A stretch of 32,000 nt of DNA. Source: Candidatus Saccharimonadota bacterium (GTDB lineage: Bacteria > Patescibacteriota > Gracilibacteria > BD1-5 > UBA2023). The notes under the pieces were generated by a model. The model searched no databases. It had not been told where the DNA came from and saw nothing but the letters and a program-made list of their open reading frames with translations. Below, piece by piece: positions 1 to 32,000 of this stretch. The stretch lies in assembly GCA_042852035.1 (NCBI GenBank), contig BAAFHK010000001.1, positions 180,001-212,000 of the forward strand, written 5' to 3'. The position numbers and the translations under genes are program-made. Numbering within the stretch: the first letter of the stretch is position 1; every line of letters begins with the position of its first letter.

Positions 1-491
1 AAATTGCTGATGCAAATCACGAATGATATAATCCAAAATTGCTTGATATTGGATCTGGATGATGATTTCCTGGTATTCCTCTGAAGATAGTTATTCCAGA
101 CCTTAAAGTAACACTTCTTGATTCCGTCTGAAAGAAAGTGAAAGCTATGAATTTCTTTATCGAACAATTGTGACTTGAAAATATTGACGCCGTTCAGGAA
201 CGAGCGGAGGTTCTAGCAAAAGGCGGAAATCATAAAGAAAAATATGATTTTGTAGTGTCTCGAGCAACGGCATATATTACTGATATACTTGCATGGGCTC
301 TTCCATTTCTTAAAGCAGATGGAAAAATCATTCTTTATAAGATGCCCAGCGAAGATGAGATGAATGATCTTAAAAAAATTCTAAAAAAATTTTCTCTTAT
401 TCTTTCTTGAGAGCTTGATTATGCTGTAGCTGGCAAAGAAAGAATTATCCTCATTATACAAAGAGACCCCCATAGCGGGGGAGGGAGATAA
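1..491 (+). CDS. rsmG: 16S rRNA m7G527 methyltransferase RsmG (GidB), 5' end cut by window edge
   Basis: Read from nt 3 with TGA=Gly: ...LLDIGSGGGFPGIPLKIVIPDLKVTLLDSVGKKVKAMNFFIEQLGLENIDAVQERAE...YDFVVSRATAYITDILAWALPFLKADGKIILYKM.... The SAM-binding GxGxG loop is spelled gga tct gga TGA TGA (51-65). Stop TAA 489-491. Confidence 0.85.
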
Positions 492-530
492 TTTTTGGAT
501 ATCTACGGAGCGTTCGCTCCATTCAATATC

Positions 531-800
531 TCAAGAGCTACCTCGATTCGTCCTATATGTTTGAGCCTTTTCTAGGCCTGTTATAAGAAAGACGATTGCT
601 CCGATGATGATGCCTGGCAGGAACCAACCCACGTGAACCCATAATGGAAATTCATCTGGATCAGGTTGGGTAATTCTCGCAAACATCACAAGCAAGAAGA
701 TAAAAGCAGCAACAACCTCAAGAAGGAAGAACAACGCGAATGCTGTTCCCGATCCTGACCTGGATCTTATCCAAACAGGACTACCTCCCTTTTTTGCCAT
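531..800 (-). CDS. small two-helix membrane protein (89 aa to TGA 531-533; 139 aa to TAG at 381-383 if that TGA is read as Gly)
   Basis: ATG at 798-800 with GAGGA about 6 nt upstream. Two hydrophobic segments (FALFFLLEVVAAFIFLLVMF, WFLPGIIIGAIVFLITG). 9 Gly codons, none TGA. The next in-frame TAA/TAG on this strand is at 381-383, 110 nt inside convergent rsmG. Confidence 0.55.
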   Translation of the reverse strand: MAKKGGSPVWIRSRSGSGTAFALFFLLEVVAAFIFLLVMFARITQPDPDEFPLWVHVGWFLPGIIIGAIVFLITGLEKAQTYRTNRGSS

Positions 801-871
801 AAATTTTCCTCTTTCATAACTGATGGAGACATTTTTATTCTAATTAAATTTACAAAAAGTCAAAAATATAG

Positions 872-900
872 TTGCAAATCATAAATTTATGTGATAATAT
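872..900 (+). promoter_or_regulatory. sigma70-like promoter: -35 TTGCAA (872-877), 17-nt spacer, TG-extended -10 TAATAT (895-900)
   Basis: Hexamers read directly from the sequence; sits 33 nt upstream of the ATG at 933. Confidence 0.45.
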
Positions 901-932
901 ATATTTACATTAATTTTCTAACACATACACAT

Positions 933-1055
933 ATGCAGAAACACTTTGCAGAGTTCGAGGCAAAACACAATATTCGCCCATATACTCTTGTTCTTCTTGG
1001 ATTATTCGCTGTAACGAATAATGCATTGGCTGCCGCCCAGCTCGTACAATTCTAA
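933..1055 (+). CDS. 40-aa hypothetical small protein with hydrophobic C-terminal half
   Basis: ATG 933, TAA 1053-1055: MQKHFAEFEAKHNIRPYTLVLLGLFAVTNNALAAAQLVQF. Bracketed by its own promoter-like hexamers and a strong hairpin terminator. No homology recognised. Confidence 0.4.
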   Translation: MQKHFAEFEAKHNIRPYTLVLLGLFAVTNNALAAAQLVQF

Positions 1056-1067
1056 CATCTTGATATT

Positions 1068-1100
1068 AAAAATCCCCTTGTAATAATAGGGGATTTTTTT
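1068..1100 (+). terminator. rho-independent terminator
   Basis: Stem AATCCCC (1071-1077) / GGGGATT (1089-1095) followed by a T-run to 1100. Confidence 0.75.
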
Positions 1101-1233
1101 GTTTGACACAGCTTATTATGTTATATTTTATATTTACTTATAAAACAAAAAATTTATATCGCAATATATATTTTGTGACTTGAAATTTACAATGTGCTAG
1201 TATTGAGGGGTATACATCCATACCAATACGCAT

Positions 1234-4200
1234 ATGCAAATCTGTTTTTCACCTCATAAATTCTTGAGGAAAGCAATATCTTCGGTACTCTTAGTTACTT
1301 TTTCAATCTCGTCCTTGCATCCAGTCTTTGCAGATTGAGAATGATTTCAATTTTATTCTACTGTCCTTAGGACGGCAGGAGTTATTGATAGGGACTATAT
1401 TTCAACAGCAGTAGCTACAAGCCGAATGGATGCGGTTCGTATAGCTGTTGGTATCTGATGATGGCCAAATGGATGTAGTGCTACTCCATCTCTTTCTTGT
1501 GATATTGAGTCAGTTGCACGATCAAGGGGACTGATTACAAGCGGACTTGAAAATATTAACCTCGGTCGCGTAATTAGGGCAAATGCTATCCGATTGGTTC
1601 TTCAGGCTCGAAAAATAAATCCATCTCAGAATCAGAGTTGATTTAAGGATGTGGATGGAAAACTTTCCAACTCGTATATAGGCTATATTGCAAAAGCTCG
1701 AGAGATAGGCTGTATTCAAACGGCTGAAAATTTTCGACCATTTGATCCAGTAACGGAAGGGGAGTATGCTAAGATGGCTGTATGCGCCATAGATGATAGT
1801 GAAAAGAATGGCACATTCAGCTCGGCACCAAATATAGCTCCTGCAACAAATCCAGTTGTATCATCACCTCAAAATGGAGCGGTCTATTATGTAGGATGAG
1901 GTTGAGGTTCTAGTACTACAATCATTAATAATGTTTATTCATCTTCAGGATTACTCCAAGATTTTACCTCTACTGGGGTAGCGAATTTTAATAATGTTAA
2001 CTTCTCTTGAAATGTGAGTTTTATTGGTCTTCCCAGTATGCCTCTTACGTTTGGATCTCTGCTTTATGGAAATAATTTAAATATTGCTACGGAGTTGCTC
2101 GGTTGATCAACAGGACAAGTTCTTAGTATGGCTAATGGTGTGCCAACTTGGGTAAGTATCGGCGCCCTTGGTTCTGCGACAGGATTGGTCTCATCAGTTT
2201 TTGGACGTTCGGGTGATATACTCTCCATGACGGGGGATTATTTATCAGATCAGATTATAGAATGATGAACAAATCTTTATTTTACTGATTCTCGAGCTCA
2301 GAATGCTCTTTCCTGAACGGTATCAACGATAAACACAACTCTTACGAATCTAACAAATGCAGTCAATGTGCTTTCGGGGGTTGTTGCAAGTTCTACCTGA
2401 ACGAATTATCAGCCTCAAATCGATACACTTTCTGGCCAAATTACTCATCTCAATAATCAGATTGTTATTTTTGCAGCTGCCCTTGCTCCGGTAATGCTTA
2501 CAGTGAATACATTCTCAGGAACTGTTTCACAGAATACTGCTGATATTGCGAGTCTTTCTTGAAAGGTTCTTGCACTCTCATGAGTTCTATCATCTCTTTC
2601 TGGTTCCGTCGATGTTCTTAGAAATGCTGTCGATAGCCTTTCCGGAGATCTTTCTACAACTAATGTGCTTGTTGCCAAAAATAGTGCAGATATATTTACG
2701 CTTTCTTGAAGAATAAATAGTAATACTATCTGACTCAACAGTCTCTCTGGTGCAGTTGAATTAATTGCTTCTGATGTTTCAATACTTCAGTCACAAGTGA
2801 GTGCTCTCCAATCTCAAGCACATGATGCAGTTACTCTTGGTAGCTCAAATGGATTGACGCTTTTAGGGCAACAACTCTCCCTTAATCTTGCCTCTTCAAC
2901 CTCGACTGGGGCACTTTCTGCATCTGATTGGAATACTTTCAATAATAAGATTGATTTTATATCACTCAGTGCAACAGGAGGTATTACCTACGATAATATT
3001 TCTGGTCTTTTTGGATGGAATGGAACAACATCTCTTGTTCCAGAATGATCTAACCTCTACTGGACTCAAAATAGATTCGATACAGCATTCTGATTGAAAA
3101 CTACTGATAATCTCAACGAGGGAGTATCCAATCTTTATTTTACAAACTCTCGAGCCCAAAATGCTCTTTCAGGGGCGATAAATAGCCTCTCAGGAAACCT
3201 TATTCTTACGAGCTCAAATCTTTCAACTCTCACATCTCAAGTTACATTGCTTTCATGGGGAATTATTGCTGTTGATACTGCTATCTGATCTCTTTCTGGT
3301 CAAGTAAATACAAATACGAATCATATAGCTTCACTTTCTGGTAATTTAGCAACCCTTAATACGTCACTATCAAGTCTCTCAGGAAATCTTTCAGTTCTTA
3401 GTAGCTCATTTTTAAGTCTTTCTGGAACGGTTGCACAAAATTTAGTTAACATTAACTCTCTTTCTTGATGACTCAACCTCACAAATGATTCCTTAAATAC
3501 TCTTTCTGGAACAATTATTAGTCTTTCTGGAGTAGTATCGTCTCTCTCGAATCAGCTCCAAAACCTTGGTAATGAGTTAAATAATCTTTCATGATCTGTG
3601 CTTTCTACGAATGCAAACCTTTCATCACTTTCATGAGTGGTAAATAGCATTTCTGGAAATCTCCTTGCACTTTCAAATTCGGTAAATAGTCTTTCGGGAA
3701 CAGTTCAAAATGTTATAGCTAGTGTTGTTTGATTATCTGGTTCTCTCGCTAACACCAACTCAAGTCTTAATACTCTTTCTGGTACAGTTTCAAGTAATTT
3801 TGCTACTCTTTCATGAAATCTTCTCACAACAAATAACATTATCTCTTCTCTCTCATGAGTTGTAAGTACTCTTTCGAGCAATCTTTATTCACTTTCGGGT
3901 GTTGTAGCTCAAAATACCATTGATATATCATCACTTTCATGAAATCTTTCGCTTACGAATTCTCGACTACTTTCACTTTCTTGAGTGGTGGCCCAAAATT
4001 CTCTTAGTATAAACTCTCTCTCAGGAAATCTCAATACCACCAATACAAACCTGGGTACTACCAATGCAACTGTAGCTTCTCTCTCAGGAAAGCTCAACAC
4101 TACCAATTCCTATCTTGCTACCGCAACAGGAAACATCAGTACTCTTACAAGTAATCTTGCAACTACCAATTCCTATCTTGCTACCGCAACAGGAAACATC

Positions 4201-7200
4201 AGTACTCTCACGACAAATCTTAATACTACCAATGCAACTGTAGCTTCTCTCTCAGGAGTAGTAAATACAAAGATATCTCTCACATCACTCTCTGCAAACT
4301 GACCTCTCACATATAACAATACAAATGGAGTGTTTGCGATATCTCTTGCAAACTCTACAACTACTGGTGCTCTCTCTGCTACAGATTGGAATACCTTCAA
4401 CAACAAACTCAACCTCTCTTCACTCCTCACTGGATTTGTTGCTGGATCATGAACGGTAACTGCTACAGATTCTCTCTTAGGTGCTCTTCAAAAACTCCAA
4501 GGAACCAATACAGCACAAGATACCAATATTGGTGCTCTCACAACAAACCTTGCAACCACGAATGCAACTGTAAACTCCCTCTCAGGAGTAGTAAATACAA
4601 AGATATCTCTCACATCACTCTCTGTAACTGGCTGATTCCTAACGTATAGTACTTGAACTTGAATATTCGGAACTAACTTTGCAGCTCTCTCTTGATCATA
4701 TTGGGCCCTCTGAGGTAATCCAGTTACATCAGTTCAAAATATCGGTACTACTACAAATTTTGATTTAGCATTTATTACGAACAATACTGAGTGGATGAGA
4801 CTTTCTACTGGATGAGTTCTGGGTCTTCGTACAACAGCAACAAACACACTTGCTTGATTTAATACGAATGCACTTGAATTTTGGGATAATGACGGACTTC
4901 ACTCTGATTTTACGCAGCGAGTAGCCTGAGGAGGATGGTGAACTTATAATATTCTTGCTCAGTGATGAACTATAGCATTACCAACTATTGTTGCTGCAGA
5001 ATCAACAGTTTGAGAATATACTTATGGATGATACGACTGAAGCGCATTTCGTCTCTTAGCTAGGGTTTCTGCTCAAGTGGATGGTACACCAGGACTAAAT
5101 AGTATGCCATGACGACTCGTCTTTAGTACTACGCCTTCGGGTTCCACTACACCACTAGAAAGAATGAGGATTACCAATGCGGGAAATATTGGTATCGGCG
5201 TAACAACAACAACGGCAAAATTTGATATTGCTGATAGTACCATTTCTACATGAGTACTTATGAAGCTTACAAGTGCTTGAATAACTGGTACATGATATGC
5301 ACTTCAGGTGATTGGTAGTGGCTCACGAAATCTTCTAAGAATTGGACAAAATGGAACAGATCCTCTTGATATGGAACGAGTTACTATTGGTCAGTGAGGC
5401 GTCTCTTCCGCAAAACCAGAGTGACTTGCACGTGATCAGCTCTATGTATTTGGTCGCATAAATTCAAGCTGGAATATGTTCTGGGATGACTTTATGGTTC
5501 GAAGAAATAATGCAGTTCAAACTAATGATGGGAATTTTAACGGAAGCCTCTATTTCGATGATGTAACTGGTGGTGGCGCTGCTGTTGGTTGGCAAGTCGA
5601 TGTTGTATCAAGCTTAGGAGTTTCTTGAATCGCTAGACTCAACACCCAAACTACAGGAGCATGATTCAATTCTTGGCTTATGTCATCTTCTAATGTGACT
5701 CAGCGGTCGCTTAATCCAGTATTTGAAGCTCGAATACTCGGAACAAATACTGCAAACCATATGATTATGGCTTGATTCTCAAACGGTGTCGTATGATGAA
5801 CATGGACAGCAGATGCAACATATAGTGCATTAACAAATGGAGCATTCTTCCGTAAAAATGCCGCCACTGGGGTGTGGTCAACCGTAACAAGAGCTTGATG
5901 AGTGGAAACCGTGAATAATACGACAATGTCAACAAATGTGTATCGTACACTCAGGATTGAACTGAATAATACAGCTGGAACAGCATCATTCTATATTGAT
6001 GGAGTGCTACAGTTTACTCACGCACTTAATGTTCCTGCAGCTACAACAGTAATGTGATATGGTGTAGGTACATCTATGACTGTAGCGACAGCTGGGCTAA
6101 CAGTAGATATTGATTACATCCGAGTATGGTCTGATGATCCACCTGATACCGCTCTAACAATAAATACAAGCCCTACATTAAGTGCCTCATACGTTACACC
6201 TTATAAAATTGAAGATTCATTTGAATTTAAAAATGCTCAATCAATTATACTTTCTTTATGAAATATAATTTCATCAACTTGATCGTTTGATTCTACAAAA
6301 AATCTTACATGAGATAATGCTATGAGCGCTGAAGATACTGGTAATTATTTTGCTCGAACAATTAAGACGGCTCTTGAATCACTCACATGATCAAATACAA
6401 ATACTACAGTTGATGCTAAGGTAGTAAATACCGAGAAACTTTGTATCGAATGAAACTGTTATCAAAGTGGCGAAATTGTTACAGGCGATATGTTAAGATG
6501 AGCACTGAGTAACATTACACCAGTTGTAAATAATTATTCAACTACTGTGGTTACAGAATCTGCCACGTCTTGATCAGATCAAGTTCAATCTCCTTTATCA
6601 CAAGAAGATCAGAGTGTGCTAGATATGCTTCGAGCATCAGTTGATTCACTCTTCGTAGAAATTCGAACAGTCTTTACTGATTTAGTTACATTTACTCGAG
6701 CGGTTATCTTTGAGAGTATTGTTACATTTAAGGATAAGGTGATTTTTGAAGCTCGTGTTACCTTCTCTGATCCAGATATGGCATGAGTCGCGACTATTGG
6801 CGCAGGATCAAAGACAGTTCATGTTCATTTTGATAGGCCTTATTCTGTAAAGCCAATCGTAACGATTGCTTCTACAGGTCATTTCAAGCTTTGAACCCTT
6901 AAGAATTTGACCACAAATGGATTTGATATAGAGGTGGCAACAAGTACTGAAACTCCACTTTGATTTAATTGGATTGCACTTGAGGTAAGGGGAGCGGGGA
7001 ACACTCTATCAATCTCAACAGTTTCAGATTCGCAAGATCAGGAACTAACAGATACTCCTCTAGTAAATCCTCAAGAAGAAAGCTCTGATATCTCCTCTCA
7101 AACAGGATCTGTAAATACGGGAGATGGAGTAGAGTGATCTTGAAATACAGATTCTTGATTATTATCACAGCCTGTAGATGAAACTTCCAATTGAGCAACA

Positions 7201-7362
7201 TCATTACCAGATACATCTACCTGAAGTGGGGAAGTGCTCTCAGAATCAGTAGATACAACACAATCACCAGCAGTTACTCCTTCAGAAATCCAAGTCGAAA
7301 CATCAACAGGAGAGAGTATTCCGGTTGAACCTCCGGTAGATACCGTATCATGAGAAATATAA
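1234..7362 (+). CDS. giant (2042 aa) secreted repeat-rich surface/fibre protein: signal peptide, SLH-like segment, LSGNL-type repeat rod, LamG/jelly-roll-like domain, acidic S/T/E/P tail
   Basis: - One frame-1 ORF under code 25. About 75 in-frame TGA and no TAA/TAG by my reading.
- Track fragments 1651-1899, 2797-3048, 3094-3288, 3985-4302 and 6076-6261 are all in this frame, and each ends at TGA.
- N-terminus MQICFSPHKFLRKAISSVLLVTFSISSLHPVFA.
- SLH-like FKDVDGKLSNSYIGYIAKAREIGCIQTAENFRPFDPVTEGEYAKMAV.
- About 2.4 kb of LSGxL/LSGxV...N..L periodic repeats.
- Two TTGALSA(S/T)DWNTFNNK modules.
- YRTLRIELNNTAGTASFYIDGVLQF...LTVDIDYIRVW near 5940-6130.
- TAA 7360-7362 followed by a terminator. 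Confidence 0.85.
4099..4224 (+). repeat. 63-bp (21-codon) tandem duplication inside the giant gene
   Basis: Copies at 4099-4161 and 4162-4224. The first 46 nt are identical (actaccaattcctatcttgctaccgcaacaggaaacatcagtactct), then a few substitutions. Encodes TTNSYLATATGNISTLT(S/T)NL(A/N). Confidence 0.9.
4249..4624 (+). repeat. dispersed exact 46-bp repeat pair inside the giant gene (4249-4294 and 4579-4624), 330 bp apart
   Basis: ctctcaggagtagtaaatacaaagatatctctcacatcactctctg occurs identically twice. The flanking aatgcaactgta is also shared (4231-4242 / 4561-4572). Confidence 0.9.
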
Positions 7363-7364
7363 AA

Positions 7365-7391
7365 ATATCCCTCGGAAAGAGGGATTTTTTT
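7365..7391 (+). terminator. rho-independent terminator of the giant gene
   Basis: Stem ATCCCTC (7367-7373), loop GGAAA, stem GAGGGAT (7379-7385), then a T-run. Confidence 0.8.
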
Positions 7392-7430
7392 ATAAAGCTA
7401 TAATTCTCTCTTTCGTGAAGAGCAAAAGCC

Positions 7431-7458
7431 TTGCACATGCGAAAACATTCTATATACT
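7431..7458 (+). promoter_or_regulatory. candidate promoter: -35 TTGCAC (7431-7436), 16-nt spacer, -10 TATACT (7453-7458)
   Basis: Hexamers read directly; 30 nt upstream of the ATG at 7489. Confidence 0.4.
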
Positions 7459-7488
7459 CATTTTAGATTTATTTTCTTATTTAAAACT

Positions 7489-7911
7489 ATGTTTACACGT
7501 CCAAACCTTTCTTGAGTTACAGCTGCCGGTGCTATTGTGATAGCATGGATAGTCTTTACTACCTTATACTTCCTTCTTTCTGTAACATACCCTCTTGTGG
7601 TTGGTAAGACTCAAAGTGCCGCAATACAGGCAGCTCAAGTCCAAGGATACAATACTGCAGTATCTCAGGCAATGCAGACTTTTTCAGGAAATGTGTTCCA
7701 GAATGGATATGGAAAGGCGGTTCTCGATCTTGCGAGTGCTCTCGATGCACAACTTAAATGAGGATGTAAGGAGATTGTACCTATCCAAATCGGATCAGGG
7801 GCAATGGGGGTTGTAAATGTTGCTTGTATTCAGCAGGCTGCAGCATGAGCTCAAGAGCAAAAAGCTACAACACCAAATCCAGCACCAAATCCAGCACCTG
7901 CACAGAAATAA
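7489..7911 (+). CDS. 140-aa membrane-anchored hypothetical protein with PNPAPNPAP tail
   Basis: ATG 7489, TAA 7909-7911, three in-frame TGA. MFTRPNLSGVTAAGAIVIAWIVFTTLYFLLSV... (one TM helix), then a Q/A-rich soluble part with two Cys. Terminator follows. Confidence 0.6.
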
Positions 7912-7914
7912 TAA

Positions 7915-7939
7915 ATACCTCCTTTCGGAGGTTTTTTTA
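7915..7939 (+). terminator. rho-independent terminator
   Basis: Stem ACCTCC (7917-7922), loop TTTC, stem GGAGGT (7927-7932), then T7. Confidence 0.8.
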
Positions 7940-7967
7940 TACAATGCTCAAATACTTAAAAAAAGTT

Positions 7968-7995
7968 TTGACAATAGGTTCGTATTTTATAGAAT
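7968..7995 (+). promoter_or_regulatory. promoter of the tRNA cluster: -35 TTGACA (7968-7973), 16-nt spacer, -10 TAGAAT (7990-7995)
   Basis: Consensus -35 and near-consensus -10, 22 nt upstream of the first tRNA. Confidence 0.6.
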
Positions 7996-8017
7996 GCCAA
8001 AGCTTTAAAAAGCATAT

Positions 8018-8093
8018 GCGGGTGTAGCTCAATGGCTAGAGTCTCTGCCTTCCAAGCAGACTGTTGTGGGTTCGAGTCCCATCGCCCGCTCCA
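8018..8093 (+). tRNA. tRNA-Gly(UCC): tRNA-Gly (anticodon UCC), CCA encoded
   Basis: Manual cloverleaf: acceptor GCGGGTG/CGCCCGC, anticodon stem TCTGC/GCAGA, loop C-T-TCC-A-A, T-loop TTCGAGT, 3' TCCA. Confidence 0.9.
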
Positions 8094-8134
8094 TATTGGA
8101 ATTCCTCTACAATCCAGGAATTTTTTCTTTATAC

Positions 8135-8211
8135 GGGCGTATAGCTCAGCTGGTTAGAGCGCAGCACTGATAATGCTGAGGTCCCTGGTTCAAGTCCAGG
8201 TACGCCCACCA
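8135..8211 (+). tRNA. tRNA-Ile(GAU): tRNA-Ile (anticodon GAU), CCA encoded
   Basis: Acceptor GGGCGTA/TACGCCC, anticodon stem CAGCA/TGCTG, loop C-T-GAT-A-A, T-loop TTCAAGT. Confidence 0.9.
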
Positions 8212-8223
8212 TTTGTTTTTTTT

Positions 8224-8300
8224 CGGAGACTGGCGCAATTGGCTAGCGCACATGCTTTGGGAGCATGGGGTTGCGAGTTCGAGTCTCGCGTCTCCGACCA
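8224..8300 (+). tRNA. tRNA-Pro(UGG): tRNA-Pro (anticodon UGG), CCA encoded
   Basis: Acceptor CGGAGAC/GTCTCCG, anticodon stem CATGC/GCATG, loop T-T-TGG-G-A, T-loop TTCGAGT. Confidence 0.9.
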
Positions 8301-8355
8301 TTTGGTTTCTTAGATTCGTTTCCCTAGATCGCCCTTGCAATGCAAGAATAATTTT

Positions 8356-8430
8356 GGCGCTATCGTCTAGTGGTTAGGACAGCGGGTTTTCATCCCGTAA
8401 ACCGGAGTTCGATTCTCCGTAGCGCTACCA
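8356..8430 (+). tRNA. tRNA-Glu(UUC): tRNA-Glu (anticodon UUC), CCA encoded
   Basis: Acceptor GGCGCTA/TAGCGCT (G1-U72), Glu-type short D arm GTCT..GGAC, anticodon stem GCGGG/CCCGT, loop T-T-TTC-A-T, T-loop TTCGATT. Confidence 0.85.
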
Positions 8431-8445
8431 CCTTGTATTCATGTT

Positions 8446-8474
8446 AAAGCCCTCGAAAACCCGAGGGCTTTTTC
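8446..8474 (+). terminator. rho-independent terminator after the tRNA cluster
   Basis: AAAGCCCTCG (8446-8455) / CGAGGGCTTT (8462-8471), then a T-run. Confidence 0.8.
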
Positions 8475-8541
8475 ATAATTTTTTTGCTTTCTTTTTTAAA
8501 TTAAATATACTCAAAATCGTATATATTTTAATAACATTTTT

Positions 8542-9057
8542 ATGAGAAAAATCGTTGCTCCTCTCGCTCTTATTGCTTCTATATCTCTTCTTACGAGTTG
8601 TACGAAAAAACCAGAAGCTCCAGCTGTTATTCCAACTCCAACTGAGACTCCTGCACCTGTAATGCAAGACGGGGTTTCTCCAACTCCAGTAACCTCTCCT
8701 TCAGTAAACTTAGATACAGGTGCTGCAGTAACTTCTCCTGAAAAAACTGAAACCTCTTCTACATCAACACAAGCACCTCAGGAATCTTCAGTTTCTCGAA
8801 CAGAGACAGTACAATATAATACTCCCGCTGGGAGTGATAGTATTGAATTTTCAGTAACTGTAACAGATGGTATTATTGCTTCGGCTTCAGCAGTTCCAAA
8901 AGCAGATCATGATATATCCAAGAAGCTTCAGGAATGATTTGCTACAAAGTTGAGTGAAAGTGTTGTGGGGAAAAAGGCGAAAGATCTCGATGTTGATGCA
9001 ATTGGTTGAGCTTCTCTTACAACAAATGCTTTTGAAATGTTCGTCCATTCATTCTAG
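8542..9057 (+). CDS. 171-aa lipoprotein with C-terminal FMN_bind-like domain
   Basis: Lipobox LLTSC. P/T/S-rich linker. C-terminal ...DLDVDAIGGASLTTNAFEMF resembles the FMN_bind motif D-x-x-(S/G)-G-A-(T/S)-x-T-S. Two in-frame TGA. TAG 9055-9057. Confidence 0.65.
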
Positions 9058-9072
9058 TCTAAATAACCAAAT

Positions 9073-9103
9073 AAAAATCCCTCGAGTTTTCGAGGGATTT
9101 TTA
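9073..9103. terminator. bidirectional hairpin terminator between convergent genes
   Basis: AAAATCCCTCG (9074-9084) / CGAGGGATTTT (9091-9101), with an A-run on one side and a T-run on the other. Confidence 0.75.
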
Positions 9104-10585
9104 TTAATCGAGCAACTTACTCATGTAATAGTCCACGGGTGCATAATCATCTGTGATTCTTGGAAGATCATCGAGAATAGCTCACGTCCAAATAGTTGAG
9201 AGCATATTTTTTATATAAGGATCATGAGAATTAAGGTGAAAGCTATGAGGATCTTTGAGTCCAATAAGGATGATATTTTGCATGAGATTTCCATCAGTTT
9301 GACTTGAAGTTGGAAATACTATAACCTCAGGAAATATATCTTTAAAAGTATGATACTCCGAACGGAAGAACTCTCAGGTCTCACCATCAAGCGAAGAAAT
9401 TAAATTTAGGATGAGAACTCCACTTTCAGTAAGGCTATCATATTGTTTTTGTATTGCTTCACTGGTAGTTAGTTGGTATGGAATTGAGAACCAAGAGGTG
9501 AATGCATCACCAAATATAGCATCATATTTGGTAGAAGTTTTATTGAGATAAACTCTTGCATCTTCATGATATATTTTAAGTCTTGGGTCCTCCTTGAGAA
9601 AGAAGTATTGTTTTGCAACTTCTGTAATTCAAGGATCTATTTCAACTACATCTATGGTTTTTCATGAATAGGTATTAAGATATTCTTTTGGGAAAGAGTA
9701 TCATGCCCCACCTATCATGAGTGCATGTTGAAAATCTGGAAAAAAATGTCGAATGAGATGATAGTATTCAGTATAATGATTAATGAGCCTATTTGATTCA
9801 AGAGACATAGACGAGTGATTTTCTACGTTTATTTTTAGCATCCGAACTCGTTCGTTCAATCTTGGATTCATTCCCTCGATAACTTGCACATGACTATACA
9901 TAGTATCTCTTTCGTCGATTATATTCGGGCTCGCAGAAGTATTTTTATATAACCCAACGAACAAAAGAAATAACGAAAGAGAAATGATTTTAAAATATTT
10001 TTTATCATGAGAATCTACCAAAAGACTGAGTATCCCAAGAATAATAGGAAGAGACGCAAGAATCGTTGATATTCCAAAAGTTGGAATAAGATAGAATCAG
10101 GTAATAAATGTTCCTAGAATACTTCCAATTGTTCAAAGAGCTGACATGTTTCCAATGATTGTGCCAGTTTCCTTTTCTCCAATGAGACGAAGTTTTAATG
10201 CGTATGGTGAAATCATCCCGAGAAAGACACTTGCAGGAAAAAAGAGAATCATCGCTGCAATTACTGATCATATCCGAATACTATGAATAGTAGCAGTAAG
10301 ATATCCTAGAAGAGGAATTCGAATAATATAAGTAATAGCTATAGAAATGCTTGCGAGAAGTAACATACTTGAGAGTATCGCTTTTCGGGCATCTTTTTTG
10401 TCTGCAAGTTTTCCTCAGAGAGAATACCCTAGGGAAAGGCTCGCAAGTATTATTCCAATCATCGCTGTCCAAACAAAAATTGATGTTCCATAGTAAGGTC
10501 AGAGAACTCGAGCTCACACAACCTCGTACGTAAGTACTACGAAACCAGAAATAAAAACAGTGACTTCAAATATTTTTTTATTCAT
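9104..10585 (-). CDS. 493-aa spermidine-synthase-like (PABS/class I SAM-MTase fold) protein fused to an N-terminal polytopic membrane domain
   Basis: ATG 10583-10585, TAA (rc) 9104-9106. I checked every in-frame triplet over 9104-9703 and found no TAA/TAG. The N-terminal ~190 aa are hydrophobic. The C-terminal part reads ...ALMIGGAGYSFPKEYLNTYSGKTIDVVEIDPGITEVAKQYF...YDAIFGDAF.... Confidence 0.75.
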
Positions 10586-10681
10586 GCAATGATTATCCTT
10601 ATTTTGTTTATGAAATCAAAACATATAAGCTTTTTTATTTTTTAAAACTCGGTATACTCGGTATCTATAGATAGTTTGACT

Positions 10682-11338
10682 ATGAAAATGCTCCCTCTCC
10701 TGATTTTCATCTGTGTCTTTTGTTTTTCAACTTGCTCGAAAATAGAGGGGAATAGTGTCGAAAAATGAAAGAGAAGTTCTTCGGGTACTATACTTGCTCT
10801 CGGGGATTCTCTTACGGCATGATACTGACTTCCTCAATCTGAAAGTTATCCTTCACAGCTAGAAAAGAAATTAAATGATAATTCGTACAATTATAGAATC
10901 ATAAATGCATGAATTTCATGAGATACAACTGCATGACTTCTCGCAAGGATAGACTGGGTACTTGAGGGAGGCGCTCCATCAGTTAGTATACTTTGCATAG
11001 GCTCAAATGATGCCTTTCAATGAAAGCCAGTAGAGGAAATCGAAAGAAATATTCGTACAATTATAGAACGAATACAGTCCAAAAATATACCAATACTTTT
11101 TGCCTGAATGAAAGCACCTCTGAATCTTGGTCCTGAGTATGCAACATCTTATGAGTGAATCTTTCCAAAGATTGCAAAAGAATATAATATTGCATATATA
11201 CCATTTTTACTTGAGTGAGTTGCTCTTAATCCCGAATTGAATCAGGAAGATCGTATTCATCCTACGGCATCATGATATGCGGTGGTTACAAATACTGTCT
11301 ATAATGCACTTATAAAAAATAACCTTATTTTCAAATAG
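10682..11338 (+). CDS. SGNH/GDSL hydrolase lipoprotein (TesA/arylesterase-like)
   Basis: Signal plus Cys (FCFSTCS). Block I LALGDSLTAGYGL (two of the Gly are TGA, at 10820-10822 and 10826-10828). Block II NAGISGDTT. Block III GSND. Block V DRIHP. TAG 11336-11338. Confidence 0.85.
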
Positions 11339-11339
11339 C

Positions 11340-11963
11340 ATGGAGCAAGTCAATATATTTCCAGGATATCAGATACTCATAACCCATATAAGTGACTGAG
11401 ACATGAGGGACGTGCAGAACTTTCCTCACATTATACGTTCAGTGCCTCAAGTGCATGGCACTGAAATTGTAGAATTTCACGGAAAACCAGATGAGAGAAT
11501 TTCAGGAGTGGATGGTATATATACCAAAATTCCTAATGTGAGTATTGGCGGACTTTCTGCTGACTGTCCTGTTATTCTTTTTATGTGAAGGGGTGAAATT
11601 GCCGCAGTTCATAGCTGATGGCGTGGCACAAAAGCTCATATTATTAGAAATGTAGTTCCATTTTTTGAAAATACTCCCCTTAGTGAATTAAAGGTGTATA
11701 TTGGTCCACATATTCAGAAGAACTCATATGAAGTGCGCGAGGACTTTTTTATAAATTTCCCAGAAACGTATATAGAAAAGATTAATGATAAGTTTTATTT
11801 TGATATAGAAGCCTATCTTGTTGATGACCTTATTTTAATGGGGATAAAAAGAGAAAATATTTATTCGCACGGAGCAGATACTCTTACGAAAGCTTATTAC
11901 TATAGCTATAGGCGGGATGGGATGATTTGAGATGGATGTATTTCTCTTAAAATGATTTTTTAA
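11340..11963 (+). CDS. pgeF: PgeF/YfiH family (DUF152, Cu-oxidase_4) purine nucleoside phosphorylase / peptidoglycan editing factor
   Basis: Motifs QVHGTEIV, SADCPVILF, AVHSGWRGT and YYYSYRRDG, in frame with track fragments 11403-11588 and 11694-11930. TAA 11961-11963. Confidence 0.8.
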
Positions 11964-11966
11964 ACT

Positions 11967-12629
11967 ATGATTACTCTGAAGCATATTGCAAAAACCTATA
12001 TTTCAAGGGGTGAAAAGGTAGAGCTTTTTCAAGATCTTTCTTGGGAAATCCAAAAATGATCGTGGGTTGCTCTCATGGGGGCAAGTTGAGCTGGAAAATC
12101 TACTCTTTTATCGCTTATTGCAGGGATACAAAGTCCAGATGCCTGAGAAATATATCTTTCTGATACAAACATTACTGATTTTACTCGCGATGCAATGACC
12201 GAATATCGCGGAAAGCATATTGCTTTTATTTTTCAGGCCTTTGAGCTCATTCCGAATCTTACCGTGAGTGAAAATATCGACCTCGTTTTGGATATCTCTA
12301 AAGCAGAAAGGAGATACGAGTCGGAAGTAATACTTGAAAAAGTGTGACTGAAATGAAAGGGGAATCGCTATCCGAATGAGCTTTCTTGAGGGGAACAGCA
12401 ACGAGTCGCTATCGCTCGAGCCTTTGTTTCTAAAGTTCCGTTTCTCTTTGCAGATGAGCCAACGGGGAATCTTGATGAAAAAAATGCAGAAAAAATCATG
12501 AGCCTTATCCGAGATCTCCATGAGGAAACAAAAAATACCATCATTATGATTACTCATGATCCATGAGTCGCGAGCCATGCAGATGCTATTTTTCGACTTT
12601 CATGAGGTACTTTAATGAAAGATAAATAA
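11967..12629 (+). CDS. ABC transporter ATP-binding protein (LolD/MacB/FtsE-like)
   Basis: Walker A GASGAGKST (TGA 12087-12089 is the 4th residue). Q-loop FIFQAF. Signature LSGGEQQR (TGA 12387-12389). Walker [14 protein letters not shown]-loop ITHD. TAA 12627-12629. Confidence 0.9.
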
Positions 12630-12631
12630 AT

Positions 12632-15010
12632 ATGTATACCCTCTTCACTCGCATTATCCTTTCGAATTGGCGATCTATACTCGTTCTCTTTCTTGTTCTC
12701 ATCTTTTCTGGCACGAGTTTTCTCACGCTCAGAGAGGTTACGACGAATGTTGATGCTTTTGTGATTTCGAAAACAAAACCCCTCTTTTGAGCTGATATTC
12801 GTATCTCAGTGCGCAGTTATGCGAGTGGGGATATTTTCCCGATGATTGCACCGCTTCTCGTATGAGAGCAATTTCAGGTGAGTGAAAGGAGAGAGTTTTC
12901 GACGACCCTTTTTGATCGTGAAGGGAAGACCTGACTCCTCCAGGTTGTCGCCTATAGTGGGAGTTATCCACAGCGGGGAATACTCGAAACAGATCCTCTG
13001 AGAGAGTGAGGAAGTCTTCCTCGTGTCGCGGCCACTCCTGGACTCATCGAGAAATTCGCGAGTGGTGAGAAGCTCACCCTTGATGGCAGGCTCCTCGAAA
13101 TTACTCACTCGATCAAGGAATCGAGTGACCTCGGATTTTCTCTCGGAACAGAGAATCATCTCCTTATTCTCCCGAGTGAACTCCTCCTCGGATCTTCGCT
13201 CCTTTCTTCCTGATCTCGACTCGATCAGGATCTCCTCCTCTCGTTTAGAGATGAATGAAGGACGAAGATTATTGCTGAAAAAATCAAAGAAGTACTCCCA
13301 GAAAATATCTATAGAGTGCGTACATTCGAAGAGCGAACGGAGAGAAATCTCGATACCGTCGACGCACTTACTGACTATATCACGCTCATCCTCCTTGTCT
13401 CAAGTATTTTTGCATTCATAATTCTCCGCTCCGCTCATGAAGGATTCTATGAGAGCCTCGCTCGTACTCTCCGTGTCGTCGAAATCCTCGGACTTACTCG
13501 GAGGCGAGAGCAGATGCTCCTTCTCTGGCTCTATGGATCTATTTTTCCGCTCTCATTTCTCGTATCGATCGGATTTTCATATGTGATTCTTACTATGATT
13601 CGCAGCTTTCCAGAGGCGAGTGATTTTACCTTTTATATAGCTACTATACCAGAGGCTCTTATCCTCCTCCTTCTTCTCGTGGTAATGGCGTGGTTTCCTA
13701 TTTGGTGGAAGCTCGGGAAAGATGAAAATAAATGAACAATTAAAGGACTCAAATCGTTCATTTTTAATTATCTCGTCCTCGATCGACTCCTCCCATTTTT
13801 CCTCGGACTCGTTGTCCTCTTTCTTCTTTTTTCTGACTGGAAATTCTCCCTCTTTGTATGAGCTGGAGCTGCACTGTTCTTTCTTATCTTCGGATATCTC
13901 CTCGGTCTCATCTATCGAGCCATTTTTTCACTTTCGAAGTGACTCAGAGGATGATATTTTCCTTTCTATGACGCGATTCGTACTCTTGTGCGACCCCTCA
14001 CTCCGACCATCCCGATTACGATTTCTCTCGTCTCTATCACAGTATTTTTCCTCGTTTTTGTGAGTTTTTCCCTTGCATTTCGATCGAAACTTCAGATTGA
14101 CTCGACGAATACTGCCAATATCTACGCCATTAACATCCTCGAAGGGGATAAGGAAAAAATCGAAGCCCTCAAGAGTGAAAATTCCCTCATGTATGATATC
14201 CTCAGAGCTCGCGTCATACAGATAAATGGAAACACTCTGGAAAAACACTTCTCGACCGATCGAGTGAGTGGGGAATTCACGAGAGAGTTCAATATCACGA
14301 CCACCCCTCTCGAGAATCGTATCCTCTCCTGAAAGAAAGTGATAGGGAAGTGAGAAGTATCCATCGATAATGACTTCAGTAAACGCATGAACCTCTCCAT
14401 CTGAGATCGAGTGACCTTCCTCCTCTCGGGGCGAGAGGTTACGCTCACGGTGGCAAATATCCGCGAATCCATCCGTGAAGGATTCCGACCATTTTTCTAT
14501 TTTTCTTTTGATCCAAACGAGTTCAGAAATGCTCCGCGCACCTACTTTCTCGCGGACAATGCTCCAGATACTGAAGCATGGAAAAAGTCTGTTCTTGCTG
14601 CTTCCTGACCGCACGTGACCTTCATCGATATCGAAAGTGTCCTCAAGATCGTGAGAGACATTTCTGCGAAAGTCTTCTCGATTATCGGACTCTTCTTCGC
14701 TATAGTATCTCTCTTCGCACTCGGGGCAATTATATCTTTCTTTACCCGACTGAGACCAATCGAAGAAATAAAACATAAACTCTATCATCTCTTTTGAGCG
14801 AATAAAAAAGAGATACAAACTTCACTTCGATGAGTTAGAATGGGTATTTTTTGAGTATCCTTTATTCTTTCGGCAATCCTTGGGTTCATTCTTTCATTTT
14901 TAATACTCTCTCGTTCAGGGTTTTTTCGATTTTCTGTTGGTGATTTTTTCTTTCTACTCAGTACGGCACTCATTCTTTATATTATATTAATAGTATCCCA
15001 GAAAAAATAA
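12632..15010 (+). CDS. 792-aa ABC transporter permease with two FtsX domains (YbbP-like)
   Basis: Frame-2 ORF joining track fragments 13316-13735, 13988-14332, 14411-14608 and 14615-14797. 17 in-frame TGA by my count. N-terminal TM then ...KPLFGADIRISV.... Two 3-4 helix FtsX-like hydrophobic blocks (about 13380-13720 and 14640-15000). TAA 15008-15010. Confidence 0.8.
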
Positions 15011-15066
15011 CTTGCTTTCATTTCATTATTTCATAAAATGATAAAGTGATCACATCCAAAGATACT

Positions 15067-15390
15067 ATGACTCCACTTGAGCAAATACAAAAAGAGATGT
15101 TTGAGAAAGAGGATATGCTCGGGGAAATGGCAGATGTATTCGGCGCACTCGCTTCTGACTGCCGACTCGAAATCATCTACCTCCTCCTTCGAGTAGATTC
15201 TCTCCCTTCCTGAGAAATAGGTCGCCTCACGAACTGTACTCCATCACAGACTTCCCAGTACCTCGCGAAGATGTACGATGCGGGAATACTCAGGAAGCAC
15301 AGAACCTGGAAGCAAGTCGAGTACTCACTCGATAAGAGCGATCCATTTGTACAAGGGATTATCTCTATCCTCTCGATGTATATGAAATAA
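15067..15390 (+). CDS. ArsR/SmtB-family winged-helix transcriptional regulator (107 aa)
   Basis: ...MADVFGALASDCRLEIIYLLLRVDSLPSGEIGRLTNCTPSQTSQYLAKMYDAGILRKHRTWKQVEYSL... is the typical ArsR HTH layout. TAA 15388-15390. Confidence 0.8.
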
Positions 15391-15513
15391 GGAAATGTGC
15401 AAAAACTTTGAATCTCTTCGTCAGAAAAAATTATTTCTCAGTTACTTACCCTAAAAGTAAGCTCCTATCGAAAAATTTTTCCTTCCTCGACCTTCTTGTT
15501 TTTGCACATTTCC
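15391..15513. repeat. 123-bp intergenic element bounded by a perfect 16-bp inverted repeat
   Basis: GGAAATGTGCAAAAAC (15391-15406) and its exact reverse complement GTTTTTGCACATTTCC (15498-15513). Inside are a small hairpin CTTAC-CCTAAAA-GTAAG and the 12-nt palindrome GAAAAATTTTTC. Confidence 0.8.
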
Positions 15514-15545
15514 GATCCCTCGCTCAGGTTCTATAACTTACACGT

Positions 15546-16271
15546 ATGACACTATTTTTTCTTGCATTCTTTGCGGGTGTTTTAACCATCCTTGCTCCCT
15601 GCGTCCTGCCAGTATTGCCAGTCGTCCTCGCAGGCTCACTCACTGAGCGGCAGAGGTGGTATCCCTACATGGTGACGCTCTCACTCGCTCTCTCGGTTGT
15701 CCTCTTTACGGTCATCCTGAAGGCAACGACCACACTTATCTCGATTCCACCATCCTTCTGGAAGGTGCTCTCTGGAGGGATTCTTATCGCGCTCGGGCTC
15801 GTCTACTTCTTCCCACATGGGTGGGTATGGGTCGTGACTCGTCTCGGACTCGGTCGTTCAAATACCTCACTCGATAAAGTTCAAGACATAAGGAATCCTC
15901 TTATGAGGGCTATCGCAACGGGGGTAGCACTTGGTCCAGTATTCTCGACTTGTTCACCGACCTATGCCTTCCTCCTTGCGACCGTATTTCCCGTATCACT
16001 CATCGCAGGGATTTGCTATACGCTCATCTACGCCCTCGGGCTCTCTCTTATGCTTACCCTCATTTCGGTCGTTTGAAGGTCGATAATTGCCCGTTTTCGA
16101 GGAATCGCGGATGAAAAGGGATGGTTCAAGCGTTCCCTAGGAGTTATATTTCTCCTTATAGGAGTCGCGATTATCGCGGGATTTGATAAAAAAGTCGAAA
16201 CATGGGTACTTGAGAGGTTCGATGTGAGTGTGTGGGAACAGACGATATTTGATTCAGTGATGGATTGGTAG
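15546..16271 (+). CDS. ccdA: CcdA/DsbD-family transmembrane thiol-disulfide electron transporter (241 aa)
   Basis: MTLFFLAFFAGVLTILAPCVLPVLPV... (first conserved Cys in the APC motif), second Cys in GPVFSTCSPTY, six hydrophobic helices, one in-frame TGA (16074-16076). TAG 16269-16271. Confidence 0.8.
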
Positions 16272-16341
16272 ACGTTTCAAGTGGAAGGAAGCATGCTTCC
16301 TTGTCTTGAGATTTCTTCTCATTTTTTCTAACTTTTTTCTT

Positions 16342-17178
16342 ATGAAAATATTTTTTCTCCTCGCGAGTATCACCTTGCTCGCAAGCTGTACTTCTCAGAA
16401 GGACGTCACAACTCAGGTAGAAAGACCCCCAACTCCTTCTGTCACGGAGGTGCTATCTGCCCCAGCTGATGCGGCTGCGAAATTTGCACAGACAGAAGCT
16501 ATCGTCAAAGCCATGAAAAATGACGAGATGAATATCGTAAAGACGCTCTATCCAGATCTCATTCTCACCAAGAGCATCAAACGATGAGATCCTGAGATAC
16601 TTGCGATGATGGGGGATGAAGACTGGTACTATTCACCATCCTACGATGTGACGGTCGTCGTTTGTAAGGATATGAATACTCCGGCTCATGTTTTTGCCTG
16701 AAAAACACTCGGTGCTGATGAAACAGCAAAAATCCGAAAGATGCATGAAGATACGATGAAGATGATGGACGCGAGTGGTAGTATGATGATGGATCACTCG
16801 ATGCCTGGTGATATGATGCAAGATAATATGAAACCAGAAGTCCCAGTTGCACCAGAAGCAAAAATGATGAAGCCAACAGGATATATGAACTTTGATGAAA
16901 CAAAAGTGAAAGAGGCCCTCGCAAGCGGTCAGAAGGTAGCACTTTTTTTCCACGCGACGTGGTGTCCGACTTGTAAGGCTCTTGATAAATCCATTAATGC
17001 AGAACTTTCAAGCATTCCAAGCGATGCCCTCATCGTCAAAGTCGACTATGATACGAGTGCGGAGATGAAGCAAAAGTATGGCGTCACCTCACAGCATACG
17101 ACCGTACTTATCGATAAAGATATGAATCTCATATCCAAAAAGATAGGGGCACGAAATGTAGCTGAAGTATTGAATTAG
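16342..17178 (+). CDS. 278-aa thioredoxin-fold lipoprotein (Etrx/TlpA-like) with internal Met-rich tract
   Basis: Lipobox LLASC. WCPTC active site in ...VALFFHATWCPTCKALD.... Met-rich segment at 16741-16887. Two in-frame TGA. TAG 17176-17178. ATG 16342 preferred over the TTG at 16306 used by the track. Confidence 0.8.
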
Positions 17179-17194
17179 TTTTGTTGTATCCTCG

Positions 17195-17219
17195 GGATTC
17201 TGAGAAGAACTCAGAATCC
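17195..17219 (+). other. perfect 10-bp stem-loop between the thioredoxin lipoprotein gene and msrAB (no U-tract)
   Basis: GGATTCTGAG (17195-17204), loop AAGAA, CTCAGAATCC (17210-17219). Confidence 0.6.
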
Positions 17220-17243
17220 TCATGGATATAATCAACTCATTCT

Positions 17244-18653
17244 ATGAAATACACTCCAACATCGGAACCAAAACATTTCCACAAGCAAATTTTTATTCTT
17301 GTAATAATTGGTTTACTCGGATGAATCTTCTATTTTTTAAATCCAAAGAATATGGAAAATCATAATAATTCTTCCTCTGTCCCATTAGGAGAGAGTGTTT
17401 TTTCTCATGCCTATTTTGCCTGAGGTTGTTTCTGGTGTATGGAAGGGATTTTCGAAGCACAGACCGGCGTCATCGAGGCGGTTTCCGGGTACGCCGAAGG
17501 GGATGCGAGTGATGCCAATTATGATGCCGTCTCGAGCGGCATGACGAGGCACCGAGAAGCCGTCGAAGTGAAGTATAATCCTGAGCTGATATCTTTCGCG
17601 GCTCTCGTGGATCTCTTCTACACGCAGATAGATCCGACCCAGGCTGATGGGCAATTCGCTGATATCGGATTTCGCTATACGACGGCGGCGTACTACCAAA
17701 ATGATGAAGAGAAATCTGTCATCGAATCCGCGAAAGCAACCCTCGAAGCTTCAAAAAAGTATGATAAGCCGATTGCGGTGCAAACGGTTCCGTTTACGAC
17801 CTTTTTTCCAGCCGAGGAATATCACCAGGACTACTATAAAAAATCCGCTTTCAGGTATAGTCTCTACAAAAAGGGAAGTGGACGAGCAGGATTCATCGAG
17901 AAAAATGGTGAAGTCGGCGCGACCCTCTCCCAGTACCGAGACTATGATGCGACGATTCTTCCGACGCTCAAGGATAAGAAAATTCTTCTCTTTTTTCATG
18001 CGGATTGGTGTCCGACCTGTCGAAATTTCGAGAAACAAATCAGTGAATGAAACCTTCCGAGTGATGTGATAATACTCAAGGTGGACTATGACACGGCGAC
18101 CGAACTCAAGAAAAAATATAGCATCCTCTCGCAATCAAGCTGGGTACAAATCGATACCACAGGGAAAATGTATAAGCGTTGGCTCGGGAAATCGAACCTG
18201 AAAGATATCCTCGACGAGACACTTTCTCCGAAGGACATGCTTTCTGAGAAACTCACCCCTCTCCAGTATGAAGTGACGCAGATGGGTGGTACTGAGAAAC
18301 CGTTTGACAATGAATACTGGGATCATCACGAAGCAGGGATCTATGTCGATATCGTCGATGGGACACCACTTTTTTCTTCTCTTGATAAATTCGATTCTGG
18401 AACAGGATGGCCGAGTTTTACCCGTCCAATCGATGAGGCGCTCGTGAGTGAACATGCTGATGACAAATTCGGGATGATTCGTACTGAAGTGAAAAGTACG
18501 GGCGGATCGCATCTTGGTCATGTCTTCGATGATGGTCCGAGTGGTTCTGGAGGACTCAGATACTGTATCAATTCTGCCGCACTTAGGTTTGTGCCTGTGG
18601 CAGATCTCGAGAAAGAGGGATATGGGAAGTATAAAGAATTGTTTGAAAAATAG
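17244..18653 (+). CDS. msrAB: membrane-anchored MsrA-thioredoxin-MsrB fusion (peptide methionine sulfoxide reductase A/B, 469 aa)
   Basis: - N-terminal TM helix [17 protein letters not shown].
- Msr[14 protein letters not shown] (TGA 17421-17423).
- ...[10 protein letters not shown].
- Internal Trx [15 protein letters not shown].
- Msr[46 protein letters not shown].
- Joins track ORFs 17439-18050 and 18066-18653. Confidence 0.9.
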
Positions 18654-18654
18654 T

Positions 18655-18686
18655 AAAAAATACCCACAGATGTGGGTATTTTTTAA
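18655..18686. terminator. bidirectional hairpin terminator (msrAB / convergent esterase gene)
   Basis: TACCCAC (18661-18667), loop AGAT, GTGGGTA (18672-18678), flanked by an A-run and a T-run. Confidence 0.8.
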
Positions 18687-18696
18687 AAATGAATTT

Positions 18697-20004
18697 CTAT
18701 AATCCTCTTATCCATTCAGTCATTGTATCCCCAGCTCCTATCGGCCAACTATGAGGGTCTCCTCAATATGCTGAATATCCCTTACAATAAATAACAGGAT
18801 TTCCACTCGAACAATCTTTCCACTTTTCACAAGAAATATTCCCTATCTGGATTGTCTCCTTTTCATTTCCGCAAAGATTGATAGATTTCATTTTTGATTC
18901 AGTTGCACGAGCAGTACTTGGTGGAGAGAGTGTATCGTTCTCATTTTGATAGATGAGAGCTGCCGTCGGAGTGTTGTTGCAGATTGAGCTATAACCTCCT
19001 CCCCCAACAATCGACATGGAACGAAAAATATCTCCCCGAGTACAGGCAAGTTTCGATGCAAACCATGCTCCAAGAGAATGTGCTACTATATGAATATTAT
19101 CACGATCTATGCATTGTTTATCAGTTACATCACGTAGGATTGTATCGACAAAGTTGATATTTTCTTCATTTGACCAACTATAAGCATTTCCATTTGGAAG
19201 TCATGCAGGATAAGCAACTATAAAATCACTTTTATTTTCGAGTCACATATAATTTTGCACCATGAGATTACTATTCGTACGCCCATGAATGGCAATAATA
19301 AATTTTGCTGGATTTGTGCTCGAATAGCTTCTTGGAACTGAGAGTATATAATTTCGAGTCTTTTCTCCTACAATAACTTGATAAGTTCCGCTCGTGAGAG
19401 GGTTTGTATTGGTACACCCTTTTGAGATATTCGTGAGAGGATTTTTATTCTTACTATATTCTCTTATACGCAGTATCATATCAGCTGCTTTTCCTCGAGT
19501 CATAAGAGTGTGTATATTGTAACTCGATGTATCGAGAATATTATTGGCACCAGCGAGATTTTGATAGGTTGTATACCAGGGACTTCCATTTTCCGGAGCA
19601 ATACCATAGAGTCGTAGAGACATAGCAAGCGCTTCTATGACAGTTACTGGACTGTTTGGTTTGAAGGTTCCATCGGAGAAACCTTTTACTACCCCGAGTT
19701 TTACTGCTTCACAGACGTATGGCTGATACCACATAGATCGCTTGATATCCTTGAAACACTCGATATCTTTATCAAGATTCTCACTATTAATATTTTTACT
19801 TCGCAGTAAGACTTTCAGTAGTTCTGCTCGAGTGATTGTATTATCAGGTCAGAATTTCCCATTACTATATCATGTGATGATTCCTTCATTCAAGAGAGTG
19901 TTTATGGAATCTCTATAAAATGAAAGCTCAGTATCTCTAAAGTCTAGAGCCAAAGAATAAGAGGGAATGCATAGAAGTAAGAAAAATAAAACAACTTTTT
20001 TCAT
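18697..20004 (-). CDS. 435-aa secreted protein: two SLH-like domains plus an alpha/beta-hydrolase esterase (PHB-depolymerase/LpqC-type)
   Basis: - Signal MKKVVLFFLLLCIPSYSLA.
- SLH-like FRDTELSFYRDSINTLLNEGIITGYSNGKFGPDNTITRAELLKVLL and FKDIKRSMWYQPYVCEAVKLGVVKGFSDGTFKPNSPVTVIEALAMSL.
- Esterase part RNYILSVPRSY...KFIIAIHGRTNS...IHIVAHSLGAW...GGDPHSWP.
- I checked the in-frame triplets over 19021-19260 and 19741-20004 and found no TAA/TAG. Confidence 0.8.
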
Positions 20005-20007
20005 AAA

Positions 20008-20034
20008 TAAAAAATCCCCTCGTGAGAGGGGAAT
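20008..20034 (-). terminator. rho-independent terminator of the 20044-20499 gene
   Basis: On the minus strand: TCCCCTC-TCAC-GAGGGGA followed by TTTTTTATTT. Plus-strand stem at 20015-20021 / 20025-20031. Confidence 0.7.
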
Positions 20035-20043
20035 ACTTATGGA

Positions 20044-20499
20044 CTATTGAACATCGAGAATTTGAGCCATAGGAGATTCAAGCTCAGTAGAAGGAGTCTT
20101 ACATACCTTCGCACTTGCTCGGAAAGTATCCCATGCAGCTTTTCGTGCTGTGCGGAATGCTTGACGTGCAGACTTTGCTGTAGCATCCCAAGCTGACCAT
20201 GCAGCTTCGCGAGCAGTCTTACGTTCAGTTCTATCAGCTGTAGACCATACTGCATCGAGAGCCTTTGCTCGAACATCGAGTCCGGCGAGATATGCAGCAG
20301 AGAGATTACTGTAAGCCAATCGAACTAATGATTCGCGAGTTGCTACTGCAGAACGAATACATGTAAAATCAACAGTCTTTCCACTACCAGCTGAACCAGT
20401 ACTTAAAAGGCTCGGTGTACCTTCACTTGCTTGAACAAAAGGAGTGAGTGTAGAGAGCGCAATAAGAGAGACAACACCAATAGAAAGAAACTTTTGCAT
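20044..20499 (-). CDS. 151-aa secreted Ala/Arg/Trp-rich helical-repeat protein, unknown function
   Basis: Intact ORF in either code, TAG stop. Signal MQKFLSIGVVSLIALSTLTPFVQA. Three ~18-aa repeats, each centred on a Trp (AKALDAVWSTADRTERK / AREAAWSAWDATAKSARQ / ARKAAWDTFRASAKVC). Two Cys. Confidence 0.65.
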   Translation of the reverse strand: MQKFLSIGVVSLIALSTLTPFVQASEGTPSLLSTGSAGSGKTVDFTCIRSAVATRESLVRLAYSNLSAAYLAGLDVRAKALDAVWSTADRTERKTAREAAWSAWDATAKSARQAFRTARKAAWDTFRASAKVCKTPSTELESPMAQILDVQ

Positions 20500-20827
20500 A
20501 AGTATAAAAGTTAAGAATATGCGAAAGAGAGTATAGCTTAAAAATTTATAAATTAAAGCCCCTCTACGAAATTTTCACTTGATATTCAGAGAGTCTTCAC
20601 AGATAGCTAAGATATTTTTTCCTATATCATTTGATAGAATACAAGTAAACGGGGGTATTTATAAAATCGGTATTTTTACTATTTATTCTTACATTACCCT
20701 ATTTCTTCTCGAACAATTTCCCATTTGAATATTGACAAAATTTAAATTTTAATTAATTTATTAATACAAACACATCCACTCCACCAAAACAGAGGAGTGA
20801 TTCATTTCAACCGTTCCAGGAGAACCC

Positions 20828-21340
20828 ATGATCCGTCGTCTGATTGCCTTGTTCCTGATCGCACTCCTCGCTGCCTGTGGCGGTGGAACAACTTCCGATA
20901 CATTCGAGGCTCCCCAAGTGGGAGTCATCGGTTCGGGATTCCTCGGGCAAATCGGGGTGGTCCGCATCGAAATTGGTGGCGCAGAACTCCCTCCCGACAG
21001 TATCTCTGTCGGAATCTGGGGGCTGACCAATTCCCATTCCGGGATGGTCGTCTGTGCCCGAGAAATCGGGTCCAGCCAATACTGCGGAGAGGCCAACACC
21101 ACTACCCCGTACTACATCCCTTCAGCAGGGCCCGTGATCCTCGACATCTATCGGCTGCGTTCGATTGCCAATGGCTGGAGTCCGTGGTCTCCGAGTCGAT
21201 TCGAGATCATCTTCTATCGGCCTGGTACGGGCTGGTACGTGGGTGATCAATTCGGATTTGCCTTCGACCGTATCACCTTCGGCGATCCGCCCGATCAAGT
21301 AACGGTGTCGTACAACACGCCCGTCTTGGTCATTCGCTGA
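20828..21340 (+). CDS. 170-aa GC-rich lipoprotein, unknown function; ORF closes with TGA (would run to TAA 21758-21760 under code 25)
   Basis: AGGAG 5 nt upstream of the ATG. Lipobox LLAAC-GGG. 22 Gly codons, none TGA. Sampled lines give 55-63% GC. A hairpin terminator lies about 45 nt after the TGA. Confidence 0.6.
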   Translation: MIRRLIALFLIALLAACGGGTTSDTFEAPQVGVIGSGFLGQIGVVRIEIGGAELPPDSISVGIWGLTNSHSGMVVCAREIGSSQYCGEANTTTPYYIPSAGPVILDIYRLRSIANGWSPWSPSRFEIIFYRPGTGWYVGDQFGFAFDRITFGDPPDQVTVSYNTPVLVIR

Positions 21341-21382
21341 CCTATCGACTCACCCCCTTCATCACGATGTGGGTGAGCACCA

Positions 21383-21417
21383 AAAAAAGAAACGCCCCTC
21401 ACGAGGGGGCGTTTTTG
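21383..21417. terminator. bidirectional GC-rich hairpin terminator between the lipoprotein gene (+) and the MFS gene (-)
   Basis: A-run 21382-21388, stem ACGCCCC (21392-21398) / GGGGCGT (21406-21412), then T5. Confidence 0.75.
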
Positions 21418-21425
21418 CATTTGTA

Positions 21426-22727
21426 TTATCCGAGATAACTCTTCGAAAGCGCGCGATAGCTCCGAGAGAGAAATGCAAAGAGTGTCATGCCAATACCGAG
21501 AAGTCAGGCTACGACGAAGACCACGGCAATCGCGCGATCACTTCCTGTACCCCACCACTCTCACACGATCAGGTCCATCCCACCACCTGCCACCCATGGA
21601 GTGACGAGGAACTGCGTGAGTGGTCAGACGAGAAAGGCCGTGAGCGGAGAAGCGATATTCTCCATCGATTGCCCAAATCCGAATACTCGACCCTGTCGTT
21701 CGAGGGGGACGACTTTCTGAAGTATGGTCTGCTCGCATGCTTCCGCAATTGGTCCGATAATCATCCAGAGGAAAAATCCAACTCCGACGAACCAGATAGA
21801 TGCCTTGAGGGGGAAGATGATACAGAGAATCCACGCTGCGAGATTGATAATAAGGAGAGACTTCACAGGATTTATCCCGAGTCCGAACTTCGCGACGAAC
21901 GACCCCCCGATGATAAATCCGATACTCGTGATGGCGAGCACGATACCCCAGACCTCGACTGATACGAGCGAGAGTCCATAGGCGTCCATGAGTGCCATGA
22001 AGACTCCTCCGAGGAAGTTATTCCACATAGCGAAGAATATCATCGCAAAAAGTCAGGAAATCCCAGAGATGACCTTTATCGTTCACTTGATATCGATTTT
22101 TTTCTCATCTTCGTGTCGGTCGTCAAGGTGCGATTCATCTGGGAAATGGAGTGTCATGAGATGGACTATGACCGCGATCATCGAGGCGATACTGATTCCC
22201 ACTGCCCAGTCCATCCCGAGTCTTCCGACGATAAGTCCTGAGAACACGGATACCACCGAGAAGGTAAGTCCATTCACGACTCCGATCTGCCCATTCGCCT
22301 TCGCTCGACCCTCCTCAGGGATGAGCATGGTGACCATGGTCGAGAGGGCAATCATGCGGATATTGCCGACCACGATCCCGAGCATGGATACGAGGATAAA
22401 TACCCAGAGCCACGCACTCGATATGTCCCCCCAGGTTTGGGTAGGGAGGAGGATAAGCATCATGAATCCTATACTATAGAAAAAAAGTGATACCACGGAC
22501 GAGCCGAGCATGACGAACTTTTTCCTGTGGTGATCGACGAGTGAGCCGAACCAGAGACCAGAGAGGAGATTTAGCACGAGATAAAATCCTCCGAGCACTC
22601 CCGTGACGAAGACGGAGTGGGTCGTGAGATACGACCAGAAGGTGATTGCAAACCAGAGGAGCATATTCGTGAATCCTGCGATGGCGGTGTTGGTGAGGAT
22701 ATGAGGGAAGAGCTTTTGGGATTTCAT
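21426..22727 (-). CDS. MFS transporter (433 aa; DHA3/macrolide-efflux-like)
   Basis: Joins track ORFs 22083-22727 and 21624-22043, plus a C-terminal piece read through TGAs at 22083, 22053, 21624, 21561 and 21504. About 12 hydrophobic helices. TAA (rc) 21426-21428. Confidence 0.8.
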
Positions 22728-23279
22728 TTAGTTTTTTAATCTTGAAGCAAGAAACGAGATCCATGCCATAGCAAGCAGGACAATGAGTGCCATGAGAGGG
22801 ATTGTCACGAAGCCAAATGTGAGAACTCCGTTATGGTCCGTACAGGCAGGGAGGAGGCCACCCTGTTCGCAGGGGAGAAATACCGGGAGCTTCAAAACCC
22901 ATCCGATGAAGTGGTAATAGTAGTGGTAGCAGGCGAAAAAGAGTCATCCGAGAGAGAGGAGTCATGTGATGATATGATTGCCTCGTATTTTTTTCCAGAG
23001 AGTGACGATGATGATGATATCGATCGGGAAGATAAAAATCCGCTGCCACCAACAGAGGATACATACCGGGAGCTCATAGTAGAGCTGATAGGTCATCGCA
23101 AATGTGGTCGAGAGGATAGCGATCGTACCGATTACTTTCATAAAGAGAAAATAATCAACTTTTGCCAGTGCTGTTCGAGCCTTTTTCGATACGATAAACG
23201 CTATCATGGAGAGAAGAGTCAAACTGAGAATCGAGAGGACTCACACCGAAAGAATCGTAGAATAAACAGAGATTTCCAT
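22728..23279 (-). CDS. dsbB: DsbB/BdbC-family disulfide bond formation protein (183 aa)
   Basis: Four TM helices. First Cys pair ELPVCILCWWQRIFIFP. Second pair LPCEQGGLLPAC. Stop TAA 22728-22730 abuts the ATG of the MFS gene (TAAATG). Confidence 0.75.
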
Positions 23280-23303
23280 AGAAAGAGTGTAAAAAGTAAA
23301 GTG

Positions 23304-23331
23304 ATTATCTTTATTTTATATCGTATTTCAA
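23304..23331 (-). promoter_or_regulatory. promoter of dsbB-MFS: -35 TTGAAA (rc of 23326-23331), 16-nt spacer, -10 GATAAT (rc of 23304-23309)
   Basis: Hexamers read on the minus strand, 25 nt upstream of the ATG at 23279. Confidence 0.5.
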
Positions 23332-23361
23332 TTTATATAATGAAAGTGAATGAAAAATCAT

Positions 23362-23718
23362 CTAAATTCACGGTATATGGAGTATTTTCCCCATCTCCTT
23401 CCCCTTCGCGAGCTCATCCACGAGCTTATCGAGGTAGCGGATTTCCTTCATGAGTCCATCTTCCATGTCCTGAATTTTGTATCCACAGATTGTACCCGTG
23501 ATGAGAGTGCGAGCAGGATTGAGGTTTGCTTCCCCGAAAAAGGTCTCGAAGTCGACTTTTTCATCGAGTACCTTCTCGAGTCACGCTGCATCATATCCCG
23601 TGAGCCACTCGATGACTTCATCGAGTTCAGCTTTCGTCCGTCACTTGCGTTCCACTTTCGTGATATAGAGTGGGTAGACGGTGGCAAAGGGTATGTGGAA
23701 GATCTTGGTGTTTTGCAT
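23362..23718 (-). CDS. DUF2200 family protein (118 aa)
   Basis: MQNTKIFHIPFATVYPLYITKVERKGRTKAELDEVIEWLTGYDAAGLEKVL...ETFFGEANLNPARTLITGTICGYKIQDMEDGLMKEIRYLDKLVDELAKGK matches my recollection of the DUF2200 family. The antisense 132-aa track ORF is rejected. Confidence 0.75.
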
Positions 23719-23722
23719 AGAT

Positions 23723-24121
23723 CTAGTCACTACTTACTTCTATACTAAATCCTCCCGTAGACATTCGTTTCATATCGAGGACATCACCATATTCGGCCAT
23801 GGCATCAGGATTTTCCTGGAATTTCTCATTCCAATGAGCCATCACTTTTTTGTTCACTTCGTCACGGTGCTCCTTCGACTCGTACTCGATATAGGAGAAC
23901 CAGACGGTTTCATCGTCTTTGAGATTCACGAGTGTGCCGAATGGGAGTGATTCCATACCTTCTTCCTGAGGTCCAGAGATATCATGCCCCATACATTCTC
24001 GGTAGGAGAGAGCTCCGAACTTCATCCATACATTGCATCCATCGGTGGCCATTTTTCGGTATCTCTCGACTTTATCTTTCGGGATAACGAGGACAAAGGC
24101 ATCTATATAGGTAGATTTCAT
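23723..24121 (-). CDS. DUF1428 family protein (132 aa)
   Basis: MKSTYIDAFVLVIPKDKVERYRKMATDGCNVWMKFGALSYRECMGHDI... is the typical DUF1428 N-terminus. TAG stop at 23723-23725. Confidence 0.75.
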   Translation of the reverse strand: MKSTYIDAFVLVIPKDKVERYRKMATDGCNVWMKFGALSYRECMGHDISGPQEEGMESLPFGTLVNLKDDETVWFSYIEYESKEHRDEVNKKVMAHWNEKFQENPDAMAEYGDVLDMKRMSTGGFSIEVSSD

Positions 24122-24158
24122 AATAATAGATAAATTAATAATAGATTGTTTCACAAAC

Positions 24159-24566
24159 TTATTCTTTCGGCATTGCACTCGCATCCATCCAAAATGCTTC
24201 CCAGATATGACCATCGAGATCCTCGAAATCACGACCATACATAAATCCATGATCGTAAGCGTCTATTGTCTTCTGTCCGCCTGCTGTGATTGCCTTATCG
24301 AAAAAAGTATCGACCGCCTCACGAGAATCAAATTGGAGAGCATTCAGAACTTCGGTTGTCGTATGAGCATCGGATATAGTTTTTTTCCCGAGGAAGTTCG
24401 CACAAAATGCTGGAGTGAGAAGCATGACAGAGAGTGTATCATCCCAGATCATCGCAGAGGCATCATCATTCGAGAAGTCAGTATTCTTCGTAAATCCGAG
24501 AGCTTCATAGAATGCTGTCGCTTGCGGGAGATTGGTGACAGGGAGATTGATATAGAGTTGTGCCAT
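24159..24566 (-). CDS. VOC/glyoxalase-fold family protein (135 aa)
   Basis: MAQLYINLPVTNLPQATAFYEALGF...DHGFMYGRDFEDLDGHIWEAFWMD is the characteristic COG3607-like glyoxalase-fold pattern. Confidence 0.75.
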   Translation of the reverse strand: MAQLYINLPVTNLPQATAFYEALGFTKNTDFSNDDASAMIWDDTLSVMLLTPAFCANFLGKKTISDAHTTTEVLNALQFDSREAVDTFFDKAITAGGQKTIDAYDHGFMYGRDFEDLDGHIWEAFWMDASAMPKE

Positions 24567-24586
24567 AAAAAAATTATAAAATATTG

Positions 24587-24931
24587 TTATTCCGTAATAC
24601 GTTTTTGAATTATCTTTTCGATGAGGCTTTTTGGAATAGGTTTTTCTGGAGTAAAGTGCACTCCCGATTTGGTCCAAGTAAATCATTCTTCCTTGAGTTC
24701 TTTCTCGAAAAAAGAAAGCGTAGATCCAGAAAATGGAAAGAATGAGAGGTGATTTTTAAATTTCGCAAAGCCAGCAACACATTCTTTCCCAACGCGAAAA
24801 GCAGGCATCCCATAGGAGATGCATTCACTTGCATCAGGGAGGATTTCGAGGATTATTTTTCTGAGATTTTCGAGAGCTTTCCTTTCTTCACTCTTGTCGA
24901 TATTCTCGAGATATGTATCGATTTCACTCAT
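24587..24931 (-). CDS. DUF1801 (YdhG-like) domain protein (114 aa)
   Basis: MSEIDTYLENIDKSEERKALENLRKIILEILPDASECISYGMPAFRVGKECVAGFAKFKNHLSFFPFSG..., read through the TGA at 24683-24685 to TAA at 24587-24589. Confidence 0.75.
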
Positions 24932-24934
24932 AGA

Positions 24935-25351
24935 TTACATGGTGAGGAGGTATCCTGCGATGAGGAGCGAAAGGAGACGAGCAGAGCCTGAAACGGCTAC
25001 TTTTGTACACATCCATTTTTTTGCATCCCCTCCCCAGATTACGGTCGAAGTCATCGTCGTTACGATAAAGGAAAGCCATACCATAAATGCAGTCTGCATG
25101 CCAGAATACTCTGGGATGGCGCGGATAACGCATGCGAGTCCGATGATGATAAGCAGGGAAGCGATAAATTCAGTCGCGAGGAGCTTCCACATACCCTTCA
25201 TGGATTCTTTCATTTCTGCATCTGTGAATTTCTTTTCACCATGATGGATCTTCATCCAGAGTTTTCCGAAAATTGGACCATGCCAGACCGCGCCGATACC
25301 GAAACTCACAAGTGTAGAAATGATGATCATCGTCCAGTTAAGTCCTTGCAT
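24935..25351 (-). CDS. DUF1761 family membrane protein (138 aa)
   Basis: Intact ORF. LNWTMIIISTLVSFGIGAVWHGPIFGKLWMK... plus further TM helices. Confidence 0.7.
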   Translation of the reverse strand: MQGLNWTMIIISTLVSFGIGAVWHGPIFGKLWMKIHHGEKKFTDAEMKESMKGMWKLLATEFIASLLIIIGLACVIRAIPEYSGMQTAFMVWLSFIVTTMTSTVIWGGDAKKWMCTKVAVSGSARLLSLLIAGYLLTM

Positions 25352-25380
25352 AAGAAAAAAGTGAAAAAGTAAACTGTGGT

Positions 25381-25407
25381 ATTATACGACTTCTCACTCT
25401 TTTGCAA
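25381..25407 (-). promoter_or_regulatory. candidate promoter: -35 TTGCAA (25402-25407), 15-nt spacer, -10 TATAAT (rc of 25381-25386)
   Basis: Consensus -10 on the minus strand, 30 nt upstream of the ATG at 25351. The spacer is short. Confidence 0.45.
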
Positions 25408-25436
25408 ACCGATAACAGATGCATCGTATGATATAT

Positions 25437-25883
25437 TTAATTTTTGTACTCTCTTTCGTAATGTCTAATCCATTCTGTTGCATCCATTTTTTTCATAAGT
25501 TCACTAATAAGATGGTAGGGAATTTTTTCGATTTTTTTGAAACGAATACAGCTTTTTCCCATATCGAGCTTTCAGATATCGAGTTTTTTATATTCATCTT
25601 CCCACCATTTGAGGAGCGTTGAATCAGTATATATTCCCATGTGATAGAGGTGTATCCCATGTTTTTGATTGGCGAGAGCGACGAATGGAAGGGGGAGCTT
25701 TGGATTGCAGTGATATCCACTTGGATACTTCGAATGAGAGACAACATACCCAATCATGCCATAATTTTCACACTCATCGAATCCGAGTGGTGTGAGCGTA
25801 TCTCTGAGGATATCACGAATCCTTGTGAGTGCTTCACGTCTCTCAGAGGGGGTATTTGATATGTAAGTGTCAGAGAAGTTCAT
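25437..25883 (-). CDS. DUF1801 domain protein, long form (148 aa)
   Basis: MNFSDTYISNTPSERREALTRIRDIL...YGMIGYVVSHSKYPSGYHCNPKLPLPFVALANQKHGIHLYHMGIY...LDMGKSCIRFKKIEKIPYHLISELMKKM.... Read through the TGA at 25572-25574 to TAA at 25437-25439. Start 25883 chosen over 25910. Confidence 0.7.
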
Positions 25884-25896
25884 ATAGAAAAAGAGT

Positions 25897-26415
25897 TTAC
25901 ATGAGTTCACGAATTTTTCTTACCGTATTTACATTTCTCGCAGTCATTTTTCTATAGACTTTTGTTCCGATAAAGTCACGCATCTTGCTCTCTTGGTAGT
26001 GAGCCTTATCGATATGCCAGATGATGGCTCATGGCAGATAGGTGAGAGTATCGACGAGAGGATTTTGTTTGATTTCATTTAATGATTCTTTCGTATCAAC
26101 ATCTTTCCAGAGAAAGAGGATATCAGTTCTTTGTTCGCTATTATTCTGCCATTCACTTGGTATTTTTTCTACGAGATTTTCTATATACGATTGTGAGCGA
26201 ATAATCGTAGGAATTTCGAATCAAAACGTTTCACTAAGTTGTTTCTCAATCTTGCTAAAGTCATCATTTTTAGATTCAAAAATCATATTCCCACTATTGA
26301 TGTAGGTTGATACTTCCTCAAATCCCATCGCTTCAAAACAGGACTTGAGACGAGTCATCTCAACTTTTTTGTTTCAACCAACATTGATACCGCGAAGGAA
26401 GGCAACGTATTTCAT
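25897..26415 (-). CDS. DUF1697 family protein (172 aa)
   Basis: MKYVAFLRGINVGGNKKVEMTRLKSCFEAMGFEEVSTYINSGNMIF... is the canonical DUF1697 N-terminus, with TGA supplying the second Gly of GINVGG. TAA at 25897-25899. Confidence 0.8.
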
Positions 26416-26422
26416 GAAAAAA

Positions 26423-26863
26423 TTAGAGTGACTCTACATGCTTTTTAAAATTCGCTAGGATAGCACTCCATCCAGCAATCTGCATATCTTCTGGATGAAT
26501 CTCTTCTGCATCAAATACCTCAGTAACCTTCACGCCTTCTGGCGTTTCCTCGAATGTGACATCGACAACACGTCCTGCATCGAGAAAATATTCTTTCATC
26601 TCACCGAGGGTGTAGCTCATTGATTTCATAGGAGTGACTTCAGTGTACTTCGCCGTGAGGTCAAATCCAAAAGATCCATCGCGAGCCTCCATACGGGTCG
26701 TGAATATTCCAGCCACTACTGGTGATTCACCTCGAGCCCATGGGCAGTGCCAGGTTGCTTCATCAGCAAATCCCCAATGGATGATGTGTTCTGGATTCCA
26801 CATCGCATTCCATACAGTTTCGAGAGGAGCATTAACTACGATAGATACGGTAAGTTTAGGCAT
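26423..26863 (-). CDS. SRPBCC superfamily protein (AHSA1/Aha1-like domain, 146 aa)
   Basis: Intact ORF. MPKLTVSIVVNAPLETVWNAMWNPEHIIHWGFADE...FGFDLTAKYTEV.... Confidence 0.7.
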   Translation of the reverse strand: MPKLTVSIVVNAPLETVWNAMWNPEHIIHWGFADEATWHCPWARGESPVVAGIFTTRMEARDGSFGFDLTAKYTEVTPMKSMSYTLGEMKEYFLDAGRVVDVTFEETPEGVKVTEVFDAEEIHPEDMQIAGWSAILANFKKHVESL

Positions 26864-26872
26864 AATTAAAAT

Positions 26873-27706
26873 TTAGGATAAATATTCATATTCCCGCTTC
26901 GTTCAGCTTATTATTGTTTCTCGAGAAGCCTTGAAAGATTCGGGAAATGCAGTTTTTATTTGATTTAAAGGAATCTGTCATTTCAGAGCTGCCAAAAACA
27001 TTTTGGCTGCCTGATATTTTTGTAATTGGTATTTTATAAAATCAACATCATTAGCTTTTCTCATTGCTATATCAGATCTATCTTTTGTGTAAGGTTTTGA
27101 TACTTTTGAAATTAACAAGTCCCTTTCTGGGCTGAGTTCAATTGCAGATGTGTCAAGATTTGTAATTTCTGCAAGAAACATTTTAAAATCAAGCAATCGC
27201 TTATGAACGAGTCAGCTCCTATCTCCATTTTCCCTGTAACCATTTCTTGAGAAAGTTAAATCTAGTTTATTTTTTCTACAAAATAATACAAGAAAATCCT
27301 CGTTTGTTCTTCCTGCTCCATCGTGAGGCACATGACAGAGTGTGAGTAACATGCCAAATATGGTTAGATAGTCAAAAAAATCTCAATCAATAACTGTTTG
27401 ATCTAAGCACTCAAATACACTCCTATAAACTTCATGTAAGTAGAATGCTGGTAATAAGCTCATACTATCATGTTCTCGAACAGAAAGACAAGTATCGTGG
27501 TTGCGATGATACTCATCATTTCAGAAATCTAGAGCTTTTTCTTCGTTCAAGAAATGTATCTGGTGGAGGATATCATAGCATTTTACCATTGATAAACCAG
27601 ATTTTAGAAGACAATCAATAACACGTCTTCTTATGAAATCCGATATTTCAACTATGTAAGGCAGCGTATTTGGTGTGGCCAATTGGCTCGGTAGAAGAGT
27701 GTCCAT
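26873..27706 (-). CDS. 277-aa all-helical hypothetical protein with a degenerate Fic/Doc-like motif
   Basis: Joins track ORFs 27521-27724 and 26978-27196 through six in-frame TGA; I translated every triplet. HVPHDGAGRTNE (27299-27334) resembles the Fic core HxFx(D/E)GNGRxxR. AT-rich relative to the gene on its low-coordinate side. ATG at 27704-27706 (alternative TTG at 27724). Confidence 0.5.
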
Positions 27707-27770
27707 TGAATTTTTATAAATCAATTTAATATAAATTTATAAAATGTCAATATTCTTAATGCCTAAGAAA

Positions 27771-28358
27771 TTATCTCATGAGTTTTTCCCACCAATATTT
27801 TTTCTCAAGTCTGAATTTTTTCATAATCCAGATTCAGATAGCTGCATAAATGATTCCCATGATTGTTCCGATAATAACATCACTCGGATAGTGCATGCCG
27901 TTATGAACTCGAGAAAGTCACATAAGGAGTATAAGAAATATCCCAAAAGGAAGAAATCTTTTCTCGAAATAGGTGACAATTATTACGAGTAAAGTCGTAA
28001 ATGCCATATGGCTCGATGGAAAAGATGAATCTCGAAAAGCATGCCCAATAGCGAGTATGTCAGGGTGTATCGTCCACGGGCGAGGACGAAATATCCCGAT
28101 TTCTGAAAGAAGCATTTTGTAGATTCATTCGTTAACAAGATAACTCGTTATTCCTGAGATGATGAGAGCAAAAAGGAGTGGCTTCCAGAGTCGATGTTTT
28201 TTGTAGATCATGAATATGATAATCATGCCAAATGCTCCAATCATCAAGGCAATATTGCTCACATAAAAAGAGAATGCATCGAGCAAGGTTCCATCGAGAT
28301 TTTGGAGACTTTTTACGAGAGGGTATTCAAGGGAATCTAAGGTGACAAAGAAAGACAT
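27771..28358 (-). CDS. PAP2-family phosphatase (undecaprenyl-diphosphatase/PgpB-like, 195 aa)
   Basis: Motifs KxxxxxxRP (...IFRPRPW), FPSSH and SRVHNGMHYPSDV. Five hydrophobic helices. Joins track ORFs 28125-28358 and 27918-28115. Confidence 0.85.
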
Positions 28359-28373
28359 GGAAAAAATATTAAA

Positions 28374-28847
28374 TTATCATATTTCACGAGCATTCATGAG
28401 TCAGCAGGATTTTTTTCGAGAGAGAATTTCCACAAGTATATCACTTGATTTCGAAATAGTTCGTTGCACGCCCTCTATGTCATTCGAAGTAACTCACTCA
28501 AAAATATCTCAAAGTGCATGCTCATATGTAGGGGTAATTTTTCTGAGTGCATTTTGGGACTTTTGAGTGAGATGAAAGTGGATGACTCGTTTGTCATCAG
28601 GGTCAATGTTTCGTCAAATAAATCCGTGCTCCTCAAGATATTTAAGCTTTTTCGTCATATTTGGTTTAGTTCCGTAGGTTCATGCAAGGAGTTTTTTTGA
28701 GGTATCAATTCCTGTAGAAATTAGATAGAGTACCGCATACGTTTTTACGGTAAGTCCAACAGGAGTAAAGATAAAATCTCATGAGCTTTCGAGTAGGGCT
28801 ACAAATCGAAAAAGCTCATTGATGAGGTGTTGTTTCTCAAATCACAT
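28374..28847 (-). CDS. MarR-family transcriptional regulator (157 aa)
   Basis: ...TVKTYAVLYLISTGIDTSKKLLAGTYGTKPNMTKKLKYLEEHGFIGRNIDPDDKRVIHFHLTQKSQNAL... shows the winged-HTH and DxxDxR wing pattern. Nine in-frame TGA. Confidence 0.75.
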
Positions 28848-28855
28848 ACAGGGCA

Positions 28856-29407
28856 CTATACAAGTTTTTCGAGTGCTTTCAAGTGAGCCTCCTTATCTGT
28901 TTTGGGATCTTCCATATTTCCAAATACGGTAAATGATTTTTGCTTGATGCCACAAAAACTAATACGATTCAGGTTCCAGAGGAGCTGGATATGGAGAAAG
29001 AGCTTATAGAAGAAGGCAGGTCATCCTGAGGTGGCGATAATTCGTGCAGTTTTTCCTTTGAGGAGCCCTACGGGTTTTCCATTCTCATAGCGAAAGGCAA
29101 AACCAGAACGAAAGTTACAGTCGATAAAGTTTTTCAAAATTGCAGGAGCATCTCCCCACCAAATAGGAAAAATGAAAATGAGCTCATTTGCGCTGAGTAT
29201 TTTCTCTTGAATTTTTTTTGTAGTGGCATCATCGCCGAATGCTTTTGGATCCTCGAACCGGAGAAAGTCTTGAGTGAGCTCCGTTTTATAGAGATCAAAG
29301 ATTTCTACACTATCTCATTTTTCTTTCGAGAGAGTAGCAATCTTCTCGGCAATTTTGTGGGTAAAGCCATTACTACTTGGATGAGCGGTCACGATGAGTT
29401 TATGCAT
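28856..29407 (-). CDS. flavodoxin-like-fold NAD(P)H-dependent oxidoreductase (Flavodoxin_2/NQO-like, 183 aa)
   Basis: MHKLIVTAHPSSNGFTHKIAEKI...ANELIFIFPIWWGDAPAILKNFIDC...KGKTARIIATSGG.... Confidence 0.75.
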
Positions 29408-29409
29408 AA

Positions 29410-29436
29410 AAAATAGTTAACTTAGTAAACTATTTT
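29410..29436. promoter_or_regulatory. 9-bp inverted repeat (candidate MarR operator and/or weak terminator)
   Basis: AAAATAGTT (29410-29418), 9-nt spacer, AACTATTTT (29428-29436), immediately upstream of the oxidoreductase-marR-pap2 genes. Confidence 0.35.
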
Positions 29437-29465
29437 AGGATATCGATGGGAGGATAAAAAGCAAG

Positions 29466-30329
29466 TTATTTCTTTTTTTGTTGTATATAGTAAACTCCAT
29501 ATATCGTCAGCATGCTCCCGAAGATAAATCCGAGACTAATATGATCGCCAAAGAATATTGCTCCAGCAAAAATAGTAAAGATGAGTTGTACATACGAAGT
29601 AAATCCAACAAAAAATGGACTCGAAATCTTCATGAGTTTCTGAAGAAGGAAGTAGAACAAAACAGTTCCAACGAGACTAGCTGTGAGAATAGCAAATATA
29701 CCCAGAGTACTCAGATGTTCAATAGGATTGATTCCAGGGGTATACTTATAGTATCAGAAACCAATTGATGTTATGAGTCAGCCAATCATTCCTCAGATAA
29801 GGAGCTCACTGGCGCTAAAGTGGTATTTTTTGGTAAAAATGAGATAAGCACAATAAGAAATTACCGCGAGAAGAATATAGGTATTCCCGAGGAGTGATCC
29901 TACCGCAAGGCTCCCACCATAGATTTTTGGAAGAATGAATATAATGCTCGCTCAGAGAAGGGCTATGATAAGTCATATGATTTTTTGTTTTTCAATAGGC
30001 TCTTCGAGAAATATGTAAGACCCAATAAGAACCAAAACAGGAGTGAGAAGATATATGACTTGTGCAACACTGATATTCGTGAGTTCTATGCCGTAGGCAT
30101 AGAGGATACTATTGACACCGATTCCCATACAAATAACGATAAGGAGTCCTATATGTTTCCAGGAATATTTTCTGAGCTTCGGGAGGAGCGGAAGGATGGC
30201 TAGAGTTCCTATGAGGTAGCGGAAAATCGTGAGCATCCATGGAGAAATCTCTGTCAGAACAAATTTCGAACTAACGACTCAAAGAGTTCCGCAGATTCAG
30301 AGGGTGAGAAGAAGGAGAAGTTTATTCAT
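29466..30329 (-). CDS. EamA/DMT-family transporter (287 aa)
   Basis: Ten hydrophobic helices. Joins track ORFs 29973-30236 and 29466-29660. I checked every in-frame triplet over 29466-29975 and found no TAA/TAG. ATG at 30327-30329. Confidence 0.75.
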
Positions 30330-30756
30330 GACTCGTATAATGCTTAATCTCTTCTTCGAGTCGATCGAAATTTTCCTCATTTTTTTCTCTGAGGAATTCT
30401 TGGGCATTCTCGAAAAAGTTTATATCTTCAAATCTTGCTATCCATGTCATCTTAGTCTCATTTTTATTTATTTCTTCGATGAGTACTTCGAGTGTAAAGA
30501 TCGGTGCAACATCATGTTTCATGAGGATGTGATTGGTTTCGATTTTTTGAAACATCCATTCATTGTGATAGTCGTGCCCATCAGAGTGCATGGTAAAAAT
30601 CCACTTTCCTCACTCTCTAAAATCAAAAGAGTGAAAGGTGTTCGTATTTCATGCAGGTCCCCACCAACGCGCCAGTGATATCGGGTCAGAATACTTCGAA
30701 AAAATAGTCTTTGCGGAATAATGGAGAGTGCGAGAGGTAGTGAGGGCATTATTCAT
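30322..30756 (-). CDS. SRPBCC superfamily protein (START/AHSA1-like, 144 aa)
   Basis: MNNALTTSRTLHYSAKTIFSKYSDPISLARWWGPAGNTNTFHSFDFREGGKWIFTMHSDGHDYHNEWMFQKIE.... The stop overlaps the EamA start (ATGAATAA). Confidence 0.7.
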
Positions 30757-30765
30757 GGTTTATTA

Positions 30766-31344
30766 TTATGAATCTAAAAAATCTCAAGTTGATTTTACGC
30801 TAACGAACCTTCTGATGGCAAGCAAGGCTGCCTCATGATGTTCTTTTGATACCGTTCCACAAGCATCAGAAATAACGGTGGTAAGTATATCTCTATCATG
30901 AGCATCACGAGCTGTACTAGAAACTGCTAAATCGGTTGCAACACCAGTAATAATTATTTCTCAAATTCATTTTTCATCAAGATATTCTTCAAGTCAGGTT
31001 TTATAGAAGGCGCTTAACTGAGTTTTTGTGAAAGTTTTCTCATTTGGATTATATTTGAGTCCTTCTATAAAATCTACAGACCAAGTTCATTCTTGTAAAA
31101 TCTGAAGATCAGGTATCATTTTAAATCGAGGAGATACTTTTGAGCAGTTATCATAGTTTTCATGAAAGCCAATGTGAATCCATACAATTTCTTCTTTCTT
31201 TTTTCGAAATGAATCTATAAGCTTTCTCGTATTTTTTATTACTCAAAATTCCTCACAAAATCTTCCCATTCATTGTGGGGAGATTTTTCCTTCTGGATGA
31301 ACAAATTCATTGATAAAATCAATTACTAAAAGAGCTCTTTTCAT
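30766..31344 (-). CDS. isochorismatase/cysteine-hydrolase family protein (192 aa)
   Basis: MKRALLVIDFINEFVHPEG...IITGVATDLAVSSTARDAHDRDILTTVISDACG... (catalytic D, K and C layout). I checked all in-frame triplets and found no TAA/TAG. Confidence 0.75.
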
Positions 31345-31346
31345 AG

Positions 31347-31736
31347 TTAGTTATTAGGAAAATGTTCAACAATTAATTCGTTCCCACTTCTATCATAGTA
31401 GGTGCAAGTTCATGCCTTCATATCGAGTGTCCATTTTTCAACGCCACTTTCTGCGCAGTCTCGGCAGAAGGTCATATAATCAGTTCCACCATTTTGATGG
31501 AGCTTGAGTCTTTCGATAAAAAAATCTTTTTTAATATCGAGAGAGATAAGAAGAGGCTCATATTTTCATGGAGCATTGAGGGGATCAGGATTGCCAAAAT
31601 ATACCGCCCGCCCATCGGTCACGTAAACGTCGTATGCGGTGACTCACATCCTTGTAATCTCACGAGCATAGGCAGGGAAGTCAGCTCAGGATTTTACTTT
31701 CGCATGAGCATTGATGATATCAGGGAGGGTGAACAT
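31347..31736 (-). CDS. DUF1398 family protein (129 aa)
   Basis: MFTLPDIINAHAKVKSGADFPAYAREITRMGVTAYDVYVTDGRAVYFG...HQNGGTDYMTFCRDCAESGVEKWTLDMKAGTCTYYDRSGNELIVEHFP. Confidence 0.75.
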
Positions 31737-31739
31737 TGA

Positions 31740-32000
31740 TTATTTTGTTAGGAGGTATTCTCGGAGTTTTTCTATAGGTTTTATTTTGAGGTATACTTTT
31801 TTGTAGTCTTCTTCGGAGAGTTCAGAACGGATGGTCGTATATCACTCAGGGATAAAAATCCTATCCCATCCAAATCCATTATCTTTTCCTGGATGGTCTG
31901 ATATAGCCCCATTCATGCTTCATTCAAAATATTGGAGAGTATTCCCATCAAAATATCCATATGCACATCGGGCAACGGCTCCACGATTTTTACCATCGAG
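31740..32000 (-). CDS. Ham1/RdgB-like non-canonical purine NTP pyrophosphatase, C-terminal 86 aa (5' end outside window)
   Basis: ...GKDNGFGWDRIFIPEGYTTIRSELSEEDYKKV... resembles the ITPase GFGYDPIF block. TAA (rc) at 31740-31742. Confidence 0.5.

Follow-up and report, generated by a model that had tools for sequence, protein, structure and literature searches.

UGA reads as glycine under genetic code 25 in a 32-kb chromosomal segment, very probably from a Gracilibacteria-type bacterium

The window, meaning the whole 32-kb stretch of DNA that was analyzed, has a GC content of 40% and is thus AT-leaning. Its curated map holds 35 protein genes and 4 tRNAs and covers 91.7% of its length. The features are given below with coordinates, strand and the domains or signals by which they were recognized.

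3..491, plus strand: rsmG (GidB), 5'-truncated; Pfam PF02527 residues 10-127 matched across 4 TGA; 6 in-frame TGA; stop TAA.
531..800, minus strand: 89-codon ORF with two transmembrane segments; apparent end at TGA 531-533.
1234..7362, plus strand: giant surface-type protein of 2042 aa with LSG-containing repeats; 75 in-frame TGA; stop TAA; terminator at 7367-7385.
8018..8430, plus strand: tRNA cluster Gly(UCC)-Ile(GAU)-Pro(UGG)-Glu(UUC), by ARAGORN and Rfam.
9104..10624, minus strand: membrane spermidine-synthase-like protein; Pfam PF01564; 12 in-frame TGA; stop TAA followed by a terminator.
10682..11338, plus strand: SGNH/GDSL (TesA-like) lipoprotein; Pfam PF13472; 11 in-frame TGA.
11340..11963, plus strand: YfiH/Cu-oxidase_4 family protein; Pfam PF02578; 4 in-frame TGA.
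11967..12629, plus strand: ABC ATPase of the YbbA/LolD/MacB type; 8 in-frame TGA.
12632..15010, plus strand: YbbP-like ABC permease; 17 in-frame TGA; 45 homologues at 42-63% identity.
15546..16271, plus strand: CcdA/DsbD-type membrane protein; Pfam PF13386; 1 TGA.
17244..18653, plus strand: MsrA-thioredoxin-MsrB fusion; Pfam PMSR and SelR; 3 in-frame TGA.
18697..20004, minus strand: SLH-domain protein; Pfam PF00395; 5 in-frame TGA; stop TAG followed by a terminator.
20828..21340, plus strand: GC-rich (57%) lipoprotein gene; no internal TGA; conserved C-terminus ...VLVIR, then TGA 21338-21340.
21349..21417, plus strand: two conserved hairpins after the lipoprotein TGA; hairpin 1 at 21349-21377, bidirectional intrinsic terminator at 21388-21416.
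21426..22727, minus strand: MFS transporter, 52% GC; Pfam PF07690; 5 in-frame TGA; stop TAA.
22728..27706, minus strand: run of small genes (DsbB-like, DUF2200, DUF1428, glyoxalase, DUF1761, DUF1801, DUF1697, AHSA1, hypothetical), by Pfam; low TGA use, 0-5 per gene.
27771..32000, minus strand: PAP2, MarR, flavodoxin-like, EamA, AHSA1, isochorismatase, DUF1398 and a truncated Ham1 ITPase, by Pfam; 35 in-frame TGA together.

Under the standard code (table 11), the window breaks into 114 ORFs of 60 aa or more, none exceeding 296-297 codons, and stop-to-stop ORFs of at least 200 codons occupy a fraction of 0.15. In 24 control loci that use the standard code and have 31-46% GC, this fraction is 0.63-0.89. 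When TGA was read as sense, the longest ORF grew from 297 to 2053 codons and the number of ORFs of at least 200 codons rose from 7 to 34. Reading TAG or TAA as sense over the whole window gave no gain, with maxima of 297 and 305 codons, respectively. The 35 genes contain 205 in-frame TGA codons and not one in-frame TAA or TAG; the TGA density is 22 per 1000 codons, and nearly every gene contributes. TAA ends 23 genes and TAG 10, together 33 of the 35, and about 25 strong intrinsic terminators were found 0-30 nt past a TAA or TAG in the window and its relatives. Pfam domains continue uninterrupted across TGA in more than 25 genes. These counts confirm the first-pass annotation, which had described a standard-code ORF track shattered by TGA and had proposed re-calling the genes under alternative codes: coding density increases with TGA as sense only. 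Near-complete coding density, also claimed there, was found as well, and the accompanying estimate of about 38 genes is replaced by that of the curated map.

In the giant gene, frame 1 from 1201 to 7362 carries 76 in-frame TGA codons and is free of TAA and TAG. Counted from the ATG at 1234 there are 75, in agreement with an earlier hand count of about 75. With the triplet frequencies of the window itself, 2053 codons would lack both TAA and TAG with a probability of about 3e-23. The codon that follows Leu-Ser is TGA in 12 cases, GGA in 11, GGT in 7, GGG in 2 and GGC in 1; the repeat glycine had been described as spelled interchangeably by the first four, and all of them occur. The N-terminal region of the protein matches the SLH domain weakly. 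Shattered table-11 ORFs of this kind resemble a decaying genome or an error-rich assembly, and the in-frame stops might be attributed to pseudogenization, sequencing or assembly error in a standard-code organism. However, TGA accounts for each of the 205 interruptions and TAA or TAG for none, no gene is frameshifted, the interruptions lie on conserved glycines, and the pattern recurs, often at the same codon, in independent JGI, ENA, Logan and GenBank assemblies, so that we give this explanation next to no credence.

The amino acid was read from homologous columns, TGA being masked as X in the comparisons with solved structures. Standard-code homologues show Gly at a frequency of 0.55-0.66 in the pooled columns at TGA sites, against a background of 0.08, and Trp at 0. 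In an orthologue table built from related recoded contigs, the cells at the window's TGA sites (n = 72) hold Gly in 56% and TGA in 23%, or 79% together. The window's GGN sites show the same pattern (Gly 69%, TGA 6%), and its TGG sites are occupied by Trp in 84% of cells and by TGA in about none. TGA makes up 28% of the glycine codons in the window, where GGA alone is commoner.

Individual sites give the same picture. In rsmG, TGA 63-65 corresponds to the invariant Gly of GxGxG in four of four solved RsmG structures. Four TGA codons of the ABC ATPase fall on glycines invariant in solved structures, including those of Walker A (12087-12089) and of the LSGGQ signature (12387-12389), and the remaining four are Gly in the close orthologue of locus L059. 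For the SGNH lipoprotein, 8 of the 10 aligned TGA sites are Gly-dominated in solved homologues, among them sites in block I GDSLTAG, block II NAGISG and GxND..RG. The TGA within vHSxWRG of the YfiH-family protein aligns with the invariant Gly of HAGWRG. Standard-code homologues have Gly at the TGA of the CcdA/DsbD-type protein (5 of 5) and at the one in GGCFWC of MsrA (17421-17423; 75 of 75). The isochorismatase has TGA on the glycines of KGTW and rrGI of its solved homologues, and in the MFS gene TGA interchanges with GGN among the orthologues in L082, L091, L085 and L092. About one-third of the TGA sites lie in variable columns, where distant homologues have E, D or N and close orthologues have Gly or TGA.

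The TGA positions named in the first-pass annotation (12087-12089, 12387-12389, 60-65, 10820-10822, 10826-10828 and 17421-17423) proved exact, and the TGA in GINVGx of DUF1697 is present as claimed. Its statement that TGA sits on invariant glycines holds for the motif sites; it does not extend to every TGA, many of the columns being variable. In the RsmG motif GSGxxFPG, for instance, the second TGA is on the invariant Gly, and the column of the first is Ala or Pro in solved homologues. Two further points, the proposed tabulation of residues aligned with TGA (Gly-enriched at 55-66% versus 8%, Trp 0%) and the observation that Trp is still written TGG, came out as predicted. The interpretation of UGA as glycine under code 25 is thus supported by each of the proposed checks that was run.

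Code 4, in which UGA encodes tryptophan, is used by Mycoplasmatales, Entomoplasmatales and some insect endosymbionts. It restores ORF continuity equally well, and many public gene calls for relatives of the window were made with it and show W at TGA positions. The 45 permease homologues accordingly contain G/W mixtures at the window's TGA columns; the W in these proteins arises where public gene calls applied code 4 to TGA. Such mixtures in database proteins are confined to the recoded clade, and the named NCBI-sourced permease homologues are low in Trp (0.010-0.011). In the window and its relatives, every conserved Trp column is written TGG, and the window's TGG never exchanges with TGA in orthologues, whereas GGN does. 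Since the TGG sites are the Trp-aligned ones and no TGA site is Trp-aligned in standard-code homologues, code 4 is ruled out by the column counts and is, in our assessment, extremely unlikely. Table 4 organisms (Mycoplasma/Spiroplasma and some endosymbionts) share with the window a UGA that has ceased to be a stop codon, presumably accompanied by the loss of RF2, but differ in the amino acid, TGA here being aligned with Gly and never with Trp.

UGA is also the selenocysteine codon, and stop-codon-recoded phages exist; in-frame sense UGA would equally be expected of a recoded phage, or of a standard-code organism with selenocysteine insertion or programmed read-through. As in bacterial selenocysteine recoding by UGA and a SECIS hairpin, the UGA at 21338 precedes a conserved hairpin. 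Against these readings, TGA occurs at 22 per 1000 codons in nearly every gene, genome-wide rather than site-specifically, and its sites align with Gly and not with Cys. The genes are cellular housekeeping genes in an order found in MAG contigs of up to 712 kb. Because hairpin 1 is also present 3' of a TAG-terminated homologue of the lipoprotein gene, it is not specific to UGA and not a SECIS element. Selenoprotein recoding is therefore ruled out, and this whole group of explanations is regarded as vanishingly improbable.

As no rRNA or ribosomal protein gene was found in the window, its placement rests on best hits and synteny. The closest named permease homologues are from 'Candidatus Gracilibacteria bacterium'. 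Gene order is common to the window and the recoded loci L007 (a Ca. Gracilibacteria MAG) and L059, and the four-tRNA cluster also occurs in these Gracilibacteria/Patescibacteria MAG loci. The 15-26 kb part has a gene order common to L082, L084, L085, L091 and L092, with the small-gene run 22728..27706 syntenic in L082, L084 and L091. Judged from protein similarity and conserved gene order, the relatives point to Gracilibacteria (BD1-5) MAGs as the closest. The best hits have 58-88% amino acid identity, and with proteins at most about 60-88% identical to anything retrieved, the organism is a species different from those in the searched collections.

The first-pass label of a Gracilibacteria/SR1-type recoding is upheld in its first half by the named relatives and synteny and not in its second. 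Absconditabacteria (SR1) likewise read UGA as Gly. According to Codetta, they also read CGA and CGG as Trp, and both codons are rare there (PMC8629427). In the window, by contrast, CGA is used 98 times (10.6 per 1000), more than any other Arg codon, and 73% of the cells aligned with it hold Arg, so that the additional CGA/CGG-to-Trp change is absent; CGG occurs 13 times (1.4 per 1000) and is matched by Arg or Lys. The extended recoding of the Absconditabacteria type is ruled out on these grounds, CGA being frequent and neither codon being Trp-aligned.

The window is thus very probably a piece of the chromosome of a Gracilibacteria (BD1-5)-type bacterium within the Patescibacteria/CPR, one that uses NCBI translation table 25. 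UGA is a sense codon for glycine, and UAA and UAG are the sole terminators; tryptophan is written only as UGG, while CGA and CGG stay Arg. The agreement with table 25 extends to TGA as a major Gly codon in AT-leaning DNA and to Gracilibacteria MAGs as nearest relatives; the code itself does not differ, and the one departure is a gene family that here ends at TGA. Codon meaning and stop-codon identity can be read directly from the alignments and gene ends, and the affiliation from homology and gene order. The decoding machinery, on the other hand, is predicted from the clade, because neither the window nor 13 related loci yielded a tRNA with anticodon UCA, and neither prfA nor prfB was present in the window or the related loci compared. 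UGA would be decoded by a tRNA-Gly with anticodon UCA, as reported in the clade (PMC8629427), and release factor 2 would be absent, as in BD1-5 genomes, which lack prfB (PMC6851277), so that RF1 alone would terminate. In Gracilibacteria, UGA as Gly has been validated by proteomics (PMC4032931, PMC6851277, PMC8629427).

The lipoprotein gene 20828-21340, and possibly the ORF 531-800, appear to end at TGA, which pure code 25 fails to explain. Across 7 homologues, the lipoprotein family has 126 GGN codons and no internal TGA. The codon past the last conserved residue is TGA in five lineages, exactly where one other homologue has TAA and another TAG, and in most of the 24 family members no more than a few residues separate the domain from the end of the protein. 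A TGA-read-through frame would pass through the two-hairpin terminator (21349-21417; MFE -34 kcal/mol, z = -4.5), both stems of which show compensatory changes across 7 homologous loci. The terminator at 21388-21416 also lies past the TAA of the convergent MFS gene. The layout at ORF 531-800 is similar, with the TGA 50 nt ahead of a terminator-like hairpin (481-467); under code 25 this ORF extends to 381, antisense into rsmG. No homologue of it was present in any locus compared, so it may not be a gene.

UGA might accordingly be mainly Gly and yet, at the ends of a few genes, have kept or recovered a role in termination or in non-stop messages, its meaning depending on context. We consider this unlikely. 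One family and one homologue-less ORF are all that show it among about 25 orthologue groups and some 30 terminators, and the five TGA lineages count as no more than about three independent ones. The missing internal TGA may merely mirror the GC-rich codon bias of the gene. Efficient termination at UGA would be intolerable for the 205 internal TGA codons, and we know of no mechanism for UGA termination without RF2, whose gene is reported absent from BD1-5 genomes (PMC6851277).

Genetic code 25 has been known since 2013, and its recoding was reportedly described by Campbell 2013, Rinke 2013 and Hanke 2014. The finding that UGA is glycine is real but already known and ordinary for the lineage; with the recoding a textbook case, the window extends the known set by one divergent member without bringing a new principle. 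In practice, neither table 11 nor table 4 gives a correct annotation of this contig: the former breaks the 35 genes into fragments, and the latter writes Trp for about 200 glycines, an error visibly widespread in the public proteins of the clade. The conserved gene ending at UGA is the sole potentially new point. If UGA does still end translation in a code-25 organism, this would inform both how the reassignment of a stop codon reaches completion and how non-stop messages are tolerated.

Under the standard bacterial code (table 11), the window (32,000 bp, 40.4% GC) contained 114 ORFs of 60 aa or more, the longest of 296-297 codons and lying on the strand opposite a real gene. ORFs running from stop to stop over 200 codons or more covered only 15% of it, compared with 63-89% (median 74%) in 24 standard-code control loci of 31-46% GC. 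When TGA was read as sense, the longest ORF had 2053 codons and 34 ORFs reached 200 codons or more, whereas reading TAG or TAA as sense left the ORF picture of the whole window unchanged (maximum 297 and 305 codons, respectively). The claim of the first-pass annotation that the ORFs are shattered by TGA was thus borne out, and all coordinates it named were correct on the sequence. Neither TAA nor TAG interrupts the giant frame (1201-7362), which holds 76 in-frame TGA (75 if the count starts with the ATG at 1234); from the window's own triplet frequencies, the probability of zero TAA/TAG across 2053 codons is about 3e-23.

A self-trained codon model, followed by refinement with Pfam and start codons, gave a set of 35 protein genes and 4 tRNAs (91.7% of the window). 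In the 35 genes, TGA occurs in frame 205 times and TAA or TAG never; 23 genes end at TAA and 10 at TAG, and two ORFs apparently end at TGA. TGA codons are spanned by the Pfam domains GidB, Spermine_synth, Lipase_GDSL_2, Cu-oxidase_4, ABC_tran, HTH_5, DsbD_2, Thioredoxin, PMSR and SelR, SLH, MFS_1, DsbB, DUF2200, DUF1801, DUF1697, DUF1398, PAP2, MarR, Flavodoxin_2, EamA, Isochorismatase and Ham1. A count over 32 genes (9266 codons) gave 202 TGA, or 21.8 per 1000; TGA makes up 28% of Gly codons, among which GGA alone is commoner.

To keep the queries from biasing the comparison with solved structures, TGA was entered in them as X.

Residues of solved homologues at window TGA sites
ABC ATPase, 8 sites: 4 invariant Gly, 1 Gly or Glu, 3 variable
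RsmG, GSGxxFPG: first X Ala or Pro, second X invariant Gly
Isochorismatase: Gly of KGTW and of rrGI
SGNH hydrolase: Gly-dominated at 8 of 10 aligned sites, blocks I and II among them
YfiH: Gly of HAGWRG

The four invariant sites of the ABC ATPase are the Gly preceding Walker A, that of Walker A itself, the Gly after it and that of LSGGQ. In RsmG, where both TGA codons of GSGGGFPG had been placed on invariant glycines, this held for the second only. A scan of genome contigs with MsrAB retrieved mostly standard-code bacteria, because the gene is widely shared, and only four recoded relatives (L002, L007, L009 and L059); the standard-code bacteria were used as controls and supplied homologues for the column counts. 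The TGA site in GGCFWC of MsrA was Gly in 75/75 standard-code homologues and that of CcdA in 5/5. Pooled over TGA sites, Gly made up 55% of aligned residues in standard-code homologues from genomes, and 66% in the MsrAB family with the sites of the four recoded relatives included, against a background of 7.9%; Trp was 0%. These values uphold the claim that TGA falls on conserved glycines. At sites matching Glu, Asp or Asn in distant homologues, the close orthologue L059 has Gly or TGA. The cleanest test of the meaning of UGA is the orthologue codon table over nine recoded relatives.

Orthologue residues or codons at window codons, nine recoded relatives
Window TGA, 72 sites: Gly 56%, TGA 23%
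Window GGN, 260 sites: Gly 69%, TGA 6%
Window TGG, 74 sites: Trp 84%, TGA about 0

The repeated LSG unit of the giant gene is spelled interchangeably, as had been noticed, the codon next to Leu-Ser being TGA 12, GGA 11, GGT 7, GGG 2 and GGC 1 times. ORF continuity, Gly-aligned TGA columns and TGA/GGN interchange together support UGA as glycine, the code 25 reading.

One gene end does not fit this reading. The ORF at 20828-21340 (+) encodes a lipoprotein (signal sequence MIRRLIALFLIALLAAC) whose conserved sequence closes with ...VLVIR, followed by TGA and then, in order, by a conserved hairpin, an A-rich linker and a strong intrinsic terminator at 21388-21416; the MFE of this 3' region is -34 kcal/mol (z = -4.5). 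The code-25 frame continues for 140 further codons through the terminator and antisense into the convergent MFS gene. Homologues were found only in syntenic recoded contigs or as fragments too short for classifying.

Lipoprotein gene and homologues, with the codon past the last conserved residue
Window 20828-21417 (+), gene with 3' region: TGA
L082 9563-10160: TGA
L084 10019-10622: TGA
L085 10001-10590: TGA
L093 78-705: TGA
L091 3072-3690: TAA
L092 8019-8650: TAG

All seven genes are GC-rich (54-59%; host loci 40-53%), and their internal Gly codons are 126 GGN and 0 TGA. Recent transfer from a standard-code donor was not supported, since the contigs that carry the close full-length homologues are recoded and syntenic, and high GC marks the gene in each of the seven lineages. 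A profile searched against 1.8 billion representative proteins found 24 members, most of them with the domain a few residues or less from the C-terminus. The two-hairpin region carries compensatory changes among the homologues and likewise follows the TAG stop, and is therefore not UGA-specific; on this ground, and with no Rfam match at E ≤ 0.5, the hairpin was rejected as a SECIS element or known RNA.

An all-against-all test of TGA against orthologue stops was dropped because it was swamped by conserved off-frame ORFs (29/29 candidates were junk frames), and the stop question was examined instead with curated orthologue alignments and a terminator survey. Over all recoded loci, about 25 terminators sit 0-30 nt past TAA or TAG, and only the lipoprotein family and the ORF at 531-800 have one within the read-through frame. 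That UGA keeps a residual stop-like role at the lipoprotein gene end would agree with this placement; it is nonetheless improbable, the five TGA lineages representing only about three independent ones and the family being one among about 25 orthologue groups. In L082 (10076-10950) and L085 (10508-11390), the read-through frame, free of TAA and TAG, runs on into the following (DUF1554-like) lipoprotein gene, which shares its frame; in L091, with its TAA stop, the gene that follows sits in another frame. Most probably, UGA is read as glycine here too, the product being either extended or made from a rescued non-stop message. The apparent ending of this family at UGA is one unexplained observation under code 25.

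The second apparent TGA end belongs to an 89-codon two-TM ORF (window 381-839, -), which reaches TGA at 531-533, with a terminator-like hairpin (481-467) 50 nt on. Under code 25 it would extend 110 nt into the 3' end of rsmG on the opposite strand, and since no homologue was found in the related loci examined, it may not be a gene. The MarR gene (28374-28847, -) ends ...REI-TGA-TAA, with a further TGA eight codons upstream, and the DUF2200 gene (23362-23718, -) ends ...HIP-TGA-ATT-TAG, exceeding its orthologues by 3-4 residues. These terminal TGA codons may be relics of TGA stops that are now read through to TAA or TAG.

Other features of the window were also recorded. The product of the giant gene (1234-7362, +; 2042 aa) has an N-terminal signal-like segment, a weak SLH match, a long central region of degenerate ~14-residue units with LSG at the end, and a non-repetitive C-terminal part; the gene contains one 63-nt tandem duplication (4099-4233), and among its Gly codons TGA leads with 75 uses, ahead of GGA with 62. 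The protein probably forms a fibre at the cell surface or associated with the S-layer. At 10682-15010 (+), genes for a TesA-like SGNH esterase, YfiH, a YbbA-like ABC ATPase and a YbbP-like permease follow one another, with best solved matches including YbbA (9ge6) and TesA (9ge8) of the same entry set; the TesA/YbbAP association seems to be retained in this CPR bacterium. A thiol/oxidative-repair cluster (15067-23279) comprises an ArsR-type regulator, CcdA/DsbD, a thioredoxin lipoprotein, an MsrA-Trx-MsrB triple fusion that carries a membrane anchor at its N-terminus, and a DsbB-like protein, which suggests extracytoplasmic methionine-sulfoxide repair. The segment 15546-27706 is of higher GC (42-52%) and TGA-poor: five genes (20044-20499, DUF1428, glyoxalase, DUF1761 and AHSA1 at 26423-26863) lack TGA, and in most of its other genes TGA supplies 0-0.15 of the Gly codons, versus 0.2-0.6 elsewhere. 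Judged by its synteny in five recoded relatives, the segment is native and not recently imported.

The closest homologues of the permease share 42-63% identity with it, the named ones being 'Candidatus Gracilibacteria bacterium'. TGA also shatters the ORFs of L002, L007 (a Ca. Gracilibacteria MAG), L009 and L059 (a 712-kb Patescibacteria contig), and the window shares its gene order with L007 and L059, including the tRNA cluster Gly(UCC)-Ile-Pro-Glu. The recoded contigs L082 (JGI), L084 and L085 (ENA), and L091 and L092 (Logan) are syntenic with 15-26 kb of the window at 45-89% amino-acid identity. The 32-kb window contains no rRNA or ribosomal protein genes. CGA is the commonest Arg codon (98 uses; CGG 13). 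CGA and CGG align with Arg or Lys, so their additional reassignment was rejected, and the change to Trp inferred for Absconditabacteria (PMC8629427) is absent from the window. This absence favours Gracilibacteria over SR1; of the label "Gracilibacteria/SR1-type", only the former part is supported.

No tRNA(UCA), prfA or prfB was found within the 32-kb window or the related loci examined; exact-sequence look-ups of the TGA-free AHSA1 protein (26423-26863) and of the lipoprotein yielded only contigs of 1.7 kb and 0.8 kb. The clade is reported to have tRNA-Gly(UCA) (PMC8629427) and to possess prfA but lack prfB (PMC6851277), and proteomic proof for UGA as glycine is likewise reported (PMC4032931). 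From clade membership we infer that the organism of the window would use this decoding mechanism. Its code is NCBI table 25, with no difference from the description. Table 25 was first described in 2013. The finding is correct and the phenomenon already known, table 25 now being in routine use for the Gracilibacteria lineage (e.g. PMC11452946).

Code 4 (UGA as Trp) was rejected, as the first-pass annotation had argued from the retention of TGG for Trp: conserved Trp columns carry TGG, and TGG/TGA interchange was never seen. Among the permease homologues P0001-P0045, those taken from Logan, JGI and ENA show G/W mixtures exactly at window TGA columns (e.g. G 17 / W 25), which are TGA translated as Trp under code 4 in public gene calls; named NCBI-sourced homologues have a low Trp content (0.010-0.011). 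UGA as glycine in the window is useful for annotation, and the Gracilibacteria-clade gene calls in Logan, JGI and ENA, being largely made under code 4, introduce systematic Trp-for-Gly mistranslation into large protein collections.

What the first reader, a model, noticed from the sequence alone, without database searches (positions are those of the whole stretch)
1234..7362. 2042-aa repeat-rod surface protein, a candidate attachment fibre or S-layer component
- A single 6.1-kb gene that is invisible in the standard-code track (largest fragment 105 aa).
- Its architecture runs in this order:
  - a signal peptide;
  - an SLH-like wall-anchoring segment;
  - a long rod of LSGNL...N...L periodic repeats;
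  - two TTGALSA(S/T)DWNTFNNK modules, reminiscent of tail-fibre-type repeats;
  - a LamG/concanavalin-like jelly-roll signature (FYIDG...DIDYIRVW);
  - an acidic S/T/E/P tail.
- In reduced episymbiotic or predatory CPR lineages, proteins like this are prime candidates for host-cell contact.
Basis: partly seen in the sequence, partly recalled or inferred. Interest (0 to 1): 0.7.

Follow-up and report, generated by a model that had tools for sequence, protein, structure and literature searches.

The report
Phage-fibre-like surface fibre of a CPR episymbiont
A real 2,042-residue gene, readable only when TGA is read as glycine, encodes a long wall-anchored fibre built from phage-tail-fibre-type parts and ending in two sugar-binding-type domains; it is a strong but untested candidate for how an ultrasmall sludge bacterium (MAG HHAS10) holds on to its host Zoogloea.

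Summary
Window 1234-7362 (+) is one ORF with 75 in-frame TGA and no internal TAA or TAG (chance about 3e-40). TGA = Gly (code 25) is shown in three independent ways.

The window comes from MAG HHAS10 (class JAEDAM01, formerly Gracilibacteria), an activated-sludge bacterium that FISH always finds with Zoogloea.

Anatomy:
- Sec-type signal peptide.
- Conserved Cys-paired anchor with one Pfam-level SLH motif.
- Gly-rich linker.
- At least 470 residues of strict heptad coiled coil (about 70 nm), interrupted by two "DWNTFNNK" knots that also occur in phage contigs.
- A beta-helix segment homologous to Bdellovibrio MAT fibres.
- A concanavalin-A-like (SO2946/LamG-type) jelly roll.
- A helical neck with a Cys pair.
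- A beta-repeat plus an H-type-lectin-like tip.
- A lysine- and arginine-free acidic tail.

Relatives carry the gene at the same rsmG-adjacent locus. The anchor is conserved, but length varies (2,042, at least 2,892 and about 3,150 aa) and one relative has a different distal module.

Best reading: a wall-anchored, probably trimeric, glycan-binding attachment fibre, and a new variant of the phage tail fibre / MAT kind. Trimer state, ligand and role in host contact are inferred, not shown.

The parts
1234..7362 (+). Complete ORF, 2,042 codons plus TAA; 75 TGA read as Gly (code 25)
1234..1332 (+). Sec-type signal peptide, aa 1-33: K9/R12/K13, hydrophobic 14-28, V-F-A|D
   Evidence: Read directly from the sequence. 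The same layout and a (V/I/A)-x-A site sit at the same column in orthologues. No SignalP run was possible.
1339..1791 (+). Conserved wall-anchor region, aa 36-186, with Cys pairs 81/89 and 160/184. Contains the Pfam SLH motif at aa 137-179 (nt 1642-1770). Two upstream SLH-like stretches end in 'TSRMDA' (orthologues 'ITRA(H/D)A') and 'IRANA'.
   Evidence: SLH 23.5 bits against cut-off 20.8. Orthologues hit at the same position: two pass, two are just under, two have no hit. 49-63% identity to the clear relatives (P0132-P0137; P0138 41%). The extra copies rest on pattern only; hhalign was not significant.
1792..2268 (+). S/T/P stretch and GGGGG linker (aa ~187-230), then a beta-rich shaft start (aa ~231-345) with fibre motifs 'GSTGQVL..G.PTW' and 'SVFGRSGDI...EGGTNLYFTDSRAQ'
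   Evidence: The same motifs recur in homologues P0003, P0004, P0008, P0010, P0011 and P0029.
2269..2853 (+). Coiled-coil segment 1: heptad-periodic at aa 346-393, 435-482 and 489-540
   Evidence: Sliding-window 3.5-residue periodicity above the 99th percentile of shuffles. LSG spacing in multiples of 7.
2854..3147 (+). Knot 1, aa 541-638: 'LASSTSTGALSASDWNTFNNK' followed by two 'EG.NLY(W/F)T..R' motifs
   Evidence: Motif positions. aa 578-656 match cyanophage tail-fibre or structural proteins, E 7e-7 to 5e-4. The module has 201 confirmed relatives in viral contigs.
3148..4263 (+). Coiled-coil segment 2, aa 639-1010, including 29 uninterrupted heptads (aa 645-848). Contains a 63-nt (3-heptad) tandem duplication at 4099-4233.
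4264..4665 (+). Knot 2 (aa 1011-1085, 'ANSTTTGALSATDWNTFNNK') and a short repeat or coiled stretch up to aa ~1144
   Evidence: 103-nt repeat family 4027/4195/4525.
4666..5253 (+). Fibre beta-helix region, aa 1145-1340, with 'ERMRITNAGNIGIG' at aa 1309 and a degenerate copy 'EWMRLSTGGVLGL' at about aa 1185
   Evidence: phmmer against PDB: Bd1334 (8OML) E 1e-6, 8ON4 3e-5, Bd2133 (8OND) 1.2e-3, Bd2439 (8OL4) 0.016; aligned aa 1237-1335. About 100 of 120 database hits share this stretch, and 39 of the 120 listed hits carry Peptidase_S74.
5314..6159 (+). Concanavalin-A-like (SO2946-like / LamG-type) jelly-roll module, aa 1361-1642, from 'LARDQLYVFGRINSSW' to 'DIDYIRVWSDDP'
   Evidence: AF2 model of homologue P0122, pLDDT 86-97. 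Foldseek: 2a5z 1.3e-8, GH16, lectins, BoNT Hc. Viral SO2946-like proteins 8e-15. Pfam in homologues. Family size: 49 representatives at E<=1e-30 and 665 at E<=1e-10.
6160..6633 (+). Helical neck, aa 1643-1800, with the conserved 'EKLC....C' Cys pair (C1737/C1742)
   Evidence: Helices in the homologue model. Cys pair conserved in homologues. Cys positions.
6634..6999 (+). Short beta-strand repeats ('V.F...V.F', aa ~1805-1845) and an H-type-lectin-like beta-sandwich (aa ~1850-1920)
   Evidence: Pfam H_lectin E 0.004, covering the full length of the profile. AF2 model of the P0123 C-terminus, pLDDT 83-97 in the core. Foldseek top hits: Helix agglutinins 5e-4, cyanophage Pam1 tailspike, pyocin fibres.
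7006..7359 (+). Acidic S/T/E/D/P tail, aa 1925-2042: net charge -22, no K or R
   Evidence: Comparable tails in homologues.
7367..7395 (+). Terminator-like hairpin plus T-run, 5 nt after the stop codon
   Evidence: a consensus match only
7489..7911 (+). Conserved 140-aa membrane-anchored protein directly downstream; a possible partner, function unknown
   Evidence: 70% identical and syntenic in L023. Equals GAB0174307.1.

Best explanation
The gene encodes a secreted fibre anchored to the cell wall.

- **Export and anchoring.** The N-terminus is exported by Sec and cleaved after VFA. It is held non-covalently on the cell wall by a conserved SLH-type anchor.
- **Shaft.** A glycine linker leads into a shaft made of long heptad coiled coils. 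These are punctuated by phage-type 'knot' modules and followed by a beta-helix of the kind seen in phage tail fibres and Bdellovibrio MAT fibres.
- **Reach.** The coiled coil alone accounts for about 70 nm. This places the C-terminal part far from a coccus less than 0.5 um across.
- **Distal part.** It carries two lectin-type folds, a ConA-like jelly roll and a terminal H-type-lectin-like sandwich, and then an acidic disordered tail.
- **Assembly.** The fibre most likely assembles as a homotrimer, as its fibre-type modules do elsewhere.
- **Function.** It most likely binds surface or extracellular glycans of the Zoogloea host (LPS or floc exopolysaccharide) and mediates first contact or retention. 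This would work like a phage tail fibre or a Bdellovibrio MAT fibre.
- **Evolution.** The locus changes by heptad or module duplication and by exchange of distal modules.

**Shown:** the gene and its code, domain homologies and folds, periodicity, and conservation and variation among relatives. **Inferred:** cleavage, wall binding, trimer state, orientation, ligand, and role in host contact.
For: **Gene, code and source organism.**

**Signal-peptide layout.** Conserved in orthologues.

**SLH.**
- The motif passes Pfam's cut-off on the N-terminal tile and sits at the same place in orthologues.
- The same genome uses canonical SLH on another exported protein.
- SLH proteins are noted in related Absconditicoccaceae (PMC13059738).

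**Coiled coil.** LSG spacing is in multiples of 7. The hydrophobic 3.5-residue period has power 10.9. Over 29 clean heptads the two core positions are 100% and 80% hydrophobic.

**Beta-helix.** Homologous to Bd1334, Bd2133 and Bd2439, which are experimentally trimeric adhesive fibres on a predator's surface (PMC10769870).

**Fibre modules are shared with phages.**

**ConA-like fold.**

**H-type-lectin-like tip.**

**Paired cysteines** point to an extracellular protein.

**Syntenic orthologues.**
- The flanking genes are 70-73% identical, but the fibre only 37-41%.
- Length varies: 2,042, at least 2,892 and about 3,150 aa.
- L023 has a different distal module.
- Intragenic DNA duplications are present.

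**No phage genes** anywhere in the 32 kb.

**Host association.** HHAS10-like cells are always seen with Zoogloea.
Against: - No experiment or expression data exist for this protein.
Both models are therefore of homologues (36-39% identical), as single chains, from shallow alignments of 27 and 9 sequences.
- The query itself has no Pfam hit for the jelly roll. Its H_lectin hit is below threshold: 17.7 bits against a cut-off of 24.
- Only one SLH motif is statistically supported. Its 'TRAE' position reads 'TEGE'.
- The core composition of the coiled coil (L/V/I at a, L at d) does not by itself favour trimers.
- The ConA-like module is 31-50% identical across CPR lineages with very different hosts. 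That is more conserved than expected for a host-specific receptor binder. It may bind something generic or serve assembly.
- The acidic tail, not a lectin domain, is the true C-terminus.
Confidence: 0.68

Rival explanations
1. A wall-anchored fibre whose job is not host recognition. It would build the organism's own fibrous coat or hold sister cells and floc matrix together. The conserved ConA-like module would bind a generic polymer, either its own wall or exopolysaccharide, or serve fibre assembly.
For: - SLH-type anchor.
- HHAS10 cells form loose clusters of their own inside flocs.
- The ConA-like module is conserved at 31-50% identity across Saccharibacteria, Nomurabacteria, Minisyncoccia and Gracilibacteria.
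- A fibrous surface made of giant proteins is described for Vampirococcus.
Against: - No lattice-forming S-layer domain was found.
- Every identifiable module is of the receptor-binding-fibre type.
- The shaft and distal parts diverge much faster than the flanking genes, and one relative has a different distal module. That pattern is typical of proteins under pressure from a partner.
Confidence: 0.17
2. An enzyme-tipped fibre. The jelly roll would be a GH16-like glycanase or transglycosylase, or an esterase, that cuts host exopolysaccharide or cell-wall glycan, like a phage depolymerase spike.
For: Foldseek hits include GH16 beta-glucanases, carrageenases, Crh5 transglycosylase and a phage carbohydrate esterase at E 1e-7 to 1e-6. 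The host lives embedded in exopolysaccharide.
Against: - The best matches are non-catalytic: SO2946-like and LamG-type domains, lectins and toxin binding domains.
- The GH16 E-x-D-x(x)-E strand is absent. The corresponding conserved strand reads 'LRIE(L/M/V)(N/D)(N/D)' with no third acid.
Confidence: 0.1
3. A phage, prophage or tailocin tail-fibre gene resident in the genome, not a cellular surface protein.
For: Most modules are shared with phage fibres and with viral contigs. Many database homologues of the beta-helix end in the Peptidase_S74 fibre chaperone.
Against: - It has a Sec signal peptide and an SLH-type wall anchor.
- There are no phage genes in the 32 kb; the neighbours are rsmG, tRNAs, transporters and MsrAB.
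- The gene keeps the same rsmG-adjacent position in two further metagenomic contigs (L023, L024), and a third (L025) is cut inside the gene.
- It has no S74 or other chaperone domain.
Confidence: 0.03

Closest known systems
Bdellovibrio bacteriovorus MAT ('mosaic adhesive trimer') fibres: Bd1334, Bd2133, Bd2439 (PDB 8OML, 8OND, 8OL4; Caulton et al. 2024, PMC10769870)
   Same: - Direct sequence homology of the fibre beta-helix with its 'ERMRI..GN(V/I)GIG' motif.
- A long fibre on the surface of a bacterium that lives off other bacteria.
- Variable, lectin-type non-S74 tips, with distal-module exchange between relatives.
   Different: - The anchor is an SLH-type module, not the invariant MAT N-terminal domain.
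- The shaft is mostly alpha-helical coiled coil.
- The distal part differs: ConA-like plus H-type-lectin-like plus an acidic tail.
- The organism is a CPR bacterium with code 25.
- Trimer state and binding are untested here.
Phage tail fibres and tailspikes (T4-like cyanophage fibres, cyanophage Pam1 tailspike 7EEA, R-type pyocin fibres 6CL6/6CT8, uncultured Caudovirales SO2946-like fibre proteins)
   Same: - Shared modules: 'EG.NLYFT..R', the DWNTFNNK knot, the ConA/SO2946-like domain and the terminal beta-sandwich.
- N-terminal attachment with a C-terminal binding end.
- Modular shuffling.
   Different: It is encoded as a stand-alone cellular gene with a signal peptide and wall anchor. It has no virion-attachment domain, no neighbouring phage genes and no intramolecular chaperone.
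SLH-anchored surface proteins of monoderm-type bacteria (for example S-layer proteins SbsB and Sap), and the SLH proteins reported in Absconditicoccaceae (PMC13059738)
   Same: N-terminal signal peptide followed by an SLH-type region. The same genome has a canonical SLH protein.
   Different: Only one motif reaches threshold. The rest of the protein is a fibre, not a lattice-forming domain.
Trimeric autotransporter adhesins (UspA1, YadA) and the phage P22 gp26 needle
   Same: Long polar coiled-coil stalk bearing adhesive heads. Weak sequence echoes: UspA1 E 0.1, gp26 E 0.24, and a PHROG tail-needle family E 3e-4.
   Different: No autotransporter beta-barrel anchor. The similarities are at the level of coiled-coil composition and are not significant.
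H-type lectins (Helix pomatia / H. aspersa agglutinin, discoidin II, SLL-2)
   Same: These are the best fold matches for the terminal domain, and the query gives a full-length Pfam H_lectin alignment at E 0.004. Established knowledge: the known members are trimeric GalNAc/GlcNAc binders.
   Different: The Pfam score is below threshold, the TM-score is only about 0.55, and the sugar-binding residues were not examined.

Membership tests
Genetic code 25 (UGA = Gly) organism | In-frame TGA at positions that are glycine in homologues and in internal repeats | tested here: met
   - 12 of 33 'LSG' glycines are TGA.
- G makes up 41.6% of cells at TGA columns against a 7.8% background, and W 0.7%.
- Code-25 translations equal the NCBI HHAS10 proteins.
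- The HHAS10 authors reached the same conclusion with Codetta.
Bdellovibrio MAT fibre family | Fibre beta-helix domain homologous to Bd1334/Bd2133/Bd2439 | tested here: met
   phmmer against PDB: E 1e-6 (8OML), 3e-5 (8ON4), 1.2e-3 (8OND); aligned aa 1237-1335.
Bdellovibrio MAT fibre family | Invariant MAT N-terminal surface-attachment domain | not testable with these tools
   No MAT N-terminal sequence or structure was available; the paper says the domain has no PDB homologue. The N-terminus here is an SLH-type module conserved in JAEDAM01-type relatives, so strict membership is unlikely.
Bdellovibrio MAT fibre family | Homotrimeric assembly | not testable with these tools
Bdellovibrio MAT fibre family | Exchangeable adhesive C-terminal tips on a conserved proximal part | tested here: met
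   L023 shares the anchor and shaft (41%) and the C-terminal end (37%). It lacks the beta-helix and ConA part and carries another, unannotated module instead. L021 has the ConA module on a membrane-anchored shorter fibre without the H-lectin end.
SLH (S-layer homology, PF00395) wall anchors | Match to the SLH profile above Pfam's gathering score | tested here: inconclusive
   aa 137-179 covers the full profile. It scores 23.5 bits against a cut-off of 20.8 on the N-terminal tile, but 19.6 bits on the whole protein. Orthologues score 25.5, 23.8, 20.6 and 19.7 bits, and two give no hit.
SLH (S-layer homology, PF00395) wall anchors | Three tandem SLH motifs forming one binding module | tested here: inconclusive
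   Two upstream stretches end in 'ITRA(H/D)A' (orthologues) and 'IRANA', but hhalign gave no significant self-similarity.
SLH (S-layer homology, PF00395) wall anchors | A pyruvylated secondary cell-wall polymer (CsaB) in the same organism | not testable with these tools
   Only 32 kb of the genome is at hand, and no csaB lies in the window.
Concanavalin-A-like lectin/glucanase superfamily (LamG / SO2946-like_C) | Jelly-roll beta-sandwich fold | tested here: met
   Model of homologue P0122, pLDDT 86-97. Foldseek: 2a5z 1.3e-8, TM (target) 0.57-0.66. Viral SO2946-like proteins 8e-15. The test was made on a homologue, not on the query.
Concanavalin-A-like lectin/glucanase superfamily (LamG / SO2946-like_C) | Profile match of the protein itself | tested here: not met
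   The query tile has no Pfam hit at E<=1. Homologues do hit: P0129 SO2946-like_C 31.2 against 27, and P0010 Laminin_G_3 27.5 against 27.6.
GH16 glycoside hydrolases | Catalytic E-x-D-x(x)-E motif | tested here: not met
   Absent from the query and from the family consensus.
H-type lectin (PF09458) | Profile match and fold | tested here: inconclusive
   Pfam E 0.004, 17.7 bits against 24, profile positions 1-66 of 67. In the homologue model the best PDB matches are Helix agglutinins, E 5e-4.
Phage tail fibres with intramolecular chaperone (Peptidase_S74 / Peptidase_G2) | C-terminal chaperone or autoprotease domain | tested here: not met
   No such hit in the query, although 39 of the 120 listed beta-helix homologues carry S74.
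Alpha-helical coiled coil | Heptad a/d hydrophobic periodicity sustained over many repeats | tested here: met
   Period 3.5 with power 10.9. 472 residues above the 99th percentile of shuffles. Core phases 100% and 80% hydrophobic over 29 heptads.

The most novel reading that the evidence does not exclude
Code-25 Patescibacteria of the JAEDAM01 class, and more widely CPR bacteria including Saccharibacteria, have adopted the phage tail-fibre module kit to build wall- or membrane-anchored host-range fibres. These would be encoded at a conserved, fast-evolving locus next to rsmG. Shaft length would change by heptad and module duplication, and distal lectin-type modules would be swapped. On this reading the fibre, rather than type IV pili alone, decides which host (here Zoogloea) the episymbiont can colonise.
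Probability: 0.3. Interest if true: 0.8.

Novelty: new variant of a known kind. Interest (0 to 1): 0.6.

Why it matters
How CPR/Patescibacteria recognise and hold their hosts is largely unknown. Published work centres on type IV pili and on generic 'giant surface proteins'.

This gene gives a concrete, dissectable candidate in an organism with a microscopically identified host (HHAS10 and Zoogloea). It links CPR surface fibres by homology to two systems where the logic is experimentally established: phage tail fibres and Bdellovibrio MAT fibres.

The conserved ConA-like module also occurs in Saccharibacteria, a phylum with cultured, genetically tractable members. The idea could therefore be tested by mutagenesis there, if such strains carry a homologue (not checked).

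There is also a practical point. These genes are shattered or mistranslated in public protein sets, as code-11 fragments or as code-4 translations with W in place of G. The family is therefore easy to miss.

Tried and rejected
- **Structure prediction of the query itself.** Homologues P0122 and P0123 were modelled instead.
- **Whole-protein Pfam and PHROG scans.** They returned only the SLH motif and coiled-coil-type noise such as DUF1664, ATG16 and a tail-needle family. NCBIfam returned nothing for five tiles.
- **Profile searches of PDB.** The C-terminal region (A1), the tip (A3) and the DWNTFNNK module (A4) gave nothing significant.
- **hhalign for extra SLH copies.** It was uninformative. 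Even the accepted motif against a canonical SLH protein scored poorly, so the test lacks power.
- **GH16 enzyme reading.** Rejected for lack of the catalytic motif.
- **Prophage reading.** Rejected on gene context.
- **Beta-helix reading of the rod.** Rejected because the periodicity is 3.5, not 2.
- **The alternative distal module of orthologue L023.** It could not be identified (Peptidase_G2 E 0.027 only; no PDB hit).
- **Exact look-up of the 2,042-aa protein.** It is not in the protein collection, perhaps because the deposited start differs. The source genome did not appear in the species-representative genome scan.


Full report
**1.

Frame +1 of window 1234-7362 has 2,042 sense codons with 75 TGA and only the terminal TAA. 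All other frames are full of TAA/TAG. At the off-frame TAA/TAG rate, the chance of such an open run is about 3e-40.

TGA encodes glycine, on three lines of evidence:
- In the recurrent motif 'LSG', the G is TGA in 12 of 33 copies and GGN in the rest.
- At the query's TGA columns, homologues from standard-code organisms have G in 41.6% of cells against a 7.8% background, and W in 0.7%. Four of these columns are invariant or nearly invariant G.
- Code-25 translations of four neighbouring genes that contain in-frame TGA are identical to NCBI proteins GAB0174307, GAB0174312, GAB0174317 and GAB0174318 (locus tags HHAS10_01860, _01960, _01970).

**2. Source organism**

Those proteins belong to MAG HHAS10, 'Candidatus Altimarinota bacterium', on a 750-kb contig. 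HHAS10 is described in PMC11393006:
- It belongs to class JAEDAM01, formerly part of Gracilibacteria/BD1-5.
- It forms cocci less than 0.5 um across in activated sludge.
- FISH always found it inside Zoogloea clusters, and neighbouring Zoogloea cells gave a dimmer signal.
- The authors also inferred UGA = Gly.
- They discuss type IV pili, ComEC, M23 peptidases and a PHA depolymerase, but not this protein.

The 32-kb window is ordinary cellular DNA: rsmG, four tRNAs, a spermidine-synthase-like membrane protein, a GDSL lipase, an ABC transporter, MsrAB, an MFS transporter and others. It has no phage genes.

**3. Anatomy, from N- to C-terminus**

- **aa 1-33, signal peptide.** K9/R12/K13, a hydrophobic stretch, then V-F-A|D. 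The same layout and a small-x-small site at the same alignment column occur in orthologues. No signal-peptide predictor was available.
- **aa 36-186, anchor.**
  - It is 49-63% identical in the clear relatives (P0132-P0137; P0138 41%) and has two conserved Cys pairs.
  - Residues 137-179 match the whole Pfam SLH profile: 23.5 bits against a cut-off of 20.8 on the N-terminal tile, and 19.6 bits on the whole protein.
  - Orthologues hit at the same place; two pass, two are just under, two give no hit.
  - Two upstream stretches look SLH-like by pattern ('ITRA(H/D)A' in orthologues, and 'IRANA'), but I could not demonstrate this.
  - Another exported protein in the window has canonical SLH domains (E 5e-26), so SLH anchoring is in use in this organism.
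- **aa ~187-345, linker and shaft start.** An S/T/P stretch and a GGGGG linker are followed by a beta-rich shaft start. It carries motifs common in fibre proteins: 'G..GQVL....W', 'SVFGR.G.I' and 'EG.NLYFT..R'.
- **aa 346-1010, the rod.**
  - It is an alpha-helical heptad coiled coil, not a beta-helix. LSG spacing is 7, 14, 21, 35, 42 or 56, with three off-heptad steps in the rod (19, 11 and a 141-residue gap across the first knot). The hydrophobic periodicity is 3.5.
  - 472 residues lie in windows above the 99th percentile of shuffles. These contain no proline.
  - Over 29 uninterrupted heptads (aa 645-848), one core position is 29/29 L/V/I/F (28 of them L, V or I) and the other is 80% hydrophobic. 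All remaining positions are S/T/N/G/Q-rich.
  - At 0.1485 nm per residue, the periodic segments alone span about 70 nm.
- **aa 541-638 and 1011-1085, two 'knots'.**
  - The rod is interrupted by modules containing 'TTGALSA(S/T)DWNTFNNK'.
  - The module has 201 confirmed relatives among viral contigs, at up to 72% identity.
  - One such contig has a portal gene upstream. Its module-bearing protein ends like a long-tail-fibre or baseplate protein.
  - The adjacent 'EG.NLYFT..R' part matches cyanophage tail-fibre and structural proteins (E 7e-7 to 5e-4).
- **aa 1145-1340, beta-helix.** This is the stretch shared with most database homologues. It matches solved Bdellovibrio MAT fibres: Bd1334 8OML E 1e-6, 8ON4 3e-5, Bd2133 8OND 1.2e-3. 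These are trimeric fibres on the predator's surface with exchangeable adhesive tips (PMC10769870).
- **aa 1361-1642, conserved module.**
  - It runs from 'LARDQLYVFGRINSSW' to 'DIDYIRVWSDDP'.
  - A model of homologue P0122 gives a confident beta-sandwich (pLDDT 86-97).
  - Its best PDB matches are SO2946 (1.3e-8), GH16 enzymes, legume and L-type lectins and clostridial toxin binding domains. Its best viral matches are SO2946-like and Mtd_N-bearing Caudovirales fibre proteins (8e-15).
  - Homologues reach or touch the Pfam thresholds for SO2946-like_C and Laminin_G_3. The query itself does not.
  - The GH16 catalytic motif is absent.
- **aa 1643-1800, neck.** A helical neck with a conserved Cys-x4-Cys pair.
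- **aa ~1805-1920, tip.**
  - Short 'V.F...V.F' strands come first, then a small beta-sandwich.
  - The query gives a full-length but sub-threshold H_lectin match (E 0.004).
  - The model of P0123's equivalent domain (core pLDDT 83-97) matches Helix agglutinins best (E 5e-4). Next come a cyanophage tailspike receptor-binding domain, an octocoral H-type lectin, pyocin fibres and discoidin II.
- **aa 1925-2042, tail.** 59% S/T/E/D/P, net charge -22, no K or R.
- **After the gene.** A terminator-like hairpin follows the stop codon.

**4. Relatives**

- **Distribution of the ConA-like module.**
  - It is found in Gracilibacteria, Saccharibacteria (many), Nomurabacteria, Minisyncoccia and Magasanikbacteria MAGs. 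It also appears in a few MAGs labelled Gammaproteobacteria, whose labels I could not verify.
  - It usually sits in the C-terminal third of proteins of 0.8-4.6 kaa.
  - Among 1.84 billion cluster representatives, 49 match at E<=1e-30 and 665 at E<=1e-10.
- **Same locus in close relatives.**
  - In L023, rsmG is 73% identical and the downstream 140-aa gene 70%. The fibre is only 41% identical over the N-terminal 1,000 aa and 37% over the C-terminal 250 aa.
  - The L023 fibre is about 3,150 aa long and has eleven DWNTFNNK motifs. It carries a different, unidentifiable module where the window protein has its beta-helix and ConA part.
  - L106 has the same anchor on a fibre of at least 2,892 aa that runs off the contig.
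- **A shorter member.** L021, from another code-25 organism, encodes a member of about 1,270 aa. Its ConA module is 60% identical, it has a membrane anchor instead of SLH, and it lacks the H-lectin end.
- **Duplications within the window gene.** A 63-nt (three-heptad) tandem duplication and other DNA repeats show ongoing duplication.

**5. Interpretation**

Every recognisable part is either a secretion or anchoring device, an elongated oligomeric shaft element, or a carbohydrate-binding-type fold. The order is that of a fibre fixed by its N-terminus with its binding end distal.

The most likely mechanism runs as follows:
1. Sec export.
2. Non-covalent attachment to the wall through the SLH-type anchor.
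3. Assembly into a trimer. This is inferred from the MAT and tail-fibre beta-helix and from the usual state of H-type lectins.
4. Projection of the distal lectin-type domains at least about 70 nm from the cell.
5. Binding of Zoogloea surface or matrix glycans.

The pattern among relatives resembles phage receptor-binding proteins and MAT fibres: a conserved anchor, variable shaft length and a replaceable distal part.

The main caveat on function is that the ConA-like module is unusually conserved across CPR lineages with different hosts. It may bind something generic or serve assembly, leaving specificity to other parts. An enzymatic role is possible but lacks a catalytic signature. An S-layer lattice role or a phage origin as a resident tail-fibre gene is poorly supported.

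**6. Novelty**

Large surface proteins, SLH proteins and ConA domains have been noted in general terms in Absconditicoccaceae. Glycan-binding envelope proteins are essential in a Saccharibacterium.

In the library searched, I found no description of phage-tail-fibre-like or MAT-like fibres in CPR bacteria, of this conserved ConA-like fibre module, or of the rsmG-adjacent variable locus. I therefore class the protein as a new variant of a known kind, not a new kind.

**7. Limits**

- Both structure models are of homologues, as single chains, from shallow alignments.
- Oligomeric state, cleavage, wall binding, ligand and biological role are inferred.
- Only 32 kb of the genome could be examined.

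Noticed in passing
window 7489-7911 (+): A 140-aa protein with an N-terminal transmembrane helix and a Pro/Ala/Gln-rich end (GAB0174307.1). It is conserved at 70% identity directly downstream of the fibre gene in the syntenic locus L023, and it has its own terminator-like hairpin at 7917-7932. It may be a partner or assembly factor of the fibre.
   Followed up: partly
window 18697-20004 (-): A second exported SLH protein (Pfam SLH E 5e-26). Its C-terminal half looks like an alpha/beta hydrolase ('AHSLGAW' elbow; Abhydrolase_6 E 0.0099). It may be a wall-anchored esterase or the PHA depolymerase discussed for HHAS10.
   Followed up: partly
proteins P0002, P0003, P0121, P0132-P0138 (public protein collection): Homologues from code-25 organisms are stored in two damaged forms. 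Some are translations with W where G belongs (P0002, P0003). Others are short code-11 fragments that stop at TGA, for example at the GGGGG linker. The family is therefore badly represented in protein databases.
   Followed up: yes
window 4099-4233, and 4027/4195/4525: A 63-nt tandem duplication (exactly three heptads, 90% matches) and a 103-nt repeat family inside the rod. A further 41-nt repeat encodes 'NLYFT.SRAQNAL' at 2272 and 3130.
   Followed up: yes
window 8018-8430 (+): A tRNA cluster: Gly(tcc), Ile(gat), Pro(tgg), Glu(ttc). The UGA-reading tRNA-Gly(UCA) is not in this window.
   Followed up: no
loci L012, L014, L016, L018, L019: MAGs labelled Gammaproteobacteria or Pseudomonadales carry 1.9-2.4-kaa proteins with the same ConA-like module. 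The labels may be wrong, the bins may be contaminated, or the module may reach beyond CPR.
   Followed up: no
locus L023, fibre ORF aa ~2400-2900: The orthologous fibre carries a different distal module. It includes a conserved 'GD.V......YD...IGIIST.PG...G......VGLAGRVPVKV' stretch with only a weak Peptidase_G2 echo (E 0.027) and no PDB match.
   Followed up: partly
window 12368-14818 (-) against 12632-15010 (+): When TGA is read as sense, long spurious antisense ORFs appear opposite real genes. An 816-aa low-complexity ORF lies opposite the 792-aa ORF immediately downstream of the ABC ATPase gene (membrane-protein-like sequence; no Pfam hit). This is a trap for gene callers on this genome.
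   Followed up: partly

What the first reader, a model, noticed from the sequence alone, without database searches (positions are those of the whole stretch)
20770..21420. A lipoprotein gene that looks written in the standard code inside a UGA=Gly genome
- The 170-aa ORF 20828-21340 (lipobox LLAAC) has 22 Gly codons, none of them TGA.
- It has an AGGAG Shine-Dalgarno 5 nt upstream, whereas most neighbouring starts have none.
- My sampled 60-nt lines give 55-63% GC, against 28% in the upstream intergenic region.
- It closes with TGA, followed by two hairpins and a GC-rich terminator.
- If TGA is decoded as Gly, the frame continues to TAA 21758-21760. That gives 310 aa, with the extra 140 aa antisense to the MFS gene.
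- This is the signature expected of a recently imported gene from a standard-code, higher-GC bacterium. Such bacteria are plausible hosts or prey of an episymbiotic CPR cell. It raises the question of how, or whether, the gene is terminated correctly.
Basis: partly seen in the sequence, partly recalled or inferred. Interest (0 to 1): 0.7.

Follow-up and report, generated by a model that had tools for sequence, protein, structure and literature searches.

The report
Hypervariable Gracilibacteria lipoprotein ending in UGA
This is not a freshly imported foreign gene but a native, fast-swapping surface lipoprotein of Gracilibacteria (bacteria that read UGA as glycine) which never uses UGA inside the gene and keeps UGA exactly where a stop codon belongs, and that pattern has no known explanation.

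Summary
The interpretation, a recent import from a standard-code bacterium, is not supported.

The gene belongs to a family I found only in TGA-recoded Gracilibacteria-type contigs, always at the same syntenic locus. There are ten distinct alleles from independent assemblies. They share 27-81% protein identity, while the flanking MFS genes share 69-95%. Allele relationships disagree with flank relationships, and DNA homology breaks at the ORF borders. So this is a recombining, hypervariable surface-lipoprotein cassette. No standard-code or phage homologue was found.

All alleles keep the following:
- a TTGACA promoter and a 5'UTR hairpin;
- the only proper Shine-Dalgarno in these genomes;
- the strongest avoidance of A-ending codons seen in these loci;
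- 0 internal TGA among 188 Gly codons;
- a 3' hairpin plus an intrinsic terminator.

The conserved C-terminus is followed by TGA in eight alleles, TAA in one and TAG in one. It is never followed by a sense codon, although synonymous sites look well mixed. The other clearly real gene families in these loci end at TAA/TAG.

So the site is constrained to the standard stop set inside a UGA=Gly genome. My most likely outcome is Gly decoding with run-on into the terminator and ribosome rescue. A true stop-like role for UGA is not excluded.

The parts
20732..20759 (+). Candidate sigma-70-type promoter: -35 TTGACA (20732-20737), 16-nt spacer, -10 TAATTT (20754-20759)
   Evidence: TTGACA and a TAnnnT hexamer 16 nt downstream line up across the alleles in the upstream alignment. 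Coordinates were checked. The consensus scan did not call it because the -10 hexamer matches only 3 of 6. Function is inferred.
20777..20799 (+). Conserved 5'UTR hairpin: CACTCCA pairs with AGGAGTG and so sequesters a first SD-like AGGAG
   Evidence: RNAalifold on 7 alleles gives 7 pairs, one of them with compensatory changes (CG/UA/UG). The sequence is conserved across alleles that share only about 30% protein identity.
20818..20822 (+). Shine-Dalgarno AGGAG, 5 nt upstream of the ATG
   Evidence: It is the only AGGAG-type SD among 22 gene starts in the window. Only 9 of 133 ORFs across the loci have an SD-like motif. Four of them are this family and a fifth is its distant relative P0013. A fifth family allele, the window's own, was missed there by the greedy ORF picking. 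The motif is conserved as CAGGAGA in most alleles.
20828..20878 (+). Signal peptide with lipobox LLAAC (Cys17), followed by a GGG linker
   Evidence: MIRRLIALFLIALLAAC|GGG. A16-C17-G18-G19-G20 are invariant in the family alignments.
20828..21337 (+). Coding sequence of the 170-aa lipoprotein: a beta-sandwich surface domain with a conserved Cys76/Cys86 pair
   Evidence: AlphaFold2 model on a 9-sequence alignment: pLDDT 84.7, pTM 0.77, all-beta, with the last strand at residues 167-169. dN/dS is 0.27-0.32. There are no Pfam, NCBIfam, PHROG or PADLOC hits for the family.
21338..21340 (+). Terminal TGA at the conserved C-terminus of the family (the anomaly)
   Evidence: The homologous position carries TGA in window, L001, L003, L009, L014, L016, L020 and L024, TAA in L013 and TAG in L015.
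21349..21377 (+). Hairpin H1, starting 8 nt after the TGA. It contains a second in-frame TGA at 21374-21376
   Evidence: Single-sequence folds have z-scores from -3.3 to -7.1. In the four close alleles two pairs show compensatory changes. A hairpin at this place exists in all ten alleles, including the TAA and TAG alleles, with unrelated sequences. It is unique in the window.
21388..21416 (.). Intrinsic (Rho-independent) terminator. An A-tract before it and a T-tract after it make it bidirectional between the lipoprotein and MFS genes
   Evidence: Terminator scan: 12-pair stem with 6 GC pairs and a T-run on the + strand, and also called on the - strand. It is present in all alleles.
21341..21760 (+). 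Nominal code-25 run-on frame: 140 further codons to TAA at 21758-21760. It is not conserved as protein
   Evidence: One-nt indels between alleles break the frame. The next in-frame TAA/TAG lies 20 to about 300 codons away depending on the allele.
21426..22727 (-). Convergent MFS transporter gene (context; used as the GC3-matched native comparator)
   Evidence: Pfam MFS_1, E = 2e-26. It has 5 in-frame TGA and GC3 0.63. Orthologues share 69-95% identity.
20044..20499 (-). Divergent 151-aa secreted Ala-rich protein p151 (syntenic anchor of the locus)
   Evidence: It lies next to the lipoprotein gene in window, L001, L003-L008, L015, L020 and L024. It was used to find alleles independently of the lipoprotein's own sequence.

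Best explanation
The ORF is a native, lineage-restricted surface lipoprotein gene of Gracilibacteria: a lipobox, a GGG linker and a ~150-aa beta-sandwich domain. It occupies a fixed locus as a recombining, hypervariable allele cassette.

Shown:
- At least five deeply divergent allele types replace one another between genomes by recombination. The break points lie at the ORF borders.
- All alleles keep the same expression frame: TTGACA promoter, 5'UTR hairpin, strong SD, conserved signal peptide, 3' hairpin and intrinsic terminator.
- All alleles share one codon dialect. It prefers C/T-ending codons (CGT/CGC, GGT/GGC, ATC, TTC, TAC) and avoids nearly all A-ending codons.
- The functional protein ends at the TGA. 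The predicted fold is complete there, longer relatives and the TAA/TAG alleles end there, and the sequence beyond is conserved only as RNA structure.

Inferred:
- The codon dialect looks like strong translational selection on a highly expressed gene. It accounts for the GC-richness and for most of the absence of internal TGA, so no foreign origin is needed.
- In the cell the UGA is most probably decoded as Gly by the code-25 machinery. Ribosomes then run about 25 codons through H1 into the terminator and reach the 3' end of the terminated transcript without a stop codon. They are released by ribosome rescue, making this a de facto non-stop gene comparable to arfA.

Unexplained: selection keeps this codon within {TGA, TAA, TAG}. 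UGA must therefore do something here that a sense codon does not, whether a pause, an uncoupling of the ribosome from RNA polymerase, or a termination-like event.
For: Native and syntenic:
- Ten distinct alleles lie in recoded contigs with the same neighbours. One contig is named Candidatus Gracilibacteria.
- TGA aligns with Gly in 157 of 227 cases in the flanking genes.

Hypervariable cassette:
- Lipoprotein identity is 27-81% against 69-95% for MFS, and the two are incongruent. For L009/L015, MFS is 95%, SLH 88% and the lipoprotein 33%. For L001/L020 the values are 86%, 88% and 35%.
- DNA identity between L001 and L020 falls from 70-93% to 35-46% across the CDS and returns to 66-98% right after it.

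Functional protein:
- dN/dS is 0.27-0.32.
- The AlphaFold2 model has pLDDT 84.7 with its last strand at residues 167-169.
- Distant relatives P0010, P0011 and P0013 carry the domain at their extreme C-terminus.

Conserved expression signals.

Codon dialect:
- The family correlates with MFS at r = 0.54, while MFS and SLH correlate at 0.86. ATA is 0.03, CGA 0.08, AGA 0.03 and GTA 0.07.
- The TAA-terminated allele has the lowest A3 of 128 ORFs.

Stop-set constraint:
- TGA x8, TAA x1, TAG x1 at a C-terminus aligned within about 1-3 residues. Invariant Gly columns mix GGT, GGC, GGA and GGG, so synonymous sites are well mixed.
- The clearly real gene families in the same loci (about a dozen by my count) end at TAA/TAG at, or within about six columns of, a common alignment position.

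Run-on:
- There is no in-frame TAA/TAG before the terminator in 7 of 8 TGA alleles.
- The tail frame is broken by 1-nt indels.

Precedent: arfA as a programmed non-stop mRNA, from my own knowledge, not checked here.
Against: - High expression is inferred only from signals and codon bias. No ribosomal-protein or other reference gene of this lineage was available for comparison.
- A highly expressed gene with no functional stop would be costly. A single G-to-A transition (TGA to TAA) would fix it, yet only one allele type has made that change.
- If the tail were harmless, sense codons should also occur at this site, and none does.
- General avoidance of A-ending codons predicts about 4-6 internal TGA in 188 Gly codons, not 0 (my estimate, P about 0.01).
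- Whether these genomes carry tmRNA/SmpB or ArfB, or lack RF2, could not be checked. The absence of RF2 is taken from the literature on the clade (PMC8629427, PMC6851277).
- The TGA alleles represent only about three independent deep lineages (A/B, D, E).
Confidence: 0.5

Rival explanations
1. One reading: the gene was recently acquired from a standard-code, higher-GC bacterium (host or prey). It still carries the donor's GC content, SD, TGA stop and terminator, and is now mis-terminated.
For: The composition, SD, TGA-free ORF, TGA end and terminator are all real. Codon usage is unlike any neighbour.
Against: - Ten alleles sit at one syntenic locus of recoded genomes at 27-81% identity.
- Synonymous sites are well mixed among alleles.
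- No homologue outside such contigs turned up in 5.8 billion or 1.84 billion proteins, IMG/VR or INPHARED.
- No mobility genes flank the gene.
- The promoter, 5'UTR and signal peptide are shared by all alleles.
Confidence: 0.04
2. Ancient single import. The ancestor of this Gracilibacteria group took up the cassette (promoter, SD, ORF, TGA, terminator) from a standard-code donor. The foreign features persist by inertia or linkage, and the alleles diversified afterwards.
For: The whole package looks like a textbook standard bacterial gene. The surrounding 12-23 kb redox/MFS region is also GC3-rich, which is compatible with an old island.
Against: - Inertia cannot hold a neutral TGA, an SD and a codon dialect through synonymous mixing of this degree.
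- GC3-matched neighbours have acquired about 10% TGA.
- No donor family was detected.
- This reading explains the origin at best, not the maintenance.
Confidence: 0.12
3. UGA really does terminate translation in this gene. UGA would then have a context-dependent dual meaning (Gly or stop) in a code-25 bacterium, perhaps helped by the nearby hairpin, the closeness of the mRNA 3' end, or a residual or atypical release activity.
For: - The site is restricted to TGA/TAA/TAG and is never a sense codon.
- TGA has not been replaced by TAA in three deep lineages, so it appears about as fit as TAA.
- Internal TGA is absent, 0 of 188.
- No backup TAA/TAG has been selected before the terminator.
- Context-dependent stops are known in ciliates and trypanosomatids (my own knowledge).
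Against: - No mechanism is known in bacteria without RF2.
- Other genes in the same genomes read through up to 75 TGA.
- H1 also occurs after the TAA/TAG alleles and differs in sequence and spacing, so it is not a TGA-specific signal.
- No shared sequence context around the TGA is evident across allele types.
Confidence: 0.15
4. The gene is kept readable for a standard-code translation state. One version: it is a sentinel that is terminated properly only when an infecting standard-code phage supplies RF2, so it would act as an anti-phage or exclusion surface protein. Another version: it is expressed in a standard-code host cell, in the manner of Agrobacterium T-DNA genes.
For: - This would explain all the features together: no internal TGA, a retained terminal TGA, canonical promoter/SD/terminator, and hypervariability typical of an arms race.
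- Standard-code-compatible phages predicted to infect Gracilibacteria exist and avoid in-frame TGA (PMC10746230).
Against: - There is no evidence that such phages carry RF2. That paper says they mostly rely on stop codons other than TGA.
- The family has no PADLOC or PHROG hit and no phage homologue.
- DNA or RNA transfer from CPR bacteria into hosts is unknown.
- TAA would serve equally well in a standard-code setting, so retention of TGA is explained only by the sentinel version.
Confidence: 0.06
5. The UGA encodes selenocysteine and H1 is a bacterial SECIS element.
For: A hairpin starts 8-11 nt after the UGA. The locus is rich in redox genes: Msr, thioredoxins, CcdA, DsbB. In the four close alleles a second in-frame TGA lies 9-12 codons later.
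Against: - The position aligns with TAA/TAG in two alleles and with the protein end in distant relatives, never with Cys.
- H1 is also present after the TAA/TAG alleles and is not conserved in sequence.
- Rfam gives no hit.
- No Sec machinery is expected in such reduced genomes. That point is from my own knowledge and was not tested.
Confidence: 0.02
6. Assembly chimera or contaminating fragment inserted into a Gracilibacteria contig.
For: There is an abrupt GC step at about 20770.
Against: The same arrangement recurs in more than ten independent assemblies from JGI, ENA, Logan and NCBI. Both flanks are recoded.
Confidence: 0.01

Closest known systems
Variable surface lipoprotein loci (e.g. 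Mycoplasma Vsp/Vlp/Vsa families, Borrelia Vsp/Vlp) and allelic surface-antigen cassettes
   Same: The 5' region and the lipoprotein signal peptide are conserved, while the mature region is highly divergent. Alleles are exchanged by recombination and disagree with the genome phylogeny.
   Different: There is a single copy per locus in all sequence held here. I saw no silent cassettes, invertible promoters or repeat tracts. Variation is between strains or genomes, not a demonstrated within-cell switch. The fold and sequence are unrelated to those families.
Horizontally acquired genes in stop-codon-reassigned genomes (C-terminal extension after loss of stop meaning)
   Same: The ORF ends with a codon that the resident code reads as sense, and the nominal frame runs on into non-conserved sequence.
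   Different: The state is old, family-wide and under selection rather than a transient relic. No donor is known.
arfA-type programmed non-stop mRNA (an ORF that runs into a hairpin or terminator, with expression tied to ribosome rescue). From my own knowledge, not checked here.
   Same: Under code 25 the reading frame passes through a hairpin and an intrinsic terminator with no in-frame stop in 7 of 8 TGA alleles.
   Different: In arfA the truncated product is a rescue factor and the logic is autoregulatory. Here the product is a secreted lipoprotein. Neither truncated transcripts nor dependence on tmRNA were shown.
Code-11-compatible phages predicted to infect Gracilibacteria/Absconditabacteria (PMC10746230)
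   Same: In-frame TGA is absent although the host uses it heavily as Gly.
   Different: Those phages are reported to rely mainly on stop codons other than TGA. This is a chromosomal gene that ends in TGA, and it has no phage homologue.
Context-dependent stop/sense codons in ciliates and trypanosomatids (Condylostoma, Blastocrithidia). From my own knowledge.
   Same: One codon would mean an amino acid inside genes and termination at the gene end. That is the pattern the evolutionary data mimic here.
   Different: Those systems are eukaryotic, with eRF1/PABP and 3'-end proximity. Nothing comparable is known in bacteria and none is demonstrated here.

Membership tests
Bacterial lipoprotein (Lgt/Lsp substrate) | N-terminal signal peptide with a positively charged n-region, a hydrophobic h-region and a lipobox [LVI][ASTVI][GAS]C | tested here: met
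   MIRRLIALFLIALLAAC, with an invariant A-C-G-G-G across ten alleles.
Bacterial lipoprotein (Lgt/Lsp substrate) | The genome encodes Lgt and signal peptidase II | not testable with these tools
   Only 32 kb of this genome is available. Other ORFs in the loci also carry lipoboxes (LTSC, LTAC, LSAC), which suggests a working pathway.
Recently transferred foreign gene (genomic islet) | Atypical base composition and codon usage relative to the genome | tested here: met
   GC is 57% against 40% for the window. The codon-usage correlation is 0.17-0.54 with native gene sets.
Recently transferred foreign gene (genomic islet) | Absent from the syntenic locus of related genomes | tested here: not met
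   It is present at the same locus in nine further distinct recoded genome types.
Recently transferred foreign gene (genomic islet) | Closer homologues in a plausible donor lineage than in relatives | tested here: not met
   There are only 11 hits in 1.84 billion representative proteins. Every hit whose DNA I inspected lies in a recoded contig, and nothing was found in the phage collections.
Genetic code 25 genome (UGA = Gly) | In-frame TGA in conserved genes aligns with Gly in homologues | tested here: met
   157 of 227 aligned residues are Gly and none is Trp. One ORF carries 75 in-frame TGA.
Genetic code 25 genome (UGA = Gly) | tRNA-Gly(UCA) present and RF2 (prfB) absent | not testable with these tools
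   Neither gene lies in the window or the fetched loci. The tRNAs found are Gly-TCC, Ile, Pro and Glu only. Absence of RF2 is taken from the literature on the clade (PMC8629427).
Selenoprotein gene with bacterial SECIS | UGA followed within about 10-40 nt by a stem-loop | tested here: met
   H1 starts 8-11 nt after the UGA in the four close alleles.
Selenoprotein gene with bacterial SECIS | Homologues carry Cys (or Sec) at the UGA position and the protein continues beyond it | tested here: not met
   The position aligns with TAA/TAG and with the C-terminus of distant relatives. The tail is not conserved as protein.
Selenoprotein gene with bacterial SECIS | SelA/SelB/SelC/SelD present in the genome | not testable with these tools
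Programmed non-stop mRNA (arfA-like) | The ORF runs into a hairpin or terminator with no in-frame stop before the transcript end | tested here: met
   Under code 25, 7 of 8 TGA alleles have no in-frame TAA/TAG before the terminator. Composition alone predicts this absence.
Programmed non-stop mRNA (arfA-like) | Transcripts actually end at the hairpin, and the product is handled by tmRNA or an alternative rescue factor | not testable with these tools
   This needs 3'-end mapping, proteomics and the rest of the genome.
Variable surface lipoprotein / allelic cassette locus | Conserved 5' region and signal peptide, divergent mature region, and an allele tree that disagrees with the flanks | tested here: met
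   For example L009/L015 have MFS 95% against lipoprotein 33%.
Variable surface lipoprotein / allelic cassette locus | Several paralogous or silent copies in one genome that allow switching | tested here: not met
   A family HMM finds one copy per locus in all sequence held here. Whole genomes were not searched.
Intrinsic (Rho-independent) terminator | GC-rich stem-loop followed by a U-tract | tested here: met
   Positions 21388-21416: 12 pairs, 6 of them GC, then TTTTT, called on both strands. The equivalent structure is present in all alleles.

The most novel reading that the evidence does not exclude
In this gene family UGA works as a stop-equivalent inside bacteria that otherwise read UGA as glycine.

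One version is context-dependent termination, which would be a first dual-meaning UGA (Gly/stop) in bacteria. The other is that the gene is deliberately kept in standard-code grammar so that it is correctly made only in a standard-code translation state. Such a state could arise when an infecting phage supplies RF2, or in a host cell. Under the second version the hypervariable lipoprotein would be a code-switch sentinel or effector.
Probability: 0.2. Interest if true: 0.92.

Novelty: new variant of a known kind. Interest (0 to 1): 0.68.

Why it matters
Codon reassignment is usually treated as all-or-none. Once UGA means Gly and RF2 is gone, UGA should carry no stop information. Here a single gene family in such genomes has obeyed standard-code rules through deep allele divergence. 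It has no internal UGA, and its conserved C-terminus is followed only by UGA, UAA or UAG. About a dozen neighbouring gene families behave as expected.

This gives a concrete and testable handle on three questions:
- whether termination-like events can still occur at UGA in code-25 bacteria;
- how ribosome rescue is used in CPR bacteria;
- whether genetic-code differences are exploited in conflicts between Gracilibacteria, their phages and their hosts.

Independently of the UGA question, the locus is a clear recombining, hypervariable surface-protein cassette in an uncultivated episymbiotic lineage. That makes it a candidate determinant of host or phage interaction and a useful strain marker. 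It is also a practical warning for annotation. [quoted passage not shown]

Tried and rejected
- Family libraries: Pfam, NCBIfam, PHROGs and PADLOC give no family for the 170-aa protein.
- Fold search: Foldseek against PDB returns only weak generic beta-sandwich, pilin or adhesin matches (TM 0.3-0.4), so no function can be assigned.
- Rfam: a scan of 20500-21700 gives only sub-threshold, terminator-like hits on the minus strand (Phe/PyrG leaders).
- Phage origin: IMG/VR and INPHARED searches found nothing.
- Wider genome and metagenome scans: the genome scan returned only the known P0004-type locus, and the metagenome scan returned one spurious signal-peptide match (L011).
- H1 as a repeated element: it occurs once in the window and once per locus.
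- Selection to keep the run-on frame open, or for or against backup stops: TAA/TAG are sparse in all three frames downstream, and composition alone predicts their absence before the terminator. The in-frame continuation into the next lipoprotein gene in L001/L020 and L003 therefore looks like chance.
- Frameshifting at the UGA to reach a nearby stop: neither alternative frame has a TAA/TAG before the terminator in the window.
- Attenuator-type alternative pairing between H1 and the terminator: judged by eye only, from the sequences. It is not conserved between allele types.
- Ascertainment bias from code-11 gene calls: P0009 (134 aa) turned out to be a mis-called start, not a TGA-split gene. 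L020 was reached through its neighbour p151 and is also TGA-free. The bias cannot be excluded for the distant relative P0013.
- Antisense ORF 20753-21493(-): rejected as the real gene because conservation, the signal peptide and the confident fold are all on the + frame.
- tRNA-Gly(UCA), tmRNA and RF2: none is encoded in the window or the fetched loci.
Full report
**1. The observation**

The window comes from a genome that reads TGA as a sense codon.
- Allowing TGA as sense raises the summed length of ORFs of at least 100 aa, over all six frames and overlaps included, from 5,936 to 22,695 codons. One 2,042-codon ORF (1234-7362) carries 75 in-frame TGA.
- In the MFS and SLH genes flanking the finding, TGA codons align with Gly in orthologues in 157 of 227 cases and never with Trp. 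The code is therefore code 25.
- A relative's contig is named 'Candidatus Gracilibacteria'.

- The ORF is 20828-21340(+), 170 aa, with lipobox LLAAC, 22 GGN Gly codons and no TGA.
- AGGAG lies at 20818-20822, 5 nt from the ATG.
- The ORF is 57.3% GC against 24.8% in the upstream spacer.
- The ORF ends in TGA at 21338-21340, followed by hairpin H1 (21349-21377) and a bidirectional intrinsic terminator (21388-21416).
- The nominal code-25 frame runs on to TAA at 21758-21760.
- The SD claim holds: none of the other 21 gene starts I checked in the window has an AGGAG-type SD.

Two caveats apply.
- The GC3-rich patch also covers the MFS gene (GC3 0.63, 5 TGA) and the DsbB-like gene (GC3 0.55, 3 TGA).
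- For this one gene, 0 of 22 TGA is not significant against GC3-matched neighbours.

**2. Relatives**

Database searches gave a small family. I fetched the DNA around every member I could. I also reached members through the neighbouring p151 gene, which avoids selecting on the lipoprotein itself.

This yielded ten distinct alleles: window, L001, L003, L009, L013, L014, L015, L016, L020 and L024.
- Wherever flanks are available, the gene sits between the p151/SLH genes and a convergent MFS gene. Sometimes a DUF1554-like lipoprotein lies in between.
- The flanking genes are full of in-frame TGA.
- A profile search of 1.84 billion representative proteins found only 11 hits. IMG/VR and INPHARED gave none.
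- One distant relative whose DNA I inspected (P0013, L025) is also in a recoded genome.
- Recurrence in more than ten independent assemblies rules out a chimera.

**3. It is a recombining hypervariable cassette**

- Between the same genome pairs MFS is 69-95% identical, while the lipoprotein is 27-81% identical and incongruent with the flanks.
  - L009/L015: MFS 95%, SLH 88%, lipoprotein 33%.
  - L001/L020: MFS 86%, p151 91%, lipoprotein 35%.
  - Window/L024: MFS 88%, lipoprotein 31%.
- DNA identity between L001 and L020 is 70-93% upstream and 35-46% from about -35 to +499. It returns to 66-98% immediately after the ORF.
- Conversely, the window and L001 share the allele (80-91% nt identity) while their upstream flanks are only 23-45% identical. 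For that pair dS is 0.41 for the lipoprotein against 1.0 for MFS.
- Alleles therefore move between Gracilibacteria genomes by homologous recombination. At least five deep allele types exist: A (window/L001), B (L003/L009), C (L013/L015), D (L024/L016/L020) and E (L014).
- The gene is functional. dN/dS is 0.27-0.32.
- AlphaFold2 gives a confident all-beta sandwich (pLDDT 84.7) whose last strand is residues 167-169.
- PDB matches are weak and generic, to pilins and adhesins. No curated family matches.

**4. What every allele keeps**

- Upstream: ATATTGACA, then 16 nt and a TAnnnT hexamer, then a 5'UTR hairpin (CCACTCC...GGAGTGG, one compensatory pair), then CAGGAGA 5-7 nt before the ATG.
- Only 9 of 133 ORFs in all loci have an SD-like motif. 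Four are this family and one is the distant relative P0013. The window's own allele was missed by the greedy ORF picking in that scan, and its SD is shown.
- The signal peptide MFRRL...LAACGGGGS is conserved.
- Downstream: a hairpin (sequence variable between types), an A-rich linker, and a GC-rich terminator with a T-tract.
- In the four closest alleles, the stretch immediately after the TGA is conserved in DNA sequence, with two covarying stem pairs in H1.
- Codon usage is distinctive.
  - The family correlates with MFS at r = 0.54 and with AT-rich native genes at about 0.2. MFS and SLH correlate at 0.86.
  - A-ending codons are nearly absent: ATA 0.03, CGA 0.08, AGA 0.03, GTA 0.07, TCA 0.06.
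  - CGT/CGC, GGT/GGC, ATC, TTC and TAC are preferred.
  - The TAA-terminated allele has the lowest A3 (0.09) of 128 ORFs.
- This looks like strong translational selection. Together with the promoter, SD and stabilising hairpins it points to a highly expressed gene. That step is inference.

**5. The UGA problem**

- Internal TGA: 0 of 188 Gly codons in the family, against 38 of 394 in MFS orthologues (p = 2.7e-7) and 31 of 296 in SLH.
- Much of this follows from the general avoidance of A-ending codons. If TGA were depressed as CGA, ATA and GTA are, I would expect about 4-6 TGA, so P(0) is about 0.01 (my estimate).
- The terminal codon is harder to explain.
  - The proteins end within about 1-3 residues of each other in the alignment.
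  - The next codon is TGA in eight alleles, TAA in L013 and TAG in L015.
  - No allele has a sense codon there. Yet invariant Gly columns mix GGT, GGC, GGA and GGG, and within-type dS reaches 1.2-1.3.
  - GGN is never used at this position, although the family otherwise uses only GGN for Gly.
  - The two alleles with canonical stops lack any residue there.
- The site therefore evolves as a stop codon would under the standard code.
- As a control, the clearly real orthologue groups in the same loci (about a dozen by my count) end at TAA/TAG at, or within about six columns of, a common alignment position. None has TGA at the conserved end.
- The sequence beyond the TGA is not protein-coding. One-nt indels break the frame even between close alleles, and tails are unrelated between types.
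- Seven of eight TGA alleles have no in-frame TAA/TAG before the terminator. The next one is 20 to about 300 codons away. Composition alone predicts that absence. I therefore see no selection either for or against backup stops.

**6. Mechanism**

Shown:
- The gene is native, syntenic and allelically hypervariable.
- Its expression signals are conserved.
- The protein's functional end is at the UGA.
- The site is under a stop-set constraint.

Inferred, and my commitment at about 0.5:
- The code-25 machinery inserts Gly at the UGA.
- Ribosomes then run about 25 codons through H1 into the terminator and reach the transcript's 3' end.
- They are released by ribosome rescue. The gene is thus effectively a non-stop gene, for which arfA is the known precedent (my own knowledge).
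- The beta-sandwich domain is unaffected by the junk tail.

This model does not explain why TGA is preferred over sense codons. One possibility is that UGA is decoded slowly enough to uncouple the lead ribosome from RNA polymerase. The terminator could then form, and the convergent MFS gene would be protected from antisense read-through. This is speculation.

Rivals:
- Genuine context-dependent termination at UGA: 0.15.
- An ancient import whose features persist by inertia: 0.12.
- A gene kept in standard-code grammar for a standard-code translation state, whether phage-supplied RF2 or expression in the host: 0.06.
- Recent import: 0.04.
- Selenocysteine/SECIS: 0.02. It is disfavoured because the position aligns with TAA/TAG and never with Cys, and because H1 also follows the TAA/TAG alleles.
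- Chimera: 0.01.

**7. Literature**

- UGA = Gly in Gracilibacteria and Absconditabacteria is established. Two 'Gracilibacteria' species in which UGA could not be inferred as Gly lack the tRNA-Gly(UCA) gene and instead encode RF2 (PMC8629427; PMC6851277).
- Phages predicted to infect these clades are often standard-code-compatible. They avoid in-frame TGA but rely mainly on other stops (PMC10746230).
- In the four papers I read (of those returned by two searches) I found no report of a conserved UGA at stop positions, or of dual-meaning UGA, in code-25 bacteria.

**8. Verdict**

'Recent import from a standard-code bacterium' is refuted. What remains is better defined and stranger: a hypervariable surface-lipoprotein cassette of Gracilibacteria that has kept standard-code grammar (SD, no internal UGA, UGA/UAA/UAG at the end) inside UGA=Gly genomes. 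I rate it a new variant of known kinds (variable lipoprotein locus; stop-less ORF) with an unexplained, testable anomaly, and give it an interest of about 0.68.

Noticed in passing
window 1234-7362 (+): A giant 2,042-codon ORF that looks like a secreted or surface protein. It has 75 in-frame TGA, which is 37% of its Gly codons, and GC3 of 0.23. This is the opposite codon-usage extreme to the lipoprotein in the same window.
   Followed up: partly
window 8018-8430 (+): A tRNA cluster: Gly(TCC), Ile(GAT), Pro(TGG), Glu(TTC). No tRNA-Gly(UCA) or tmRNA gene was found in the window or in any fetched locus.
   Followed up: partly
window ~12000-23300: A GC3-elevated block (GC3 0.45-0.63, against 0.19-0.28 in the more AT-rich window genes). 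It encodes envelope redox functions: a CcdA-like gene at 15546-16271, a thioredoxin-MsrA/MsrB fusion at 17244-18653 and a DsbB-like gene at 22728-23279, plus the MFS gene. The block is syntenic in relatives. The cause of this GC3 heterogeneity is unknown (an old island, biased gene conversion, or expression level).
   Followed up: partly
window 20044-20499 (-) and orthologues: The neighbouring 151-aa Ala-rich secreted protein p151 also shows phylogenetic incongruence. Between L024 and L003 it is 96% identical while MFS is 76%. The recombination hot spot therefore extends beyond the lipoprotein ORF.
   Followed up: partly
L001 ~10200-10945, L003 ~10680-11386, L020, L013 3779-4471: A second lipoprotein (weak DUF1554 match, ending ...GLFYCFAE) lies between the variable lipoprotein and MFS in some genomes. 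It is absent from the window and L009. In L001/L020 and L003 it is in the same frame as the upstream ORF with no TAA/TAG between them, so code-25 gene callers would fuse the two into a 460-490-aa protein. This is probably chance.
   Followed up: yes
all loci, 133 ORFs: Shine-Dalgarno motifs are almost absent from gene starts in these genomes (9 of 133, and several of those are doubtful ORFs). Whether the 16S rRNA keeps an anti-SD could not be checked.
   Followed up: partly
L025 1516-2478 (GCA_964409795.1, CAYPDW010000036.1): The distant relative P0013 is a 320-aa lipoprotein with the domain at its C-terminus, in another recoded genome (GC 38.5%). It has ordinary AT-rich codon usage (GC3 0.34) but still 0 TGA among 30 Gly codons, a GGAGG SD, a TAG stop and a hairpin plus terminator. 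Ascertainment bias cannot be excluded for this one.
   Followed up: partly
family alignment, invariant Arg column (window codon 78): CGA and AGG alternate with CGC/CGT at an invariant Arg. So CGA is Arg here, unlike the CGA/CGG-to-Trp reassignment reported for Absconditabacteria and suspected for CGG in some Gracilibacteria (PMC8629427).
   Followed up: no
window 21349-21377 and L001/L003/L009 equivalents: The H1 loop region contains a near-palindrome (CATCATGATG, or CATCACGATG in the window) that is conserved between allele types A and B. Its function is unknown, and it supplies the second in-frame TGA in three of the four alleles.
   Followed up: no
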